Assembly: GCA_977017575.1 (NCBI GenBank) | Contig: CDRNVI010000046.1 | Location: 124,001-188,000 of the forward strand | Length of the DNA: 64,000 nt | DNA from: Paramoeba atlantica | Lineage: Eukaryota; Protista; Discosea | Direction: 5' to 3' | Shown here: positions 1 to 64,000 of the stretch, piece by piece | Layout of the letters: every line of letters starts with the position of its first letter | Numbering within the stretch: position 1 is the first letter of the stretch | Made by a program: the position numbers and the translations under genes | Notes under the pieces: model-generated | Database searches by the model: none | The model's input: the letters and a program-made list of their open reading frames with translations, nothing else | Told to the model about the DNA's origin: nothing

Positions 1-480
1 CTCGATGCAAATATTTACTAGGATGAAGCAGGGGAACATCAGGGACATAATCTTTCAACCGGTCATTATCCCCGCGCGACCAAGATATAAATCTCCTCCG
101 ATCGTGACCAAATTCGTCTTGTTCCACTACAGTAAACGGGATGATAAATTGAGCTGTAGGACGACGCTCTAATTCATCAGAAGAAACTTGAGAAATGATA
201 CCGGCCTTCAAAAGAAGCGCAATATCGGACACAGGTAGAGAATTGAGTCCTTTCGGCTCTTTTTCAGCTATTTCAGGAACGTGTAGAAGTTCGTCCATAA
301 CATTTTGAAAGCGCATCTTGGTTGGCAAGTCCATCCATCCTTTCACTACCTTTAGACCCATTAGAGGTGTATTCATTTTCACGTGTAATGGTATCTCAAA
401 ATCTTTTGCCGTGGCCAGCTTAGACGAGCGCCGCGCGCAAGTAATCGAGTGCCGTTTCAAGTACGATACCTCAGAGTAAA
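1..480 (-). CDS. RT portion of ORF3 of Y5 (partial, off window)
   Basis: Minus-strand translation QFIIPFTVVEQDEFGHDRRRFISWSRGDNDRLKDYVPDVPLLHPSKYLHR matches the RT of the intact copy (WVIPFTVVEPADDETERRRFIAW). Confidence 0.85.
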
Positions 481-501
481 CTTGCTCCAACAGTTCAGCT
501 G

Positions 502-1200
502 TCATGCCGGGAGTCTCGCCGATACACGTTGCGTTCCGAGCGCTCTGGCCGTCGTTACTTGGTTTGCATTGTATCTTAACAGACTTTCGACATTTAAATG
601 CTTGGTCATGTTCTGAACTTCTGATATCGTTAGATTCCCTTGAGCCACTTCCTGGAACAGCCACGTGATTGCACCCCTTTTTATTGAATGCGTCCCATAG
701 CCATTTCCCAAGATTTCGCGTATTTTGCTGTCCATTCGAGATACCTCCGTGTAGCACATTCTGCACCTTTGGGGTATTCGTCTCATGTAGTCCGCTAACT
801 CGGCAGTTCCGGGGCCCGTCACAATCGCGTACATATACGGTCGAAAGGGGTTCATTCTCGTTGACTTCGTTGCTCTTCCCCAGTAAATCACCACCTCTTC
901 GGGAGTAACCTTTAATATCTGTTCTGTCGAGAGTTCCGCCGTTTCCGTCCAACGAGCTGCCGTTTTCCAGCACAAAAGAGCCGTCATGCTCTCGGATGTT
1001 GTTAGACTTCTTCTCAACCGTCTTAGAAGGACGGGAGTAATTGCAAGCATTTGTCTCTGTGGTTCTAGTCCGCCTTGCGCTTGCAACGCCTTTCCGTACA
1101 TCTTCAATGGGGTTGCTTCGGCCCCCATGAGCGTAATAAGAGTCTGCAGATTCCTTGCGTAGGCCAGTCGTGTCGACGTCGCCAGTTTCAATGAGTCTAC
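502..1200 (-). pseudogene. Tyrosine recombinase of Y5, C-terminal part (N-terminal part at 3662-4054)
   Basis: Motifs ARWTE, TKSTR, HSIKRGA, TKH, LLRY; rejoins in frame (AVRF|VDSLKLATST) when 1201-3661 is removed. Confidence 0.9.
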
Positions 1201-2177
1201 GAAATCCAGTTCGTGCTTTCACGTACATTAACAAAGAATATGAAAAGATATATTAAGAAGAAATATAACTGGAAATAGAACATAACGAAAATTCATTGAA
1301 ATCGTCATACATGTAGATCAGTTTCTCAAAGAGTACAAGTCTCATCACATCAGCACAGTTTGAAACAATATTCCGGAATTCCATAATCAAAGTAACTTGT
1401 GAACGGGAAGACCCATCCCCTCAGCTCGCAGCCAAATGGCTGGGGGCTGGTGGGTGGGTGCGAAAACGAGTGAAGCTTTACCCAAATAGAATAGTCACTA
1501 ATACAGTCACATAAGAATAAAATCAATTTCACGCGAAAATGCATACAGTTCATACACGTACATAATTATTAACAAACCCTATTCAAATATAATCCCTCCT
1601 GAATTTCAATCCGTAAACTTTTAGAAATCCAGTTCGTGCTTTCACGTACATTAACAAAGAATATGAAAAGATATATTAAGAAGAAATATAACTGGAAATA
1701 GAACATAACGAAAATTCATTGAAATCGTCATACATGTAGATCAGTTTCTCAAAGAGTACAAGTCTCATCACATCAGCACAGTTTGAAACAATATTCCGGA
1801 ATTCCATAATCAAAGTAACTTGTGAACGGGAAGACCCATCCCCTCAGCTCGCAGCCAACCAACCCGAGCACACGTCACGTCGCGTAATTCATACCCGAGC
1901 ACGTGTCAGTAACCCAATTACTCGCTACCGACTGACTCGTCCGCCCCCTTTTTTTTCTGATGATTCTATATAAATAAGTTTTTTTTTTTTTTTTTTTTGA
2001 TGATTCTATGTAAAAAGTTTTTTTTTTTTTTTACATAATACAAAAGAGCACTCGAAGGCTGACCAGTCCTCCATAGTACCACTAAAATTCAATGAAACTA
2101 CTAGAATATGGATCTAAATTATTTATGTGTATAGTGAGTTAGCCAATTTATTTACTAACAAGTATGTGATTTATCAC

Positions 2178-3460
2178 TCAAAATGCCCTACTAATCGGAT
2201 CCGCCGGATTTTGGGAAGATGCGACATAGCTCGCTTTAATGCAAATCCCTTTACGCTTCGCTTCCTCTAGAACTACCAAAAGATTTTTTGCAATATTGTC
2301 TGACTTTGACATTTTCCGGTTGAGTGCTTCTTTGCAAGAAGTATTGTCAACGAAAAGATCAAGACATGTTCCGCGCTTGAGATGCTTACTAAATTCGAGG
2401 ATAGCTAAACGCACTGCAGTCGCCTCCGCATTGTTTACCTCAGAATTGCTCATCATAAAATCTTTGTACAAAATATATAAAGAATTGTCCTAAGTAAATA
2501 ATATTCATCAAGTAAATAAAACTAAATAACTACATGTCTTTCAACTTTTCTATCCTGACTATAATGATAACAAAAAATATATGGACGTCCACAAAACAAT
2601 ATTCAAACTTTCTCTCTCTTGCGAATGGGTAGTTCCCCGGCGGGGACCAACTTTCCTTTTGCGAGTGGAAAAAGATTATAAGTCACTAGAGTAAAATAAT
2701 GTATAGTATAGTATGCTAAAATTATAATTACATGGTTCCCCCCGGAGGGGGCAAAATCAGGTACATATATGTATATGTGCCCCGTAGGGCCACGGTCAAA
2801 GAATAAATATTTTATTCAAGCAATTCTTTCCGTAAACTCTAATATCTTGTACCGGGTTCCCAAGGCTTTCCTGTCACAAGAACTTCCCCTGAATCCAAAT
2901 ACAGTATCCCACCCCATCCTTTGCTTGACGCATCCGTATATAGTCGATGCTTATGTGATACTAAATCCGGGTGAGGGGGTGCCTTAATCGGAGTGTTTCG
3001 CACTACTTCATCTCGCCACTGGGCCAAAATGATCCGTGTCTTGCGTGGGAGATCAACAGGTTTCCTCCCTATCCAAGGACACCGGTTCAGCAAATTGATA
3101 CGTCTTTGTGCGATCTTGATCGCAAAATGAAAGCGTGGGATTATAATTCCCAGAACCGCCGACGAGTACAAAAGGCGCCCCACCGCCGCCTCCAAATCAA
3201 TGAAACTGAGCTCATAAAACTTATCGTTTTTGAGTTTTCGGACAACACGTGGTCCCAGGCTGACCTTGTGTGTCTTATGATTGTAGCACACTCCATTAAA
3301 CACATAACAGATGGCCGGTTCTGACCCTTCCTCCTTAAACTTCCCACCGCTTTTCGCGCATCTTTCATCAACGAAGCGCACATAATTCTGAGCTTCCTCC
3401 TGGGTTCCAGAAAACCGAACCCCGTCAATGTACACGTCCATCGCGGCACTTGAAAAGGAT
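2178..3460 (-). pseudogene. RT C-terminus and RNase H of Y1, split by a 400-bp mini element
   Basis: DVYIDGVRF, LYTDASSKGWGG, PGTRY|EVNNAEA, FVDN, NPADPISR. Confidence 0.9.
2443..2842 (-). mobile_element. 400-bp non-coding YR mini element (family Y2, solo A+B termini)
   Basis: Begins gaattgctcatc and ends caattctttccgtaaactctaa, like the intact element's termini; inserted precisely at the Y/E codon boundary of the Y1 RNase H with 1 shared nt. Confidence 0.85.
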
Positions 3461-3661
3461 GATTCAGCCTTGCAGACACTTGGAAGACCAGCAAGAGCTG
3501 ATTGCGAGTGAAGCTTTACCCAAATAGAATAGTCACTAATACAGTCACATAAGAATAAAATCAATTTCACGCGAAAATGCATACAGTTCATACACGTACA
3601 TAATTATTAACAAACCCTATTCAAATATAATCCCTCCTGAATTTCAATCCGTAAACTTTTA

Positions 3662-4054
3662 GAACCTGACCGCACTGAGCGCGTTTTGAGATAGGTGACG
3701 TTGTGCACAAAAGTCTTGCATCCGGAGCCACAGCCTCTCCCTCGTTCCCCACGTACTTGTTGCCCACATGGGCTCGATTGCTTTCCGAACGATCTGACCG
3801 TGCGGATCCTTTGGGTTGAGTCCGAGTATATCGCATAAAAGGTTTGATCTCGTTTGTTCCCTTGCCAAAGGCGCTGCCGTTCCGAACACGTGTTTTCCCC
3901 TCCGAATTTGAAGTCTCGGTAAATCCGTTCTTTCCACTGCACTTGCACTTTCCATTCGCAAGAATAAAGATGAATTCGGAGAAGAGCCTGGTAAGTTCAC
4001 CCGCCGTATCCTCAACGGTCGGGCACGAGCATTTGTCGGGGTGGGGCACAAATC
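3662..4054 (-). pseudogene. Tyrosine recombinase of Y5, N-terminal part
   Basis: RERLWLRMQDFCAQRHLSQNALSAVRF aligns with RARLWERLTAFCNWKAIEITAIHAVTF of the intact YR. Confidence 0.8.
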
Positions 4055-4930
4055 CTATTGTGTGCGTCTTACGCCCGTCTGGGCGCCGCTCGCCACCCCC
4101 CCACGAAAAACCGGTTGTGGTGCCCCGCTTTGCAAACGAGGACATTGAGCGCGAACGTGACCAGTTTGGCGACAATTGTAGCATACACGCGCTCCTTTCA
4201 CAACCCGTGGTAGGCGATTCACACGCAGCTGTTCCTCTGTCATGATTTGTCCGTAACGATCCTGAGGATCATCATCCTTGTGAAGGCGCTGCTGAACACG
4301 TTCTACAGGAGCTCCCGCTGCTGCCCAATAATGATTTCTAAGCTCTTCGATGAGCATTTCCGCGATACAAATGAATTGCTCATCTTTCCATCCTTCCATC
4401 ACTCTAGCTGCACAAATCCACTTTACCAATATGGCAAACAAGCGCTCACGATGTGCCGGAGGATTGAAGCGAACTCCCAGCTCCGGAGTTTCACGCAGCT
4501 CACGAACAAGCTCTCGCGGCTTAAATTCATCCAGAGAGTCGATCCAAGCCGCCCACGTCAAAGGAACAAATGAAGAAAACTTAGATGGGTCACGAACTTG
4601 CATTCCTTCCAGCGCAGCTAGCTGCTCATCACGCGGCTGTCCACCTGGCATCGCCTTGTAAACTTTAACGATAGAAAGTGCGAAATAGTCAATCAGCGGA
4701 TGGGGGAACTCATACTCATTGTCAGGATCATCCTCCCACAGGGCCCAAATATCAAACTCATCACTGTTTTTCGCCTTCTTACGGTATACTTTACCCACAA
4801 CAGTTTGATTCACATCTTCACCGCGCTCGGCCCATGTTGCCTGTATTTGCACCTTAAATCCCTTCTCCAGCAAAGTCCTAACAAAAACTAGTGGTAACGT
4901 TCGGATGAAAATAGTCTCTAAAATAGTCAA
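4055..4930 (-). CDS. gag: Gag-like protein of Y5 with CCHC zinc knuckle
   Basis: CYNCRQTGHVRAQC; RELVRELRETPELG and EELRNHYW are shared with the other Gags. Confidence 0.85.
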   Translation of the reverse strand: MTILETIFIRTLPLVFVRTLLEKGFKVQIQATWAERGEDVNQTVVGKVYRKKAKNSDEFDIWALWEDDPDNEYEFPHPLIDYFALSIVKVYKAMPGGQPRDEQLAALEGMQVRDPSKFSSFVPLTWAAWIDSLDEFKPRELVRELRETPELGVRFNPPAHRERLFAILVKWICAARVMEGWKDEQFICIAEMLIEELRNHYWAAAGAPVERVQQRLHKDDDPQDRYGQIMTEEQLRVNRLPRVVKGARVCYNCRQTGHVRAQCPRLQSGAPQPVFRGGVASGAQTGVRRTQ

Positions 4931-5065
4931 ATAATTGTGTATATGTCAAATTGTTCATGATTAGAAAAAAACGGTGATATAATTCGAATAATATTCCTAA
5001 GCCCAAAACTACAACAGTATGGAGCATAATGTTTGCCCTCCTGAATTTCAAATCGTAAACTTATA

Positions 5066-5640
5066 GAGTTTTGTGTATTATTAGATCCACTCGGCGAACT
5101 GTCGTTGCACTTGTCCGCTGACCCGCTATCATGTTCACAACGTGTTGGGATATCTCCTCCGTTCCTGGACCCGTGATTGTTGTACACATGGAAAGACGAT
5201 ACGGATTTAGGCGGGTCGTTTTTGTGTTTCTTCCCCAGTAAATTATCACCTCGTTCTTGTCTGCCCTGACGAACCGGTCTTTTGTTAACTCTGCCACTTC
5301 CGTCCACCGCGCCGCGGCTTTCCAACATAGTAAAACTGCGATCGAATCTCGTGCTTAACTTGCCCCGCAATTTCTGTATGTGCCATGGCGTGGCCGGTGT
5401 CATCTGCCTGGTTGGTTCTAACGCGCCTCTTGCCTGGAGAGCCTTTGCGTAGAGTTGTAACGGGCCTGTGGGCTGGTTTGCGAGATTGAATATGGACTGG
5501 AGGCTGAATGAATGACAATAGGTGTTCAAGGAGTTCACCCGCCGCCTTTTCGACGGCTGGGCACGTGTGAAATAGTTTGGTGTCACCCTCCGCTTTCGTA
5601 GCGGTAGGGCACGAGCAAAATAAGGGGTGGGGAGCCTTTC
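5066..5640 (-). pseudogene. YR fragment of family Y8 (frameshifted and deleted; target of the Y5 insertion)
   Basis: LQLYAKALQARGALEPTRQM; EVIIYWGRNTKTTRLNPYR...GPGT. Confidence 0.8.
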
Positions 5641-6670
5641 CTATTGGCTCCGCTTTGCACCGGTGCCGCCCGTCACCCCACCGCGAAAACCCGCGCGAGA
5701 ATTCACTTGCTGATTGAGCGGACAGTTAGTGCGAAAGTGGCCGGGCTTGTGACAACGATAGCATAGTAAAGCGGGGCGGGCCACACCAGGCTTCGTGACA
5801 CTCATCTGACGTAACTTTTCCTCGGCAACCGCCGTAGAGTAGGCATCCTTCGTGTCGTCTTCCTTGTGGATCTTCAGCTGCACCCGCTCCACTTGAATTC
5901 CGGCCGCACTCCAGTAGTGATTTCGGAGCTCCTCTATAGCGGTACGAACGATTTCGATGAAGTGCTCTTCGCGCCACATTGGAAAAACCCGTGCTGCCTG
6001 CACCCATTCCTGAACAATCTTGAACAATCGTTCGCGGATAGGTGGGGGAGTAAGAAGAAGTCCGAATTCTGGGGAGGCTCGCAAATCGCGAATTAAATCC
6101 CGGACGCGCAACTCATCGGACTCCAGCCATGGGCCCCAAGTCAGCGGATCATTTGGAGTAAAGTGCGCAGGATCCGTAATCGGGGCATTCGGGGTCTTGG
6201 GTTCCTCGTCGGCCTTTCGTCCGCCGGGCATTTTCGCTCGGACTCGGATGATCTCCAAGGAGGAATTCGATATCAGGGAAGGGAAAGTCGTAGGCTATAC
6301 CTGGATCATCGGTCCACACTGCTTCCAAAGTACCCGCATCCTCATTCTTCAAACGTACAGTCCCAATAACCGTCTCTCGAACCGCATCACCTTGGTGTCC
6401 CCAAACCGCCTCCACAGAAACCTCGTAGCCTTTAGGAATTAAGGTCCGAACATTTTCCGCGAATTCCGCTTTAGCTTCATGAGACATGGCCGCTGAACCT
6501 GTACCTCCCCGGAGCAAGTCCGCCACCTGCTCGGGGTTTAACGTCGCACGTTCCTGTGCTGTCTGCAAGCTTGGATCAATCGGGTTGGGAGAAGCTGGAT
6601 CATCTCTCACAGGGCTCTGTTGCCTCCCTAAGGACAAAGTGCGGCGCACAGTATTCAATAGGCTAGACAT
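5641..6670 (-). pseudogene. gag: Gag of family Y8, one frameshift near 6260
   Basis: ORFs 6149-6670 and 5641-6258 together align with the other Gags; CYRCHKPGHFRTNC knuckle. Confidence 0.85.
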
Positions 6671-6699
6671 GTGGTTTTAACGCTTATGTAGTTTTAGTT

Positions 6700-7045
6700 T
6701 TGTCTAGGAGGATTGTAGTTTTGTCTAGGAGGGGTTGTCTGGGGGGGAGTCTAGGGGGGTGCCTAGGAGGGGGTGTTTAGGGAGGATGTCTAGGAGGGGT
6801 GTCTAAGAGGGTGTCTAGGGGGGTTGTCCAGGGGGTTGTCTGGGGGGGTTGTCTGGGGGGGTTGTCTAGGGGGGTGTCTAGGAGGGGTTGTCTGGGAGGG
6901 GGTGTTTAGGGAGGATGTCTAGGAGGGGTGTCTAAGAGGGTGTCTAGGGGGGTTGTCCAGGGGGTTGGCTAGGGGGGAGTCTAGCGGGGGGGTCTAGGGG
7001 GGTGTCCAGGAGGGGTGTCTAGGGGGCGTCTAGGGGGGTTGTCCA
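6700..7045 (+). repeat. Degenerate G-rich minisatellite (GTCTAGGRGGGGT-like units)
   Basis: Many 12-14 nt variants, a ~60-bp internal duplication (about 6773 and 6902) and extreme G skew. Confidence 0.85.
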
Positions 7046-7649
7046 ATTCCAGTTTTTTAGCATATTAAATCCCGTTGAAGAAAATGCCGATACAGCCTTT
7101 CTTGAGCATTGACTTCTCCTGAAATTTTGTACTTAAACGACTTTTCCTTTCGTCTGAAGTCAGTATCAGTAATAATCAATTTCTGTCCTCCCATCACCGA
7201 ACAATCTGCAACTTTCAAGTCATCCAGTGCCTTGCCTAGAAGTAGCTTCACCCAGTTAGTTGCATGTGTGTTGTACTCTGAGGGATGAGCGGGTAATGCT
7301 TCTTCGGGGGACACGCGTGCCTTGTGTCGATCAACATTTCGTCGGTCGTTAAAAAAACACGCACCAGAATTTCATTTCGTGTGTATAGCCAAATATAAGT
7401 TATAATATAATATTCTAAAATAATTGAACTGTGATAATGCACCCTACTCTCGTAATACGATATCAGAAACAGTTTTGTATAGGACTACTTTTGTATAAAA
7501 CTTTCCCATTGAAAGAACTACTATCTAGTGTAAAGCTAAATCAATATAAATACGAATGGGCGGTTTGCGCCCGGCCGCAAAAATAATGCAAAGATCGTAT
7601 ATAGAAATACTATTAGAAAACAAATGAGCGCCAAAGAAGTTTTCTGCAC

Positions 7650-7860
7650 TCGGGCGTCACCGCTCCCAATGTTCTGTTCCGTATCTGAGAGATTTGATAA
7701 GAACGTTGAGGCAGTGTTGGAATCGTGGTTGGGCAAGCTTCGGACACAACAAATTGAGCTTGCTAGATTACCCCTTAAGAAAGGTGGTTTGGGGCTCACC
7801 GCGTGCAAACCCACGCGGGAAGCTGCTTACAAATCGTCTCGATATGCGGTCTTTGGGCGC
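7650..7860 (+). pseudogene. CRE-A fragment (post-RT region)
   Basis: FDKNVEAVLESWLG...ARLPLKKGGLGLT...AAYKSSR matches FDKEVQEVLTTWFG...ARLPVKSGGLGLT. Confidence 0.8.
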
Positions 7861-8223
7861 CAAAAGCCTTCTACAGCTCAAAGTGGCATATCAGGGCAAA
7901 TGCAAGCATGTTGAAAAAATGATCTTGTACCCACCTTCTTTGAAGGCGCGCGGAGGATTGGTTGCCCCTCTCGTAGGGACCGCTGGTCAGTGTGTGGCCT
8001 AGCCACGCTGCGTCTCCGACTCCCGTCCACTGTGAAGTGCCAGCCGTGGCTTGCTACGGCTGGCTCGCCCGCCGGTCCGCAAGGACCGGTCGTACGCATC
8101 GGAGTACCATCCGAGCCGTCGGGCCCCCTCGCGTGGACGGTAGAGGGCCCATAGCCTGTTAAGGCCAAAAGGGTGCAAGAATCATCATCATCATCTAGTG
8201 TAAAGCTAAATCAATATAAATAC

Positions 8224-8762
8224 GAATTGTTCATCATAAATATTGTGACTAAGAAAGAAATGAACTAAATCCAAGAAGTATATTAATTCCCCCCTGCACT
8301 CTAACAAAAGATAAAACTCAAGCCTATATATAGTTCGTCAAATTCATCATCATATAGTTAGTCAAATATGCATAAGGTATGACCGGTCATTAAACAAACG
8401 ACACTATTCCACAAATCTCCTTCCCTCTCCAAGCTAGCGAACGGGTCTCGCGGGGAGTGGTTAGGGGGTCGGTGGGTAGGAAAACGTTTTCTGTCGCGAA
8501 TTATCAAAAGAAGCTAAAAATGTCAAAACGTATGATTACCACAATAAACGTCATAACGTATTTACACAAGGGGGGTACATGGGGAGTGTAGAAAACGAAT
8601 GTCAATATTATATTCGACCAATTCTCTCCGTAAACTATAAGAATTGTTCATCATAAATATTGTGACTAAGAAAGAAATGAACTAAATCCAAGAAGTATAT
8701 TAATTCCCCTCTGCACTCTAACAAAAGATAAAACTCAAGCCTATATATAGTTCGTCAAATTC
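8224..8762 (-). mobile_element. YR terminal remnant (family Y4): B2-linker-A2-partial B1
   Basis: gaattgttcatc repeat at 8224 and 8641; junction caattctctccgtaaactataa|gaattg; G-rich linker. Confidence 0.85.
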
Positions 8763-8859
8763 TTGACAACGTATATCTCGTTCTTGACAACGTATATCTC
8801 GACTCTCCCTATCTATCTATCTATCTATATATATATATATATAGATATATCTCGTTCGT

Positions 8860-9340
8860 ATATCTCGTTCTTGACAACGTATATCTCGACTCTCCCTTAA
8901 AAGCAGACGAAAAGGTTAAACAACTTCAGGAATTGCATCCGTCAGGAGATCCCCCTCCCGGCCCCACTCTCGACTACCCACGAATTGGTGTCATCGAGGC
9001 AAATGAAGTCCGCGTAGCTGTAAAGAAACTGGCACATGGAGCAGCTCCTGGCCCAACAGGTTTAAGTGAAAATATTCTCCGGCTACTTACCGACGATTTC
9101 GAGTCTTGCACTGCACTCTGCCATATGCTCCGAGATGTCATAAATGGGGAAATAAGCTCATCAATCCGCAATAGACTAACGCGATGCAGAATTATTGCAC
9201 TCCCAAAGCCTCAAAGTGGAATCAGACCGATCGCAATGGGTGACACGCTACTAAAAGTTTGTGGTTCCATTCTACTTCAGCGTCACGAAGATGCCTTGAA
9301 AGGGTTCTTCTCCCCCTACCAACGAGGTATCCTACAGAAA
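8860..9340 (+). pseudogene. CRE-B RT N-terminal fragment
   Basis: LHPSG...GAAPGPTG...IIALPKPQSGIRPIAMGD...QRGILQK. Confidence 0.85.
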
Positions 9341-9386
9341 AAGTGTAGGAATCAATTGTTGAATTTTTATTATTAAATTTTATTAA

Positions 9387-12200
9387 ATGGGCATGCTGAC
9401 GCGTGCCAAGGCGAAGGATACGGGGGTAGCCCCTGTTATCCAGACGCTTCCCCCCACACGCCGGAAGAAGAAACCCCCACAGGAGCCACCACCTCCGCGG
9501 ACCCCGGCGCAACCTGCTGCACCGCCATCCGCCGCGCCGTCTGCTGCACCATCTTCCGCTGTGCCATCTGTTGCTCAGAATCCTTCCCCTCCCGGTACTG
9601 CTCCACCTATTGCGTCGCCTCCTTCCCCTCCCGGTACTGCGCCATCTACGGCATTTTCTCCTCCCGCTGCCCTTACACCTGCGCAACCACAATCTACACC
9701 GCAGACTCCTCCACAGCAGTCTCCGGGGCGATCTTACGTCCACCTCCAAAACATCTCGTCTCCGCCGACTTCCCCGCCAGCCTCAAGACCCAGCATGCAC
9801 ACCTTCTCCCGAAAAGCGCGAGCACGAGCCCTCAGAATGACAGCCGAGCCGTCATCCCCCTACGCTCTTCGATTTCCCCCATTAGCGACATCACTCCCAC
9901 CATCACACTTTTCGCCAATGAGATCGCATCCGTCGCCATCACCACTGCCACTGCCCCCCCCTCTCCGCTGCCAATCCGAAACACCAGAGTACAATCGCCC
10001 GATCACAGATGAAGAAATATTGCGTCCTCTTAACCCCTCCGCTGTCATCGTGGATGAAACTAACGGGCAACGACGCAGAAGACTGAAGGCAGAAGAAACG
10101 GCTCGCCGAAAGGCAGAAGAAACGAAGAAGGCAGAGGACTGCGCTACTAGACCGCACGAGCAATTACACCACACCGTTTGCACCACACAAATCAATGCAC
10201 CAACGCCACTAGACGCACCCGAAGAATTTCTGAACGATGAACCTACTGCCCCAACGCCAGTGGACGTACCTCCTTCGGGAGCGCTTCTGTCACACGTTCC
10301 AGAATCCAGCCTCATCCGGATCAAAAAGAAGTGGAGCGACCTTATGAACATATGCAGCAAACGAATTCCATTGCAATCTGCAAGAAATGAGTCTGAGGAG
10401 TCAGCGATTCAAGTGTTTCAAGAATGCGAAACACCGCCACCATGCGATCGGAACGGACACCACCACGAACACTCCACAGGTACGGGTGCTAAGGTCGACT
10501 ACATGTTGCGTACTATCGATCCCAAAACGCAATTTCCAATCTCGTCGAAGGAATTACAAAAGATGGCACGTACGGCACGAGTTGGGGATGAATGCTTAGT
10601 GGCCTGGAACTTCGATTGTTCGTCGTCAGTAAACATATCCCGCGGAACCGTCAAAGAACGTCGCAAGCAGAAAAATACATGCAAGTTAACCATGGAGTAC
10701 CGCGGAATACACGGCTATAAGCCAGGTGAAAAGTTCGAAGGACACATTCCGCCGCACTCGAGCGTACGCGTATACAAGGTACACTGGGACAAAGAACCCG
10801 TGATTCCGAAGGATGCGACTACGGAATCTGCTCAAGAAAACTGTCGCCCGACTTTCCAACACACTGAGGATGACCTAGATCTGGAACCTATGCCCACACT
10901 CCGAACGGTATCACCTGAATTCATACCGAGTGTGATTGCCATCTATCGTGATATTGTACGTGACTACGCGGAATGTCAATACCCCCAGCGCAATCGCATA
11001 TGGCACCGGACCTTGTCTGCAATGAAATACTCGTTAGCGACTATTCGGAAAGCAAACGGAAGACGCCGCCGTCGTCGGCCGCTGGACATCTCGCAAACGG
11101 ACCGACACGCAATCAGAACACTCGGATTCATCACAGTCACGGAACCTCGTATACAACGGCCCAGATACTGTCTCGGATAAACGCGCCATCAAGAAAGCAA
11201 CAAGCCCAGTGATCGACGGCTGCGTCTCAAAAGCAACTCGCCTTCTTGATCAAGAAGTCACACCCAGAACCCTAAACGACACCCAAACGATTGAGAAGCT
11301 GCGTGCACTTCACCCGGATTTACCTACCATGTTTCAGATGCCATACGACGCCCCAACTACTGCATGCGTCACGCCCAATGAGATACGTGAGGCAGGACGT
11401 CGCTTAGCGAAAGGAGCAGCCCCCGGACCCACAGGTACGACAGACTCGATTTTACGAATCCTATTGGACGACGAGGTATGTTGCCTAAGTTTGTGCCACA
11501 TGATAACGGACTTAATCAACGGGGAGCTCGCCGAAGAAGGCATGAAACGCATCAAAAGGGCGAGGCTCGTAGCAGTTCCAAAACCACAGCAGGGAGTGCG
11601 CCCCATTGCGGTGGGCGAGGTTTGGTTAAAGCTAGCAGAAATTGTTCTACTTCAGCGACACGAAAAAAAACTCGTACCCCTCTTTGCACCTTATCAATTC
11701 GGTGTCATGGTGAAATCGGGATGCGAACACATCATACATAAGCTGAATAAGCGTCACGAGAATTGTTGCGCCATACTTACAATAGATTTGAAAAACGCAT
11801 TCAATTCTCCGTCGCGGGATGAAATCGCTAAGGCTGTTTTTGCTTTCCACGGCCTCCGAGGGTTTTATCGTCTTTTTAATGCGGAATACAGGAATCCGTC
11901 AGAGCTCCTCTATTATGGCAGTGAGGGTCGGTTGAACAGCATTATAAAAAGTGCGGCGGGAGTACGCCAAGGATCTCCTTTGTCCACAATTTTCTTCTGC
12001 GCTTTCCTCCAACCCATTCTTGAAACCCTCGCCTCTGAATTCCCGACTCTACGGATCTATGCCTACATTGACGATATCAGCATTGCGTCAACCGAGCCGG
12101 AACTTATCGCAAAAGCTTACTTCCGCCTAAGGGAACTGCTGCTCGAGAAACGAGTAGGGGGATATGGCCCCTCAAAAGTGTGTCTGGTTCGAAGGAACTA
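9387..12200 (+). pseudogene. CRE-A non-LTR element, frameshift near 11100, 3' truncated after the RT catalytic motif
   Basis: MGMLTRAKAK N-terminus, Pro-rich region, GAAPGPTG, RPIAVGE, DLKNAFNS, GVRQGSPLS, YAYIDD. Confidence 0.9.
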
Positions 12201-12299
12201 CAAGAAACTTTTTACAGAATTTTTTTTTTAAACGTTGTCTTAATAATTGTATGATATAAACTGCGAATCCTCTTCAAACAATTCTTTTCGTAAACTATG

Positions 12300-12790
12300 A
12301 GACTTCCTACCACGGATTCTCACTGCATATTCCATCAAAAAGCGCAAATATCGTCCCCATGGCTTTGGCTCAGGTACTTTCTGAGCTGGCCTAGGAGAAT
12401 GTTTCCATTCATCTCCTGCAAGAGAAGTATGAAATCGTTTTCCACCTTGCTGGGCTCAATAGAAATCTTTTCCGCCAGAAGCCGTAGCAGCTCCCGAGTT
12501 CGGGCGTGCAATGAGCCACTTGACAGCACCGGTAAACAGGCGAATTGCTCCTCGGCGAACATATTCGATGAGACGTATTTGGTGTTTTTCCGCGCGATCG
12601 CATCTTTGATTGCCTTCGCCGGTGTTGTTCCCGCAAGAGATGGTGCCAGATCGTGTACGACGGTGAGATCATAGAAGATTTCACCTGTCGCCCAATAAAT
12701 AACCAAATCGGGCCCTGAACGGTGTAGCGTGCTGCCTTTGCATGTCGCAATGTGCTCTCGCCGACGTTCTTCTCGGATCACCTCGGAGCA
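12300..12790 (-). pseudogene. CRE-A C-terminal restriction-like endonuclease fragment
   Basis: REHIATC...RSGPDLVIYW...FYDLTVVH...QEMNG. Confidence 0.85.
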
Positions 12791-14785
12791 TGATGTGATG
12801 ATGATGATGATTTTTAGGCAATATATCTCCGAGGAGATGTTACCTCCCTAGGACAAGCCCCCCCTTATCGCTTGCTAGGAGCCGTGCCACGCAGCACGCA
12901 AGTCAAATCCGAAGATTTGACCAGATCGAGCGCGAGCAGCCAGCTTATCTTTTTTAACCCCTTTTATATCCCTCCCCCCCTTTTTATATGCTACAAGAAA
13001 ATATTCTTTATGAAAAAAACACTTCTTTTGAAGTGAAAAAACACAACACATTCCAAAGATTATGCTGAATGACACCCACCCTAGTTCCTTAGTACCTTGT
13101 TATATCCGGTACCGGGCGGTGTCATTCTCACGCTGCAATGTCTGGGTGACCGTTACCCTAGTTATTTTGTGCCTTGTTTTGCTGGCACCGGGTAGTGTCA
13201 CCCGCGGGGCCCTGATCGTACCCACCCTAGGTATGTAGCGTCTTGTTATGCGACGATGTTACCTTGTTGCTTGTTGAATTTTTACTACTTTGCTTTTCTT
13301 TCTTTTATGTCAGAACCTCCCCCGAGGGCGGCGCAAGGCACGCCGTCGCATCAGCAGCAGAACACTGCAGCAGTGAGGTCCACTGGCGTAAAGGAGCACA
13401 ACTTGAACTTTACGGAACAAGCGAATAGACACGAGATTGGATCATGAGACCAGTTTGAGGCAAACAAGAAACTCATCCAAGACGCTAGCACGTACGACGA
13501 CCTCATGTACACAACCCCCATTCCACAGCATATTCCCCTCAACTGGCAAAAGAAGATGGAACACAAAGCGCAAAGCATCGAGAAAAACCCAACGTCAGAC
13601 CACGGCCGCCACAACACGAAAGACGAGGAAACCGCTTTTGCCAGTGTTCGGAGAAATGAAATTCTACGAAGAAGTCAAACTGGAGAGTCATCCTTGAAAA
13701 TTAAGATCAGAAAAGAGACACGACTGAAGAAAACTCCGAAAAAGGTAAAAGTGATACTCCGTAGCTCTGATCTAACGAAGGCGAACCTCGGACAAGCGGA
13801 CATGTCACATGACGAAGGATCGGAGAGCTCATCTGCATCAGGATCAGACATCCCGGAGGACGATCGGGTGGCCGAGGTCGCCGAAGAAACAATGAAAGCT
13901 CCGGACCAAATACTAAAGATAATCAACGACTGGGGAAAAGGAACTACTTGCGAGCTACATTGGAAATTCCGCCACAGCAGTGAGATTTATCAGTCGATTG
14001 GAGAAGTTGTTACGCGACATTCTAGAAAAGGTGCAATCAGGGTAAAGATTTCCTACACACCGCAGCATCAGCCAGGTCCATCAGGATTTCTATATCTACC
14101 TGCATCTCACAAGATTAACATCTTCCGATTACGGGTGGTAAAGCTCAACCGTATTGTGACACAAACGCCATTTTTGGATATCGAAGAAACACAAGATTGT
14201 GACACGGGATGCGACTTGGAGCCTCTTCCCCCACTCGCCCACATCGACCCCACGTTTGCCGCTCACGTCATAGCAATCTTTAGATCAATCCTGCGAGGAT
14301 ATCCCACGCTCAAGCTTATAACAGAGAAAACATCCGTCTGGCACAAGTTTCTAAACGCACCCCGCGACTCACTCACCACTGTGCGACAAGCGATCCAGCG
14401 GAAGTATCATGTGCCAAACAAATTGCGCAACGAGGAGCCGGCGTTCTCCTCACCTGACGAGAAACTTGAACGTGAAGTCGACCGCCGATCAATCCGCAGT
14501 GCGCTTCGAACGGCTAGGGCTGGTAACCTAAGCAAAGCTACGCGTATCCTCGACAACGTATATTTTGACTCGAACCTTAGCGTTGAGGAGAAAGTAGCGG
14601 AGCTCAAGAGTCTACATCCCGATGGAGAGCGCCCACAAGCTCAGACGGACGCAGACCCCCGAACAGGAATCATCGAAAAACACGAACTTCGGGCCGCGAT
14701 AGAGAAACTGGCTCCGGGAGCTTCCCCGGGCCCTACGGGATTGAGTGAAGCCATGTTGCGCCTACTTGCGGATGACGAGGAATCC

Positions 14786-15704
14786 GGGGAGGGGGGGCAC
14801 TCGATGAATATTCATCGAACGGACAGTGCGTTCGATGAATATTCATCGAACAGGACATCCTGTTCGATGAATGGATTGCAGTACGACCCGTTCGATGAAT
14901 CATTCATCGAACAGGATGTCCTGTTCGATGAATGAAAACGCATTTTTTTTTGTAAAAAAAAAGCTCGTTTCGGTCTGCATCATACTCCTGGCTGCTACCT
15001 TGATCCGTAAGACAAAAACAAATCCGAAACGTTATTATTACAAGGTAGTTGGGCTTCGCAAATTGCTTCCCACGAATCTAGAGAGAAGCACACGTACAAT
15101 AATCTTTGACGATAAAGATACAGTTTCTGTACCTTGTTGATTATTTACTTTTTTTACCTTTCATGGGAGTGTTCACACGCTCCAAAGCAAAAGAATCAGG
15201 AGTAGCTCCTGAGATTTTGCCGCTCCCTCGTGCGCGATGGAAAAAGAAGGCCGTGATGCCAACTCATCCGCCCGCCGTGCTAATATCCACCACCTCCGCA
15301 TGGAGCGCGCGGGTCGCCAAAAAATATAATTATGTCCCAGGGCTACGCTCACAGTTGGGCCTTTCTCGAAAAGGAGGGCTTTTGCCTCCAGAAGCGGGCT
15401 ACGCTCACAGTTGGGCCTTGCTCGCAGACGGGGGCCTTGCTTGCACACTTGGGCTTCGCTGACAGTTGGGCCTTGCCTCCAGACATGTAAACGAGATGGT
15501 AATGTTCAAATTCCCCCCAAAAAAAATCGAGACGAAAAATTCGTGCAGCAGTGCCCGTTGGATGAATGATTCATCGAACGCACTGCCCGTTCGATGAATA
15601 TTCATCGAACGGGACGCCTGGTCATCGAACGGGACGCCGTTCAATGAATATTCATCGAACGCACGGTGCGTTCGATGAATTTTCATCGAATGCCCCCCCT
15701 GGCC
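14786..15704. mobile_element. Non-autonomous TIR element, 8-bp TSD, GG...CC termini (Merlin-like MITE)
   Basis: TSD aggaatcc at 14778-14785 and 15705-15712; TIR GG(G/C)(G/C)AGGGGGGGCA(C/T)TCGATGAA; subterminal palindromes; internal CRE-A 5' fragment (MGVFTRSKAK). Confidence 0.75.
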
Positions 15705-16023
15705 AGGAATCCAGCACCGCGCTCTGCCATATGTTACGCGATGTAGTGAACGGGGAGATCGCATCGTCGGTGCGTGACAGACTGACACGATGTCGACTAA
15801 TGGCCATCAACAAACCGCAGAACGGAATACGACCGATTGCAATTGGGGAGACTCTATTGAAAGTATGTGGCTCGATCCTTCTAAACAGGAACGAAGAGAA
15901 ACTGAAGAAATTTTTCCAGCCTGTCCAAAGAGGGATCCTCCAAAAGAATGCGTGCGAGGGAATTGTTCACGAGGTGCTCGATGAATATGACAAGGGACAC
16001 GCCATCTTGGCGATCGATTATAA

Positions 16024-17542
16024 GAGGGTTGAAACATCCCCAGCCGCACCCACCCGCACCCAGTGCATCTTCAACGGCAAAGACTTAGCGAAATTTGGGA
16101 GATCCAGAAGGAACGCGTTCGGGGTACTACTCCCCGAGAGGGATGACTTTTTTTTCAGTCAATTTGTAAGTGTGCTTCACCATACGCGTTTTTTTGCAGA
16201 ATGCAACCCAAAAGAAAGTGCGAACTGTGCAGACTAAAAACCTTTCACAAAATGAATATATCCCTTATATCCTTACATTGACATATAAAATTTAAGAAAA
16301 TAATTTGGCGTTGTACTTTTTTTCCCGCGCTAGATCCTTCTTTCTCTGCTTTGACTTTATTTGCTTCAAAGCGCTCTCCTCAGCTCGCTTCTGACGCATC
16401 TCTGCCTGCGTCAACTTCGTGTACGTCTTACTTCTTTTGCGTCCGTGAGCAGGGCTTTTCCCAATTTTTGTGACACCAGTGCGCTGAAAATCTTGTTTTA
16501 CCTCTTCTCGGTACTCTCGTATATCATCTTTATCTGTTTTGTCACCTTTCTGAAAATGACAAGAGCAAAAGTCTCGAGAAGCCCATTCTCTAACGACGGA
16601 ATGCGTGGAATCCAAAGATTCTACGGAGTCGTCGTACAGTGTTACCTGGTGAACTTTCCAATGCGTACACTCTGCATTCCAGAGCAACCCGAAAGCAGAT
16701 CTTGCAAAATCTTTCCGATGCCGCGTAGAAGTCGATTTTGTTCTCGATGTCTTTTCGACGCCGCAACGGTCTCTCCACGAAACCCTCGCCAAAGAATTCG
16801 AAACCATTCTGCAATGGTCTCTTGGCCTTTGCGGGATGGCTCATACAACCCTGGGTAGGCTTTTGCCAGGAAGGCACCTAGGTTTTGTGAGAGTACATCT
16901 GTGGGGAGCTCGATAGAGGGGAGTGACCATTGACCCCCGTGTTTCCACCACCAATAACTTGGCATCTCTTCCTCTCGGACACCATTTAGCACGTTGCATT
17001 TGGCGTCGGAAAAGAACAACAAGCCTACATGGCGATGTTTTGCAATGAGGATGATACCCTCGGGAAGGATTTCTTCGTCCAGTGTAACACCACACAAAGT
17101 GTTGTGAATACTGGGAACTGAAGAAGCGGTGAGCTGATGATGACGGTTGTTTAACCATGTCACGGCCCTCGAAATTATATCGTCCTCGAGACGATCCATG
17201 GTTTCTTGAGGGGGAAGTCTGTCACGGGGCGAATTGGGCACTGTTTCGTTCCTCCTGAGTCATCTTGAGAAAATATGTTTGAGAAAAGTATCGTTATAAA
17301 ACGGGATTCGAAAAAAGATAAAAGAGATGCTAAAATATGAAATGTACCAAATATGAAATGTACCAATATAAATTATGTACGTCCCTATAAAAAATATATG
17401 ACAAATTATGAGTTTGCCAATATCTAGGTATTGAGAAAAAATAAAAGAGGAAAAATACACAAAAAAATTCACCCCTCCCCTAACTCAGCCGCACCCGGAC
17501 GCACCCAGACGCACCCAGACGCACCCACCTGTTTCAACCCTC
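16024..17542. mobile_element. TIR element with TAA TSD (PIF/Harbinger-like), no transposase visible
   Basis: 13-bp TIR gagggttgaaaca; TSD taa at 16021-16023 and 17543-17545; gcaccca subterminal repeats. Confidence 0.75.
16292..17241 (-). CDS. Unknown cargo protein inside the Harbinger-like element (probably frameshifted)
   Basis: Overlapping ORFs 16642-17241 and 16292-16807 with protein-like composition and a Lys/Arg-rich C-terminus; no motif recognised. Confidence 0.4.
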
Positions 17543-18306
17543 TAAGAATGCCTACAATACCCCCACGCGTCAAGCAATCTTCGAAGCACTCAAGAAAGAC
17601 GGCATCTTCAAACCTTTCATGCGGATTTTTAATCTTGAGTACGGGGACTCGTCTGATCTGCTCTTCTTTGCCAATAACTCGCTCCATTCGATCGTGAAGA
17701 GCACTTCTGGCGTTCGACAGGGCTCAGCGCTTTCGTCACTATACTTCTGTGCCCTGATACAGGATTCGCTCAAAGAAATCGAAGAGTCCTTTCCAGATGT
17801 AACGGTTCGAGCGTACATGGACGACATAACCTTGTCATCAACAAATCCCCTATCCTTGCAGACCGCCTTTCTACACCTGCACGAATCTTCACGACTTCTG
17901 GGACTGGAAATGAACTTCCAGAAATGCGAATGGTTCAAGAAAACAGACACTCCATGGACGCCCCAAACTCTGCAAGCGATGGGGGTAGCCTGCTCGCAAG
18001 AAACAGTGAAAATTCTAGGTGCATATATCGGACAGGACGAGATGTTAAGTGAATGCCTAAAGAAAAAGATGGACAAACACAAGTGTCTCTTTCGCCGTCT
18101 TCGACTCATTTTTTTTTTTTTTTTTCCCCCCCTTCTCTCAATTTTCGAAGAGAAACTATCCCAAAAATGATATTATATATTGTATTCTATTCTTTTGAAT
18201 ACTTTATATCCTTAATGTTATGTTATGTTATGTGTTCAGGTTAATACAAAAAAAAAAGTTTATAATAATACCAAAGATTTCTAATAGACCGAAACTAAAA
18301 ACCTGT

Positions 18307-21275
18307 TCAGAGGCCCAGTTCCTGAGATGTCTCCTGCGTTAGATAATTTTTCAGCTGGGAAAATACCACTGATCCGTTCAACTCTTGAAGGTGCAACGAA
18401 AATTCGTTCAAAGTTTTCCCTCTTTCAAGCCCACAGCAGTCCGCTAGCGTATGCAGAAGGGTCTTGAGCCCTTGATGCATGGCGCCGCCGGAGAGGACTG
18501 GGATGCATTTAAAACGTTCCTGCGGAATCATCCCCGATGCGACGTACGTATTATGTTTCCGTGCGATCGCATCCCTCTTTAGGGCCCCACTCCCTCGCCG
18601 CAAGTTCGACGGCGCCAATTCATGGATTACAGTGAGGTCGTAGAAGACTTCACCGGACGCCCAATATATGACTATATCAGGTCCGGACCGGTGAAGACTA
18701 GCATTTCGGCAGATCTGTTGGTGCTCACGTTTGCGCCAATGCGGGAACGACTCCCCGCAAGTGGAGCATTTGTAGGTCGTAAATTGTCGTGGCTCCCGCT
18801 CGCATGGTACCCCAGCCTTCATGCACAGATCGTAAATTCTACGCACCAGCGCATCATGTTTCGTCGTGGCATTGTTTCCAGAGCACTGAACACATCCCGC
18901 TATGTGCGAGAGGGCTGACGAAGACTCAAGAATGACTCGACACCCCGGGCATTGTAAGTTTCCTGGAAGCCGCGGGTGACTGAGACCAAGACGAGGTATA
19001 AGTGCCAAGGTGTAAAATTTGGAAGATACTAGTTTTGCGTTCGACTGTATCCACGATGAATTCCCTTTCTCGCTTGCGGCGCGCAGTAACGACGCGACAT
19101 TCGGGTCTTTCGACAGCGATTCCTTAATTGATTTGTTAAGCTGTGCTTCGGTGACGAATTCGTCGTTAGGGGGGCGGATTGAATCTTCATTTCCTACCGG
19201 CGATGGGGATGTAAGGCCTGTCGCTCGAACTGAAAGTGAATTTAGTCGTTCAAAAGCGTTGTGCCTCGACGCCTCATACGCCGATTTTCGTAGAAGATCC
19301 GTGGGCGTCAGCCCTAAACCTCCACTCTTTACCGGAAGTCGTGCCCACGCGATCTGTTTCGGATTCATTTCTCCGAACCAGGTGGTCAGAACTTCTTGCA
19401 CCTCTTTGTCGAAGGATTTCGCCATCTCAAAGGTTTCCTCTGGCCGATGGACTCGTATGTGGTACCTGTGTCTCACATTAACGCATCGCGACAAGAGGAG
19501 CATCGAAATGTTATTCGCACCCATGGTTTTCAGCCGCCGGAAAATTGCCCGGTGTTTTTCAAGCTTGTTGAGAAGTAATTCGCTGACTCTGGTTGATCCC
19601 CCTACATAGGCTCCTAGAACTTTGACGGCTTTTTCGGCTATCTGAACACCTTCGTTGACTAGTTTCTCGGGGAGTTTGACGTTGTTTAATCCATCAAACC
19701 AAACACATTTTTGCGGCGCAAGTCGGATCGATTTACTTTCCAGGAGCTCCTTGAGACGGACGTATGCAGAGGCGATGAGATCCACATCGTGTGAGGAGAT
19801 GTTGATGTCATCGACATAAGCGTATATGTTAAGCGATGGGAATTCCTGCGCGATCGTCTCAAGAATCGGTTGAAGAAATGTACAGAAATACAACGTTGAT
19901 AACGGCGACCCCTGACGCACTCCAGCCGAACTCTCGACTTTGGAGAATAATTCCCCGTTTTTGCCATAGAAGAGGAGCTCTGATGGTTCCCCATATTCAG
20001 CAACAAAAAGTCGCTGAAAGGGTCGAAGTGCGCTAAACGCGAAAATCGCTTTCGCAATGTCATCGCGTGAAGGGCTGTTAAAGGCGTTTTTCATGTCCAG
20101 AGAGAGAATGGCGTGTCCTTCCATGTACCGACGATTGAGCTCGTGCACGATAGTTTCACATCCCGCTTGGCTCATAACCCCGTGTTGCATCGGAAGAAAC
20201 AGCTTCGCGAATTTGTGTTCATGTCGAAGTATTAGGACCAGCCCCGCCAACTTCAACAGAACCTCCCCCATCGCCACAGGCCTAACGGATTTTGATGTCT
20301 TGGGAAGTGCCACGAGACGCGCTCTCCTCAATCTACGCATGACTTCTTTGGACAGCATCCCGTTGACAAGATCACAGATCATATGACACAGACTGGAACA
20401 ACAGATCTCATCATCCAATAACAACCGAACAATGGCTTCCGTTGTACCCGAAGGTCCGGGAGCCGATCCCTTTGCTAGTCTTTTCCCTGCATCACGTAGC
20501 TCTTGCGGTGGGAGGCACGCAATCTTCGGGGCGTCTGTCGGAAGCGCGAATGAAATAGGCAACGAGGGATGCAATTTTCGCAATTGGTCCAATTTTCCTT
20601 CATCCGTCATCGTTGTAGTTGCAGTTTCCTGATCTAATACTCGCGTTCCCTTCTTCGTTGCTCCTTCCAAGAGCAGTCTCGTTGCTTTCTTTATAGCCCG
20701 CAAATCACTCGCCTTTTGCTCCGCTTCACTGTTCAGAGTTGTCGTCTCCTGAATTTCAACTGGACGGCGACGACGCTTCTTTCCAATGATGTGGCGCACT
20801 GTGGCTAAAGAGTGTTTCATTGCCGACAGAGTTCTGTTCCAAATTTGATTCCGTTGCTCGTACGAGGAACTCGCGTAGTCCCTCATGATATCCCGATAGA
20901 TCGCGACAACACAAGGTACAAACTCGGAACTAACGGACCGTAAGGTGGGCATTGGGTCGAGGTCCAAATCAGCTTCGGTGTGATCAAGATCATGTCTGTC
21001 TTTGTCTTCTGTGGAATTCGTTTCCCCCGCGTTTCTCCTTGGCTCATCAAGCCAGCGTATCGAATGAATTCGCACGTTGGGATTCGGCGGAATAAACCCC
21101 TCAAATTTGGTTCCAGATTTGTGCCCTTCCACGCCTTCATATGATATGGCTATTCTACCGGCTCCCGCCCGTTTCTTGACTGATTTCACCACACCCCTCG
21201 ATATATTTAATTGTGTGGAATCGCTAAAACACCACGCCACCAGGCAACCATCACCGCGCTTCGACATTTTTGATT
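18307..21275 (-). CDS. CRE-A ORF, C-terminal part: RT, zinc motif, RLE endonuclease
   Basis: GSAPGPSG, RPVAMGE, DMKNAFNS, GVRQGSPLS, YAYVDD, CPGC...HIAGC, KHD, EPR, GPDIVIYW...FYDLTV. Confidence 0.95.
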
Positions 21276-22055
21276 GAAATCCACACCGAGGGGCCGCACA
21301 GGACATAAAAGAAAATAACTATAAAGATGAAATAATAATTTATTTTCACATGAGTTCACCTATTCATATCATATACATGAAAAGCAAATTGAAACGTATG
21401 TAGCTTCTACATCATCTTGACAAAATAGGCCTTTCAAAACAAACAATATAAATTTATAATATATCACTATGTTAGCGGGTTGCACCCGCCAAACCCGGCG
21501 GCTACCTGCCCACAAAAAACGCGTAAAGGAAAAGGATTCTACAAGTAAGTAATCAGTAAATATGTAAATTTTCAGAATACATATTGTAGCTTTTATACAT
21601 GATTCAATTACAACCCCCTTTCGGGGAAAAGAACAATGAAAATTATAACCCCCTTCCGGGGCATTTGACCCGATATTAGCCCCTCGGTTAAATTTCCATG
21701 CGTAGACTTCTAGAAATCCACACCGAGGGGCCGCACAGGACATAAAAGAAAATAACTATAAAGATGAAATAATAATTTATTTTCACATGAGTTCACCTAT
21801 TCATATCATATACATGAAAAGCAAATTGAAACGTATGTAGCTTCTACATCATCTTGACAAAATAGGCCTTTCAAAACAAACAATATAAATTTATAATATA
21901 TCACTATGTTAGCGGGTTGCACCCGCCAAACCCGGCGGCTACCTGCCCACACACACGTCACAATATTTTCCCAAACACACAGTAATTTTTTTTTTTTCGA
22001 AAATAACTAGGGAAGGATAACACAATAATAGATGACCGGTCTATTATCGTGCCCT

Positions 22056-24000
22056 TTACATCACACACTTTTCAATCTGTTTAATGTCAACTTCTTTACC
22101 CCGACTTATATGATCGGCCGGATTGTTCAACGTAGACACATATCTCGCCTCGACACAAATCCCACGTTTCTCAGTGTCTCGTATTATTTCTTTCAATTCC
22201 TTTGACACTCCTTCTGACTTCGATAATCTCCTGTTCAACGCTGCCTTACAGGAGGTGTTATCCACGAAGATATCCAAGCACGTTCCTTTGGGGGAGTGCA
22301 TAGCAAACTTTTTAATAGCTAAGCGGACCGCCATCGCTTCGGCCCGATTCACTTCATACTTAAAATTTTTCGGCCATGCCTCACCAGTAATTAATACCTC
22401 CCCAGAATCAAGGTAAATGATGGCCCCCCATCCCTTCGCAGAAGCATCCGTGTATAACTTGTGGTGGTGAGGAACGGTGTCAGGATGAGGAGGCGGGGGT
22501 CGGGGAAGATTGCATATCAATTCATTTCGCCATTCGGTAAGTGTAGAACGAGTAACTACCGGAAGATCAACTGGCTTGTCGATCAAATACGGACAGCGAT
22601 TTAATAAGTTGATCCTACGCTGCGCGACTTTCATCGCGAAATAAAAGCGTGGCATATTGAGCCGCAAGACTGCAGATCCATACAGAAGACGCCCCACCGC
22701 CGCCTCAAGATCACCAAAAGACAATTTATGAAATTTGTCTTTTTGCAGTTTACTGACCACTCTCGGTCCCAGGCAGACCGTATGAGTGTCGTGGTCGAAA
22801 GCCACCCCATTGAAAACATACTTCAAAGCAGGGGGCTGTCCGGCGTCTTTAAAGAGGCCGTTTGCTTTGGAACACCGCTCGTCAATAAAGCGAGCGTATT
22901 CGACGGCATCGTTCGCTGTCCCCGAAAAACGAACTCCGTCGACGTAAACGTCAGTGGCACCTCTGTGAAACGAGAAACGCTCCTGACACACCGACCTCTC
23001 GCCGGCAATTGCGGCGGTAACAGTGTGCATGATTTCTGGTGCGCAGCGATGACCCATGGGAAGAACGTTCATCTCGAAAACTTCGCCCAATGTCGATCGA
23101 AATCTAAACTTGGGCCGTGCCTTCAAGGGAATACTAATTTGGTAAAAACCACAAGTGAAGTCGCGCTTCACTGCCATAGCATCATGTGCTTTGTGTAGAT
23201 ATTTGGATGGGTGATACAGCGCAACTTCCGGTTCGTAATTTAAAAGCCTGTTGTTGTCATCTCGTGTCCAGGATATAAACCTGCGGCGTTGATTACCTTC
23301 ATCGTCGGTTTCAACCACTGTAAAGGGGATCATATATTGCATGGATGGTCTTTTGAGTAGGTCCTTCCCCGAAACCTTGCTTATAACGCCGGCGTCCTCA
23401 AGTAGACGTATGTCTTCCTCGGGCAAAGAACCACGTACCGAAGGCTCGGGGTACGGGCCTGTAGGAACCCATAAAAGTTCATTTAGTACCTTGCGAAAAC
23501 GTGTGGCTGCCGCAGGATTTAACCATTCCTTCACTTTGTCCAATTTAATCACCGGGATTGACTTTTTCACATGGAGGGGTAGACTCATATCCTTCGGTAT
23601 AGCGAGCCGCGAGCTACGGCGGGCACATATAACGGAGTGCCTACGGAGATAGGGGACTTCGTGAAAACACTTTGTAACATGAGAGGTTGTTAAAGTACCG
23701 GAAGGAGTGCAGACACTCGTTGTGTCCCGAGGGCCCGTGCCGTTGTAACGCTGTTTGCATTGTATCTGAGCAGTGATCCTATGTTCTGGTGTTTTGTTAG
23801 GTTTTGAACCTCCTGCATGCGCAAATTTCCGAGAGAGATTTCGTGAAACAGATGAGTGATTGCCCCCCTTTTGATAGAGTGCGTCCCGTACCCCTGACCG
23901 AGTATTGATCGTATTTGATGGTCCATCTCGCGGACTGTCGTGTAACAGAGTCGTTGCCCGGGGTTCATGCTTTGGATATGCTGCGCGAGTTCTGGCGTTC
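22056..24000 (-). CDS. RT/RNase H ORF of Y6 (5' part deleted)
   Basis: KRDFTCGFYQI, LPMGHRCAPE, DVYVDG, LYTDASAKGWG, EVNRAEA, FVDN, NPADHISR. Confidence 0.9.
23690..23968 (-). pseudogene. YR C-terminal fragment of Y6, overlapping ORF3
   Basis: HSIKRGA, LTKH, LLRY. Confidence 0.85.
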
Positions 24001-24201
24001 ACAAAAAACGCGTAAAGGAAAAGGATTCTACAAGTAAGTAATCAGTAAATATGTAAATTTTCAGAATACATATTGTAGCTTTTATACATGATTCAATTAC
24101 AACCCCCTTTCGGGGAAAAGAACAATGAAAATTATAACCCCCTTCCGGGGCATTTGACCCGATATTAGCCCCTCGGTTAAATTTCCATGCGTAGACTTCT
24201 A

Positions 24202-25261
24202 GATCCCAAACGAGGTCTGGTGCCATAGGGAAATGTCGAGCCGAATCTAACGTTCCTTTCCACGTCTCTATTATTCTCGCTTCTTCAGCTAATCCGGCCG
24301 GGGGTGCTTCAACTGCGGTTTCAATGGTCGTGTTTGTTTGTTCACTGTCTTCGACCTCCGATTCCCCAGCAGCATTGAAAACCGGAATCACATTATGGCT
24401 GATGCTCCCTCCAGCGCGTGTCGGGATTTCGTCGGGCGTAATACAGTCGGCAAAGGTCTGATCCTGTGTATCTGACTCCTTCGTCTCTCCTCTCATGCTC
24501 GGCGCTGGAGTCTCAATGCTTTTGACAACGGAGGATGTAGCCAAGTCCGACGAAGTGGGCGATGGGGCGCTGAATTGCTTTTCTTGAGCTTCGATCTCCG
24601 AGAGCCTTCGTTCGCGCTCCAATCTTTCTTCCGCAGTTGGGAAACCGTGTAGTGTCAGAAGACCTTTCCACACGGTTTTTCCGACGACGCCAGCAACTTT
24701 CCCGAGTGTTTCCAGACGAGAGGGTTCCAGAGTTGTTTGTTCTTTATCTCGGTGCAACCTGTGATCCTCAGGCTTCTTTTTCTGCATTATCACTTTGATT
24801 CGAGGCTTGCGGGGTGTCGGCAGCGGCAAGGGTAGTGGTGTCGGAGACGGCAATGGTGGTGGTAACACCGGGTCCGATCGCGGTGTATTCGTTTGGGGGG
24901 ACGACGGCTCCCGCAATGTGAGGGGCGGAGGTGGCGACGGCGAACGCGCTTCAGTCGGCGGAAGGGTCGTCGGCCCTCGAAATGCGAGCGGTGTAGGAGG
25001 CAACGAAGATCGCGGAGATGGCGGAGGCGTCGGCGCAGACGGCGGAGGTGAGGGTGCCCGAGGTGGCGATGGCGTCGATGGTGCGGGGGGTGGAGACTTC
25101 TTTGAGGGCGAAGCGGTCGGATGCGTCCCCACGACAGCGATGGTTGGAGGAGACTTTGGGGCAACAGGCGCTGTCTTTTTCCTGCGGCGAACGGGGGCGA
25201 GAGGCAAAATCACAGGAGCTACTCCTGTTTCCTTTGCCTTGGAGCGGGTGACCACTCCCAT
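24202..25261 (-). CDS. CRE-A ORF, N-terminal part (Pro-rich)
   Basis: MGVVTRSKAKETGVAP; in frame with 21275-18307 after removing Y6. Confidence 0.9.
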
Positions 25262-25810
25262 GAAGAAGTAAGAATAAGTAAGAAATCAACAAGACTTATG
25301 AACACGACTCATGGGACCGAGCAACCTATCCCTCGCATTTCTGAATCGGTGCGCCATCCCCCGTCAAGACTATCACCTCCGAGTACACAAGCCCGAAGCA
25401 TCCCTTGAAATCGCCCAGCAGTTCGACGCGGAAGTAGGCAGTATTATTCAGCATTGGTTTAATGCAACGGGCCCTACTGCAAAACTCGCCACACTTCCGC
25501 AATATCTCGGCGGACTCGGACTTACTCCGTCATGTTTGAAGATTTCGGTTTTATTCAGACACGGGGGTGTTGTATGAAATGCGCGTTTTGCCGATGGGGC
25601 ATCGGTGCGCCCCGGAATTGATGCACAGTCACGGCTACGATCTCCGGTATAAAGCTGTGAAGTTTTTTTTTTTTTTTATATACCATATGTATATTGCGAC
25701 GAAATGAGAACCGAACTTAATACAAAGTCTTTTTTTTTTTTACGTGACTCGATAAGTTCATCTCGCACATCAACTTCTTATCGACTTTACATCACAACTT
25801 GCGGGAGGAC

Positions 25811-28037
25811 GCAGACTAGTCCTCACGTTTCTCTTAGCTTTCCGTGAGCGCGAAGATTACTCATCCGGAAGTTGACGAAACCCAGCCGAGCTGAAAGGAG
25901 GTTTGGGCGCTCGAGGCCAGAAATCACAACCTGCGGATAAGACACCAACACGCTTCGCGCAGACAAGTCCTCATGGCACGTTTCCCGTAGCTTTCCGTGA
26001 GCGCGAAGATTACTCATCCGGAAGTTGACGAAACCCAGCCGAGCTGAAAGGAGGTTTGGGCGCTCGAGGCCAGAAATCACAACCTGCGGATAAGACACCA
26101 ACACGCTTCGCGCAGACAAGTCCTCATGGCACGTTTCCCGTAGCTTTCCGTGAGCGCGAAGATTACTCATCCGGAAGTTGACGAAACCCAGCCGAGCTGA
26201 AAGGAGGTTTGGGCGCTCGAGGCCAGAAATCACAACCTGCGGATAAGAAACCAACACGCTTCGCGCAGACAAGTCCTCATGGCACGTTTCCCGTAGCTTT
26301 CCGTGAGCGCGAAGATTACTCATCCGGAAGTTGACGAAACCCAGCCGAGCTGAAAGGAGGTTTGGGCGCTCGAGGCCAGAAATCACAACCTGCGGATAAG
26401 ACACCAACACGCTTCGCGCAGACAAGTCCTCATGGCACGTTTCCCGTAGCTTTCCGTGAGCGCGAAGATTACTCATCCGGAAGTTGACGAAACCCAGCCG
26501 AGCTGAAAGGAGGTTTGGGCGCTCGAGGCCAGAAATCACAACCTGCGGATAAGACACCAACACGCTTCGCGCAGACAAGTCCTCATGGTACGTTTCCCGT
26601 AGCTTTCCGTGAGCGCGAAGATTACTCATCCGGAAGTTGACGAAACCCAGCCGAGCTGAAAGGAGGTTTGGGCGCTCGAGGCCAGAAATCACAACCTGCG
26701 GATAAGACACCAACACGCTTCGCGCAGACAAGTCCTCATGGCACGTTTCCTGTAGATTTCCGTGAGCGCGAAGATTACTCATCCGGAAGTTGACGAAACC
26801 CAGCCGAGCTGAAAGGAGGTTTGGGCGCTCGAGGCCAGAAATCACAACCTGCGGATAAGACACCAACACGCTTCGCGCAGACAAGTCCTCATGGCACGTT
26901 TCCCGTAGCTTTCCGTGAGCGCGAAGATTACTCATCCGGAAGTTGACGAAACCCAGCCGAGCTGAAAGGAGGTTTGGGCGCTCGAGGCCAGAAATCACAA
27001 CCTGCGGATAAGAAACCAACACGCTTCGCGCAGACAAGTCCTCATGGCACGTTTCCCGTAGCTTTCCGTGAGCGCGAAGATTACTCATCCGGAAGTTGAC
27101 GAAACCCAGCCGAGCTGAAAGGAGGTTTGGGCGCTCGAGGCCAGAAATCACAACCTGCGGATAAGACACCAACACGCTTCGCGCAGACAAGTCCTCATGG
27201 CACGTTTCCCGTAGATTTCCGTGAGCGCGAAGATTACTCATCCGGAAGTTGACGAAACCCAGCCGAGCTGAAAGGAGGTTTGGGCGCTCGAGGCCAGAAA
27301 TCACAACCTGCGGATAAGACACCAACACGCTTCGCGCAGACAAGTCCTCATGGCACGTTTCCCGTAGCTTTCCGTGAGCGCGAAGATTACTCATCCGGAA
27401 GTTGACGAAACCAAGCCGAGCTGAAAGGAGGTTTGGGCGCTCGAGGCCAGAAATCACAACCTGCGGATAAGAAACCAACACGCTTCGCGCAGACAAGTCC
27501 TCATGGCACGTTTCCCGTAGCTTTCCGTGAGCGCGAAGATTACTCATCCGGAAGTTGACGAAACCCAGCCGAGCTGAAAGGAGGTTTGGGCGCTCGAGGC
27601 CAGAAATCACAACCTGCGGATAAGACACCAACACGCTTCGCGCAGACAAGTCCTCATGGCACGTTTCCTGTAGCTTTCCGTGAGCGCGAAGATTACTCAT
27701 CCGGAAGTTGACGAAACCCAGCCGAGCTGAAAGGAGGTTTGGGCGCTCGAGGCCAGAAATCACAACCTGCGGATAAGACACCAACACGCTTCGCGCAGAC
27801 AAGTCCTCATGGCACGTTTCCCGTAGCTTTCCGTGAGCGCGAAGATTACTCATCCGGAAGTTGACGAAACCCAGCCGAGCTGAAAGGAGGTTTGGGCGCT
27901 CGAGGCCAGAAATCACAACCTGCGGATAAGACACCAACACGCTTCGCGCAGACAAGTCCTCATGGCACGTTTCCCGTAGATTTCCGTGAGCGCGAAGATT
28001 ACTCATCCGGAAGTTGACGAAACCCAGCCGAGCTGAA
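25811..28037. repeat. 153-bp tandem satellite, about 14.5 copies
   Basis: Period 153 (gctttccgtgagc at 25837, 25990, ...); only a few SNP variants. Confidence 0.97.
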
Positions 28038-28301
28038 TTTTTTTTTTTTTTTTTTTAACCGCGGATGATGGCACGGAAGATAGCCACCACATGGACTGGG
28101 GTAATAAACAGTGGATTTTAAGAAATGTGATATAAGCCCCTCGGCTAAATTTCCATGCGTAGACTTCTAGATTTTAACCCATCTAACCTAAATTTATTCA
28201 TTACTAACAAAGGAAAAACCACTTAGAAAGCGAGAGCCATCTCACTCTCATCAGAAATAAACTTCTTCAACTGCGAAAAAGTCACAGCTCCGTTGAGTTC
28301 A
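28038..28301 (-). mobile_element. 5'-truncated CRE-A 3' end inserted in the 153-bp satellite
   Basis: Encodes ELNGAVTFSQLKKFISDESEMALAF*; poly(A) 28038-28056; TSD agctgaa at 28031 and 46609; carries a Y6-like terminal piece at about 28125-28171. Confidence 0.8.
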
Positions 28302-28837
28302 ATATAATAATAATAATAATAACAAAAGACTATACACATGCAACTTTCAACGTACACTCTCCTTAGCGCACTGAAACATCTATCCACATCACGAATAGGC
28401 CAAACCGCGGATTATGCGAATGGAGGTAGGAGACCTATCCTCTTTTGCAATTAGGAGAAAACGTGTACAAACGAGCACAAGCAAACCAGAACAATCTTAC
28501 AATTAGCCATTTTCAGCTCAATATTTCACCATCGATATTCAACGCGGTACCAAGGGTTAAGCAGTACGCAAGTTCTTGCCTTCATTGCCGCGTCATATGC
28601 CCGAAGAGCAACTCAGCGCCAACTTGTTCTCTGCTTGCCAAATAAACCACCGTATACTATCAATATTACGTACCCCACTCAGTGTTTTCGATGAGTACGG
28701 ATATTTAGCAATGAAATATACATAAATGCTCCAGAATATTATTAACGCGTTGGTAAATAAATGTACCAAGAGGACATAACACTCCTGAAAATAAGCGTTC
28801 CAGATTAATGCGCAAAGTTATACACAGCAAATTTCGA

Positions 28838-31800
28838 TTACATATAGCGGCTTTTCTTCACAAAAATGGGGGCATTCGTCAGTCTACCCCGTGATGTCTT
28901 GTACTGAGAAAACGTTACTGGATCCCCGGTATTAGCTTCTGGGTTGAGTGAACGAGCAATCCTGACTGTGCTGCCTTCTTCTGTATTTTTCAGTTTCCCT
29001 TTTTTCATATTCACTTTGTGTGGAGATTTTTCTTGGAGATCATGCTCCCTTTTTTGACCGTGATTAGATTTGTTTCCCTCCCTTTGCGTGTGAATGACGC
29101 ATGAAAAACGACGTGCAGCTGTTCTCTGTGCTTTGCGTGCTATTTCATCAGCTTTTTCATTGAAGGAATTCCCGCAGTGTGCCCGCACTTTAATAACGTA
29201 GAGACTACTATCTGTACAACGCTCTTTAATTGCTCCTTGTATCTGCGTGAGTAGGTCAGCATTTGGCATGCCACCGTATCCAATGATTGAAAAACGAACC
29301 CTAACATTATGATACCAGTCCCATACATAATGAGAATCAGTATGTATAACTGTGTTCCTCGTAGAAGACGAAGCTGCCTGAATGCCTAAAAGAAAGGAGC
29401 GAAGTTCAGCCCGATCCGGTGAAGTGCATTCCGGTGGTAAAACGTGTTGTCTGGTTCTTACACCATTTGAATTAACAATAACTATCCCCGAACCCGCGGC
29501 TGGTTTTCCTGCTTCTGAACTGACAGCCCCATCTACGTATATGTGTTCGGAATCAGCTGAGAGAGGAGAATGGTCCGTGCCTTCTTCAATTCCTTCGAGT
29601 ACTTTGTAGGTGGTAGTATCTAAGTCCTGGCATACCTTCTTCCAGGATCTAGAGCCGAAAACCATGTAGGATTTGTGAGATTCAAGATATTCACGCAAAA
29701 ATTTAACTCTCGACGCCCACCAATCCCGATCTCCCGCTAGGACATTGAGATCTTCGACATCTAGTTCCATGTCTTCAGCACATGCCTCTGATAGAGTGGG
29801 ACGATATTTCTTTCCTGTTGCTTTGCGCCATAGCATTACCGATTTGAAGGGATTATTGCCGCGGATCAGGTGTCCTAGCATTTGAACTCGGAGGACTCGA
29901 CATGCGTTAGAAAGTCGCATTCTGTTCCCATATAGTGCATCACATGGTGTACCTCTTGTACCATCCCAAGTACGAACCCCGAGCGCTAGTCTTCTCATTC
30001 GGTTCACTTCACAGTCAATTAAATCAGCGTCTTTTTTTATTAGGGAAAAGTTTCCACAGCCATACAGCAATAAAGGTGAAACCAGAGATTCGAATAAGTG
30101 AAATTTTGTGACAAGCGTGAGGCCTGATTTCCATAATGACTGTAGGCGATGTGTTGCAGCCCACGCTAAGTTAATTCGGTCTTCAAAGTTTACAATGACA
30201 CCCTTATTAGTAATTTTCAACCCCAAGTATCGATATTCGGTGATTCGAGGCACCAACCCCCCATTCGTTAGAATCAAGTCTCCTTGTGCGTCATTCACTT
30301 GACCTACTGTCATCCACGCAGTTTTATTTACACCAATGTTGAGACGTAAGTTGACTTTCGCAGCTGTTTGTTCCAGTCTTTCCATAACGCGATTCAAATT
30401 AGTAAGAGAGGGACATATGAGCACTAAATCATCCGCGTATGCTAAATAATTTAGACATTGCGCAGGCTTTCCTTGTCTTTTTGTGCCCGCCCTTCGCAAG
30501 ATAAGTCCGAACTCATTTTCCTTATACACTTCAGCCATGACTCGATCCAGAACCATGAGGAATAGGACAGGGGCCAAAACATCACCTTGAAGTGTGCCAC
30601 ACTGGATCGGAAACGTATCAGTAACTCCGCTTTTGCATCGTACAACTGCTTCTGTTTTTTCATACATAGACATTATCATGCTGCTGAGATGCTGCGGGAT
30701 GTGAAAGGCTTCCAGTGCAGCACGAATGGAGAAAAAGCTGACTGAAGGAAATGCCTGACGGAAATCCACGAAGCCTAGCGCAACACCAGGATTCTCACGA
30801 GACGCTTTCTGGCACAACTCAATGAGGGTTGCTTGTGCTCCCGTTGTTGCTCTATTGGGTCGGAATCCGTATTGACAATCACTTAATTGAGCATCCACTG
30901 TAGGAAGAATTCGATTTAGTATCATACGGTTCATGAGTTTTGCAGCGTGCACTATTAGACATATTGGTCTCCAATTGTTCATGTTGCCTAAGTCGCCTTT
31001 TTTCGGAACTGGGACTTGGATAACTCGTTTCCATGTCTGTGGCGCTCTTCCGCTCTCACGAACCATATTAATTAAATGTAGAAGAATAGATTGTATGAAC
31101 GGATCGCTGTTCAGTACTCGTAAGGCTTCAATTGGAATCGAGTCAATGCCTGGTGCTTTACCAGTTGCCATATCTTTAAGAGCAGTCGTCAATTCATTGA
31201 GATCAAACGGTCCATCAGATATAGGGATAAACGACTTTGGCGCTTCCGCAAATTTGATCTTGTTGTCTACCTCCTTTAGTTGCACAGTATTCTGAAAGTG
31301 TAATCGCACATTACATAATTGTTCGCTTTTTGTTTTTCCTGGCGGTCTGAGGCGTGATGAAGTGTGCCCAGTCATCATTTTAACATGTCTCCAAGAAGAA
31401 CGTTTGTATCTTTGAAAGTTTTGTTGTAGAGACAGGCATTCTTGAGTGATATTTTCATTCACGGTGATGCTATGTTCTTTTACTAGAGAATCGAACCTCT
31501 GCGGACTTTGAGACGTACGGAAAATGTCACGGATTCGCAACTGTGTAGTAGTTTCATCGTTTGAAGCAAACATGTTTATGTTTTTCTCCTTCGTTGGTAT
31601 AGATTCAGCAGCCATGATAATTGCTTTTTCCAATTTATCCCACAAAATATCACTTGGAAATATCACAGGCATTTCGGTTGACATTTTCTGGTTTGGCTCA
31701 TTTCGTCTTCTTTTCATCCCAACTATCTCCGCATGTTCGGTGTAGTTCTCTTTCACACGGCGTATGAAGTCCATACATATTTGTGGATCCTTTAACTGAT

Positions 31801-33043
31801 ACCACGGTAATCGCAAGCTACCGTCATTTACTGAAGCTTTCCAACGAAACTTAGTTTTTACTGTTACTATTTGATGTCGAGTCGGCACCGGGGGTTGGAG
31901 AACTCTGTGGCCATGTAAGGTAGTGACGAAACGTTTGTTGACAAGAATATGGTCTAGTTGTTTTACAGTTCCATTTTGAAAAGTATAAGTCCACTTCTTT
32001 CTGCTTGGGCAGGATGTATGTGCCGCGCGAGCCCCAAGCTCAGACAGTAAATTGGTAAGCCGATGTTGTGCCTTATTTTTACGCATTATTCGCTGACACT
32101 TATCTGTCAGTGGCGCATTAAGATCCCCCAGAACAAGTTTTATTTTCGCATTACTAAGATTCCATGCATCACGTAGATCATTGCAAAATTTCTCCTTTAC
32201 GTCATCTTTTGCCACCGCCGTGGGGGCATAAACATTGAATAGCACACCGTGGAATTTTGGTAAGTCTAGAGTAACCTGTTGGATCCGATCACTGATTCGC
32301 GACACAAGAGCAGGCTCAAATAGGCTTAGAATCATGAGTCCACCGTAACCTTTGATAGCGCCTTGAATATAAACATGAAATACGAACTTTCCATGACGAA
32401 TTGTCTGATGTGCAATGTTTTGAATGATATCGGTTTGTACACGAGTTTCCTGAAGGCAACAGAGGGCAAGGCCTCGCTCGACCATGTACGACATAATTTC
32501 CCGTAGTCGTGTCGATTTGCGAAGGGAGAAATAATCAGTTCCCTTTAGTTTCAGGGTAGTGACGTTTAGAGTTGCAAGATGTAGCGTCTTGTTCGTGGCA
32601 ATGGGGTTAGATTCCTCGACCGCCGGGGAGCCATTCCGACGGGGAAGTCGGGCAGAACGGTGCTTCCTACATTTCTTCTTACGGGGGGGTGCCACGCGGC
32701 CCGCACAGATCGCTACTCGTGGGTCTATAGGGGGAAAAGGAAACGATACTCCAGGACAACAGTCATAGCGAATACGCCATAGACCATTTTTGGCCCGAAA
32801 TTTCGCAGTCCCTTGCCACATCTTTAGCCTTTGAGCAAACGACCAGCGCCAGACCACAGCGACACGAGACCCCGCACGAATCGTGTTGGACATACTGGTT
32901 ACCGCACGATCACGGAGTTTTGCTACGCCAACCTTTGACTTTGATGGCCAAAAATTGACGCCCCGACCTAACCTGGACCGACCAATAAGAGCAACCGGGT
33001 CAGAACACCGCTTTCTCTCATTGACCGTGCCGGAGGTATCCAT
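28838..33043 (-). CDS. Intact 1401-aa APE endonuclease - RT - RNase H polyprotein (ingi/L1Tc-like domain order)
   Basis: APE: TLNV, LQETR, NVYAPT, GDLNA, LDHI. RT: APGIDS, WRPICL, QYGFRP, DFRQAF, QGD, YADD, YLG. RNase H: YVDG, RAEL, HTDS, KVRAH, NEKAD. Confidence 0.95.
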   Translation of the reverse strand: MDTSGTVNERKRCSDPVALIGRSRLGRGVNFWPSKSKVGVAKLRDRAVTSMSNTIRAGSRVAVVWRWSFAQRLKMWQGTAKFRAKNGLWRIRYDCCPGVSFPFPPIDPRVAICAGRVAPPRKKKCRKHRSARLPRRNGSPAVEESNPIATNKTLHLATLNVTTLKLKGTDYFSLRKSTRLREIMSYMVERGLALCCLQETRVQTDIIQNIAHQTIRHGKFVFHVYIQGAIKGYGGLMILSLFEPALVSRISDRIQQVTLDLPKFHGVLFNVYAPTAVAKDDVKEKFCNDLRDAWNLSNAKIKLVLGDLNAPLTDKCQRIMRKNKAQHRLTNLLSELGARAAHTSCPSRKKWTYTFQNGTVKQLDHILVNKRFVTTLHGHRVLQPPVPTRHQIVTVKTKFRWKASVNDGSLRLPWYQLKDPQICMDFIRRVKENYTEHAEIVGMKRRRNEPNQKMSTEMPVIFPSDILWDKLEKAIIMAAESIPTKEKNINMFASNDETTTQLRIRDIFRTSQSPQRFDSLVKEHSITVNENITQECLSLQQNFQRYKRSSWRHVKMMTGHTSSRLRPPGKTKSEQLCNVRLHFQNTVQLKEVDNKIKFAEAPKSFIPISDGPFDLNELTTALKDMATGKAPGIDSIPIEALRVLNSDPFIQSILLHLINMVRESGRAPQTWKRVIQVPVPKKGDLGNMNNWRPICLIVHAAKLMNRMILNRILPTVDAQLSDCQYGFRPNRATTGAQATLIELCQKASRENPGVALGFVDFRQAFPSVSFFSIRAALEAFHIPQHLSSMIMSMYEKTEAVVRCKSGVTDTFPIQCGTLQGDVLAPVLFLMVLDRVMAEVYKENEFGLILRRAGTKRQGKPAQCLNYLAYADDLVLICPSLTNLNRVMERLEQTAAKVNLRLNIGVNKTAWMTVGQVNDAQGDLILTNGGLVPRITEYRYLGLKITNKGVIVNFEDRINLAWAATHRLQSLWKSGLTLVTKFHLFESLVSPLLLYGCGNFSLIKKDADLIDCEVNRMRRLALGVRTWDGTRGTPCDALYGNRMRLSNACRVLRVQMLGHLIRGNNPFKSVMLWRKATGKKYRPTLSEACAEDMELDVEDLNVLAGDRDWWASRVKFLREYLESHKSYMVFGSRSWKKVCQDLDTTTYKVLEGIEEGTDHSPLSADSEHIYVDGAVSSEAGKPAAGSGIVIVNSNGVRTRQHVLPPECTSPDRAELRSFLLGIQAASSSTRNTVIHTDSHYVWDWYHNVRVRFSIIGYGGMPNADLLTQIQGAIKERCTDSSLYVIKVRAHCGNSFNEKADEIARKAQRTAARRFSCVIHTQREGNKSNHGQKREHDLQEKSPHKVNMKKGKLKNTEEGSTVRIARSLNPEANTGDPVTFSQYKTSRGRLTNAPIFVKKSRYM

Positions 33044-33059
33044 GGCCTTATTATAACGA

Positions 33060-36000
33060 TTACAATAAGGAAAGGTCTTACAATAAGGAAAGGTCTTACA
33101 ATAAGGAAAGGTCTTACAATAAGGAAAGGTCTTACAATAAGGAAAGGTCTTACAATAAGGAAAGGTCTTACAATAAGGAAAGGTCTTACAATAAGGAAAG
33201 GTCTTACAATAAGGAAAGGTCTTACAATAAGGAAAGGTCTTACAATAAGGAAAGGTCTTACAATAAGGAAAGGTCTTACAATAAGGAAAGGTCTTACAAT
33301 AAGGAAAGGTCTTACAATAAGGAAAGGTCTTACAATAAGGAAAGGTCTTACAATAAGGAAAGGTCTTACAATAAGGAAAGGTCTTACAATAAGGAAAGGT
33401 CTTACAATAAGGAAAGGTCTTACAATAAGGAAAGGTCTTACAATAAGGAAAGGTCTTACAATAAGGAAAGGTCTTACAATAAGGAAAGGTCTTACAATAA
33501 GGAAAGGTCTTACAATAAGGAAAGGTCTTACAATAAGGAAAGGTCTTACAATAAGGAAAGGTCTTACAATAAGGAAAGGTCTTACAATAAGGAAAGGTCT
33601 TACAATAAGGAAAGGTCTTACAATAAGGAAAGGTCTTACAATAAGGAAAGGTCTTACAATAAGGAAAGGTCTTACAATAAGGAAAGGTCTTACAATAAGG
33701 AAAGGTCTTACAATAAGGAAAGGTCTTACAATAAGGAAAGGTCTTACAATAAGGAAAGGTCTTACAATAAGGAAAGGTCTTACAATAAGGAAAGGTCTTA
33801 CAATAAGGAAAGGTCTTACAATAAGGAAAGGTCTTACAATAAGGAAAGGTCTTACAATAAGGAAAGGTCTTACAATAAGGAAAGGTCTTACAATAAGGAA
33901 AGGTCTTACAATAAGGAAAGGTCTTACAATAAGGAAAGGTCTTACAATAAGGAAAGGTCTTACAATAAGGAAAGGTCTTACAATAAGGAAAGGTCTTACA
34001 ATAAGGAAAGGTCTTACAATAAGGAAAGGTCTTACAATAAGGAAAGGTCTTACAATAAGGAAAGGTCTTACAATAAGGAAAGGTCTTACAATAAGGAAAG
34101 GTCTTACAATAAGGAAAGGTCTTACAATAAGGAAAGGTCTTACAATAAGGAAAGGTCTTACAATAAGGAAAGGTCTTACAATAAGGAAAGGTCTTACAAT
34201 AAGGAAAGGTCTTACAATAAGGAAAGGTCTTACAATAAGGAAAGGTCTTACAATAAGGAAAGGTCTTACAATAAGGAAAGGTCTTACAATAAGGAAAGGT
34301 CTTACAATAAGGAAAGGTCTTACAATAAGGAAAGGTCTTACAATAAGGAAAGGTCTTACAATAAGGAAAGGTCTTACAATAAGGAAAGGTCTTACAATAA
34401 GGAAAGGTCTTACAATAAGGAAAGGTCTTACAATAAGGAAAGGTCTTACAATAAGGAAAGGTCTTACAATAAGGAAAGGTCTTACAATAAGGAAAGGTCT
34501 TACAATAAGGAAAGGTCTTACAATAAGGAAAGGTCTTACAATAAGGAAAGGTCTTACAATAAGGAAAGGTCTTACAATAAGGAAAGGTCTTACAATAAGG
34601 AAAGGTCTTACAATAAGGAAAGGTCTTACAATAAGGAAAGGTCTTACAATAAGGAAAGGTCTTACAATAAGGAAAGGTCTTACAATAAGGAAAGGTCTTA
34701 CAATAAGGAAAGGTCTTACAATAAGGAAAGGTCTTACAATAAGGAAAGGTCTTACAATAAGGAAAGGTCTTACAATAAGGAAAGGTCTTACAATAAGGAA
34801 AGGTCTTACAATAAGGAAAGGTCTTACAATAAGGAAAGGTCTTACAATAAGGAAAGGTCTTACAATAAGGAAAGGTCTTACAATAAGGAAAGGTCTTACA
34901 ATAAGGAAAGGTCTTACAATAAGGAAAGGTCTTACAATAAGGAAAGGTCTTACAATAAGGAAAGGTCTTACAATAAGGAAAGGTCTTACAATAAGGAAAG
35001 GTCTTACAATAAGGAAAGGTCTTACAATAAGGAAAGGTCTTACAATAAGGAAAGGTCTTACAATAAGGAAAGGTCTTACAATAAGGAAAGGTCTTACAAT
35101 AAGGAAAGGTCTTACAATAAGGAAAGGTCTTACAATAAGGAAAGGTCTTACAATAAGGAAAGGTCTTACAATAAGGAAAGGTCTTACAATAAGGAAAGGT
35201 CTTACAATAAGGAAAGGTCTTACAATAAGGAAAGGTCTTACAATAAGGAAAGGTCTTACAATAAGGAAAGGTCTTACAATAAGGAAAGGTCTTACAATAA
35301 GGAAAGGTCTTACAATAAGGAAAGGTCTTACAATAAGGAAAGGTCTTACAATAAGGAAAGGTCTTACAATAAGGAAAGGTCTTACAATAAGGAAAGGTCT
35401 TACAATAAGGAAAGGTCTTACAATAAGGAAAGGTCTTACAATAAGGAAAGGTCTTACAATAAGGAAAGGTCTTACAATAAGGAAAGGTCTTACAATAAGG
35501 AAAGGTCTTACAATAAGGAAAGGTCTTACAATAAGGAAAGGTCTTACAATAAGGAAAGGTCTTACAATAAGGAAAGGTCTTACAATAAGGAAAGGTCTTA
35601 CAATAAGGAAAGGTCTTACAATAAGGAAAGGTCTTACAATAAGGAAAGGTCTTACAATAAGGAAAGGTCTTACAATAAGGAAAGGTCTTACAATAAGGAA
35701 AGGTCTTACAATAAGGAAAGGTCTTACAATAAGGAAAGGTCTTACAATAAGGAAAGGTCTTACAATAAGGAAAGGTCTTACAATAAGGAAAGGTCTTACA
35801 ATAAGGAAAGGTCTTACAATAAGGAAAGGTCTTACAATAAGGAAAGGTCTTACAATAAGGAAAGGTCTTACAATAAGGAAAGGTCTTACAATAAGGAAAG
35901 GTCTTACAATAAGGAAAGGTCTTACAATAAGGAAAGGTCTTACAATAAGGAAAGGTCTTACAATAAGGAAAGGTCTTACAATAAGGAAAGGTCTTACAAT

Positions 36001-37368
36001 AAGGAAAGGTCTTACAATAAGGAAAGGTCTTACAATAAGGAAAGGTCTTACAATAAGGAAAGGTCTTACAATAAGGAAAGGTCTTACAATAAGGAAAGGT
36101 CTTACAATAAGGAAAGGTCTTACAATAAGGAAAGGTCTTACAATAAGGAAAGGTCTTACAATAAGGAAAGGTCTTACAATAAGGAAAGGTCTTACAATAA
36201 GGAAAGGTCTTACAATAAGGAAAGGTCTTACAATAAGGAAAGGTCTTACAATAAGGAAAGGTCTTACAATAAGGAAAGGTCTTACAATAAGGAAAGGTCT
36301 TACAATAAGGAAAGGTCTTACAATAAGGAAAGGTCTTACAATAAGGAAAGGTCTTACAATAAGGAAAGGTCTTACAATAAGGAAAGGTCTTACAATAAGG
36401 AAAGGTCTTACAATAAGGAAAGGTCTTACAATAAGGAAAGGTCTTACAATAAGGAAAGGTCTTACAATAAGGAAAGGTCTTACAATAAGGAAAGGTCTTA
36501 CAATAAGGAAAGGTCTTACAATAAGGAAAGGTCTTACAATAAGGAAAGGTCTTACAATAAGGAAAGGTCTTACAATAAGGAAAGGTCTTACAATAAGGAA
36601 AGGTCTTACAATAAGGAAAGGTCTTACAATAAGGAAAGGTCTTACAATAAGGAAAGGTCTTACAATAAGGAAAGGTCTTACAATAAGGAAAGGTCTTACA
36701 ATAAGGAAAGGTCTTACAATAAGGAAAGGTCTTACAATAAGGAAAGGTCTTACAATAAGGAAAGGTCTTACAATAAGGAAAGGTCTTACAATAAGGAAAG
36801 GTCTTACAATAAGGAAAGGTCTTACAATAAGGAAAGGTCTTACAATAAGGAAAGGTCTTACAATAAGGAAAGGTCTTACAATAAGGAAAGGTCTTACAAT
36901 AAGGAAAGGTCTTACAATAAGGAAAGGTCTTACAATAAGGAAAGGTCTTACAATAAGGAAAGGTCTTACAATAAGGAAAGGTCTTACAATAAGGAAAGGT
37001 CTTACAATAAGGAAAGGTCTTACAATAAGGAAAGGTCTTACAATAAGGAAAGGTCTTACAATAAGGAAAGGTCTTACAATAAGGAAAGGTCTTACAATAA
37101 GGAAAGGTCTTACAATAAGGAAAGGTCTTTACAATAAGGAAAGGTCTTACAATAAGGAAAGGTCTTACAATAAGGAAAGGTCTTACAATAAGGAAAGGTC
37201 TTACAATAAGGAAAGGTCTTACAATAAGGAAAGGTCTTACAATAAGGAAAGGTCTTACAATAAGGAAAGGTCTTACAATAAGGAAAGGTCTTACAATAAG
37301 GAAAGGTCTTACAATAAGGAAAGGTCTTACAATAAGGAAAGGTCTTACAATAAGGAAAGGTCTTACAA
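33060..37368. repeat. 18-bp tandem array (TTACAATAAGGAAAGGTC)n, about 239 copies
   Basis: Near-perfect; one extra T at about 37130. Confidence 0.98.
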
Positions 37369-38223
37369 GAATTGCTCATCAGAATATAATTTTAATAAAC
37401 AAATAATTAATTTGTAATCACTAAATATAATTTATCAAATACGAGGCACCCAAATACCTGTGTTTTGAACGTTACTATAAATAAAATTATTTGATGAATA
37501 TAGTACTAAAGGACGTCCTTATCAAAACAATCTTCACCTCTCTCTCTCTTGCGAATGGGTAGTTCCCCGGCGGGGAGTGGTTCGGGGGATGGCGGGTGGG
37601 GCAACTTTCCTTTTGCGAAAATAGAGAAAAGCTACTAGTGTAATAATAAAGTATAGTACTGTATAATTGATAATCTACAAATATACATGGTTCCCCCCAG
37701 AGGGGGCAATGTCACACTGAAATCAGATCATAATATTAAATATCATGTGCCCCGTAGGGCCACGGTCAGATCTCATACAGAATCAAAAGTATCTTCTTTG
37801 ATCAATTCTTTCCGTAAACTATAAGAATTGCTCATCAGAATATAATTTTAATAAACAAATAATTAATTTGTAATCACTAAATATAATTTATCAAATACGA
37901 GGCACCCAAATACCTGTGTTTTGAACGTTACTATAAATAAAATTATTTGATGAATATAGTACTAAAGGACGTCCTTATCAAAACAATCTTCACCTCTCTC
38001 TCTCTTGCGAATGGGTAGTTCCCCGGCGGGGACCACCCACTCGCCAGTTCTCACAATCACCCACACGCTAGTAATGTGGCGAAACCCCCAGGTCGCCTAC
38101 TACCTGAGAGCCCCCCTCATCACCTCGTACTCTCACTCACACATTGCCCAATCCTCACATCAACATACATCCCATACATATCAAAATCGCTCGAATATCC
38201 GTTCTTCCTGGTTATTGATTGTA

Positions 38224-41046
38224 TCAATGCTTTTTCTCTTCACACATTCTGCTATATGGATCTGCAGGATTTTCTTTTGATGCAATATATTCTGCCTGTA
38301 CTGCAATTCCTTGACGATTCAAATATTTCAACAAACCATACAACTCCGAAGTAATGCCATCAGATCCTGACACTTTCCTATTGATCGCTGCTAAACAGGA
38401 TGTATTGTCAACAAATAAATCTACGCATGTATCTCGCTGAAAGTGATGCCCGTACTTCTCAAACGCCAAACGTACTGCCCGAGCTTCGGCTCGATTCACT
38501 TCGTACTTGAAACCCTCCGGCCAGGAGGCTCCGGTACATAAAACTTTCCCATAGTCGAGGTAAAGCACCGCCCCCCACCCGGTGGACGACGCATCGGTAA
38601 ATAGAACGTGCTGATGTGGTACTGTATCAGGGTGTCGGACCGGGTCCACTGGAGAACAATAGATCAAGGAATCGCGCCACTCGGTCAACTTCACTCGCAC
38701 TCGTAATGGTAAAGGTACGACAGTATCCAATAGGCAAGGATCGCGATTTAAATGATTGATTCGTCGTCGGACAATTTTCAAGAATAGATGATATTGGGGA
38801 ATCGGTATGCCCATGATTGCCGAAGCAAAAATGAGCCTCCCAACACCGGCCTCCAGCCCAGAGTATGTGGTATGCATGTAGTTATCATTCTGAAGTCTTC
38901 GCGTTATCTTGGGTCCCAATGCAACTTTCCCTGATCGGTGGTGATAATTGACTCCATTGAATGTGTAGTTCTGCAAAGGTGGCACCCCAAGCTCCTTAAA
39001 ACGGGCGTTAACTTGCTGCGCCCGTCGATCTATAAACGCGGCATATTCCTGTGTATTTTTGTCACTAGAAGCGTAACGAATGCCGTCGATATACACATCC
39101 AGACCATTGTGGGCAAACGCCGATTTCTTATTACAGTAAGCTGGATCTCCCGCTATTGTCGCGGTTAACGAGTGCATCAACTCAGGGGCACACCGGTGTC
39201 CCATCGGCATCACATTCATTTCATATACTTGCCCACTGCGGTCCAAAAATCTGAACTTCGCCCTACTTTCGGATGGAATCGCGACCTGAAAAAAACCGCA
39301 TGCCAGATCACGCTTTACCGCCGAGTCCTGTCGGGCTCGATGGAGATAATAGGCTGCATGTTTTACCGGTACTTGTGGCTCATAAACCTCCTTAATCCGC
39401 GCGTTGTCATCCCGGGTCCATGCTATAAACCGCCGGCGTTCTGTCTCGTCGTCAGCAGGCTCGACAACCGTGAATGGTATCACCCATTCCATCGTTGGGC
39501 GACGCTGTGCTTCCTCTGTGTTGACGTGTGACACAAATCCTGCGTCCACCAGCTGGGTTATATCCTTGTCGTGCAATAATGATTTACACGCCGGTGTTTT
39601 ACTCGGAGTGTTTGGTAACCGAGTTAAAATTTTCCATGTCTCCTGGAAGCGCTCACGTGCTTTTTGGTTCATTAACAGTTTAAGTCGCTCGACCTCCATC
39701 TGTGGAATATTTAGCTTCACATGCAAGGGCAACTTCCAATCCCCCTCCTGTGCCACCTTAGAGGTCCTCCTCGATCTCGTTATTGTGTGCTTTACCTTCT
39801 CGTGTGGTATATCTTCCAAAAACTTGCTAAAAATAACCTCGGGGCTCACAGTATCTGTAGTTTTGACGTGGCCTTCTGGGTACCAAGCGCCAAGGCGGTA
39901 GTGACTGGGTCCGCATTGTACCGCAGGAGGGACTCCAGGGATTGGTGCTTTGCGAGATGTTGCACCTCGTCGAGTCGGATTGTCCCGTTGGCTACCTCTG
40001 TGAAAAGGTGTGTGATTGCGCCCCTCTTCGCCGAATGCGTGCCGTACCCCGCCCCTAACCGCTCTCGAATGCGGGCGTCGACCTCCGTCACCGTTGATCT
40101 GGACATTGGCTGGTGCTGTCCCAACTGACTGATGTACGCGTGAAGGGTAGCGGTTCCGGGGCCCTCGATCACCGTGTACATGGAGGGTCGGTATGGGTTG
40201 AACCTGGAAGTCTTTGTTTTTCGCCCCCACCAAATCACTATTCTTAACGGCGTTAATTCGCGAAATTGTTCCTTCGTCAAACTTGCAGTCTCTGTCCACC
40301 GGCTGGCTGCTTTCCAACAAAGCATCAAGGTATGTCTTTCGCTGCATGGGAGATGGTGCCATAACTGGTTCAGTAACGTGGGTGTCAAAGGAGCCATCTG
40401 GCGTACTGGCTCCGTGGCCCCTTCTGCCATCAGTGATTTTACATAAAATTTTAGAGGATTCGTTTCCAGGCCTGCGAGGCTTAATATAGAAGCGAGGCTG
40501 CGTGCGTACGTGAGCTTGCCCTGTACTCTGATGTTCATCGTCGCCACAAAAGTTACTGCATGTATCGCGGTAATTTCGATTGCCTTCCAATTGCAAAAGG
40601 CGGTTAGTCTTTCCCACAACCTCGCCCTGCTTTTCCAGGTTGCGTTGCTCCACATCTCGGACATCCCATCTAGTGCTACACGGACCTCTTCCGTCACGTG
40701 AGTAATTCCCATTAATAACTTCATCAACTTCATCCTTACTGGCGTAGTATCCACACTTAACATTCCTCCGTACAAACTCCCAGATCTTATCAATCTCCCT
40801 TTCAAGTCGCCTGCACTTGGTACATTCACCGTCTGCTTTTCCGTTTGTAACCTTCTCTCCCTCCTCCTTTTCTTTGCAACTTGCATATTCGACACACTTT
40901 TCCCCTTGAATATAATAACACTGGCCGTTAGGGTGGGGCTTTTTCATAAGCTCTTGCTGCTCCCGGCAGGGCCAGCCACCCGCGAACGAAAATCCCGCTT
41001 TGGACAGTTTTTCCATACATGATCGGGTGAACGGCACCCAAAACAC
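38224..41046 (-). CDS. ORF3 RT/RNase H of Y3; overlaps the gag end and all of YR in the -1 frame
   Basis: KRDLACGFFQV, MPMGHRCAPE, DVYIDG, LFTDASSTGWG, EVNRAEA, FVDN, NPADPYSR. Confidence 0.93.
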   Translation of the reverse strand: MFWVPFTRSCMEKLSKAGFSFAGGWPCREQQELMKKPHPNGQCYYIQGEKCVEYASCKEKEEGEKVTNGKADGECTKCRRLEREIDKIWEFVRRNVKCGYYASKDEVDEVINGNYSRDGRGPCSTRWDVRDVEQRNLEKQGEVVGKTNRLLQLEGNRNYRDTCSNFCGDDEHQSTGQAHVRTQPRFYIKPRRPGNESSKILCKITDGRRGHGASTPDGSFDTHVTEPVMAPSPMQRKTYLDALLESSQPVDRDCKFDEGTISRINAVKNSDLVGAKNKDFQVQPIPTLHVHGDRGPRNRYPSRVHQSVGTAPANVQINGDGGRRPHSRAVRGGVRHAFGEEGRNHTPFHRGSQRDNPTRRGATSRKAPIPGVPPAVQCGPSHYRLGAWYPEGHVKTTDTVSPEVIFSKFLEDIPHEKVKHTITRSRRTSKVAQEGDWKLPLHVKLNIPQMEVERLKLLMNQKARERFQETWKILTRLPNTPSKTPACKSLLHDKDITQLVDAGFVSHVNTEEAQRRPTMEWVIPFTVVEPADDETERRRFIAWTRDDNARIKEVYEPQVPVKHAAYYLHRARQDSAVKRDLACGFFQVAIPSESRAKFRFLDRSGQVYEMNVMPMGHRCAPELMHSLTATIAGDPAYCNKKSAFAHNGLDVYIDGIRYASSDKNTQEYAAFIDRRAQQVNARFKELGVPPLQNYTFNGVNYHHRSGKVALGPKITRRLQNDNYMHTTYSGLEAGVGRLIFASAIMGIPIPQYHLFLKIVRRRINHLNRDPCLLDTVVPLPLRVRVKLTEWRDSLIYCSPVDPVRHPDTVPHQHVLFTDASSTGWGAVLYLDYGKVLCTGASWPEGFKYEVNRAEARAVRLAFEKYGHHFQRDTCVDLFVDNTSCLAAINRKVSGSDGITSELYGLLKYLNRQGIAVQAEYIASKENPADPYSRMCEEKKH
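39846..40895 (-). CDS. Tyrosine recombinase of Y3
   Basis: SRWTE (R), KTK (K), HSAKRGA, AKH, LLRY (Y). Confidence 0.93.
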   Translation of the reverse strand: MSNMQVAKKRRRERRLQTEKQTVNVPSAGDLKGRLIRSGSLYGGMLSVDTTPVRMKLMKLLMGITHVTEEVRVALDGMSEMWSNATWKSRARLWERLTAFCNWKAIEITAIHAVTFVATMNIRVQGKLTYARSLASILSLAGLETNPLKFYVKSLMAEGATEPVRQMAPLTPTLLNQLWHHLPCSERHTLMLCWKAASRWTETASLTKEQFRELTPLRIVIWWGRKTKTSRFNPYRPSMYTVIEGPGTATLHAYISQLGQHQPMSRSTVTEVDARIRERLGAGYGTHSAKRGAITHLFTEVANGTIRLDEVQHLAKHQSLESLLRYNADPVTTALALGTQKATSKLQIL

Positions 41047-42137
41047 AGCATTCCCGGTCTTCGGTATGGCGCAGGCGCGCGAGCTGGTGTGACGTGCGGA
41101 GTAAAATAACGCTGCGATCCTTGAGGTACATACGTGGCGTATGCTCGAGATAAACGTTTTTCTCTTTCGGCCAGCTGATCACTCACGTGGTGGTAAAATT
41201 TATCGTTGGGACGCACGTCTTTTTGCATTTTCTCATGTACTAGCTCCACGTCCACGCGACGCGCACGCCAGTACGCGTCACGTAGCGATTGGATAATTGC
41301 TCGGCCCATCTCAAGAAAAGTACTCTGGTTCCACCCGGGCGTTTGTCGAGCCAGAATAATCCACTTGCAGAAAATTCCATTAAAATTACGCTCTTGCTGT
41401 TTTACGAAAGTACGATCTTGGAAGTACTGGTTAACTCGTAATCCAAACTCAGGTGCATCACGCAGTTCACGTATTAAATCCCTCGTTCGAAACCCACCCT
41501 CATCGAGAGACATAATCCACGGCTCAAATGTAATGGGCTCATAGGGATCCAGGGCGTTCGGGTCGAGAACCAACGGGGATGCATCTGTCGAAAATATCAC
41601 TTCCGCAGGTTCCTCATTAACACGAGTTTCATCGAGCGCGTTCATTTGCCGTACAGGTCGGCGCCCTTGTGTCGGTAACATCGCAGAGGGTACAGTTGGT
41701 TGAGTTCCTGGCGTGGTCGAAGGTTGTGTCGGATCTCCTGCTGTCTGTGGCCCCCCCTGGGCTGTCCCTCCCCTCGTCTCGGTCTGTGGAACCTCCCCTG
41801 GAAAATGGTGGATTTTTACCTGATAATAATTCAGTTCCGCATGAGGAAAAGGATACTCTTTCGTGGGTTCATCTTCCCACACGGCCCATAACTCCAAACC
41901 TTCCTGACGAACTTTTCCGTACACTGCTTTTATTGATTCATTGGGCTCGTCCTTGCGGCGAAAAAAAGCTTGCACTGACACCGCCGGCTTGTCGGCCGGT
42001 GCCAAAAGAAGTCTCTCCCGGATCACTGCACATACATTGGTCAGATCGTGCGTCGTAAGCGGCTCGGTAGGCGCGAGCGGCTCCGTCACAGGAGAGGAAC
42101 GTCGGGAGCTCCGTAAGCTCCGCGTCGAAGGATTCAT
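40944..42137 (-). CDS. gag: Gag-like protein of Y3
   Basis: First ATG at 42137 just inside A1; CFGCRSPDHVWKNC knuckle. Confidence 0.88.
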   Translation of the reverse strand: MNPSTRSLRSSRRSSPVTEPLAPTEPLTTHDLTNVCAVIRERLLLAPADKPAVSVQAFFRRKDEPNESIKAVYGKVRQEGLELWAVWEDEPTKEYPFPHAELNYYQVKIHHFPGEVPQTETRGGTAQGGPQTAGDPTQPSTTPGTQPTVPSAMLPTQGRRPVRQMNALDETRVNEEPAEVIFSTDASPLVLDPNALDPYEPITFEPWIMSLDEGGFRTRDLIRELRDAPEFGLRVNQYFQDRTFVKQQERNFNGIFCKWIILARQTPGWNQSTFLEMGRAIIQSLRDAYWRARRVDVELVHEKMQKDVRPNDKFYHHVSDQLAEREKRLSRAYATYVPQGSQRYFTPHVTPARAPAPYRRPGMLCFGCRSPDHVWKNCPKRDFRSRVAGPAGSSKSL

Positions 42138-42376
42138 AGTTGCGAGTTCTGATCGCAACTTTCCTTTTGCGAAAATAGAGAAAAGCTACTAGTGTAATAA
42201 TAAAGTATAGTACTGTATAATTGATAATCTACAAATATACATGGTTCCCCCCAGAGGGGGCAATGTCACACTGAAATCAGATCATAATATTAAATATCAT
42301 GTGCCCCGTAGGGCCACGGTCAGATCTCATACAGAATCAAAAGTATCTTCTTTGATCAATTCTTTCCGTAAACTAT

Positions 42377-45300
42377 AATAAGGAAAGGTCTTACAATAAG
42401 GAAAGGTCTTACAATAAGGAAAGGTCTTACAATAAGGAAAGGTCTTACAATAAGGAAAGGTCTTACAATAAGGAAAGGTCTTACAATAAGGAAAGGTCTT
42501 ACAATAAGGAAAGGTCTTACAATAAGGAAAGGTCTTACAATAAGGAAAGGTCTTACAATAAGGAAAGGTCTTACAATAAGGAAAGGTCTTACAATAAGGA
42601 AAGGTCTTACAATAAGGAAAGGTCTTACAATAAGGAAAGGTCTTACAATAAGGAAAGGTCTTACAATAAGGAAAGGTCTTACAATAAGGAAAGGTCTTAC
42701 AATAAGGAAAGGTCTTACAATAAGGAAAGGTCTTACAATAAGGAAAGGTCTTACAATAAGGAAAGGTCTTACAATAAGGAAAGGTCTTACAATAAGGAAA
42801 GGTCTTACAATAAGGAAAGGTCTTACAATAAGGAAAGGTCTTACAATAAGGAAAGGTCTTACAATAAGGAAAGGTCTTACAATAAGGAAAGGTCTTACAA
42901 TAAGGAAAGGTCTTACAATAAGGAAAGGTCTTACAATAAGGAAAGGTCTTACAATAAGGAAAGGTCTTACAATAAGGAAAGGTCTTACAATAAGGAAAGG
43001 TCTTACAATAAGGAAAGGTCTTACAATAAGGAAAGGTCTTACAATAAGGAAAGGTCTTACAATAAGGAAAGGTCTTACAATAAGGAAAGGTCTTACAATA
43101 AGGAAAGGTCTTACAATAAGGAAAGGTCTTACAATAAGGAAAGGTCTTACAATAAGGAAAGGTCTTACAATAAGGAAAGGTCTTACAATAAGGAAAGGTC
43201 TTACAATAAGGAAAGGTCTTACAATAAGGAAAGGTCTTACAATAAGGAAAGGTCTTACAATAAGGAAAGGTCTTACAATAAGGAAAGGTCTTACAATAAG
43301 GAAAGGTCTTACAATAAGGAAAGGTCTTACAATAAGGAAAGGTCTTACAATAAGGAAAGGTCTTACAATAAGGAAAGGTCTTACAATAAGGAAAGGTCTT
43401 ACAATAAGGAAAGGTCTTACAATAAGGAAAGGTCTTACAATAAGGAAAGGTCTTACAATAAGGAAAGGTCTTACAATAAGGAAAGGTCTTACAATAAGGA
43501 AAGGTCTTACAATAAGGAAAGGTCTTACAATAAGGAAAGGTCTTACAATAAGGAAAGGTCTTACAATAAGGAAAGGTCTTACAATAAGGAAAGGTCTTAC
43601 AATAAGGAAAGGTCTTACAATAAGGAAAGGTCTTACAATAAGGAAAGGTCTTACAATAAGGAAAGGTCTTACAATAAGGAAAGGTCTTACAATAAGGAAA
43701 GGTCTTACAATAAGGAAAGGTCTTACAATAAGGAAAGGTCTTACAATAAGGAAAGGTCTTACAATAAGGAAAGGTCTTACAATAAGGAAAGGTCTTACAA
43801 TAAGGAAAGGTCTTACAATAAGGAAAGGTCTTACAATAAGGAAAGGTCTTACAATAAGGAAAGGTCTTACAATAAGGAAAGGTCTTACAATAAGGAAAGG
43901 TCTTACAATAAGGAAAGGTCTTACAATAAGGAAAGGTCTTACAATAAGGAAAGGTCTTACAATAAGGAAAGGTCTTACAATAAGGAAAGGTCTTACAATA
44001 AGGAAAGGTCTTACAATAAGGAAAGGTCTTTACAATAAGGAAAGGTCTTACAATAAGGAAAGGTCTTACAATAAGGAAAGGTCTTACAATAAGGAAAGGT
44101 CTTACAATAAGGAAAGGTCTTACAATAAGGAAAGGTCTTACAATAAGGAAAGGTCTTACAATAAGGAAAGGTCTTACAATAAGGAAAGGTCTTACAATAA
44201 GGAAAGGTCTTACAATAAGGAAAGGTCTTACAATAAGGAAAGGTCTTACAATAAGGAAAGGTCTTACAATAAGGAAAGGTCTTACAATAAGGAAAGGTCT
44301 TACAATAAGGAAAGGTCTTACAATAAGGAAAGGTCTTACAATAAGGAAAGGTCTTACAATAAGGAAAGGTCTTACAATAAGGAAAGGTCTTACAATAAGG
44401 AAAGGTCTTACAATAAGGAAAGGTCTTACAATAAGGAAAGGTCTTACAATAAGGAAAGGTCTTACAATAAGGAAAGGTCTTACAATAAGGAAAGGTCTTA
44501 CAATAAGGAAAGGTCTTACAATAAGGAAAGGTCTTACAATAAGGAAAGGTCTTACAATAAGGAAAGGTCTTACAATAAGGAAAGGTCTTACAATAAGGAA
44601 AGGTCTTACAATAAGGAAAGGTCTTACAATAAGGAAAGGTCTTACAATAAGGAAAGGTCTTACAATAAGGAAAGGTCTTACAATAAGGAAAGGTCTTACA
44701 ATAAGGAAAGGTCTTACAATAAGGAAAGGTCTTACAATAAGGAAAGGTCTTACAATAAGGAAAGGTCTTACAATAAGGAAAGGTCTTACAATAAGGAAAG
44801 GTCTTACAATAAGGAAAGGTCTTACAATAAGGAAAGGTCTTACAATAAGGAAAGGTTTACAATAAGGAAAGGTCTTACAATAAGGAAAGGTCTTACAATA
44901 AGGAAAGGTCTTACAATAAGGAAAGGTCTTACAATAAGGAAAGGTCTTACAATAAGGAAAGGTCTTACAATAAGGAAAGGTCTTACAATAAGGAAAGGTC
45001 TTACAATAAGGAAAGGTCTTACAATAAGGAAAGGTCTTACAATAAGGAAAGGTCTTACAATAAGGAAAGGTCTTACAATAAGGAAAGGTCTTACAATAAG
45101 GAAAGGTCTTACAATAAGGAAAGGTCTTACAATAAGGAAAGGTCTTACAATAAGGAAAGGTCTTACAATAAGGAAAGGTCTTACAATAAGGAAAGGTCTT
45201 ACAATAAGGAAAGGTCTTACAATAAGGAAAGGTCTTACAATAAGGAAAGGTCTTACAATAAGGAAAGGTCTTACAATAAGGAAAGGTCTTACAATAAGGA

Positions 45301-46598
45301 AAGGTCTTACAATAAGGAAAGGTCTTACAATAAGGAAAGGTCTTACAATAAGGAAAGGTCTTACAATAAGGAAAGGTCTTACAATAAGGAAAGGTCTTAC
45401 AATAAGGAAAGGTCTTACAATAAGGAAAGGTCTTACAATAAGGAAAGGTCTTACAATAAGGAAAGGTCTTACAATAAGGAAAGGTCTTACAATAAGGAAA
45501 GGTCTTACAATAAGGAAAGGTCTTACAATAAGGAAAGGTCTTACAATAAGGAAAGGTCTTACAATAAGGAAAGGTCTTACAATAAGGAAAGGTCTTACAA
45601 TAAGGAAAGGTCTTACAATAAGGAAAGGTCTTACAATAAGGAAAGGTCTTACAATAAGGAAAGGTCTTACAATAAGGAAAGGTCTTACAATAAGGAAAGG
45701 TCTTACAATAAGGAAAGGTCTTACAATAAGGAAAGGTCTTACAATAAGGAAAGGTCTTACAATAAGGAAAGGTCTTACAATAAGGAAAGGTCTTACAATA
45801 AGGAAAGGTCTTACAATAAGGAAAGGTCTTACAATAAGGAAAGGTCTTACAATAAGGAAAGGTCTTACAATAAGGAAAGGTCTTACAATAAGGAAAGGTC
45901 TTACAATAAGGAAAGGTCTTACAATAAGGAAAGGTCTTACAATAAGGAAAGGTCTTACAATAAGGAAAGGTCTTACAATAAGGAAAGGTCTTACAATAAG
46001 GAAAGGTCTTACAATAAGGAAAGGTCTTACAATAAGGAAAGGTCTTACAATAAGGAAAGGTCTTACAATAAGGAAAGGTCTTACAATAAGGAAAGGTCTT
46101 ACAATAAGGAAAGGTCTTACAATAAGGAAAGGTCTTACAATAAGGAAAGGTCTTACAATAAGGAAAGGTCTTACAATAAGGAAAGGTCTTACAATAAGGA
46201 AAGGTCTTACAATAAGGAAAGGTCTTACAATAAGGAAAGGTCTTACAATAAGGAAAGGTCTTACAATAAGGAAAGGTCTTACAATAAGGAAAGGTCTTAC
46301 AATAAGGAAAGGTCTTACAATAAGGAAAGGTCTTACAATAAGGAAAGGTCTTACAATAAGGAAAGGTCTTACAATAAGGAAAGGTCTTACAATAAGGAAA
46401 GGTCTTACAATAAGGAAAGGTCTTACAATAAGGAAAGGTCTTACAATAAGGAAAGGTCTTACAATAAGGAAAGGTCTTACAATAAGGAAAGGTCTTACAA
46501 TAAGGAAAGGTCTTACAATAAGGAAAGGTCTTACAATAAGGAAAGGTCTTACAATAAGGAAAGGTCTTACAATAAGGAAAGGTCTTACAATAAGGAAA
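42377..46598. repeat. 18-bp tandem array continued, about 234 copies
   Basis: Same unit and orientation; 1-nt indels at about 44031 and 44857. Confidence 0.98.
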
Positions 46599-46608
46599 GT
46601 TGAGTTCA

Positions 46609-47150
46609 AGCTGAAAGGAGGTTTGGGCGCTCGAGGCCAGAAATCACAACCTGCGGATAAGAAACCAACACGCTTCGCGCAGACAAGTCCTCATGGCACG
46701 TTTCCCGTAGCTTTCCGTGAGCGCGAAGATTACTCATCCGGAAGTTGACGAAACCCAGCCGAGCTGAAAGGAGGTTTGGGCGCTCGAGGCCAGAAATCAC
46801 AACCTGCGGATAAGACACCAACACGCTTCGCGCAGACAAGTCCTCATGGCACGTTTCCCGTAGCTTTCCGTGAGCGCGAAGATTACTCATCCGGAAGTTG
46901 ACGAAACCCAGCCGAGCTGAAAGGAGGTTTGGGCGCTCGAGGCCAGAAATCACAACCTGCGGATAAGAAACCAACACGCTTCGCGCAGACAAGTCCTCAT
47001 GGCACGTTTCCCGTAGCTTTCCGTGAGCGCGAAGATTACTCATCCGGAAGTTGACGAAACCAAGCCGAGCTGAAAGGAGGTTTGGGCGCTCGAGGCCAGA
47101 AATCACAACCTGCGGATAAGACACCAACACGCTTCGCGCAGACAAGTCCT
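46609..47150. repeat. 153-bp satellite continued, about 3.5 copies
   Basis: Resumes in the register where it broke at 28037. Confidence 0.95.
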
Positions 47151-47480
47151 TTTGAAGCAAAAGCACTTTTTCCAAGCGTCTCGCAAAGCCATTGAAGAGC
47201 AATCCAAAACCAATAACGCTCCGGTGGTAATAGCGGGATCCAAGCGAAACAGGGCTCTGAACGAACGTGACAGCCAGAAGAATGATACTTCCAAGCGATT
47301 AGTCATGAAAGCAATACGATCTGAATAAAAACGATTTGCAACCGAGCTGAGAAAGGACATGCGCCTCAAAGAACTAATGGAGCGAGGATCCGCATCATTT
47401 CACCACCTGTAATCAACCAGCAACTACATCAATCCGTACCTCTTCCGTTTCTGTATAATGATGCGCCTGGGAATAGTGCC
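47150..47480 (+). pseudogene. CRE-B post-RT fragment
   Basis: FFQASRKAIEEQ...NYINPYLFRFCIMMRLGI resembles the CRE-B ORFs at 55364 and 62161. Confidence 0.7.
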
Positions 47481-47959
47481 AGAAATCAACGTCTTCTCTC
47501 CCCTGCATCATAATGAAAGTAAACCATGTTAAAACCAATTTTCCTAGTAATATATCGCTTCAATGAAAGTTTCAGTCCAATCATCCCGACTATTTTTAGT
47601 TTCCAATAAACTATATCTATCTGACGAATTATCAAGGTACCTGGCCAATATAATAAAAACAATCACAGAAACCCAGTCAACAACTCCTCAAACTTACGAA
47701 CGGGCATCCCGTCCACCAACTCCGCGAACCAACCCGTTCGCCCGTAATCCAAACTCCCGCGCGCACGTGTTTGTAGCAAATGGTGGCGGCCAATTACTAA
47801 AAACTCGTAATGTTTTTCAAGAATTCCTACCGCGTAATAAAATTGAATAGTATATATTTTCTATATAGCTAATTTTTTTTTTGATTCTATATAATGAGTT
47901 TTACTAATTAATGGTACATTCATACCTATGCGAGTTTCCATACATGTATGTATACATGC

Positions 47960-49300
47960 TTATCCGGTGCGGCTGATAGGGTCCGCTGGGTTTTCGGCAG
48001 ATCTCACATAACGTGCCATGAGACATACGCCAAGGTTCTGATTTGTCTTCAACACACGCTTGAGCTCTCCGGCAATACTGTCGGATTTCGCGATCTTGCG
48101 GTTGAATGCTGCTTGACAAGAGGTGTTGTCAATAAACAAATCAACACAGGTTCCTTTTTGAAAGTGGTGTGTCAGTTTTTCAAACGCAAGTCGAACGGCC
48201 ATCGCCTCAGCGTGATTCACTTCGTATTTGAACTCAGGTTGCCATTTATCGCCAACAATAATCACTTGTCCGTCGTCCCGGTAAAGAACCGCGCCCCATC
48301 CTTTAGCTGACGCATCCGTGTACAGTCGGTGTTTATGCGGGACAACGTCAGGATGCGGAGGTGGTGATATAGGCTCATTGACCAAAATGATATCACGCCT
48401 ATTCGCGAGAATCGATCGGGTGGCTGTCGGAAGAGGAACCGGTTGATGTGCGAGTTCGGGGCATCGGTTTAACTCATTGATACGTCGTCTAACAATCTTT
48501 AAGGGGAAATGATAGTCTGGAATAATATGACCCAAGACCGCTGCTGCATAGAGGAGGCGCCCCACCGCCGTCTCCAATTGAGAGTACGTAATATTACGAA
48601 ACCGATCTCGTGACATTTTCCGTATAACCCTAGGCCCCAGGTTGACCTTATGGGTTACGTGGTTGTAGAAGACGCCGTTAAAAACATATTCAGTGGAGGG
48701 GTCAAAACCAGCCTCCTTGAACAAACCTCCCACTTCCTTACACCGTGAATCCACGAATTTCACAAATTTATCAGCTTGTTCTTGAGATCCTGCGAAACGA
48801 ATCCCGTCTATATAGACGTCCACAGATCCAATGCATGAAACTAGTTCGGGTTTGCATACCGCCAGATCGCCTGCTAGTGTAGCTGTAATCTTGTGCATAT
48901 TTTCAGGGGCGCATCGGTGCCCCATTGGCATAACCTTTATCTGGTGTAAGACGCCATTTAGATCTCGAAAGCGAAATTTGGCACGAGCCTGGCGCGGAAT
49001 TGGAACTTGATAAAATCCACATCGGAGATCGCGCTTCACCCCCACTTCTTCGGCAGCCTTATGGAGATAACGAGAAGGATGCAACAAAGGCACGTCTGGC
49101 TTGTAGTCTTTTAATCGCAAGTTATCATCCTTGGTCCATGATATGAAACGGCGCCTATCGTTGCCTTCCTCGTCGGATTCGACTACCGTGAATGGAATTA
49201 CGTATTGCAGCGTTGGGTACCGGCGTATGTCGTCCTCCTCCACTCTTTCTATCACTCCGGCTTCAAGTAAACCCGTGATGTCGGCATTTACAAGATTTCC
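47960..49300 (-). pseudogene. 5'-truncated YR-element RT/RNase H (family Y9)
   Basis: KRDLRCGFYQV, MPMGHRCAPE, DVYIDG, LYTDASAKGWG, FIDN, NPADPISR. Confidence 0.9.
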
Positions 49301-49357
49301 TTTTGTTCTGTACCTTGTTGTTGTTGTTTTTTTTCGTTAAACTTTACAAAAACTTTA

Positions 49358-51400
49358 TGGTTGTGCTAACGCGCTCCAAGAGATTATGGACAAAAGCAGC
49401 GACATTCACGACAACTCCACAAATTCAGACGAAATGAACATCGAACCGCGAGAATGCATCACACGACAAGAATCACGACAAAGCAAACCACGGAAAATCA
49501 AAGTTATCATCGGAGACTCACGACCTTCGGATCAAACAAGCTCAGATATGCCATCGAAGTCTCCCCAAATAACCGAAAATGCGCCGCAAAATGAAGACGA
49601 CATGTCAGCGGACACCGATGGCCTAAGTACCTCATCTGAAACAATGTCATCCGACGATCTGTGTATGAGTGAGCTGGCACGCACACGAAGTTTGAAAGCG
49701 CCAGACCAAGTTCAAGACATTGTATCAGAATGGGGCCGCGGTAATCAATGCGAGATCCTTTGGAACTTCCGCTACGGAGAAGAAATTTTTTATTCTGTCG
49801 GCGAAGTAGTGTCCCGCGTCTCAAGGAAAGGTCAGGTTCGTATAAAGATTGCGTACTCCCCTGCTGAAGGACAAACCGGACCCCAAGGAAACCTCTTTCT
49901 TCCACAGTCTGACAAAGTGCGAGTCTTTCAAATCTGTGCTACGAAGATAAATCGAATACCAAGCAAAGGAGTAAACACGCTAAATTTTCCGGAGAGCATG
50001 TCAGAGACGACGAAGGAATCCGACACGCACAGAGACATGGAACCACTTCCACCGCTAGCTCAAATAGAACCGTCCTTTGCTGTACATGTGGTTTCAATTT
50101 TCAGAGAGACAATTCGCGAATATCCTCGTTTACAACTTCTGTCCGAAAAAGAAACCCTATGGCACAGGTTCCTAAATGCTCCGAGAGATGCTTTGACCAC
50201 TGTGAGGAAAATGCTAATGCGAACACGAGCCACGACTCACTAGCCGAAAAGTAAAAGTAAATATGAATACAACGTCGACAAGCTCAGCCAAGAAGAACAA
50301 GAAGAGTTAGAAACTGACCGCCGAGCGATCCGCAATGCTTTACGAACGGCAAAAGCAGGAAACCTAGGCAAAGCAACGCGTATTCTCGATAACGTCTACA
50401 AACAATCACCCCTGACTGTCGAAGAAAAAGTTTCTCTTCTAAAAAGTCTCCATCCTTCCGGGAAAACGCCTCAAATGCCGATGAGTGTTGACTTTCCGCG
50501 CATTGGAATTGTTGAACGAGACGAACTCCTCTTAGCGGCCAGCAAATTGGCAAAGGGTGCTTCCCCCGGACCTACAGGTTTCAGCGAATCGATGTTGCGA
50601 CTTCTCGCCGACGATGAAGAATGCAGCATTTGCTTATGCCACATGTTCCGCGACGTGATCAATGGCGACATTCCAAACTCAGTGCGTGATCGACTCACAA
50701 GATGCAGATTAGTAGCTTTGCCCAAACAAATAAATAAACTGCGCCCGATTGCTATAGGAGAGACCATCCTTAAAGTGTGTGGCATCATTCTTTTGCAACG
50801 ACATGAAGACGCGCTTAAAAAGCACTTTCAAACCTTCCAACGAGGCATACTACAAAAGAATGCGTGTGAGCAAATTGTGCATGAACTGATAGAAGAATAC
50901 GAGGCAGTTTAGAGTGGTTTCAGAAAGGAGCAAAAAACTGTCCATTGGCATTGCAGAAAGCTGGTCTATCGTCACCGGAGAAATCTGTCAAGATCCTAGG
51001 CGCCTACATAGGGGAGAATGAGGACGTTAGTGAAAAGCTCGTACGACAGTCAGTAAAGCATGTATGCCTTTTTCGACGTTTGCAAATCATGGGCCCAAGC
51101 AATCTTTCGTTAGCAATGTTGCAACGATGCACGATTCCACGACAGGATTACTTTTTGCGCGTCCACAAACCAGCAGCTACACTGAAAATTGCGGAATGCT
51201 TCGATGCTGAAATATCAAGAATTATCTCACACTGGTTTCTCGCCACAGGTGACTCACTCCGCCTCGCAACTCTACCGCAAAAAATGGGAGGCCTTGGTCT
51301 CACTCAGTCCACCTTAAAGCAACGGTACTTTTTTGAAGCAGCCAGACGATCTATTGATGAGCCAGACGATCTATTGATGTTTTTCATGAATGCCACTCCC
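49358..51400 (+). pseudogene. Degenerate CRE-B copy (stop at 50243, deletions)
   Basis: MVVLTRS start, WGRGNQCEILW domain, RILDNVY, GASPGPTG, RPIAIGE, MGPSNLSL. Confidence 0.85.
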
Positions 51401-51739
51401 CACACCCGATCGATCCCGACTCCGAAAATCTATCCAGCGAAACCGGAGTAAGTAGGAAGCCCGATTCTGAAGTCCCGAGCGCGATGGACCCACGACATAA
51501 CTTCCCAATGACGTCGGAAGGAATTTCCAACCGGTATGAACGACGACGTCGAGCCTCGAAAACCCCATCCTCGAAACACGATCAAGATTAAAACAACAAC
51601 TTTTCGAATGGAGACATCCTCAGCGAAGTCAAAAGAGGTACCGTTGGAAATGGAGTTCGATCAAGATTTAACAAGTGATACGGAAGTCGAATCCAAGGCC
51701 ACCGACGAGGAGATGCGCGATCGAAATCCACGCCGCGGG

Positions 51740-54698
51740 GCATAATAAATAACATGTATCGAATAGTAAACAAAGAAACAACTAAAATGTATCTGATTGC
51801 TCACAAGCCCTATTTCCCAATCTCAAAACATAACATCAACATTAAACTGTAAATAATATGTTCTCACGACAATTTTAGGCCTGCAAACATATATGTCACT
51901 GTCACTCTGTTAACGGGGTTCCCCCCACCGGAACCCTCGACCAAATGGCTGGGGGCTCGGTGGGCGGGCACAAAAACTTTTGAAACGTAAGTAGAAAAAA
52001 TAGCCTACCAAGAATATAAAGAATGAATAATGAAATTACAACACTATTTGAAACAAATCATAATTTGAAGAAATTATGTGCCCCGAAGGGCCAAGCAGGC
52101 ATAAACAACTCCCTGCCCCGCGGCTAAATTTCCAAACGTGGCGGTTGCGGCGGCGGCGGTTGCGGCGGGAACGGAGATCCGGGGTAGAGGGCGAGCCGGG
52201 AGGGAGAGACTGCGACGACGGAGACGTATCGGGGAGAAACGACGCGGAGGAGGAGTATTGCCACGCATGCGTGGCCGTCTTTCTCGTCGGCGGAGGAGCG
52301 GGGAGGGAATGGGGGTAGTAAATTCCACCCGTCGTCGCCTGGGACGACGGGCACGAGCAATAATTGGGGTGGGGAGCATTTCCTAGTGGAAAGCCCGCGA
52401 TGCGCCGTAACGGTTGGCGCCGCCCACCACCCCGCCGCGAAAATCCTGTGGCGGGGCGCGTGTGGTACGGAACTGTCCCCCCTGTTGTTGAGATGTTTGC
52501 GGGCAATTCGATCGGAGGTGGCCTGGCTGATGACAGCCCAAACAAAACGGTCCCTGGCTGCGTCGTCGAGGAGCACGCTGCGCAGTCCGGCCCCTCAGTT
52601 GCTCGTCGACCACAAGCTGACCGTAGCGGTCCTGAGGGTCGTCGTCACGGTGCAACCGCTGTTGCACACGTTCGACTGCAACACCCGCCGCAGCCCAATA
52701 ATGGTTGCGAAGCTCTTCGATGATGAGAAGGGCTACGGCGAGGTTGTGCTTCTCTAGCCAACCCTCAGTGTTGCGCGCAGCGTAAACCCATTCAGTTTTT
52801 CGAGAAATGGCGTCCTTCATAAGTTGGGTTCCGGTTCGACTTTTTTTTTTTTTTTTTTTTTTTTTATAAAATTAGGAATAGTATTTCCGTACCGATGCAA
52901 TACGCATCGTTCCATTCACATGGTAAGATCAACAATTTTCAATAATCGAAAACCAAATTATTACTGATTTGTCGCAATGGCATACCTAGAAATGGCATAC
53001 CTAGTATGGTTAAATTGTGCATTCGCTTTCTTGCTTGTCTCGTCCAAGATATTTCTTTAACTGTGTGTATGCGACAGCGCCGTTAAGTTCTTGCAAGAGA
53101 AGTTGAAACTCCTCTTTTATTTGTTGTCGGGGACGTCCGCTGGCATCCGCCAGTGCCGTAAGCAGAGCTTGTGTGTCCGTGTGCATAGAGCCTCCTGATA
53201 ATATGGGAATGCATTTAAAGGATTCTTCAGCTATTTTGCCGGTTTTAACGTAGGTATCATGTTTTCGTTTACAAGCCTCTCGAAATAGATTGGCGCATTT
53301 AACTGCGAGATTGGAGGGTGCTAGTTCATGGACGATTGTCAAGTCATAGTAGATTTCTCCACTTGCCCAATGAACAACTAAGTCGGGTCCTGATCGGCGA
53401 AACGATTTGCCGCCGCATGTTTTTTCGTGTGTCCTCTTGTGACTCGGGTCGACGACCTCATCGCATTGTGTGCACCGGAGGGTAGAGAAGGTGCGCGGCT
53501 CTTTCTCTTCAGTTAACATCTTTCTCTTCAGTTAACATCTTGAACAGGCGCTCGCGCTGCGGCGGAGGGTTGAAGCGTACCCCAAGCTGCGGAGCTTCGC
53601 GCAGCTCACGGATGAGTTCACGTGGCTTGAACAAATCATCCGTGTCGATCCACGGTTGCCAAGTAACCGGATCGTAGGGGGAGAAGCTTTTCGGGTCCGT
53701 AACACGGACGCGTTCAAACGCCGGAATCAAATCTTCAACTGGTTTCCCACCCGGCATCTGCGCCCGAACATGGGCAAGGTCCAAGGAGTGGTAGTTGATC
53801 TCGGGATGGGGAAAACGGTAGGCTGTATTCACGTCCCCATCCCATTCTGTGAACAACTCAGTTGATTCAGGGTCCTTGGGATGCGTCATATGCACCCGCC
53901 CTATAGCCGTCTGCCGTAGGCCATCTCGGGGAAGAGACCATACAGCTTCGACGGTGACCTCATACCGTTTGCGCAGAAGGCCAATCACTTTCATGACAAA
54001 CTCTTCTTTGCCCTGGCTGGTCATGATTCCTCGGGCATCAAGGCGTGAACGCTGGGGCACCTCGGCGTGGTCAATGTCGAGGGCATCGTATCGACGAGGC
54101 GAGCGAGAAGCCTCAACCTGGTCAGGGTTGAGGGTCCCCTTGCGACGAATTGGGGCCTCCGGAGCGTCGAGCGGAATAGGGTAGGGACTGGTAAACGAGC
54201 TCGTGGGGAGACTCGGGAGATTACTTGGGAGCGGGCTTGGTGGTTCACGGGCCGGGCTCAAAGCTCTGCCAGATGGACGTATCTTCCGTCGCGCTGGGCC
54301 TGGGGTAGGGGGAACATGAGTGGGTTTCGCGGGTACCTGCGGAGCTGGCTGCGTCGGGAGAGAGGGAAGAGGGGGCCGTACGGGAGGACACGAGAGGGAC
54401 TGGCGCTTGGAACGCGAAAATGACGAAGTTTCGATCGGTGTCGGGGCGCGGTCTCTTTTTGGAGAGCGATCACGATCCTGGCTTGGCTCGTGTGGAGCCC
54501 GCAAACGTTGGGATCTCATCACAAAAACTTTTGAAACGTAAGTAGAAAAAATAGCCTACCAAGAATATAAAGAATGAATAATGAAATTACAACACTATTT
54601 GAAACAAATCATAATTTGAAGAAATTATGTGCCCCGAAGGGCCAAGCAGGCATAAACAACTCCCTGCCCCGCGGCTAAATTTCCAAACGTGGACTATT
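51740..54698 (-). mobile_element. Deleted YR retrotransposon (family Y7); gag split by a CRE-A insertion
   Basis: A repeats 51969-52141 and 54520-54692; G-rich linker at about 51945; gag 54519-53508 plus 52797-52383 (KMLTE|WVYAAR; CLGCHQPGHLRSNC). Left boundary approximate. Confidence 0.85.
52798..53507 (-). mobile_element. 5'-truncated CRE-A (RLE part) in the Y7 gag
   Basis: EPRTF...GPDLVVHW...YYDLTIVH; poly(A) 52841-52864; TSD ttcagtt at 52791 and 53508. Confidence 0.85.
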
Positions 54699-55363
54699 AA
54701 AATGTCTATGGACGGCGGGGACGAAAAAGAACACCAAAAAAGCCTCCATTGAGCATACGGCGCAAATTGAAGAAGTTATTGAAACAGAGTGTGCCAATCT
54801 TGCTGATGACCTGCGCAAGAGATCTGGAGCAGCATTTCGAAAAATTCGGAAAATAATCGGAGACAATAGAGCTAAGATAGGATTCTAAAAAAGGTCTTAC
54901 AAAAACTTCGAGCGGCACTTGCCCCGCGAGCATGTGGTTCGTAAAGTCGGATTTCACAATTCTCTCTTTAATAAACCTCCATTAATAAACCTTCTGTGCT
55001 CGAGACTAAGCGCTTGCTCAACATGAATCGGACAATATTGATATTTCCTCTTAGGAATACCCCATCTTCAATCTTCGAAAGAGACACTTGTGATTGTATT
55101 TCAAGAAGGCATTAGTAAGTAAACTTATAATCATTGCACGTTTCGGACCGGGTCTTTCGAGAAAAAAACCTGATCCTACCTACCTCACGTTGGGGAACCT
55201 CACTCGAAAGAGCAATGCGTGAGAGTAAGCACTGTCGGCACGATCAACTACCGTAACGACCACATTTCGGAGGCACAGGTCGTACAAAAAAAAAATGCAC
55301 AGGTCGTAAAGTAAAAGGCATAAGATGGGAGTGCTGTCGGAGAGTCGAGAAAACCGACTACAT

Positions 55364-58300
55364 TCAGAGTCTGAGGCCTCCTAGCCACTTTTCGCCCTTG
55401 ATGTGATTTCGCAGCTGCGACACGATTGTGTATGCTGCGAACTTTTCGTTTTCCAATTGGAAGGCTTCCCGTATCACTTTGGGGTCTAAGTCAGCGCGTT
55501 TCGAGAGGGCTTTAATCAGCTCCTTCGTATTTTCGTGCAGCATTCCACAATCAGTTAGCGCTATGCATCGAAAATAGTTTGGATCCACTCCTTTCTCCAC
55601 TATGTATTTTCGATGTTTTCTTTCTATGGCACTCTCTAGAAGGGCTTTGCTGGACTGTTTCTGGTAGCTGCTGCAGAGTGTGTGTACGACTGTGACATCG
55701 TAGAGGACTTCTCCAATATCTGGCCACATTATGGCCAGATCGGGGCCCGAACGTATACGACGAGCTCTGCATGGGTGTCTCTCCGCTGCTTCTGGTGAAA
55801 TAGAGCACTTACACTTCGTGCAAAAGAACGATGAATACAGACGCGGTTCCAACGCACATGGGAGTCCAGCTTTTCCACATAGATTTGAAAGGTATCGAAC
55901 AATGTGTGAGTGTTTTCTCTTACAGTTCATCCCAGCACATTTCGAGCAACCTGCAACGTGTGGAAATATTCCGGAGGGCGATTCACTGACCCCGCATCCA
56001 GGACAGGAGATATTACTCGAAGAAGGGAGACTGACGGCCAGCCTCATCTTGAGCGTTTGCTGGAAGAGGTACGGGTTTACGTAGTTGTTGGTCGAGAGGA
56101 GATGAAAATTTGCTTCCTTCGAGCGCTTCATAACTCCACTGAAACGTGGTTTTGTTTTCAGCTCTGCCGCAAGTTTTTCGTGCTCGTCGTTGACTAGTTT
56201 CTTCAGTGCCGTGCGTACTCCTTGTGTCCCTGTGGTCTTGTTGCCTTTTTGTTGCTTCTCAGAGTTTTCTATCGGAGCTTCATATGGGTTGAAATGCTCA
56301 TCAATAGATTGACGGGAAGCTTCAAAAAGATAGCGATGTTTCAGAACTGTGGAGGTTATTCCCAATCCTCCCATTTTGCACGGCAAAGAGGCAAGTGCTA
56401 AGGCATCTTCGTCAGCATCGCACCACTTTCTTAAGACTTGTTGGATCTCTTTGTCAAAAGTCTGAGCTAGAAGGAATGATGCGCCCGGTTTATGTACTCG
56501 CAGGTGATAATCGTGGCGCGGTATCGTGCAACGCTTTAAAATTGCGAGGGAAAGATTACTTGGCCCCATGCGGCTGAGTCTTCGAAACAGACAGTTATGC
56601 TTCTCCAATTTTTCGAGAAGTTTGCGTTCTACGGCTTTGTTGTTGCCTAGGTATCCTCCGAGCACTTTGATTGTATCTACGCAGTCTTGAACCCCAAGTT
56701 CCCGAAGAGAGGAATCTTTGATGTGTAATGCCCTGGATCCTTGAAAGATTTCGCATTTGCGGTAGTTTATTTCTAAGTTCAGATCGCTCGTAAGCTCTTT
56801 GAAATGCAAGAATGCAACCTCGAGAGATGCCTCGTTTTTAGAACTCATCGTTACATCATCCTGGTACGCGCGTACGGTGACCTCGGGGTAAGCATCAGCT
56901 ACTTCTTTCAAAGCTCCATGCAACACAGCGCAGAAATAAAGCGATGACAGCGCGGATCCTTGCCGAACCCCAGAGGAGCTCTCTATGACTGAATGCAGCG
57001 AGTTGTTAGCAAAGAAGAGAAGTTCGGTTGGCTGGCCATATTCCAAATAAAAAATCCGCATGAAATGTTTGAAGATGGGATATTGAGTTAGAGCTCTTTC
57101 TATTGCTGTTCGATGAGGTGTATTATACGCGTTTTTGAAGTCAATGGTGAGCACCGTATTTCCAGCTTCATACTCAGAAAGTAACTCGTGTACAATTGAT
57201 TCACAGGCATTCTTCTGCAAGATCCCTCGCTGGATAGGTTGGAAGAGCGATTTTAGCGCAGCCTCATGACGCTGAAGAAGAATTGTGCCACATATTTTAA
57301 TTATGGTATCCCCCATCGCTACAGGTCTTACGCCGTTGTTCGGTTTGGCTAGAGCAATGATTCTGCAACGAGTCAGACGTTTGCGTACACTGTGAGCGAT
57401 TTCCCCGTTGATTACGTCGCGGAACATATGACACAAGGCGAGGCATGATTCTTCGTCTTCTGCTAAGAGCCGCATCATACATTCGCTAAAACCAGTGGGT
57501 CCGGGCGATGCACCTCGGGATAATTTTGCTGTCGCTAGGCGCAATTCGGAGCATTCGACCACTGCAATTCTCGGTAGCTCTTGGTCCGTCCCTTGATTTT
57601 TTTTTTTTTTTTTTTTTTTTTTACTAACGAATGTTAAACTACTTCAATATAAAACTTTTTAAACGTGGATATAAACACTTTCCTTGGTACCTCCCCGTTT
57701 ATTACATCGTGAGAAATGTTCACCTTCCCCCCTTTTCTCAATTTTCAAAGAGAAACTATCCCGAAAATGAAATCTATATAATTTTATAAGCTGACTCAGC
57801 TTATAGTGATATTGTGTTTAGAACTTATATACTATATTCTTGAGTTTGCGTGCAGCCGTCTAAGTATTTCTTTAGCTGCGCATAAATCCCTAATCCATTA
57901 AGCTCCTGAATCGTCAGCTTCATTTCGAGTTCGACCTGTTTCCTGTTTAGCATGGCCGCGTCTGCTAGCGAGTGTACCAAGTTCTGCGTATTGCGGTGCA
58001 AAGCGCCTCCTGCCAGTACGGGTAAACATTGAAATGAGTCTTCACGAATTAAGTTCGTACGTACATATGTGTTGGACTTTCGCTGCAGCGCGTCATTCAT
58101 GAGCTGTGTGCATTTCTTTCCACGATTAGACATTGAGAGTTCGTGAATAACTGTCAGATCATAGAAGACCGCACCCGTGTTCCAATAGATCACGAGATCG
58201 GGGCCAGACCGACAAAGTTTTTTTCCTGCACAAGTCTTCTGATGTACCAACTGGTTTTCCGGACTGATTGTAGATCGGCAAGCGATGCACTTCCACGTAG

Positions 58301-59650
58301 AAAAGTTTCTAGGTTCCGTTTCACATGGGATGCCTGCTTTCACGCATAGACGATGCAAAAATCCGACAAGTGAGTTATGTTTCACGGTCGTATTTATACC
58401 TGAACATTGAGCACAGCCTGGGATATGGGTGAGGGCGTTTCGGTTATTGAGGAGAATACCGCACCCTGGACACAATAGACTGGTAGGTAGATCTGGGTGT
58501 TGGGCATTTAGTCGTGGCATAATCGCGAGTTTGAAGAGATGGGAAGGGATGTACTTCGCGTTGGAAAGGATCCAGTCGCTGTTTCCTTTGAAGGATGTGG
58601 CTTGTAGAATGGGCTTAATGTCGGGATCCGTTTGCAACTCTTTCAATACTTCGACATGATGAATGCTGGTGGAAGCTTTTTCGTCCACTGGTATGACTTT
58701 CATTGTCGAGTTCTTAGGAATAGACGGGTGTGATGGCACCGCGTTGTCGATCCGAGCTGAAAAAGAGTTTCGGCGCTCAAGAACCGAGTAGCGGGATGCC
58801 ACATATGCCGTCTCCCTAAGGGGACTGCTCGCTGTCAAACCCATTCCTCCCTTCTTAACGGGTAATCGTACAATTTTCATTTGATCGGGAGAGAGTGGAC
58901 CAATCCAAGACTCTACCACATTTTCAACCTCATGATCGAATTGTGATGATGCTTTCTCTGTTGTTTCGGGCGGGTGGACACGAATCAGGTATTGTTGACG
59001 AACATTGGCACATTTTGCTAAAAGAATCATCGATATATTATTGATGCCCATTCGTTTTAGCCGCCGAAAAGCTGTGACCTGCTTCTCTAGTTGACGCAAA
59101 AGTCGTTCACTTATTGTGTTGTTTTCTCCAACATACGCTCCGAGTACTTTGACCGCTTCGTCCTCCGACTTGACACCTTGGGTGCTCAGCGAATTCGGTA
59201 TGGAATTTCCGGATTTTCCTCTGAACCAAACGCATTTTGCCTCGGCTAGTTTCACCTGTTTTTCTTCTAGGAGACCTTTGAGCCTAAAGAATGCCTTCTC
59301 CAGTTCGGTTGAATCTCGAGACACTAACGTTATATCGTCAATGTATGCATTTATTTCAATACCTGGAAATTCGGAGGCCAGTGTCTCGAGTATTGGTTGA
59401 CAGAATACGCAAAAGTAAAGACTAGCCAGAGCGGACCCTTGCCTTACACCTGCTGAGCTCATTATAATGTCCGTCAGGCTGCCATCGGAGCCATAAAATA
59501 AAAGTTCGGAAGCATTTGAATATTCGGCCGCAAAGAACCTTGAGGTGAGGGTCCGTTTGGGTGAAGTGATTTTAGTGTCTGAGCTTTTTCTTCTGCCGTG
59601 AGAGGTGAATCTCGATACACGTTGTCTAGTATTCGCGTTGAAGAACACCA
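55364..59650 (-). pseudogene. 5'-truncated CRE-B (RT + RLE) interrupted by CRE-A 57597-59537
   Basis: HPNGPSPQG|TDQELPRI rejoins; GVRQGSALS, RAYQDD, CPGC...HVAGC, GPDLAIMWP...YDVTVVH. Confidence 0.9.
57597..59537 (-). mobile_element. 5'-truncated CRE-A (RT C-terminal half + RLE)
   Basis: GVRQGSALAS, NAYIDD, GPDLVIYW...FYDLTV; poly(A) 57597-57622; TSD ccttga at 57591 and 59538. Confidence 0.9.
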
Positions 59651-59659
59651 AGAAGAGAT

Positions 59660-62600
59660 AAACTCACACTCCAAAGCTCCAGATCTCGTTTACAACATCA
59701 TTTCGAAGTGGGGCAAGGGCACCGAATGCGTAATCGAATGGGGTTTTCGTCAAGGCAATACGACATACATTTCAAAGGGCACAGTTGTAGGCAGAACTTC
59801 ACGTAAGGGACAAGTTAAAATAAAGATTTCGTACGAGCCAGAATCTGAGAGTGAAGGTCCAAGCGGTTTTCTTTACTTACCACAATCACACAAGATCAGA
59901 ATCCGCAGTATTCGAGCAACAAAATTGCTGAAAGTTGAGATTCCAACACTAAGGCTGGAGGAACAGGCGGATAATATCTCGTGTCAAGATGAACAAAATG
60001 ATCTCGAACCTCTGCCTTCGATGGCGCAAATCGATCCGTCCTTTGCGGTGCATGTTGTGGCAATTTTCCGTGAAATCATCAGAGGATATCCCGGCGCTAA
60101 GCTCGAATCGGAAAAAGAAGCGATTTGGCACAAATTCCTAAATGCACCACGCGATTCATTAGCCACGGTGCGTCAGACTCAAAAGAGACATCAGAGAGTG
60201 GGACACGTGCCCCGAAACGGAAACCTTTCTGACGATACCAACCTCAGTGCAGCACAACGTGAAGAGCTGGAGATAGACCGACGCTCGATACGGAATGCTT
60301 TAATCACAGCCAAAGCAGGGAACTTAAGCAAAGCGACGAGAGTACTGGATAATGTCTACAAGGAATCCAATCTATCACCCGAGGAAAAAGTAAGCAAGCT
60401 AAAGACCCTACATCCGGATGGTTCTCCACTGGAAATTCCTGAAGCAAATTTTCCGCGAATCGGAGTCGTAGAGAACTCAGAGATTCGGGAAGCCACTGAA
60501 AAGTTGTCCCGGGGGGCTTCACCGGGTCCGACGGGGCTCAGCGAGAGCATGATGCGGTTGTTGGTGGACGACGAAGAAACATGCCTTTCCTTATGCCATA
60601 TGATCCGCGATGTGATTAACGGGGAGGTCTCGCTAAGTGTCCGTCACCGTTTGACTCGATGCAGAATCATTGCACTGGCCAAGCCTCAAAACGGCATCCG
60701 CCCAGTTGCCATGGGAGACACAATTCTAGAGCGGCACGGCTGTATGCTAAAGAATTTCTTTGCACCGATTCAGCGAGGTATCCTTCAAAAAAACGCGTGC
60801 GAATCCATAGTCCACGAGCTGCTACAAGATTATGAAACTGACCACGCACTGCTGTCAGTGGACTTTTCCAATGCGTATAACACACCGAATCGAAATGCAA
60901 TCGCCCGCGCGCTTCTGGGAAATGCGATTTTTAAACCTTTCATGCGACTTTTCTACTTGGAATATGGCCTCCCTTCAGACCTTTTATTCTTTGCCAACAA
61001 TGCCCTTCATTCTACAGTACAAAGTTCATCCTGTGAGCAAGCTGCCGCGCTTGCGTGAAGCATTCCCATCGAAATGTGACACAGATTTATACATGACACT
61101 TCATCGTCAATCATCAGGTCTTAATAAAAGTAAAGGTCTTTCTTCTAAAATACATTCTATTTTTTTTTTCTCCCAAAGATCGTTCGTATTATCCTAAATC
61201 TCGCAGGCATTCTAAACACGGATAATCGTTGTGAATAATAATAAGAACTTTTAAGAGCTTTTCTAATGTGCGAACTTGTTGGTCGACTCACTGACGCAGT
61301 CCACCAATCCAATGTGCTTCTGGAATATACTCGCGGAGCTGCGATACAATAGTATACGCTGCTAGCTTTTCTATCTCGAGTTGGAAGGCCTCACGTACGT
61401 CTTCGTACTTTTGTTTGGCTCGTTGGGATAATGCCTTGAGGAGGGTTTTGGTGTCGTTGTGCAGAAGACCGCAGTCAGAGGCGGCCAGGCAACGAAAAGA
61501 GTCGCTTTCTACGCCTTTCTCCGTAACGTACTTCTTGAATTTCTTGTCGAGCACGTGCTGCATCAGCGCTGTACTTGTTTGTTTGGCATAGCTGCTGCAA
61601 CAAGTGTGAACAACGGTAAAATCATACAGGACCTCCCCCATGTGGGGCCACATAATAGCAAGATCAGGACCGGATCGGATTCTGCGGGCTTTGCAAGGAT
61701 GATGTTCAGCTACTTCCGCTGAGATGGAACACTTGCACTTAGTACAGAAAAACGAAGAATGGATGCGCGGTTCGATAATACAAGGGAGACCAGCTTTGGA
61801 GCACAAATCTGCGAGGTACCTCACTATGTGTGAGTGCTTTCTGGTGCAATTCATGCCCGAGCACCGGAAGCATCCTGCGACGTGTGGTATAATGCTGGTA
61901 GGAGATTCATGGCCACAGCATCCAGGGCATATAACATCGGCCGGTGCGTTATGTAATCCGATGCCCAAACGCATCATCAAAGTGTATCGGAAGAGGTACG
62001 GGTTTACATAATTGCTGGTGCTTTCTAAATGCATGTTTGATTCCTTTGTACGCTTCAATAAAAGTCCCATGTGAGAATCCTTCTGCAGCTCAGTTATCTG
62101 TTTATCGTGTTATGCACTTAGCTTCTTTTTCAATAGCTTGCGCGCTGCCTCTCCTCGACTTTGCGGTTGTTTCACAGCTCCAGTTCATCTGGAATTCGTC
62201 AAGGATCAGCTCTCTCTTCCATGTACTTTTGTGCACTCTTGCAAGGCCCTCTAATGGAAGTAGCCAATCTTTACCCCGAGGTCAATATAAGAGCTTATCA
62301 AGACGACGTGACGCTCAGCTCTAAGAATCTTCATTCGCTTGAGGCAGCTTTTCTTCATTTACGAGAGTTAACTGCGGATCTCAGCTTAGATATCAATTTC
62401 CGGAAATGTGAGTGGTTCCAGAAGGCCCCTCCCTGTGCTACCCAACCACTTCCATTAGAATCTTTGGGGGTAAACTTTCGGACGGATGCCATTAAGATTC
62501 TTGGTGCTTACATTGGCGCCGACCAGGTGGTAGAAAGTTTGCTTCTTCAAAAACTCGAGAAACACAAATGTCTGTTCCGCAGACTCCTAAAGATGGGTCC

Positions 62601-63804
62601 GAGCAACCTCTCACTGGCCATTTTGCGACGCTGTACAATTCCGCGACACGATTATCATCTCCGCGTACACAGACCGAATGCCACTCTTCATTTAGCGCAG
62701 GTTTTCGACACAGAGGTGGGTAAGGTCTTGGAAAAGTGGTGCGGAGCTGACTCCAATGCTTTGCAACTCGCAGCACTTCCAAAAACATTTGGTGGTTTAG
62801 GTATCACATCCACGATTCTGAAACACAAGTACTTCTTTGAAGCTGCCCAAACATCTATCGAAGAGCACCCAAAACCCATTAACGCTCCGGTAGGTTATAA
62901 AGGTAGCGACAAAGGTCAGAAGAAAATGCAGGATCGAAAAGAGGTGGCACGAAAACTTCTGAAGAAGAACTTAAACACGGAGTATGAAAAGCAAGTCGCA
63001 GAACTTAAGAAACATTCGCATTTAGAGCTCATTCTGAACCGAAGCAAAGAAGCGAACTTACATTTAGAGAGTACGAATAACTATGTGAATCCTTACCTTT
63101 TCCGCTACACCCTAATGATGCGACTTGGAATAAGTCTACCGAAAGCGCCAATAAACGTCGTATGCCCGGGATGCTGTGGTCCAGAAACATCTTCTAGTAT
63201 TATTCCACATATCGCAGGATGCTCGAGATGCTCAGGTATGAACTGCACTCGTAAACACTCTCACATCGTGCGCTATCTAGCTGACTTGTGCGCGAAGGCA
63301 GGACTTCCGTGTGTTATCGAACCGCGAATTCACTCCTCATTTTATTGTACAAAGTGTAAATGCTCTATTTCTGCGGAGGTTTCTGACCAACATCCATGTA
63401 AGGCGCGCAGGATTCGATCTGGCCCCGACCTCGCTATCATGTGGCCCCATATGGGAGAAGTCCTCTATGATTTCACAGTGGTTCACACTTGCTGCAACAG
63501 TTACAAGAAACAAACAAGCAACTACCTACTGCAGCAAGCCCAGGAAAGGAAGTTCAAGAAATATGTGACAGAGAAAGGTGTGGACAGTGAGGCATTTCGT
63601 TGCATCGCCGCCTCAGATTGTGGTGTGTTGCACAACGACACAAAACAACTATTAAAGGCGTTGGCTCAGCGCGCGAATCGAAAATATGAAAACGTGCGTG
63701 AGGCTTTTCAGCTGGAACTTGAAAAGCTATCGGCTTACACGGTAGTGTCTCAACTCCGAGATTACATCACCGATGAAAAGTGGATTGGGAGTTTACGACT
63801 CTAA
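59660..63804 (+). pseudogene. Nearly complete CRE-B ORF, split by an antisense CRE-B insertion
   Basis: HSTVQ|SSSGIRQGSAL rejoins in frame; RAYQDD; RLE GPDLAIMWP. Confidence 0.9.
61031..62181 (-). mobile_element. 5'-truncated CRE-B (RLE part) inserted antisense in another CRE-B
   Basis: ORF 61288-62070; 8-bp TSD agttcatc at 61023 and 62182. Confidence 0.85.
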
Positions 63805-63955
63805 AAGAGTTCACTACCACACGTATATCTCCGTACAAATAAGTATTGATTAGTTGCCTTCGAATATATTAGGTCCTTTCGAATATATTAGATACTGCTA
63901 CTTCTGCATTGATTCTTCATCACGTTTGACAACAATTGGCGCGTATACAATAATT

Positions 63956-64000
63956 GGCCAGGGGGGGCATTCGATGAAAATTCATCGAACGCACGGTGCG
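63956..64000. mobile_element. TIR of a second Merlin-like MITE copy (runs off the right edge)
   Basis: ggccagggggggcattcgatgaaaattcatcgaacgcac is the reverse complement of the 15704 terminus. Confidence 0.8.

What the first reader, a model, noticed from the sequence alone, without database searches (positions are those of the whole stretch)
28292..46609. About 8.5 kb of 18-bp repeat lies inside a LINE's target-site duplication, at its 5' end
Seen: gttgagttcaa (11 bp) abuts the (TTA)n tail at 28302 and recurs at 46599, exactly where the array ends. The array runs to within 16 nt of the ATG at 33043. An outer 7-bp TSD (agctgaa) independently restores the 153-bp satellite register. The ~474 monomers are therefore part of the inserted unit or expanded within it. 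Established: mouse L1 has tandem 5' promoter monomers, but they are few and ~200 bp long. Inference: a LINE that carries or generates a satellite, i.e. satellite birth from a 5' UTR.
Basis: partly seen in the sequence, partly recalled or inferred. Interest (0 to 1): 0.8.

Follow-up and report, generated by a model that had tools for sequence, protein, structure and literature searches.

The report
LINE family with 18-bp 5' arrays
A jumping gene (LINE) of a trans-splicing protist carries, as its own front end, a tandem array of an 18-base unit that here has reached 474 copies (8.5 kb), and distant relatives carry different 18-base units in the same place, so a satellite-sized repeat is being made and spread by a retrotransposon.

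Summary
An intact APE-RT-RNase H LINE on the minus strand, plus about 474 near-perfect 18-bp units, lies between two copies of GTTGAGTTCAA. An outer 7-bp duplication restores the register of the 153-bp repeat.

- **Array continuity:** it is one array, later split by a 5-kb tyrosine-recombinase (VIPER/TATE-like) element.
- **Other copies:** three at least 99% identical copies at other loci carry the same unit directly 5' of the same start codon, with 7, 70 and 80 units. One of them (L014) sits inside its own 12-bp duplication.
- **Distant relatives:** four lineages at 33-38% protein identity carry different units of exactly 18 bp running into their ATG. A fifth relative has a spliced-leader relic there instead.
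- **Host:** a euglenozoan with a kinetoplastid-like spliced leader.

The array is therefore a heritable, co-mobilised 5' module of this LINE clade, not a neighbouring satellite or a misassembly.

Function and growth mechanism are inferred. The likeliest function is a T-rich/AAG leader, meaning a stack of trans-splice acceptors. Length is probably set largely at retrotransposition, and an RNase-H-ruler reiteration model remains open.

First-stage notes of this scan had already flagged such arrays at other loci of this genome. I found no description in the searchable literature.

The parts
25824..28030 (.). 153-bp tandem repeat, left part (host target of the composite insertion)
   Evidence: TRF finds 14.5 copies at 98% identity. 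The register continues across the excised insertion.
28031..28037 (.). Outer 7-bp target-site duplication AGCTGAA, copy 1
28038..28291 (-). Poly(A)-tailed retrocopy 'X' (T20 at 28038-28057 on the + strand). Its first 11 nt are the inner duplication.
   Evidence: Sequence. It contains a 41-44-nt high-copy module at 28129-28172. No other full copy was found in the window or in the fetched loci.
28292..28302 (.). Inner target-site duplication GTTGAGTTCAA, copy at the LINE 3' side
   Evidence: It occurs only twice in the window.
28303..28325 (-). LINE 3' tail, (TTA)n on the sense strand
   Evidence: Copies L001 and L014 have the same tail.
28326..28837 (-). LINE 3' UTR
   Evidence: 98.9% identical to L001.
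28838..33043 (-). LINE ORF, 1401 aa. Domains: Tudor-like barrel (aa ~55-118, nt 32690-32881), APE (aa 176-377, nt 31913-32518), RT (aa 679-944, nt 30212-31009), RNase H (aa 1166-1305, nt 29129-29548).
   Evidence: ORF. Pfam domains. N-terminal fold. Only 3 private differences in 4.6 kb against six other copies.
33044..33059 (-). 16-nt spacer TCGTTATAATAAGGCC (sense), a degenerate proximal unit ending AAG|GCC before the ATG
   Evidence: 12 of 16 positions match the TCCTTATTGTAAGACC part of the unit, by direct comparison. The spacer is identical in L001, L014 and L015.
33060..37368 (-). 18-bp array, ATG-proximal half (239 units; sense unit GACCTTTCCTTATTGTAA)
37369..42378 (-). Later insertion of a tyrosine-recombinase-type retroelement. 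Split direct repeats on the minus strand run A1 (42376-42155), internal part, B1 (38032-37828), A2 (37827-37601), B2 (37576-37369). An AA crossover dinucleotide marks the joints.
   Evidence: Repeats are 100% identical. Junctions. Weak RT and RNase H hits. The repeat pattern is as described for VIPER/TATE in PMC6681497.
42379..46598 (-). 18-bp array, distal half (about 235 units), in phase with the proximal half
46599..46609 (.). Inner target-site duplication GTTGAGTTCAA, copy at the 5' end of the array
46609..46615 (.). Outer 7-bp duplication AGCTGAA, copy 2 (shares one A with the inner duplication)
46616..47150 (.). 153-bp tandem repeat resumes

Best explanation
**What it is.** The 18-bp array is the LINE's own 5' leader. 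It is a tandem stack of one 18-nt unit (a T-rich tract followed by AAG) that runs up to the start codon of a single APE-RT-RNase H ORF.

**How it moves (shown).**
- The array lies inside the target-site duplication (TSD) in both testable copies.
- Its outer end falls at a different phase of the unit in each copy.
- Copy number differs widely between near-identical copies: 0, 7, 70, 80 and 474 units.

**History of this locus.**
1. A very young, intact copy landed at the 5' edge of an older poly(A) retrocopy inside a 153-bp repeat.
2. A YR retroelement later integrated into the middle of its array.

**Inferred steps.**
- The array travels with the element through the RNA/cDNA intermediate.
- Array length is set mainly at or near retrotransposition. 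Contributors would be copying of a long leader, microhomology joining anywhere in the array, and possibly reiterative copying by the RT. Replication slippage adds only minor later change.
- In this host, which uses spliced-leader (SL) trans-splicing, each unit serves as a polypyrimidine/AG acceptor-leader. Read-through transcripts could then be turned into capped, translatable LINE mRNA.
- The exact 18-nt period, kept while the sequence drifted, points to a molecular ruler in the element's own machinery.
For: **Anatomy and both TSDs.**

**Independent copies.** The same unit, spacer and ATG are found in L001 (70 units), L014 (80 units, 12-bp TSD TGTGTTTCCTTT with about 5 nt of microhomology to the unit) and L015 (7 units). 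L013 is truncated 30 nt into the element and has none.

**Where the unit occurs.** In 203 kb of this organism's DNA the exact unit occurs nowhere else.

**Depth.** Word depth of the array is about 90 times that of the LINE body in runs X1 and X2, which fits tens to hundreds of units per copy.

**Clade-wide pattern.** Other 18-bp units abut the ATG in four relatives:
- L002: CCGTTTATCTTTTTTAAG
- L004: GATAAGGGTGTTCATTTT
- L004/L005: TAAAGGTCATGCTTTTAT
- L006: AAAAGATTGTTTTAAAGG

Shorter APE-RT LINEs without RNase H (L007, L008) have no such array.

**Trans-splicing host.** SL-exon relics head at least 8 other retroelement copies. Relative L003 has an SL-like relic in place of an array, directly upstream of its ORF.

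**Array age tracks copy age.** Variants per kb in the array against private differences per kb in the body are 0.35/0.66 (window), 1.4/2.6 (L014) and about 2.4-3.2/5.3 (L001).

**Assembly.** Each array half is anchored by unique sequence on both sides: the LINE body and the YR element, then the YR element and the TSD.
Against: - **No RNA data.** No RNA run holds the element, so neither the RNA 5' end nor SL addition within the array is shown.
- **No SL relic on array copies.** None of the four array-bearing copies has an SL relic at its 5' end, although other element families in the same genome do. Retrotransposition of RNA trans-spliced inside the array is therefore not what produced these copies.
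- **Weak sequence signal.** T-rich + AG is weak as a statistical signal. About 69% of random 18-mers contain AG. The units are only marginally more alike than shuffles (mean best circular identity 9.5 against 9.0 of 18, p about 0.03).
- **L001 has no recognisable TSD**.
- **Unexplained coincidence.** The inner TSD coincides exactly with the 5' end of retrocopy X.
- **Small counts.** The age/purity comparison rests on very few events (3, 2 and 3-4). Arrays are about twofold purer than the bodies, so some in-place turnover or assembly smoothing is possible.
- **Period exception.** L019 shows only about 1.6 units, with an apparent 19-nt spacing.
Confidence: 0.6

Rival explanations
1. **RNase-H-ruler reiteration.** The array is synthesised afresh at each integration.
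1. When the RT reaches the RNA 5' end, the trailing RNase H leaves a terminal RNA oligo of about 18 nt on the cDNA.
2. This oligo re-anneals out of register and is copied again and again, as in telomerase.
3. The result is a pure array whose period equals the spacing between the polymerase and RNase H active sites.
For: - The period is exactly 18 bp in at least 7 unrelated unit sequences: five LINE lineages plus arrays in L016 and L017.
- Arrays were seen only in the RNase-H-bearing clade.
- Arrays are pure at birth, with private variants only.
- The 5' phase is arbitrary, with microhomology at the junction.
- Array copies lack an SL relic.
- These RTs already reiterate at the 3' end, giving (TTA)n, (TGG)n, (GAT)n, (GTA)n, (TAGG)n and (TTAG)n tails.
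- From my own knowledge: in retroviral RTs the two active sites are about 17-18 bp apart.
Against: - There is no biochemical evidence for any LINE.
- The spacing in this protein is unknown; the RT and RNase H domains are about 220 aa apart in sequence.
- Two adjacent units in L001 share one variant. That looks like duplication of DNA units rather than independent copying from one RNA oligo.
- A conserved period could instead reflect a binding protein.
- L019 may have a 19-nt spacing.
Confidence: 0.25
2. **In-place minisatellite expansion.** The element arrived with a few units. The 8.5 kb arose afterwards at this locus by replication slippage or unequal sister exchange, without the LINE machinery.
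For: - Minisatellites with 10-60-bp units are known to expand in this way (my own knowledge).
- Arrays are about twofold purer than the private divergence of their LINE bodies predicts: 8-9 events against about 16 expected.
- An adjacent duplicated variant is present in L001.
- This locus is an outlier, with 474 units against 7-80 elsewhere.
Against: - The longest array belongs to the youngest copy (0.66 private differences per kb), and variant density rises with copy age in all three arrays. This is not expected if arrays keep turning over.
- The YR insertion sits in an array that is in phase and equally pure on both sides.
- It does not explain the conserved 18-bp period, or why every lineage keeps an array at the ATG.
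Confidence: 0.25
3. **Composite or transduced unit.** The 11-bp repeat is not the TSD of a separate LINE insertion here. LINE + array + GTTGAGTTCAA + 254 nt + poly(A) was one read-through RNA from another locus, inserted once with the 7-bp duplication.
For: - The inner repeat lies exactly at the 5' end of the poly(A) unit and shares a base with the outer duplication.
- The whole block is bounded by a clean 7-bp TSD with a poly(A) tail.
Against: - It needs the cDNA to stop exactly at the upstream TSD copy of the donor, a coincidence as large as the one it removes.
- It needs a poly(A)-primed RT acting in trans on a 13-18-kb RNA.
- L014 shows this family makes 12-bp TSDs of its own, directly flanking array and tail.
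- Under either reading the array is inside the mobilised unit.
Confidence: 0.12
4. **Assembly artefact.** The array length, or its linkage to the LINE, is an error of the assembler in a repeat-rich region.
For: - Perfect short-period arrays are hard to assemble.
- Only Logan contigs, not spanning long reads, could be laid.
- Arrays are slightly purer than expected.
Against: - Two nested duplications restore both the retrocopy and the 153-bp register.
- Each half of the array is anchored by unique sequence on both sides.
- The spacer/array junction is reproduced in three other loci of another assembly and in contigs of four runs.
- Short-read contigs of relatives end in such arrays.
Confidence: 0.05

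Closest known systems
Mouse/rat L1 5' monomers (A, Tf, Gf types)
   Same: Tandem units form the extreme 5' end of an autonomous LINE, inside the TSD. The number varies between copies, and the outermost unit is truncated at an arbitrary point.
   Different: The L1 units are about 200 bp, number a few to a few tens, and are proven Pol II promoters. Here the units are 18 bp, number up to 474, abut the ATG, and sit in a host that processes mRNAs by trans-splicing. Promoter activity is untested.
ingi / L1Tc LINEs of trypanosomatids
   Same: Euglenozoan host, a single long ORF with APE, RT and RNase H, and TSDs of about 12 bp (PMC12278014).
   Different: ingi/L1Tc start with the 77-nt Pr77 promoter/HDV-like ribozyme and end in poly(A). 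This element has no Rfam ribozyme match, has an 18-bp array instead, and has a (TTA)n tail. No named ingi/L1Tc protein appeared among its homologues.
SVA / LAVA composite retrotransposons
   Same: A short-unit tandem array ((CCCTCT)n) sits at the very 5' end inside the TSD, along with a variable VNTR. Length changes from copy to copy.
   Different: These are non-autonomous primate elements mobilised by L1, with a hexamer unit and no coding capacity. Their arrays are tens of units, not hundreds.
SIRE/VIPER and other TE-borne trans-splice acceptors in Trypanosoma cruzi
   Same: A mobile element supplies a polypyrimidine/AG signal used for SL addition in a trans-splicing host (my own knowledge; SIRE/VIPER structure in PMC6681497).
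   Different: There it is a single site exapted by neighbouring host genes. Here it would be a tandem stack serving the element's own ORF, and its use is not yet shown.
Telomerase and Drosophila telomeric LINEs (TART/HeT-A 5'-end replenishment)
   Same: An RT-based way of renewing a terminal sequence that would otherwise erode. In telomerase this is reiterative copying of a short template.
   Different: No chromosome end is involved. The unit is 18 nt, and reiteration is only a hypothesis here.
Satellites born from tandem repeats inside transposable elements
   Same: A TE-internal short tandem repeat grows to satellite size (8.5 kb).
   Different: The array remains attached to an intact, apparently active element. 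It is a conserved, period-locked feature of the whole clade rather than a by-product at one locus.

Membership tests
APE-type LINE (non-LTR retrotransposon) | ORF with AP-endonuclease and reverse transcriptase domains | tested here: met
   Pfam hits: Exo_endo_phos at 4.5e-6, RVT_1 at 2.6e-30, and also RNase_H at 1.8e-15.
APE-type LINE (non-LTR retrotransposon) | Target-site duplication, simple-repeat 3' tail and 5'-truncated copies | tested here: met
   TSDs of 11 bp (window) and 12 bp (L014). (TTA)n tails are present. Truncated copies are L013, L016 and L017.
ingi/L1Tc clade | Single ORF with APE-RT-RNase H in a euglenozoan host | tested here: met
   Domains. SL-exon relics in the same genome.
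ingi/L1Tc clade | Pr77 hallmark / HDV-like ribozyme at the 5' end | tested here: not met
   No Rfam match at gathering score in the window, nor at E<=1 in 32700-33200. The 5' end is the 18-bp array. The Pr77 sequence itself was not available for a direct comparison.
ingi/L1Tc clade | Poly(A) tail | tested here: not met
   The tail is (TTA)n in all copies. Relatives have other 3-4-nt repeats.
ingi/L1Tc clade | RT phylogeny groups it with ingi/L1Tc | not tested
   No reference sequences were available offline. No named ingi/L1Tc protein appeared among 69 + 103 homologues.
LINEs with tandem 5' monomers (mouse L1 type) | Tandem units at the extreme 5' end inside the TSD, with number variable between copies | tested here: met
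   474, 80, 70 and 7 units in copies at least 99% identical.
LINEs with tandem 5' monomers (mouse L1 type) | Units of about 200 bp with promoter activity | tested here: not met
   The unit is 18 bp. Promoter activity cannot be tested with these tools.
Trans-splice acceptor region | Polypyrimidine tract followed by AG shortly upstream of the ORF | tested here: inconclusive
   All five LINE units can be rotated to a T-rich run followed by (T/A)AAG, with the last AG 3-17 nt before the ATG. The composition signal is weak (p about 0.03).
Trans-splice acceptor region | SL actually joined there in RNA | not testable with these tools
   No RNA run holds the element. The only indirect evidence is that relative L003 carries an SL-like relic just upstream of its ORF.
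Free-standing satellite DNA | Long arrays independent of a mobile element | tested here: not met
   All four arrays of this unit in 203 kb are attached to the LINE start. A genome-wide census was not possible. A few contig ends show the array next to other sequence.

The most novel reading that the evidence does not exclude
This LINE clade regenerates its own 5' end by telomerase-like reiteration.

- The RNase H domain, trailing the polymerase by about 18 nt, leaves a terminal 18-nt RNA that is re-used as template.
- Each insertion is therefore born with a fresh, pure array.
- The array's period is a read-out of the enzyme's geometry.
- The array's units double as trans-splice acceptors.
Probability: 0.25. 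Interest if true: 0.85.

Novelty: new variant of a known kind. Interest (0 to 1): 0.72.

Why it matters
**5' erosion.** LINEs lose their 5' ends at every jump. How they keep a working front end is known for only a few families: mouse L1 monomers, Pr77 in trypanosomes and TART in flies. Here a whole clade in trans-splicing protists uses a short, period-locked tandem unit that reaches the start codon and can grow to satellite size.

**Three testable openings.**
- How a promoterless element in a polycistronic, trans-splicing genome obtains capped mRNA.
- Whether a LINE RT/RNase H can reiterate a terminal template.
- How kilobase satellites can be born and dispersed by an active retrotransposon.

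**Annotation.** Such arrays mark intact LINE 5' ends and would break short-read assemblies at exactly that point.

Tried and rejected
1. **Snap-back hairpin at the array/ORF joint.** The window has an 11-bp hairpin, but it is no better than shuffles (z -0.9) and is not conserved in L002, L005 or L006. The apparent inverted copy is better read as a degenerate direct unit.
2. **RNA evidence.** No RNA run holds the element. Only Logan contigs were available, so spanning long reads could not be checked.
3. **Known RNA families.** None were found in the window or at the LINE 5' end.
4. **Inherited array variants.** I tested whether arrays lack inherited, lineage-level variants. The three informative copies differ at only 3 non-private body sites, so the test has no power.
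5. **Common descent of the units.** Only a marginal excess similarity was seen.
6. **TSD for L001.** None was found.
7. **Further relatives.**
   - L018 is 5'-truncated inside a 177-bp satellite.
   - L019 shows only about 1.6 units with an apparent 19-nt spacing.
   - L007 and L008 belong to another clade and have no arrays.
8. **Naming the organism or the LINE clade.** Homologues are unnamed metagenome proteins. The SL relic sequence was not found in the paper library.
9. **Literature.** Five searches and four papers gave no description of such arrays.
10. **The array as coding sequence.** One frame of the window unit is open, but it has no start codon. In L002 the frame of the ORF has a stop in every unit (by reading).

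Full report
**1. What is in the window**

Read on the + strand, the layout is as follows.
- A 153-bp tandem repeat (25824-28037, resuming at 46609-47150) is interrupted at AGCTGAA.
- Cutting out 28038-46615 and keeping one AGCTGAA restores 98-100% identity at lag 153 across the joint. Keeping both copies or neither gives 0.16-0.33.
- Inside the interruption comes T20 plus 234 nt, a poly(A)-tailed retrocopy on the minus strand, here called X.
- Then comes GTTGAGTTCAA (28292-28302), followed by a (TAA)n run. That run is the (TTA)n tail of a minus-strand LINE.
- The LINE has one ORF of 1401 aa (28838-33043) with AP-endonuclease, reverse transcriptase and RNase H domains.
- Sixteen nt beyond its ATG the 18-bp array begins. 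It runs to 46598, where GTTGAGTTCAA recurs.
- That 11-mer occurs only at these two places in 64 kb.

The array has 474 units, no substitutions and three 1-nt length variants. The first G of the 11-mer could belong to the array, so the duplication is 10-11 bp.

**2. The array is one array, later split**

- Positions 37369-42378 are a separate element with split direct repeats, each pair 100% identical. On the minus strand they run A1, internal part, B1, A2, B2.
- This is the pattern reported for VIPER/TATE tyrosine-recombinase retroelements of kinetoplastids (PMC6681497).
- The dinucleotide AA is shared by the target, both outer junctions and the internal A|B joint. Removing the element and one AA rejoins the 18-bp units in phase.
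- Each array half is therefore anchored by unique sequence on both sides. This makes a gross assembly error unlikely.

**3. Other copies of the same LINE**

The protein search found a 99% identical protein. Its cluster members led to seven loci in another assembly, ENA ERZ24900291.
- **L001:** 70 units, then the same spacer and ATG.
- **L014:** 80 units and a complete element bounded by a 12-bp duplication, TGTGTTTCCTTT. That duplication lies outside the array and overlaps the unit by about 5 nt of microhomology.
- **L015:** 7 units.
- **L013:** truncated 30 nt into the element and has none.
- **L016 and L017:** deeper truncations.

The outer end of the array falls at a different phase of the unit in each copy. 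In 203 kb of this organism's DNA the exact unit occurs only in these four LINE-attached arrays. These loci were chosen because they contain the LINE, so this is not an unbiased census.

In Logan contigs of four runs, the array words are about 90 times (X1, X2) to over 600 times (X3, X4) as deep as the LINE body. That fits tens to hundreds of units per copy. A few contig ends join the array to other sequence.

**4. Distant relatives**

Proteins at 33-38% identity from other metagenomes lie on contigs that end in, or contain, tandem units of exactly 18 bp running into the start codon.

| Locus | Unit | Position |
|---|---|---|
| L002 | CCGTTTATCTTTTTTAAG | 0 nt from an in-frame ATG |
| L004 | GATAAGGGTGTTCATTTT | upstream of the ORF |
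| L005, and directly behind the tail of L004 | TAAAGGTCATGCTTTTAT | upstream of the ORF |
| L006 | AAAAGATTGTTTTAAAGG | 0 nt from the ATG of a 1562-aa ORF |

- Tails are (TGG)n, (GAT)n, (GTA)n, (TAGG)n and (TTAG)n.
- Further 18-bp arrays with other units occur in L016 and L017. One heads a ~400-bp TSD-bounded element with a (GTT)n tail.
- The units are barely more alike than shuffled sequences (9.5 against 9.0 of 18, p about 0.03), yet the period is the same.
- Shorter APE-RT LINEs without RNase H (L007, L008) have no array.
- L019 shows about 1.6 units with an apparent 19-nt spacing.

**5. The host**

- A 36-37-nt sequence ending ACAGTTTCTGTACCTTGTTG heads at least eight retroelement copies of several families. 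It lies at window 15100-15141 and in L013, L014 and L015.
- From my own knowledge, it resembles the 39-nt spliced leader (SL) of kinetoplastids and diplonemids. The host is therefore a euglenozoan in which elements retrotranspose from trans-spliced mRNA.
- Relative L003 has an SL-like relic, and no array, just upstream of its ORF.
- None of the four array-bearing copies has an SL relic at its outer end.

**6. How it most likely works**

*Shown:* the array is part of the mobilised unit and a property of the clade.

*Inferred, on when the array gets its length:*
- The density of array variants rises with the private divergence of the copy. Per kb, array against body: window 0.35/0.66, L014 1.4/2.6, L001 about 2.4-3.2/5.3.
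- The youngest copy has the longest array.
- Arrays therefore seem to be born long and pure and then decay, rather than growing steadily in place.
- The counts are small and arrays are about twofold purer than the bodies, so some later turnover or assembly smoothing cannot be excluded.

*Inferred, on function:*
- Every unit is a T-rich run followed by (T/A)AAG.
- The last AG lies 3-17 nt before the ATG.
- Other elements in this genome have T/C-rich leaders after their SL relics.

I therefore favour a stack of polypyrimidine/AG acceptors that lets read-through transcripts yield capped LINE mRNA. The absence of SL relics on array copies means those copies did not arise from RNA spliced inside the array.

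*The 18-nt period:* it is kept while the sequence drifted, which calls for a ruler. The most interesting candidate is the polymerase-to-RNase H distance, about 17-18 bp in retroviral RTs (my own knowledge). A terminal 18-nt RNA would then be re-copied. This is untested.

**7. The flank**

- The inner duplication is exactly the first 11 nt of retrocopy X and shares a base with the outer duplication.
- A nested insertion at the edge of X is the simpler reading, because L014 shows the family makes such TSDs itself.
- A single composite or transduced insertion cannot be excluded.
- Under either reading the array is inside the mobilised unit.

**8. Comparison and novelty**

- The element works like the 5' monomers of mouse L1 and, in form, like the 5' hexamer array of SVA.
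- It shares ORF architecture and host group with ingi/L1Tc (PMC12278014). It fails two of that clade's defining features: Pr77/ribozyme and a poly(A) tail.
- I found no description of 18-bp 5' arrays in the searchable literature.
- First-stage notes of this scan had already flagged such arrays at other loci of this genome. Those notes are unchecked, but what I tested agrees with them.

**9. Verdict**

It extends from one locus to a clade-wide, period-locked feature. Function and growth mechanism remain inferences.

Noticed in passing
window 32690-32881 (minus strand; aa ~55-118 of the LINE ORF): The conserved N-terminal domain folds as a five-strand barrel with pLDDT about 90. Its best PDB matches are all Spindlin Tudor-like histone-methyl-lysine readers (E about 0.01, 70 aa, rmsd 3 A). 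It may be a chromatin-targeting module of the LINE..
   Followed up: partly
window 15100-15141; L013 1280, 7541, 19144; L014 5967; L015 411, 5819, 17394: One spliced-leader-like exon relic (...CTTTAACGATAAAGATACAGTTTCTGTACCTTGTTG) heads many retroelement copies of different families. Each is followed by a T/C-rich leader and an ATG. Relics start 2-5 nt into the leader.
   Followed up: partly
window 37369-42378: An intact-looking YR (VIPER/TATE-like) element with 100% identical split repeats. An AA crossover dinucleotide is seen at the target, both junctions and the internal A|B joint. Pfam gives only weak RT/RNase H hits and no recombinase hit.
   Followed up: partly
L017 1647-2050: A ~400-bp TSD-bounded element inserted in a LINE 3' region. 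It has a (GTT)n tail and about 11 units of another 18-bp repeat (AATCCTGGTTGAGCATTT) at its 5' end. It may be a non-autonomous partner of an array-bearing LINE.
   Followed up: no
L017 2772-2908 and L016 5025-5156: Further 18-bp arrays with other units (TTTTTGTTTACTACCCCC and TGTATTAAGATCACTTTT). The second sits in the loop of a 13-bp inverted repeat, CGGCGTGGATTTC/GAAATCCACGCCG.
   Followed up: no
L004 4390-4486: The (GAT)n tail of one LINE is followed directly by the 18-bp array of another family. This is a tail-to-head arrangement of two array-bearing LINEs.
   Followed up: no
window 28129-28172, 21672-21714, 24161-24204: A 41-44-nt module inside retrocopy X recurs in the window at 95% identity. 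It is very deep in the sequencing runs, with several different flanks.
   Followed up: no
window 25823-28006 and 46606-47202 (minus strand): The 153-bp repeat (51 codons) is open on the minus strand over all its copies (ORFs of 727 and 198 aa). It may be a repetitive coding gene rather than a satellite. By chance this is not unlikely.
   Followed up: no
start of the LINE ORFs (window 33028-33043; L002 ~268-285; L003 ~133-150; L004 ~75-92; L005 ~83-100): A nucleotide motif GAYRCCTCCGG (peptide D-A/T-S-G) is kept near the start of ORFs that are only about 35% identical. It may be a cis-acting element, or only a conserved peptide.
   Followed up: no
L018 6500-8309: A 177-bp satellite is present in both orientations around a 5'-truncated relative of the LINE.
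   Followed up: no

Follow-up and report, generated by a model that had tools for sequence, protein, structure and literature searches.

Retrotransposons of the window and the copies of the domain

The window, the stretch of 64,000 nucleotides of Paramoeba atlantica DNA analysed here, carries an intact LINE in which Exo_endo_phos, RVT_1, and RNase_H were all matched by Pfam within ORF 28838-33043, and the element was on this basis assigned to the ingi clade. Its ORF encodes, in order, an N-terminal Tudor-like domain, the APE endonuclease (residues 176-377), RT (residues 679-944), and RNase H (residues 1166-1305), which is the APE-RT-RNase H architecture of ingi/L1Tc. The Arg/Lys-rich stretch directly after the barrel is kept across all LINE families (alignment A1) and is a likely candidate for a nuclear import or nucleic-acid contact segment.

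28838..33043, minus strand: ingi-like LINE, intact single ORF of 1401 amino acids (ORF list and Pfam)
32684..32923, minus strand: Tudor-like barrel related to Spin/Ssty in the APE LINE, ORF residues 41-120, one helix followed by five strands (AF2, fold and profile matches); quoted peptide at 32849-32872
32654..32683, minus strand: Arg/Lys-rich stretch, ORF residues 121-130, abutting the barrel (alignment A1 columns 101-116)

At least 134 copies of the LINE domain, spanning several diverged families, were found in the genome, with one copy per LINE in every family. All 30 copies that were fetched form the N-terminus of an APE LINE, ahead of the endonuclease. Relatives of the LINE domain were found in metagenomes (33 at E <= 1e-3), several of which carry it as a tandem pair, and each of the 20 relative clusters whose source was checked derived from metagenome assemblies. 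In word-based protein searches, the LINE and CRE regions had no match and the YR region matched only a protein of its own genome. The LINE was absent from every RNA run examined; in DNA runs from this organism it is present, differing at 2-5 bases.

An initial annotation had described one unnamed domain shared by three unrelated retrotransposon classes, namely the APE LINE, CRE-like elements, and YR elements. The peptides that it quoted were recovered at all of the coordinates it gave; their positions are listed with the domain copies below.

10545..10793, plus strand: CRE-A domain in ORF 9387-11180, downstream of a Pro-rich N-terminal extension; quoted peptide at 10584
21043..21276, minus strand: CRE-A domain, residues 15-92, at the N-terminus of the 999-aa RT-bearing ORF 18307-21306; peptide at 21187-21255
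13901..14152, plus strand: CRE-B domain in ORF 13505-14935; peptide at 13940
49701..49955, plus strand: CRE-B domain in ORF 49386-50243; peptide at 49740
59679..59933, plus strand: CRE-B domain in ORF 59598-61058; peptide at 59718
6230..6448, minus strand: YR Gag domain Y8 in ORF 6149-6670; peptide at 6386
4664..4879, minus strand: YR Gag domain Y5 in ORF 4055-4930, which has a terminal CCHC zinc knuckle; peptide at 4814
53761..53982, minus strand: YR Gag domain Y7 in ORF 53509-54522
41793..41993, minus strand: YR Gag domain Y3 in ORF 40944-42158; first W replaced by F, spacer longer by two residues

The RT of the CRE-like element was closest, among solved structures, to R2 proteins (E 9e-7), and a CCHC and a PD..D..K-like pattern were spotted by eye in its C-terminal part; an R2-like RT with a putative RLE-like part at the C-terminus would correspond to the architecture of CRE/SLACS/CZAR elements. 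The YR elements encode a Gag with zf-CCHC as well as RT_RNaseH, and their putative recombinase ORF (502-1191) gave weak integrase matches (E 0.29-0.69); the layout of a Gag-like ORF, putative YR, and RT/RNase H would be that of VIPER/TATE. The term unrelated is too strong: despite their different endonucleases, the ingi-like and CRE-like elements both belong to the non-LTR retrotransposons.

The strict pattern G..[VC].[VIL].W-x12-G.[VA] was scanned in the six-frame translation of the window and matched six times, as against a mean of 0.017 in residue shuffles. The six matches are the LINE and five CRE places, with no other site in the window. As the pattern was derived from these very sequences, and five of the six matches are CRE relatives, the count by itself is weak evidence. 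The W-to-G spacing, which had been claimed to be identical except in Y3, is indeed 12 in the LINE, in both CRE groups (CRE-A and CRE-B), and in three YR families; Y3 has 14, and in the wider LINE family the value shifts by a few residues. The near-invariant positions common to all classes are G, W/F, G, Y/W, an aromatic, and P.

Fold of the LINE domain and its relation to Spindlin

An alignment of 39 LINE sequences that included the metagenomic relatives (A4) was the input for AF2 and for the profile searches. The resulting AF2 model (pLDDT 96, pTM 0.82) has one helix and a five-stranded barrel; a model from a 9-sequence alignment (pLDDT 56) was discarded. With the LINE model, the best 43 Foldseek matches were all Spindlin, and the best cluster in the ESM Atlas was Spin/Ssty (TM 0.62). 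VIA-align superposed the model on Spindlin1 repeat 1 with Z 7.5 and an rmsd of 2.5 Å over 67 residues (27% identity). The A4 profile searched against PDB sequences matched 17 Spindlin sequences (E 1.6e-5 to 4.8e-4), and the next match stood at 0.21. The proposal of a beta-rich Tudor/SH3-like module was borne out, with Spindlin the best match by both structure and sequence. The structural scores (Z 6-7.5) are middling in view of the small size of the barrel.

Spin-Ssty was also the most frequent Pfam match among the LINE members (4 of 39 at E < 10, best 7.9e-4), although no member reached the curated cut-off of PF02513 (25 bits) and the window's own domain had no match. PF02513 had no match over the whole genome either, a result that is uninformative as the control genomes were equally silent. 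The description of the domain as unnamed is accurate in that no Pfam match lies above threshold, but a nearest family can now be given. On profile matches and the predicted model, the LINE domain is distantly related to the Spin/Ssty Tudor-like repeats, and Spindlin is its closest known family.

The LINE domain and Spindlin/Spin-Ssty (PF02513; PDB 5y5w, 4mzf, 4uy4) have in common the five-stranded barrel and an aromatic residue on strand 4. Spindlin consists of three interlocked tandem repeats, whereas this triad is not present in the LINEs, which have one copy, or two in some metagenomic relatives. The LINE domain, unlike Spindlin, is fused to a retrotransposon polyprotein; its strand 1-2 loop is one residue longer, and the FPFPP motif is its own. 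Named Spin/Ssty proteins are mostly chordate, whereas the LINE domain occurs in trypanosome-like protists.

The aromatic cage of Spindlin Tudor 2 is formed by F141/W151/Y170/Y177 (bioRxiv 10.1101/2021.03.07.432812). Three residues of the window's LINE domain align with positions of this methyl-lysine/arginine cage, and a fourth can be proposed.

32849-32851, minus strand: W65, aligned with the Spindlin cage
32816-32818, minus strand: W76, aligned with the Spindlin cage
32765-32767, minus strand: Y93, aligned with the Spindlin cage
32735-32737, minus strand: F103, possible fourth residue of the cage, placed there by its position alone

In the 39 LINE sequences, the cage columns contain W31/F8, W37, and Y35/W3/F1, and the fourth position contains F33/L6. 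As judged from the alignment rather than from model geometry, the cage pattern (F/W, W, Y, Y) is found in the LINE version only. At the second cage position, Ser/Ala in CRE and Val/Ala in YR stand in place of Trp, and these versions thus probably bind another ligand or bind more weakly.

The reading that we favour, with a probability of roughly 0.6, is that the LINE barrel is a Spindlin-related reader that would dock on methylated chromatin, with derived versions of it in the CRE and YR elements. The fold alone cannot separate histone from nucleic-acid binding, since other barrels are close in score: bL19, WYL-domain regulators, Spt5 KOW, and an ssDNA-bound PWWP came close behind Spindlin in the fold searches (Z 4.4-6.5). 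An SH3/KOW/bL19/WYL-like barrel could bind nucleic acid, either the element's own RNA or the target DNA, in the LINE, CRE, and YR Gag proteins alike and read no histone mark. A basic patch following the barrel, the missing separate ORF1 RNA-binding protein in these LINEs, the location of the YR module in Gag, which handles nucleic acid and carries a CCHC knuckle, and the incomplete cage in CRE and YR would all fit such a role. We nevertheless consider it unlikely, because the sole sequence-level link is to Spindlin (17 of the 17 top PDB matches) and because 31-37 of the 39 LINE sequences retain W, W, and Y where the cage of Spindlin lies, which would be unexpected for an RNA-binding surface.

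Similarity of the domain between element classes

The profile comparisons between classes were performed using hhalign, whose P-values (1e-8 to 2e-4) apply to single comparisons. A4 aligned with the CRE profile at 95.2% (E 2.7e-8) over 71 columns, in the register that the initial annotation had proposed, and with CRE-A alone also at 95.2%. Against the YR Gag profile, A4 reached 89.5% (E 2e-6), and a merged LINE and CRE profile reached 85.7%. The LINE-CRE value was 94-96% for every LINE subset and 95.7% when only external LINEs were used. Contamination of the LINE profile by non-LINE sequences was ruled out, as APE-verified and external-only subsets gave the same LINE-CRE result.

None of 150 column shuffles reached the real cross-class scores (z 15.7 for LINE-CRE and 10.8 for LINE-YR). 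Reversed profiles gave 0.3% and 1.1%, and no shuffled or reversed control rose above 11%. When a LINE-only HMM was run against 2,914 ORF pieces, the best 45 non-LINE matches were all CRE/YR domain pieces, which scored 8.7-17.7 bits compared with 7.8 for the best decoy, each match lying within the independently defined domain. The CRE-A copy at 10545-10793 scored 16.7 bits in this search, with the alignment inside the domain envelope. In full-length proteins, the domain was the sole match of the LINE profile; for the 999-aa CRE-A ORF as a whole, this was residues 14-89 with a score of 39.6, and the runner-up scored 11.4. A chance motif was ruled out by the shuffles, the LINE-only HMM ranking, and the profile controls.

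In the DNA that was fetched, no search, whether with single sequences or by jackhmmer, crossed a class boundary; jackhmmer joined CRE-A with CRE-B. The YR alignment found no relative when scanned against metagenomes; the CRE and YR profiles matched no PDB chain, Spindlin included, and ESM Atlas feature searches with the CRE and YR domains returned no usable match. As a model exists for the LINE version only, a fold common to all classes is proposed on the basis of the sequence profiles.

The three classes might instead have converged on a common small-barrel fold, in which case the YR version in particular, and perhaps the CRE version too, would be of separate origin from the LINE domain. The domain is short and beta-rich, and narrow profiles from this genome gave just 12-14% for LINE-YR and LINE-CRE, the cross-class signal having emerged only once metagenomic relatives had been added to the LINE profile. 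The LINE-YR value also varied with the LINE sequences chosen, from 44% in the strictest subset through 68% with external LINEs only to 90% (E 2e-6 to 2e-4), and the CRE and YR profiles compared directly remained at noise (0.1%). The claim of a domain shared by three classes stands, accordingly, for the LINE-CRE and LINE-YR profile links, but no direct CRE-YR similarity was detected. We regard convergence as improbable, since the LINE-CRE value holds even in the subset without any sequence from this genome, the P-values of the single comparisons are 1e-8 to 2e-4, the shuffled and reversed controls stay at or below 11%, and the register is the same in every match, with the alignment spanning the domain end to end.

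At the level of these profiles, LINE-CRE homology has good support and LINE-YR homology is probable, and the versions of the module in the three classes are very probably homologous. Related, more derived versions occupy the N-terminal part of the CRE ORFs and of the YR Gags, which would imply that the module moved between classes or was repeatedly acquired from one source.

Possible chromatin steering and comparison with known systems

Reader domains are the clearest known route by which mobile DNA chooses safe chromatin. The standard example is the chromovirus chromodomain, a small royal-family methyl-mark reader at the C-terminus of Ty3/gypsy integrase, for which a role in tethering integration to chromatin with the mark has been proposed. 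It is the best functional analogy for the module described here, as both would be small readers on a retroelement protein. The chromodomain, however, is a different fold variant located on the DDE integrase of LTR elements and was absent among the fold matches of the LINE model, whereas the present module precedes the APE endonuclease in one kind of LINE and also occurs in the ORF of RLE LINEs and in the Gag of YR elements. PHD fingers and other accessory reader-type domains occur in LINE ORF1 proteins. PHD fingers are likewise add-on readers on non-LTR elements but differ in fold and position, and we know of no description, for PHD-type add-ons, of one module common to three element classes.

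Under the favoured reading of a Spindlin-related methyl-mark reader, the LINE protein would enter the nucleus and use its aromatic cage to dock on chromatin, either at a methylated histone tail or at a different chromatin protein that is methylated. Docking would bias target-primed reverse transcription to chromatin with that mark, comparable to the action of chromodomains in chromoviruses. Steering by the LINE domain to one chromatin compartment is plausible because the residues aligned with the Spindlin cage are kept; judging from their sequences, it would be less obvious for the CRE and YR versions. A wider form of this reading, in which one Spindlin-type methyl-mark reader was passed among the three classes and provides a common address label that directs all of them to one chromatin compartment and thereby builds nested transposon islands, can be offered only tentatively. 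Nesting may also stem from selection against insertions elsewhere, without targeting.

Tudor domains as a group recognise methyl-arginine on proteins other than histones. The cage might thus bind a methylated non-histone host protein (e.g., an Arg-methylated RGG protein of RNA silencing or processing) or mediate self-assembly, and serve RNP formation or silencing evasion, for which the location of the YR module in Gag could be cited; we consider this very improbable, as no particular partner is indicated and the closest relatives are histone readers. The Spindlin cage does accept unmethylated Arg of SPIN-DOC peptides too (bioRxiv 10.1101/2021.03.07.432812), which fits non-histone binding.

If the favoured reading of a chromatin-docking, Spindlin-related reader is correct, no earlier case of a Spindlin-like Tudor domain on retrotransposons would be known, and its carriers would be non-LTR and tyrosine-recombinase elements, not LTR elements. 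The presence of the same module in three classes with different integration chemistry would be direct evidence of modular exchange between mobile elements in one genome. In reviews of these kinetoplastid element clades, no Tudor-like module is described and the Gag-like ORF is said to lack domains (PMC6681497, PMC12278014); the profile matches would assign a fold to part of this ORF in VIPER/TATE-type elements. The module would also provide a testable handle on transposon-island formation in kinetoplastid-like genomes, in which chromatin marks are poorly understood, and W65, W76, and Y93 are ready loss-of-function controls.

The LINE and its surroundings in the window

Retroelement ORFs occur throughout the window and belong to the APE LINE, to CRE-like elements (RT/RLE ORFs), and to tyrosine-recombinase (YR) elements (Gag and RT/RNase H ORFs); for CRE and YR, the class assignment is only partly verified. 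The LINE was described by the following features.

28838-33043, minus strand: intact 1401-aa ORF of an ingi-like single-ORF LINE, with APE endonuclease, reverse transcriptase, and RNase H recognized by Pfam
32693-32881, minus strand: the stretch under study, LINE ORF residues 55-117, N-terminal to the endonuclease
33060-37368: 18-bp tandem array, directly after which the LINE ORF starts

Tandem arrays are located at 33060-37368 and 42377-46599. The upstream sequence was read for three other LINE families (L008/L009, L017, and L029), and each had, immediately 5' of its ORF, a short tandem repeat of its own that is open in the reading frame of the ORF. The repeat unit was different in each family, and the 18-bp array of the window's LINE occupies the equivalent position. 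A 153-bp tandem repeat (98% matches) at 25824-28037 (14.5 copies) and 46609-47150 (3.5 copies) flanks a block that comprises the LINE, 18-bp arrays, and an inserted YR element, and a 727-aa ORF traverses the longer array. The LINE ORFs of several families (window 32924-33043, minus strand; L012, L016, L019, and L022) open with the conserved peptide M-[AT]-[DE]-A-S-G, and in several families the motif ARLGRG.LFLPP follows, N-terminal to the barrel described below; modelling of this leading part was poor (pLDDT below 60).

Proposed homology among the three element classes

The initial annotation proposed that one unnamed domain was common to the LINE, the CRE-like families CRE-A and CRE-B, and the YR Gags, and all the peptides quoted for it were located at the positions given. 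The strict pattern G..[VC].[VIL].W-x12-G.[VA] matched six times in the six-frame translation (LINE, one; CRE-A, two; CRE-B, three) and nowhere else, compared with a mean of 0.017 in shuffled translations; as the pattern was composed from these very sequences, this count serves as a sanity check only. Four YR Gag ORFs contain a related stretch, with the spacer longer by two residues in one of them, as had been noted.

In the genome (45.7 Mb, 248 contigs), the LINE stretch was found in at least 134 places, representing several families with 30-49% identity to the window's copy, and all 30 copies fetched were N-terminal in an APE LINE. For CRE and for YR, the corresponding stretch was found in at least 150 places each. 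Jackhmmer united CRE-A and CRE-B and gave no link between classes. When the LINE alignment built from this genome (A1) was used as an HMM query in an exhaustive search over 1.84 billion proteins, 33 relatives were recovered, the majority visibly APE LINE N-termini and six of them short fragments without class; all 20 relative clusters looked up came from metagenome assemblies.

Narrow profiles built from this genome and compared using hhalign gave 12% for LINE-YR, 14% for LINE-CRE, and 0.1% for CRE-YR, and the first two scores already exceeded every column shuffle. The LINE alignment was then widened to 39 sequences (A4), which raised the match to CRE to 95.2% (E 2.7e-8) over 71 aligned columns, corresponding to the whole domain, and that to YR to 89.5% (E 2e-6) over 47 columns, both in the register originally proposed. 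None of 150 column shuffles reached these scores (z of 15.7 and 10.8; top shuffle probability 11%), and reversed profiles gave 0.3% and 1.1%. The cross-class result is not circular. It was repeated with APE-verified LINEs only (CRE 94.4%, YR down to 43.8%) and with external LINEs only, excluding the sequences of this genome (CRE 95.7%, YR 68.1%). A merged LINE and CRE profile matched YR at 85.7% over 60 columns.

The window and 90 loci yielded 2,914 six-frame ORF pieces, which were further scored with the LINE-only HMM. CRE or YR domain pieces filled the whole of ranks 35-79 (8.7-17.7 bits; best reversed decoy, 7.8 bits), with every alignment within the independently defined domain envelope. 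When full-length LINE, Gag, and CRE proteins were used, the domain was the only match, scoring about twice the runner-up or more. The profiles thus give good support to LINE-CRE homology (probability about 0.9) and make LINE-YR homology probable. CRE and YR are connected only by way of the LINE version.

Several metagenomic LINE relatives (P0014, P0017, P0021, P0022, P0023, P0027, P0030, P0032, and P0033) carry two tandem domain copies N-terminal to the endonuclease, the second usually having F for the first cage W and LPPP at its end. The wide LINE profile also found a group of about 1535-aa ORFs (C12:178357, C6:21365, C50:81649, and C18:289580-289882), in which each match covered only half of the domain (positions 1-48 or 41-77); they may represent a LINE family that has diverged further and has an insertion within its barrel.

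Fold and candidate aromatic cage

AlphaFold with A4 modelled the LINE version as a helix and five strands (pLDDT 96, pTM 0.82), in agreement with the beta-rich Tudor/SH3-like module expected initially. When the PDB was searched using Foldseek, the first 43 matches were all Spindlin; VIA-align superposed Spindlin1 repeat 1 with a Z of 7.5 and an rmsd of 2.5 A over 67 residues (27% identity). A Foldseek-independent structure search ranked Spindlin-4 first (Z 6.4), tied with bL19 and WYL barrels, and the nearest ESM Atlas cluster was a Spin/Ssty family (TM 0.62). Independently of structure, the A4 profile matched 17 different Spindlins among PDB sequences (E 1.6e-5 to 4.8e-4) and no non-Spindlin sequence below 0.2. 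The Pfam family matched by most members was Spin-Ssty (4 of 39, each below the cut-off). Structure matches, sequence profile, and Pfam near-matches together mark the LINE domain as a divergent Spin/Ssty-type Tudor domain to which Pfam is blind; "unnamed" is accurate in practice, yet the fold is a known one.

The Spindlin Tudor 2 cage consists of F141, W151, Y170, and Y177 (bioRxiv 10.1101/2021.03.07.432812). In the HMMER alignment, two conserved Trp residues and one conserved Tyr in the LINE profile lie opposite cage residues one to three in Spindlin repeats 1 and 2, making W65, W76, and Y93 of the window's LINE a candidate aromatic cage. The fourth cage residue falls outside the alignment, and F103 is its candidate counterpart by position only. 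The codons of all four were confirmed in the DNA sequence. Two residues are invariant across the three classes: the G preceding strand 2 and a P.

Residues at the cage positions in LINE (39 sequences), CRE (10), and YR (13)
First cage residue: LINE W 31, F 8; CRE W 10; YR W 11, F 2
Second cage residue: LINE W 37; CRE S 9, A 1; YR V 12, A 1
Third cage residue: LINE Y 35, W 3, F 1; CRE Y 10; YR W 13
Aromatic on strand 4: LINE F 33, L 6; CRE Y 4, F 3, H 2, S 1; YR F 13

Putative role and genome distribution

In the APE LINE, CRE-like, and YR classes alike, the domain lies in the N-terminal part of the first protein. Among the RNA sequencing runs checked, none contained the LINE. The Spindlin-like Tudor module is real and conserved, its presence in both APE and RLE LINEs has good support, and YR Gags probably share it; the module may plausibly act as a chromatin reader. 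The LINE protein would read methylated lysine or arginine on chromatin, which may bias the sites nicked by its endonuclease, much as chromodomains bias the integration of chromoviruses. As the second Trp is absent from the CRE and YR versions, the ligand of these is probably different or weaker. The main rival to chromatin reading is that the SH3-like barrel binds nucleic acid; a basic patch was observed in the alignment C-terminal to the LINE barrel.

Matches of the three classes occur in common contig stretches (e.g., C18, 7-312 kb; C43, 40-150 and 670-795 kb; C63, 370-675 kb). This co-occurrence fits a common compartment and fits equally well selection against insertions elsewhere.

Two surveys of kinetoplastid elements described INGI, CRE, VIPER, and TATE without a Tudor-like module and, for the Gag-like ORF, reported no clear domain (PMC6681497, PMC12278014). 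The literature found on Spindlin or Tudor together with retrotransposons was host-defence work only.

The first ~30 residues (MG..TR.KAK.TGVAPVI...RR.KK) are common to a CRE-A ORF (9387-9480, plus strand) and a Pro-rich ORF (25172-25261, minus strand) that immediately precedes a YR-type RT/RNase H ORF (BLASTP E 3e-9, 50% identity), and would represent a second N-terminal piece common to element classes.

Follow-up and report, generated by a model that had tools for sequence, protein, structure and literature searches.

A probable −1 ribosomal frameshift cassette conserved at the gag/ORF3 junction of VIPER-like tyrosine-recombinase retrotransposons

Retroviruses and LTR elements (e.g., RSV, HIV-1, and MMTV) make Gag-Pol by −1 ribosomal frameshifting on slippery heptamers such as A_AAA_AAC or U_UUU_UUA, which are followed by a stem-loop or pseudoknot. 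Their heptamer lies near the end of gag, a spacer of 5–9 nt separates it from a G:C-rich structure downstream, and pol lies in the −1 frame without a start codon of its own, the Gag-RT fusion setting the Gag:Pol ratio. Umbraviruses, dianthoviruses, and luteoviruses (PEMV2, RCNMV, and BYDV) use G_GAU_UUU or G_GGU_UUU, in which the P-site codon re-pairs weakly, with a zero-frame stop nearby and a branched or pseudoknotted element downstream that depends on pairing with the distant genomic 3′ end (PMC5009743; PMC13098196). Heptamers with such a relaxed G_GN P site are documented in viruses (PMC5009743).

Among tyrosine-recombinase (YR) retrotransposons, VIPER and TATE possess a gag-like ORF, overlapping YR and reverse transcriptase/RNase H (RT/RNase H) ORFs, and split direct repeats in the order A1...B1-A2-B2; the three ORFs have been taken as separate genes, and a frameshift signal is not mentioned (PMC6681497; PMC12278014; PMC5146736). 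ORF3 has been handled as an independent ORF with alternative starts, and a shorter third ORF has been reported for some Trypanosoma cruzi copies (PMC5146736). The papers on VIPER, TATE, and DIRS merely list three ORFs, and how the overlapping YR and RT genes are expressed has so far been left open. Consistent with the earlier note, which knew of no such mechanism in this group, no −1 frameshift signal in VIPER-like elements is described in the papers that were searchable, a set without the original VIPER paper (Lorenzi 2006), and no report of −1 frameshifting by kinetoplastid cytoplasmic ribosomes was found in the literature.

Four copies of such elements, Y3, Y5, Y7, and Y8, were analyzed in the window, the whole stretch of 64,000 nucleotides (Table 1), and only Y3 is intact. 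Judged by their ORF set, domains, and split repeats, these elements are VIPER-like YR (DIRS-order) retrotransposons. They encode a gag-like ORF and overlapping YR and RT/RNase H ORFs without a methyltransferase domain, and Y3 carries A1 at its 5′ end and B1-A2-B2 at its 3′ end, in the VIPER/TATE order (A repeats of 227 nt and B repeats of 213 nt, both pairs 100% identical). Pfam matches comprise zf-CCHC in the gag of Y5 and Y8, Phage_integrase in the YR ORF, and RVT_1 and RT_RNaseH in ORF3 only. The sizes of gag, YR, and ORF3 (397, 365, and 923 codons in Y3) are similar to those of T. cruzi VIPER (446, 338, and 945 aa). In Y3, a CCHC-type knuckle lies in gag just ahead of the candidate slip site, the RT and RNase H domains occupy aa ~563–685 and ~813–887 of ORF3 (numbering of the listed ORF), the first ~400 codons of ORF3 overprint the YR gene, and the first ATG of YR lies 60 nt downstream of the gag stop, counted from its first base. 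Among named relatives, those of Papus ankaliazontas and Diplonema papillatum are the closest, and relatives occur in kinetoplastids and diplonemids; no zinc-knuckle Gag was found among the annotated proteins of the Diplonema relatives.

Table 1. Positions in the window of the Y3 element and of the candidate frameshift cassettes of Y3, Y5, Y7, and Y8.
Feature	Position	Strand	Remarks
Y3 whole element	37364..42381	-	VIPER-type split direct repeats
Y3 repeat A1	42155-42381		
Y3 repeat B1	37820-38032		
Y3 repeat A2	37601-37827		
Y3 repeat B2	37364-37576		
Y3 gag ORF	40944..42137	-	397 aa from first ATG; stop TGA 40944-40946
Y3 candidate slippery heptamer	40989..40995	-	G_GAU_UUU (GGATTTT), gag frame
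Y3 stem S1, 5′ arm	40976..40981	-	GGGUGG; 7 nt past heptamer
Y3 stem S2, 5′ arm	40970..40975	-	CUGGCC; abuts S1 5′ arm on its 3′ side
Y3 stem S1, 3′ arm	40931..40936	-	CCACCC; 7 nt past gag stop; doubles as PHP codons of ORF3
Y3 stem S2, 3′ arm	40921..40926	-	GGCCAG; 4 nt past S1 3′ arm; crosses S1 (pseudoknot topology)
Y3 ORF3 (−1 frame)	38224..40995	-	923 codons, heptamer to stop
Y3 YR frame	39846..40943	-	365 codons; gag frame, directly behind gag stop
Y5 cassette	4026..4112	-	G_GUU_UUU (GGTTTTT) 4106-4112; gag stop TAG 4055-4057; decayed copy
Y5 stem S1	4093-4098 / 4039-4044	-	
Y5 stem S2	4087-4092 / 4026-4031	-	
Y7 cassette	52354..52446	-	G_GAU_UUU (GGATTTT) 52440-52446; gag stop TAG 52383-52385; decayed copy
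Y7 stem S1	52427-52432 / 52367-52372	-	
Y7 stem S2	52421-52426 / 52354-52359	-	
Y8 cassette	5612..5692	-	G_GGU_UUU (GGGTTTT) 5686-5692; gag stop TAG 5641-5643; truncated by Y5
Y8 stem S1	5674-5679 / 5624-5629	-	
Y8 stem S2	5667-5672 / 5612-5617	-	

The earlier note had placed a heptamer in the gag frame on the minus strand of each copy, 14–18 codons ahead of the gag stop, and positions, strand, and frame were all verified, with measured distances from the end of the heptamer to the stop of 42 (Y3), 54 (Y7), 48 (Y5), and 42 nt (Y8). ORF3, reported there to lie in the −1 frame, does so in all four copies, and its GFS...PHP segment begins at the heptamer; the −1 frame is interrupted after 135–163 codons in Y5, Y7, and Y8. 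A spacer of 6–7 nt is followed by GGG(G)TG(G), complementary to a (C)CACCC(C) 7–11 nt past the stop, again as described. The recognition of these heptamers as known shift sites agrees with the literature (PMC5009743; PMC13098196). With respect to the general form X_XXY_YYZ, the A-site part is canonical and the P-site part belongs to the relaxed G_GN type. Neither sequence nor Rfam similarity connects the window cassette with the shift elements of umbraviruses, dianthoviruses, and luteoviruses, and no Rfam family matches it.

Nine further junctions (L001–L009), selected by RT homology only, were obtained from metagenome and SRA contigs, with RT identities to Y3 of 32–63%; a word-based pass returned two relatives only, and an exhaustive HMMER search was used for the rest. 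Their heptamers, all in the gag frame and 27–81 nt upstream of the gag stop, are G_GAU_UUU in seven cases, G_GUU_UUU in one, and G_GAU_UUC in one. The slip site is thus kept in 13 of 13 junctions from ~11 divergent lineages, in flanking sequence that is saturated with change, and GG.TTT is the sole invariant block of the MAFFT alignment, followed by a nearly invariant TC. The codon before the GNU codon ends in G throughout, whereas the gag residue at GNU itself varies between Asp, Val, and Gly, which indicates selection at the nucleotide level. G_GNU_UUY occurs in the gag frame of all eight relatives that bear a gag stop (L001 and L003–L009), with a chance estimate of ~0.015 per junction. A pattern of heptamer, spacer, GGG arm, and complementary arm, searched on both strands of the window and of all fetched loci, was specific in that the complementary arm lies 5–19 nt past an in-frame stop at gag/ORF3 junctions only; this confinement, together with the eight heptamers, exceeds chance. 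The decayed L002 also has the heptamer, and a 1-nt insertion just behind it joins gag and ORF3 in frame, which is the DNA counterpart of the slip proposed below.

All 13 junctions allow a 6-bp helix (S1) with a spacer of 6–8 nt and 78 of 78 canonical pairs, including GGGUGG:CCACCC, GGGUGA:UCACCC, GGGGGA:UCCCCC, and GGGACG:CGUCCC. Seven distinct arm pairs were identified, with changes on both sides at three positions, and of the 5040 ways to permute the arm types, only 1 retains every pair. The pairs were counted by custom scripts, the 3′ arms of L004, L006, L008, and L009 being out of register in the MAFFT alignment. In an unbiased best-helix test, the score was 205 for cognate S1 arms and 172 +/- 8 for permuted ones (P = 1.2e-4); covariation, suggested in the earlier note as a check, yielded compensatory S1 changes and a P of ~1e-4 for cognate versus permuted arms. 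For a second helix (S2), the respective scores were 157 and 128 +/- 8 (P < 5e-5). The 5′ arm of S2 begins 0–3 nt past that of S1 (0 in 10 of 13 junctions) and its 3′ arm 4–13 nt past that of S1, so that the helices cross in the order S1a-S2a-S1b-S2b of an H-type pseudoknot. Loop L1 is 0 in most junctions, L3 measures 4–9 nt, and a long insertion lies at the helix junction; an L1 of 0 is awkward for a compact H-type pseudoknot, and S1 and S2 may be alternative rather than simultaneous. The minimum free energy fold includes S1 or a register variant in nearly all junctions. However, the folding energy of the ~90 nt past the heptamer is no better than that of shuffled sequence (z of +1.2 to −2.7), which counts against a frameshift signal, and the structural case was therefore rested on covariation instead. 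Because the S1 arms also encode conserved residues (...GGV... in gag and PHP or a Pro-rich segment in ORF3), their conservation is partly protein-coding.

In every junction that bears a gag stop, the −1 frame is open from the heptamer on; it extends over 873–1026 codons in nine of nine intact elements and is closed 7–66 codons upstream of the heptamer. No in-frame ATG for ORF3 precedes the heptamer in 10 of 12 junctions, the first one downstream being 14–372 codons away. Two observations speak against frameshifting: Y3 and Y5 have a −1-frame ATG 7–24 codons ahead of the heptamer, and an ATG overlaps the gag TGA (ATGA) in Y3 and L002. YR lies in the gag frame directly behind the gag stop in every intact family. 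Substitutions between Y3 and L001 (9 in the overlap and 23 past the stop) show no significant frame bias and are too sparse for the selected frame in the overlap to be read from them. No element sequence was detected in the only RNA-labelled run found for the organism.

Together, the heptamer, the reading frames, the constant spacing, the helices that covary, and the absence of a start codon for ORF3 in most families argue strongly that this cassette is a −1 programmed ribosomal frameshift signal yielding Gag-RT/RNase H, a reading we hold to be very probable on the sequence evidence. The junctions combine the components of a canonical −1 cassette, namely a heptamer, a spacer of 6–8 nt, and an overlapping −1 ORF without its own start. 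The Gag-Pol fusion had been proposed in the earlier note for the four copies, and every sequence-level prediction of it was borne out, also beyond them. On reaching G_GNU_UUU, a ribosome translating gag would hold the Asp, Val, or Gly tRNA in its P site, with UUU in the A site read by the Phe tRNA, and the G:C-rich S1, 6–7 nt downstream, would at that point be positioned at the mRNA entry channel. S1 would close a structured loop enclosing the gag stop, probably reinforced by the crossing helix S2. Some ribosomes would then slip one base back (UUU to UUU and GNU to GGN) and translate onward in the −1 frame, producing a Gag-ORF3 fusion with RT and RNase H, and unslipped ribosomes would terminate at the gag stop, 14–27 codons on, and release free Gag. 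As in retroviruses, such a slip would fix the Gag:Pol ratio and bring RT into Gag assemblies. A point against frameshifting is that P-site re-pairing is poor on G_GAU_UUU and G_GUU_UUU, which makes a strong stimulator necessary. Three features set the cassette apart from those of retroviruses and LTR elements: its host is a YR retrotransposon that lacks a protease and a DDE integrase, the gag stop lies within the span of the stem, and a zero-frame YR follows gag and is overprinted over ~1 kb by the frameshift ORF.

ORF3 could instead be translated alone, whether from a separate (e.g., trans-spliced) mRNA, from an internal start, or from a non-AUG codon, with the heptamer and arms kept solely by the overlap of two or three frames. 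Euglenozoan mRNAs arise by trans-splicing, which makes sub-mRNAs conceivable, and just past the gag stop many families carry a C-rich tract with CAG behind it. However, an mRNA starting there would yield YR and not ORF3, because the first ATG of any frame after the gag stop is in the YR frame in seven of nine intact families, as is, in an eighth (L004), the first ATG that does not overlap the stop. Although initiation at the upstream ATGs of Y3 and Y5 is conceivable and ORF3 was treated as independent with alternative starts in earlier work (PMC5146736), the remaining 10 junctions offer no such codon, and dual coding as the cause of conservation leaves unexplained both the compensatory changes in S1 and S2 and the fixed G ahead of a gag codon that varies. 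Separate translation of ORF3 thus appears quite improbable. We consider it very improbable that no recoding occurs at all, the first ~400 codons of ORF3 staying untranslated and RT/RNase H arising from an internal AUG near the RT domain. The N-terminal part of ORF3 overlaps YR and is conserved among close relatives only, and the shorter third ORF of some T. cruzi copies (PMC5146736) would fit, but 400 stop-free codons across YR in nine of nine divergent intact elements and in T. cruzi VIPER are unexpected by chance, and the frame opens just ahead of the heptamer in every case.

Termination-reinitiation, in which ribosomes ending gag would restart in the −1 frame at a stop-overlapping AUGA with the aid of structure, is known from victoriviruses (AUGA) and SART1 (UAAUG). 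Y3 and L002 share with these systems the −1 stop/start overlap, and RNA structure surrounds the stop; in most families, the stop falls within the loop of a small hairpin or adjoins that loop. Unlike in those systems, the overlapping AUG is not conserved across families (the codon is CTG, GTG, TTG, ATA, or CTA in the others), whereas a heptamer 27–81 nt upstream is; neither this conservation nor the opening of the −1 frame from exactly the heptamer is explained by restarting, and by the time a ribosome reaches the stop, it would have opened the 5′ arms of both helices. Such a restart therefore seems most improbable. Database ORF3 proteins beginning with MT, MS, or MN were discarded as a hint of it because their starts are GTG or TTG codons chosen by a prokaryotic gene caller. 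We regard it as extremely improbable that slippage during transcription, or some other +1-nt change in the RNA at the U or A run, aligns gag with ORF3 in some transcripts. A homopolymer does lie at the shift site (T4–T5, and A6 in T. cruzi VIPER), and a genomic copy, L002, has a frame-fusing 1-nt insertion; however, four or five U are far below the run lengths known for polymerase slippage, the L002 insertion lies in the G run behind the heptamer and not in the T run, and a precisely spaced RNA structure downstream is the hallmark of ribosomal rather than transcriptional slippage.

More tentatively, the junction may be a recoding hub of ~100 nt through which one mRNA gives Gag, Gag-RT/RNase H, and YR across the superfamily, including T. 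cruzi VIPER, a proposal that we find possible but on balance rather doubtful. Gag would arise by termination, Gag-RT/RNase H by slippage at the heptamer driven by the covarying pseudoknot-like structure, and YR either as a Gag-YR fusion, by readthrough of the stop codon, or from the first AUG downstream, by reinitiation. If true, kinetoplastid nuclear genes would also gain their first documented −1 frameshift signal. A conserved, covarying cassette that matches the Gag-Pol logic of retroviruses would provide a testable answer to the expression of overlapping genes in the VIPER-like superfamily. ORF3 would then be annotated from the heptamer, as a Gag fusion, and not from the first ATG or an alternative start, and the cassettes could serve as natural reporters for frameshifting by kinetoplastid ribosomes. 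The signature of heptamer, spacer, and S1/S2 may further aid both the detection and the assessment of potentially active copies across Euglenozoa, the abundant T. cruzi VIPER among them.

The window families and the two described elements differ in their heptamers, G_GNU_UUU in the former, A_AAA_AAC in T. cruzi VIPER, and A_AAU_UUU in TATE. In a published VIPER copy of T. cruzi Dm28c (PMC6681497, supplements 2, 3, and 10), the heptamer is likewise read in the gag frame; a spacer of 6 nt leads to a perfect 10-bp stem with the gag TGA in its 24-nt loop, and ORF3 lies in the −1 frame. In a published TATE copy, A_AAU_UUU is directly followed by UAG, with a 6-nt spacer, a 6-bp hairpin, and an open −1 frame.

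In the window, the junction between gag and ORF3 (the RT/RNase H reading frame) of VIPER-like tyrosine-recombinase (YR) retrotransposons carries a well-supported predicted −1 frameshift cassette, which would give a Gag–RT/RNase H fusion. The heptamers that the earlier note had described in four YR copies (Y3, Y5, Y7 and Y8) were all recovered in the gag frame at their expected positions, and its assignment of ORF3 to the −1 frame, with a GFS...PHP segment starting at the heptamer, holds in every copy. In Y5, Y7 and Y8, GFS coincides with the heptamer, and (A/V/K)PHP comes shortly after the gag stop. Only Y3 is intact, the frames of the other three being broken further downstream. The Pfam matches of Y3 ORF3 to RVT_1 and RT_RNaseH lie in its distal half, and its first ~400 codons are overlapped by the recombinase ORF. 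The setting of the cassette is unusual, with a recombinase gene behind gag in the zero frame that is overprinted by the frameshift ORF. The split direct repeats that bound Y3 are arranged as A1 ... B1-A2-B2, with 100% identity within each pair; VIPER and TATE are described with this architecture (PMC6681497). Y3 sits inside an extended 18-bp tandem-repeat array present on both sides (37000-37500 and 42265-42800).

Positions of the gag/ORF3 junction features in the window
Copy	Feature	Position	Strand	Remarks
Y3	heptamer G GAT TTT	40995-40989	-	gag frame, sixteen codons before the stop
Y3	gag stop TGA	40946-40944	-	
Y3	ORF3, 940 codons	38224-41046	-	-1 frame relative to gag; reads GGA TTT TCG at the heptamer
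Y3	recombinase ORF	39846-40895	-	Phage_integrase by Pfam
Y5	heptamer G GTT TTT	4112-4106	-	
Y7	heptamer G GAT TTT	52446-52440	-	
Y8	heptamer G GGT TTT	5692-5686	-	

A word-based search identified two relatives in a metagenome assembly, and an exhaustive HMMER search returned 1503; the named ones are Papus ankaliazontas (transcriptome) and Diplonema papillatum, which makes the group euglenozoan. Nine related junctions (L001-L009), whose RT/RH proteins are 32-63% identical to that of Y3, were selected on RT similarity and not on the heptamer, and thus provide an independent test of the observation. All nine contain a gag-frame slippery heptamer (G_GAU_UUU in seven, G_GUU_UUU in L006 and G_GAU_UUC in L009). 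In the eight with a gag stop, this stop lies 27-81 nt beyond the heptamer end, and an open −1 frame begins a few codons upstream of the heptamer and extends into the RT. When the 13 junctions were aligned with MAFFT, the invariant block was GG.TTT with a nearly invariant TC behind it, and the flanks were saturated with change. The base preceding the first full codon of the heptamer is G in all 13 despite being a third codon position in gag, and the gag residue encoded by GNU varies among Asp, Val and Gly, which indicates a constraint on the nucleotides G-G-N-U-U-U-Y. A shift site requires a constraint of this kind.

The remaining relative, L002, is a decayed copy without a gag stop, in which a 1-nt insertion directly past the heptamer joins gag and ORF3 in frame. 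The added G, in the G run behind the heptamer (L002:5222-5300), is a genomic mimic of a −1 shift, and it could alternatively be a homopolymer assembly error. In the HMMER relative P0006, the N-terminus combines residues from two frames of the junction (…GWLALLRAARVYD… then …LPNGQ…), which suggests another indel pattern at the cassette. The unlabelled, probably genomic runs containing the element include a variant spacer, CGAGGAC, behind an unaltered GGAUUUU, and a 60-nt patch between the S1 arms (described below) that is common to higher-copy sister families with at least 80% likeness. The element sequence was absent from the one RNA-labelled run in which it was sought.

Two helices are proposed downstream of the heptamer, and covariation analysis across the 13 junctions revealed that the arms of both S1 and S2 covary. 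The 5′ arm of S1 is G-rich and begins six to eight nt past the heptamer, and its C-rich 3′ arm is 4-16 nt past the gag stop. The pairings are GGGUGG:CCACCC (Y3, Y5, Y7, L001 and L002), GGGGUG:CACCCC (Y8), GGGUGA:UCACCC (L003), GGGGGG:CCUCCC (L004), GGGGGA:UCCCCC (L005-L007), GGGACG:CGUCCC (L008) and GGGGGU:GCCCCC (L009). All 78 of 78 positions form canonical pairs, with compensatory differences between families and changes on both sides at three of six positions; among the 5040 permutations of the seven arm types, the cognate assignment alone keeps every pair. Because these registers were first chosen by eye, the test was redone by scoring the best helix automatically within fixed windows, which gave 205 for cognate arms versus 172 +/- 8 for arms permuted among 11 lineages (P = 1.2e-4) and 155 +/- 9 with shuffled 3′ windows. 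An equally good helix was obtained at 0-10% of positions when the 3′ window was slid over ~950 nt around each junction, and a pattern search of the window and fetched loci detected a complementary arm 5-19 nt past an in-frame stop at gag/ORF3 junctions only.

S1 or a one-register variant is present in the MFE fold of nearly all 13 junctions, usually as the closing helix of a multiloop that contains two hairpins, the second having the gag stop in or beside its loop. Folding energies of the region were no better than those of shuffled sequence, so the case rests on covariation and not on stability. The small hairpin with the gag stop in or beside its loop was observed in ~10 of 13 MFE folds (window 40941-40954, minus strand, in Y3), and its stem sequence differs in every family.

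S2 pairs the bases immediately following the S1 5′ arm with a segment located 4-9 nt beyond the S1 3′ arm (e.g., CUGGCC:GGCCAG, CUGGCAA:UUGCCAG, CGAGCG:UGCUCG, ACCGG:UCGGU and CGGGC:GCUCG), and cognate arms scored 157 versus 128 +/- 8 for permuted arms (P < 5e-5). The GCCAG motif of the S2 3′ arm is retained in L008 and L009 despite a different ORF3 phase, which points to a constraint at the RNA level. S1 and S2 cross, and their joint formation would produce a pseudoknot whose helix junction holds a long insertion. With their 5′ arms adjoining one another, the predicted helices may form simultaneously or alternate.

Counted from the heptamer, the −1 frame runs without a stop for 873-1026 codons in the nine intact elements, and it is closed 7-66 codons upstream. 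The short upstream stretch lacks an ATG in 10 of 12 junctions, and the first downstream ATG in this frame comes 14-372 codons on. Many database ORF3 proteins have an initial "M" because a prokaryotic gene caller took as the start a GTG or TTG that overlaps the gag TGA. Only Y3 and L002 have a true ATGA at the gag stop, and termination followed by restart was therefore rejected as a general explanation. Hypothetically, ORF3 might instead be translated from a sub-mRNA starting past the gag stop; starting at the first post-stop ATG, however, such a transcript would give YR and not ORF3. This ATG, considered in any frame, is 0-131 codons from the gag stop in the nine intact families; it falls in the YR frame in seven of them, and in an eighth (L004) the first ATG clear of the stop does. 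YR itself is in the same frame as gag and directly behind the gag stop in all nine intact families and in T. cruzi VIPER, and its expression by readthrough (as Gag-YR) or reinitiation is possible. In L007, YR homology starts ~22 codons ahead of the first ATG.

The production of a Gag–RT fusion by −1 frameshifting, as put forward in the earlier note, is thus well supported by the heptamer, the −1 frame and the arm covariation, all features of the sequence. That the heptamers are known shift sites agrees with the literature: the portion of a large frameshifting review covered here documents the variants G_GA and G_GU as well as G_GGU_UUU and A_AAA_AAC (PMC5009743), and umbravirus and umbra-like virus sites comprise GGAUUUU, GGGUUUU, GGGUUUC and AAAUUUU (PMC13098196). 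This kind of signal is very well known and apparently undescribed for VIPER-like YR retrotransposons. Programmed frameshifting is unmentioned in the surveyed VIPER, TATE, DIRS and Ngaro literature; beyond this literature, the 2006 VIPER paper might contain a prior mention. Full-text searches that paired frameshifting with VIPER or with kinetoplastid retrotransposons gave no relevant result, and DIRS elements and tyrosine recombinases are absent from the covered portion of the review (PMC5009743).

According to the supplementary tables of Ribeiro et al. 2019 (PMC6681497), VIPER of T. cruzi Dm28c has ORF1 at 1-1341, YR from 1342 (the next nucleotide, same frame) and ORF3 from 1218 in the −1 frame with a 124-nt overlap. 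In the copy MBSY01000682.1 (PMC6681497 supplement 10), gag ends in ...CCA TCA AAA AAC GGC CGA GGG GCT GCC GCA CGC CGC TCA TGA, so that A_AAA_AAC is read in the gag frame; 6 nt of spacer separate it from a perfect 10-bp stem, GGGGCUGCCG / CGGCAGCCCC, whose 24-nt loop includes the gag TGA. The YR ATG directly follows this TGA, and ORF3 is in −1. This predicted cassette is a textbook one that shares its geometry with the window families but differs in heptamer and stem. A complete TATE copy (PMC6681497 supplement 11) has a gag-like tail, ...TCA AAT TTT TAG, that places A_AAU_UUU against the stop, followed by a 6-nt spacer and a 6-bp hairpin (GUCCUG/CAGGAC); by hand translation, its −1 frame is open for >100 codons. 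With predicted cassettes in both T. cruzi VIPER and TATE, the signal appears to be shared by the VIPER-like superfamily as a whole.

In the coordinates listed for Bodo saltans VIPER (PMC6681497 supplement 3), some copies combine a gag-frame RT/RH with YR in +1, and others place RT/RH in +1 with YR in −1; YR and RT keep a constant frame relation to each other, and it is the gag frame that varies. Indels in decayed copies or alternative recoding layouts could account for these differences.

The window also contains an additional YR fragment (23693-25261, minus strand), in which a 420-aa ORF without a Pfam match ends at a stop (23999-24001) that is directly followed, without a change of frame, by the C-terminal part of a recombinase. 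The rest of the window consists of the remains of other retroelements, at 28838-33043, 18307-21306 and 55364-59651 (minus strand) and at 62161-63804 (plus strand); among them are a 1401-aa APE-RT-RNase H LINE and several more RVT_1 ORFs.
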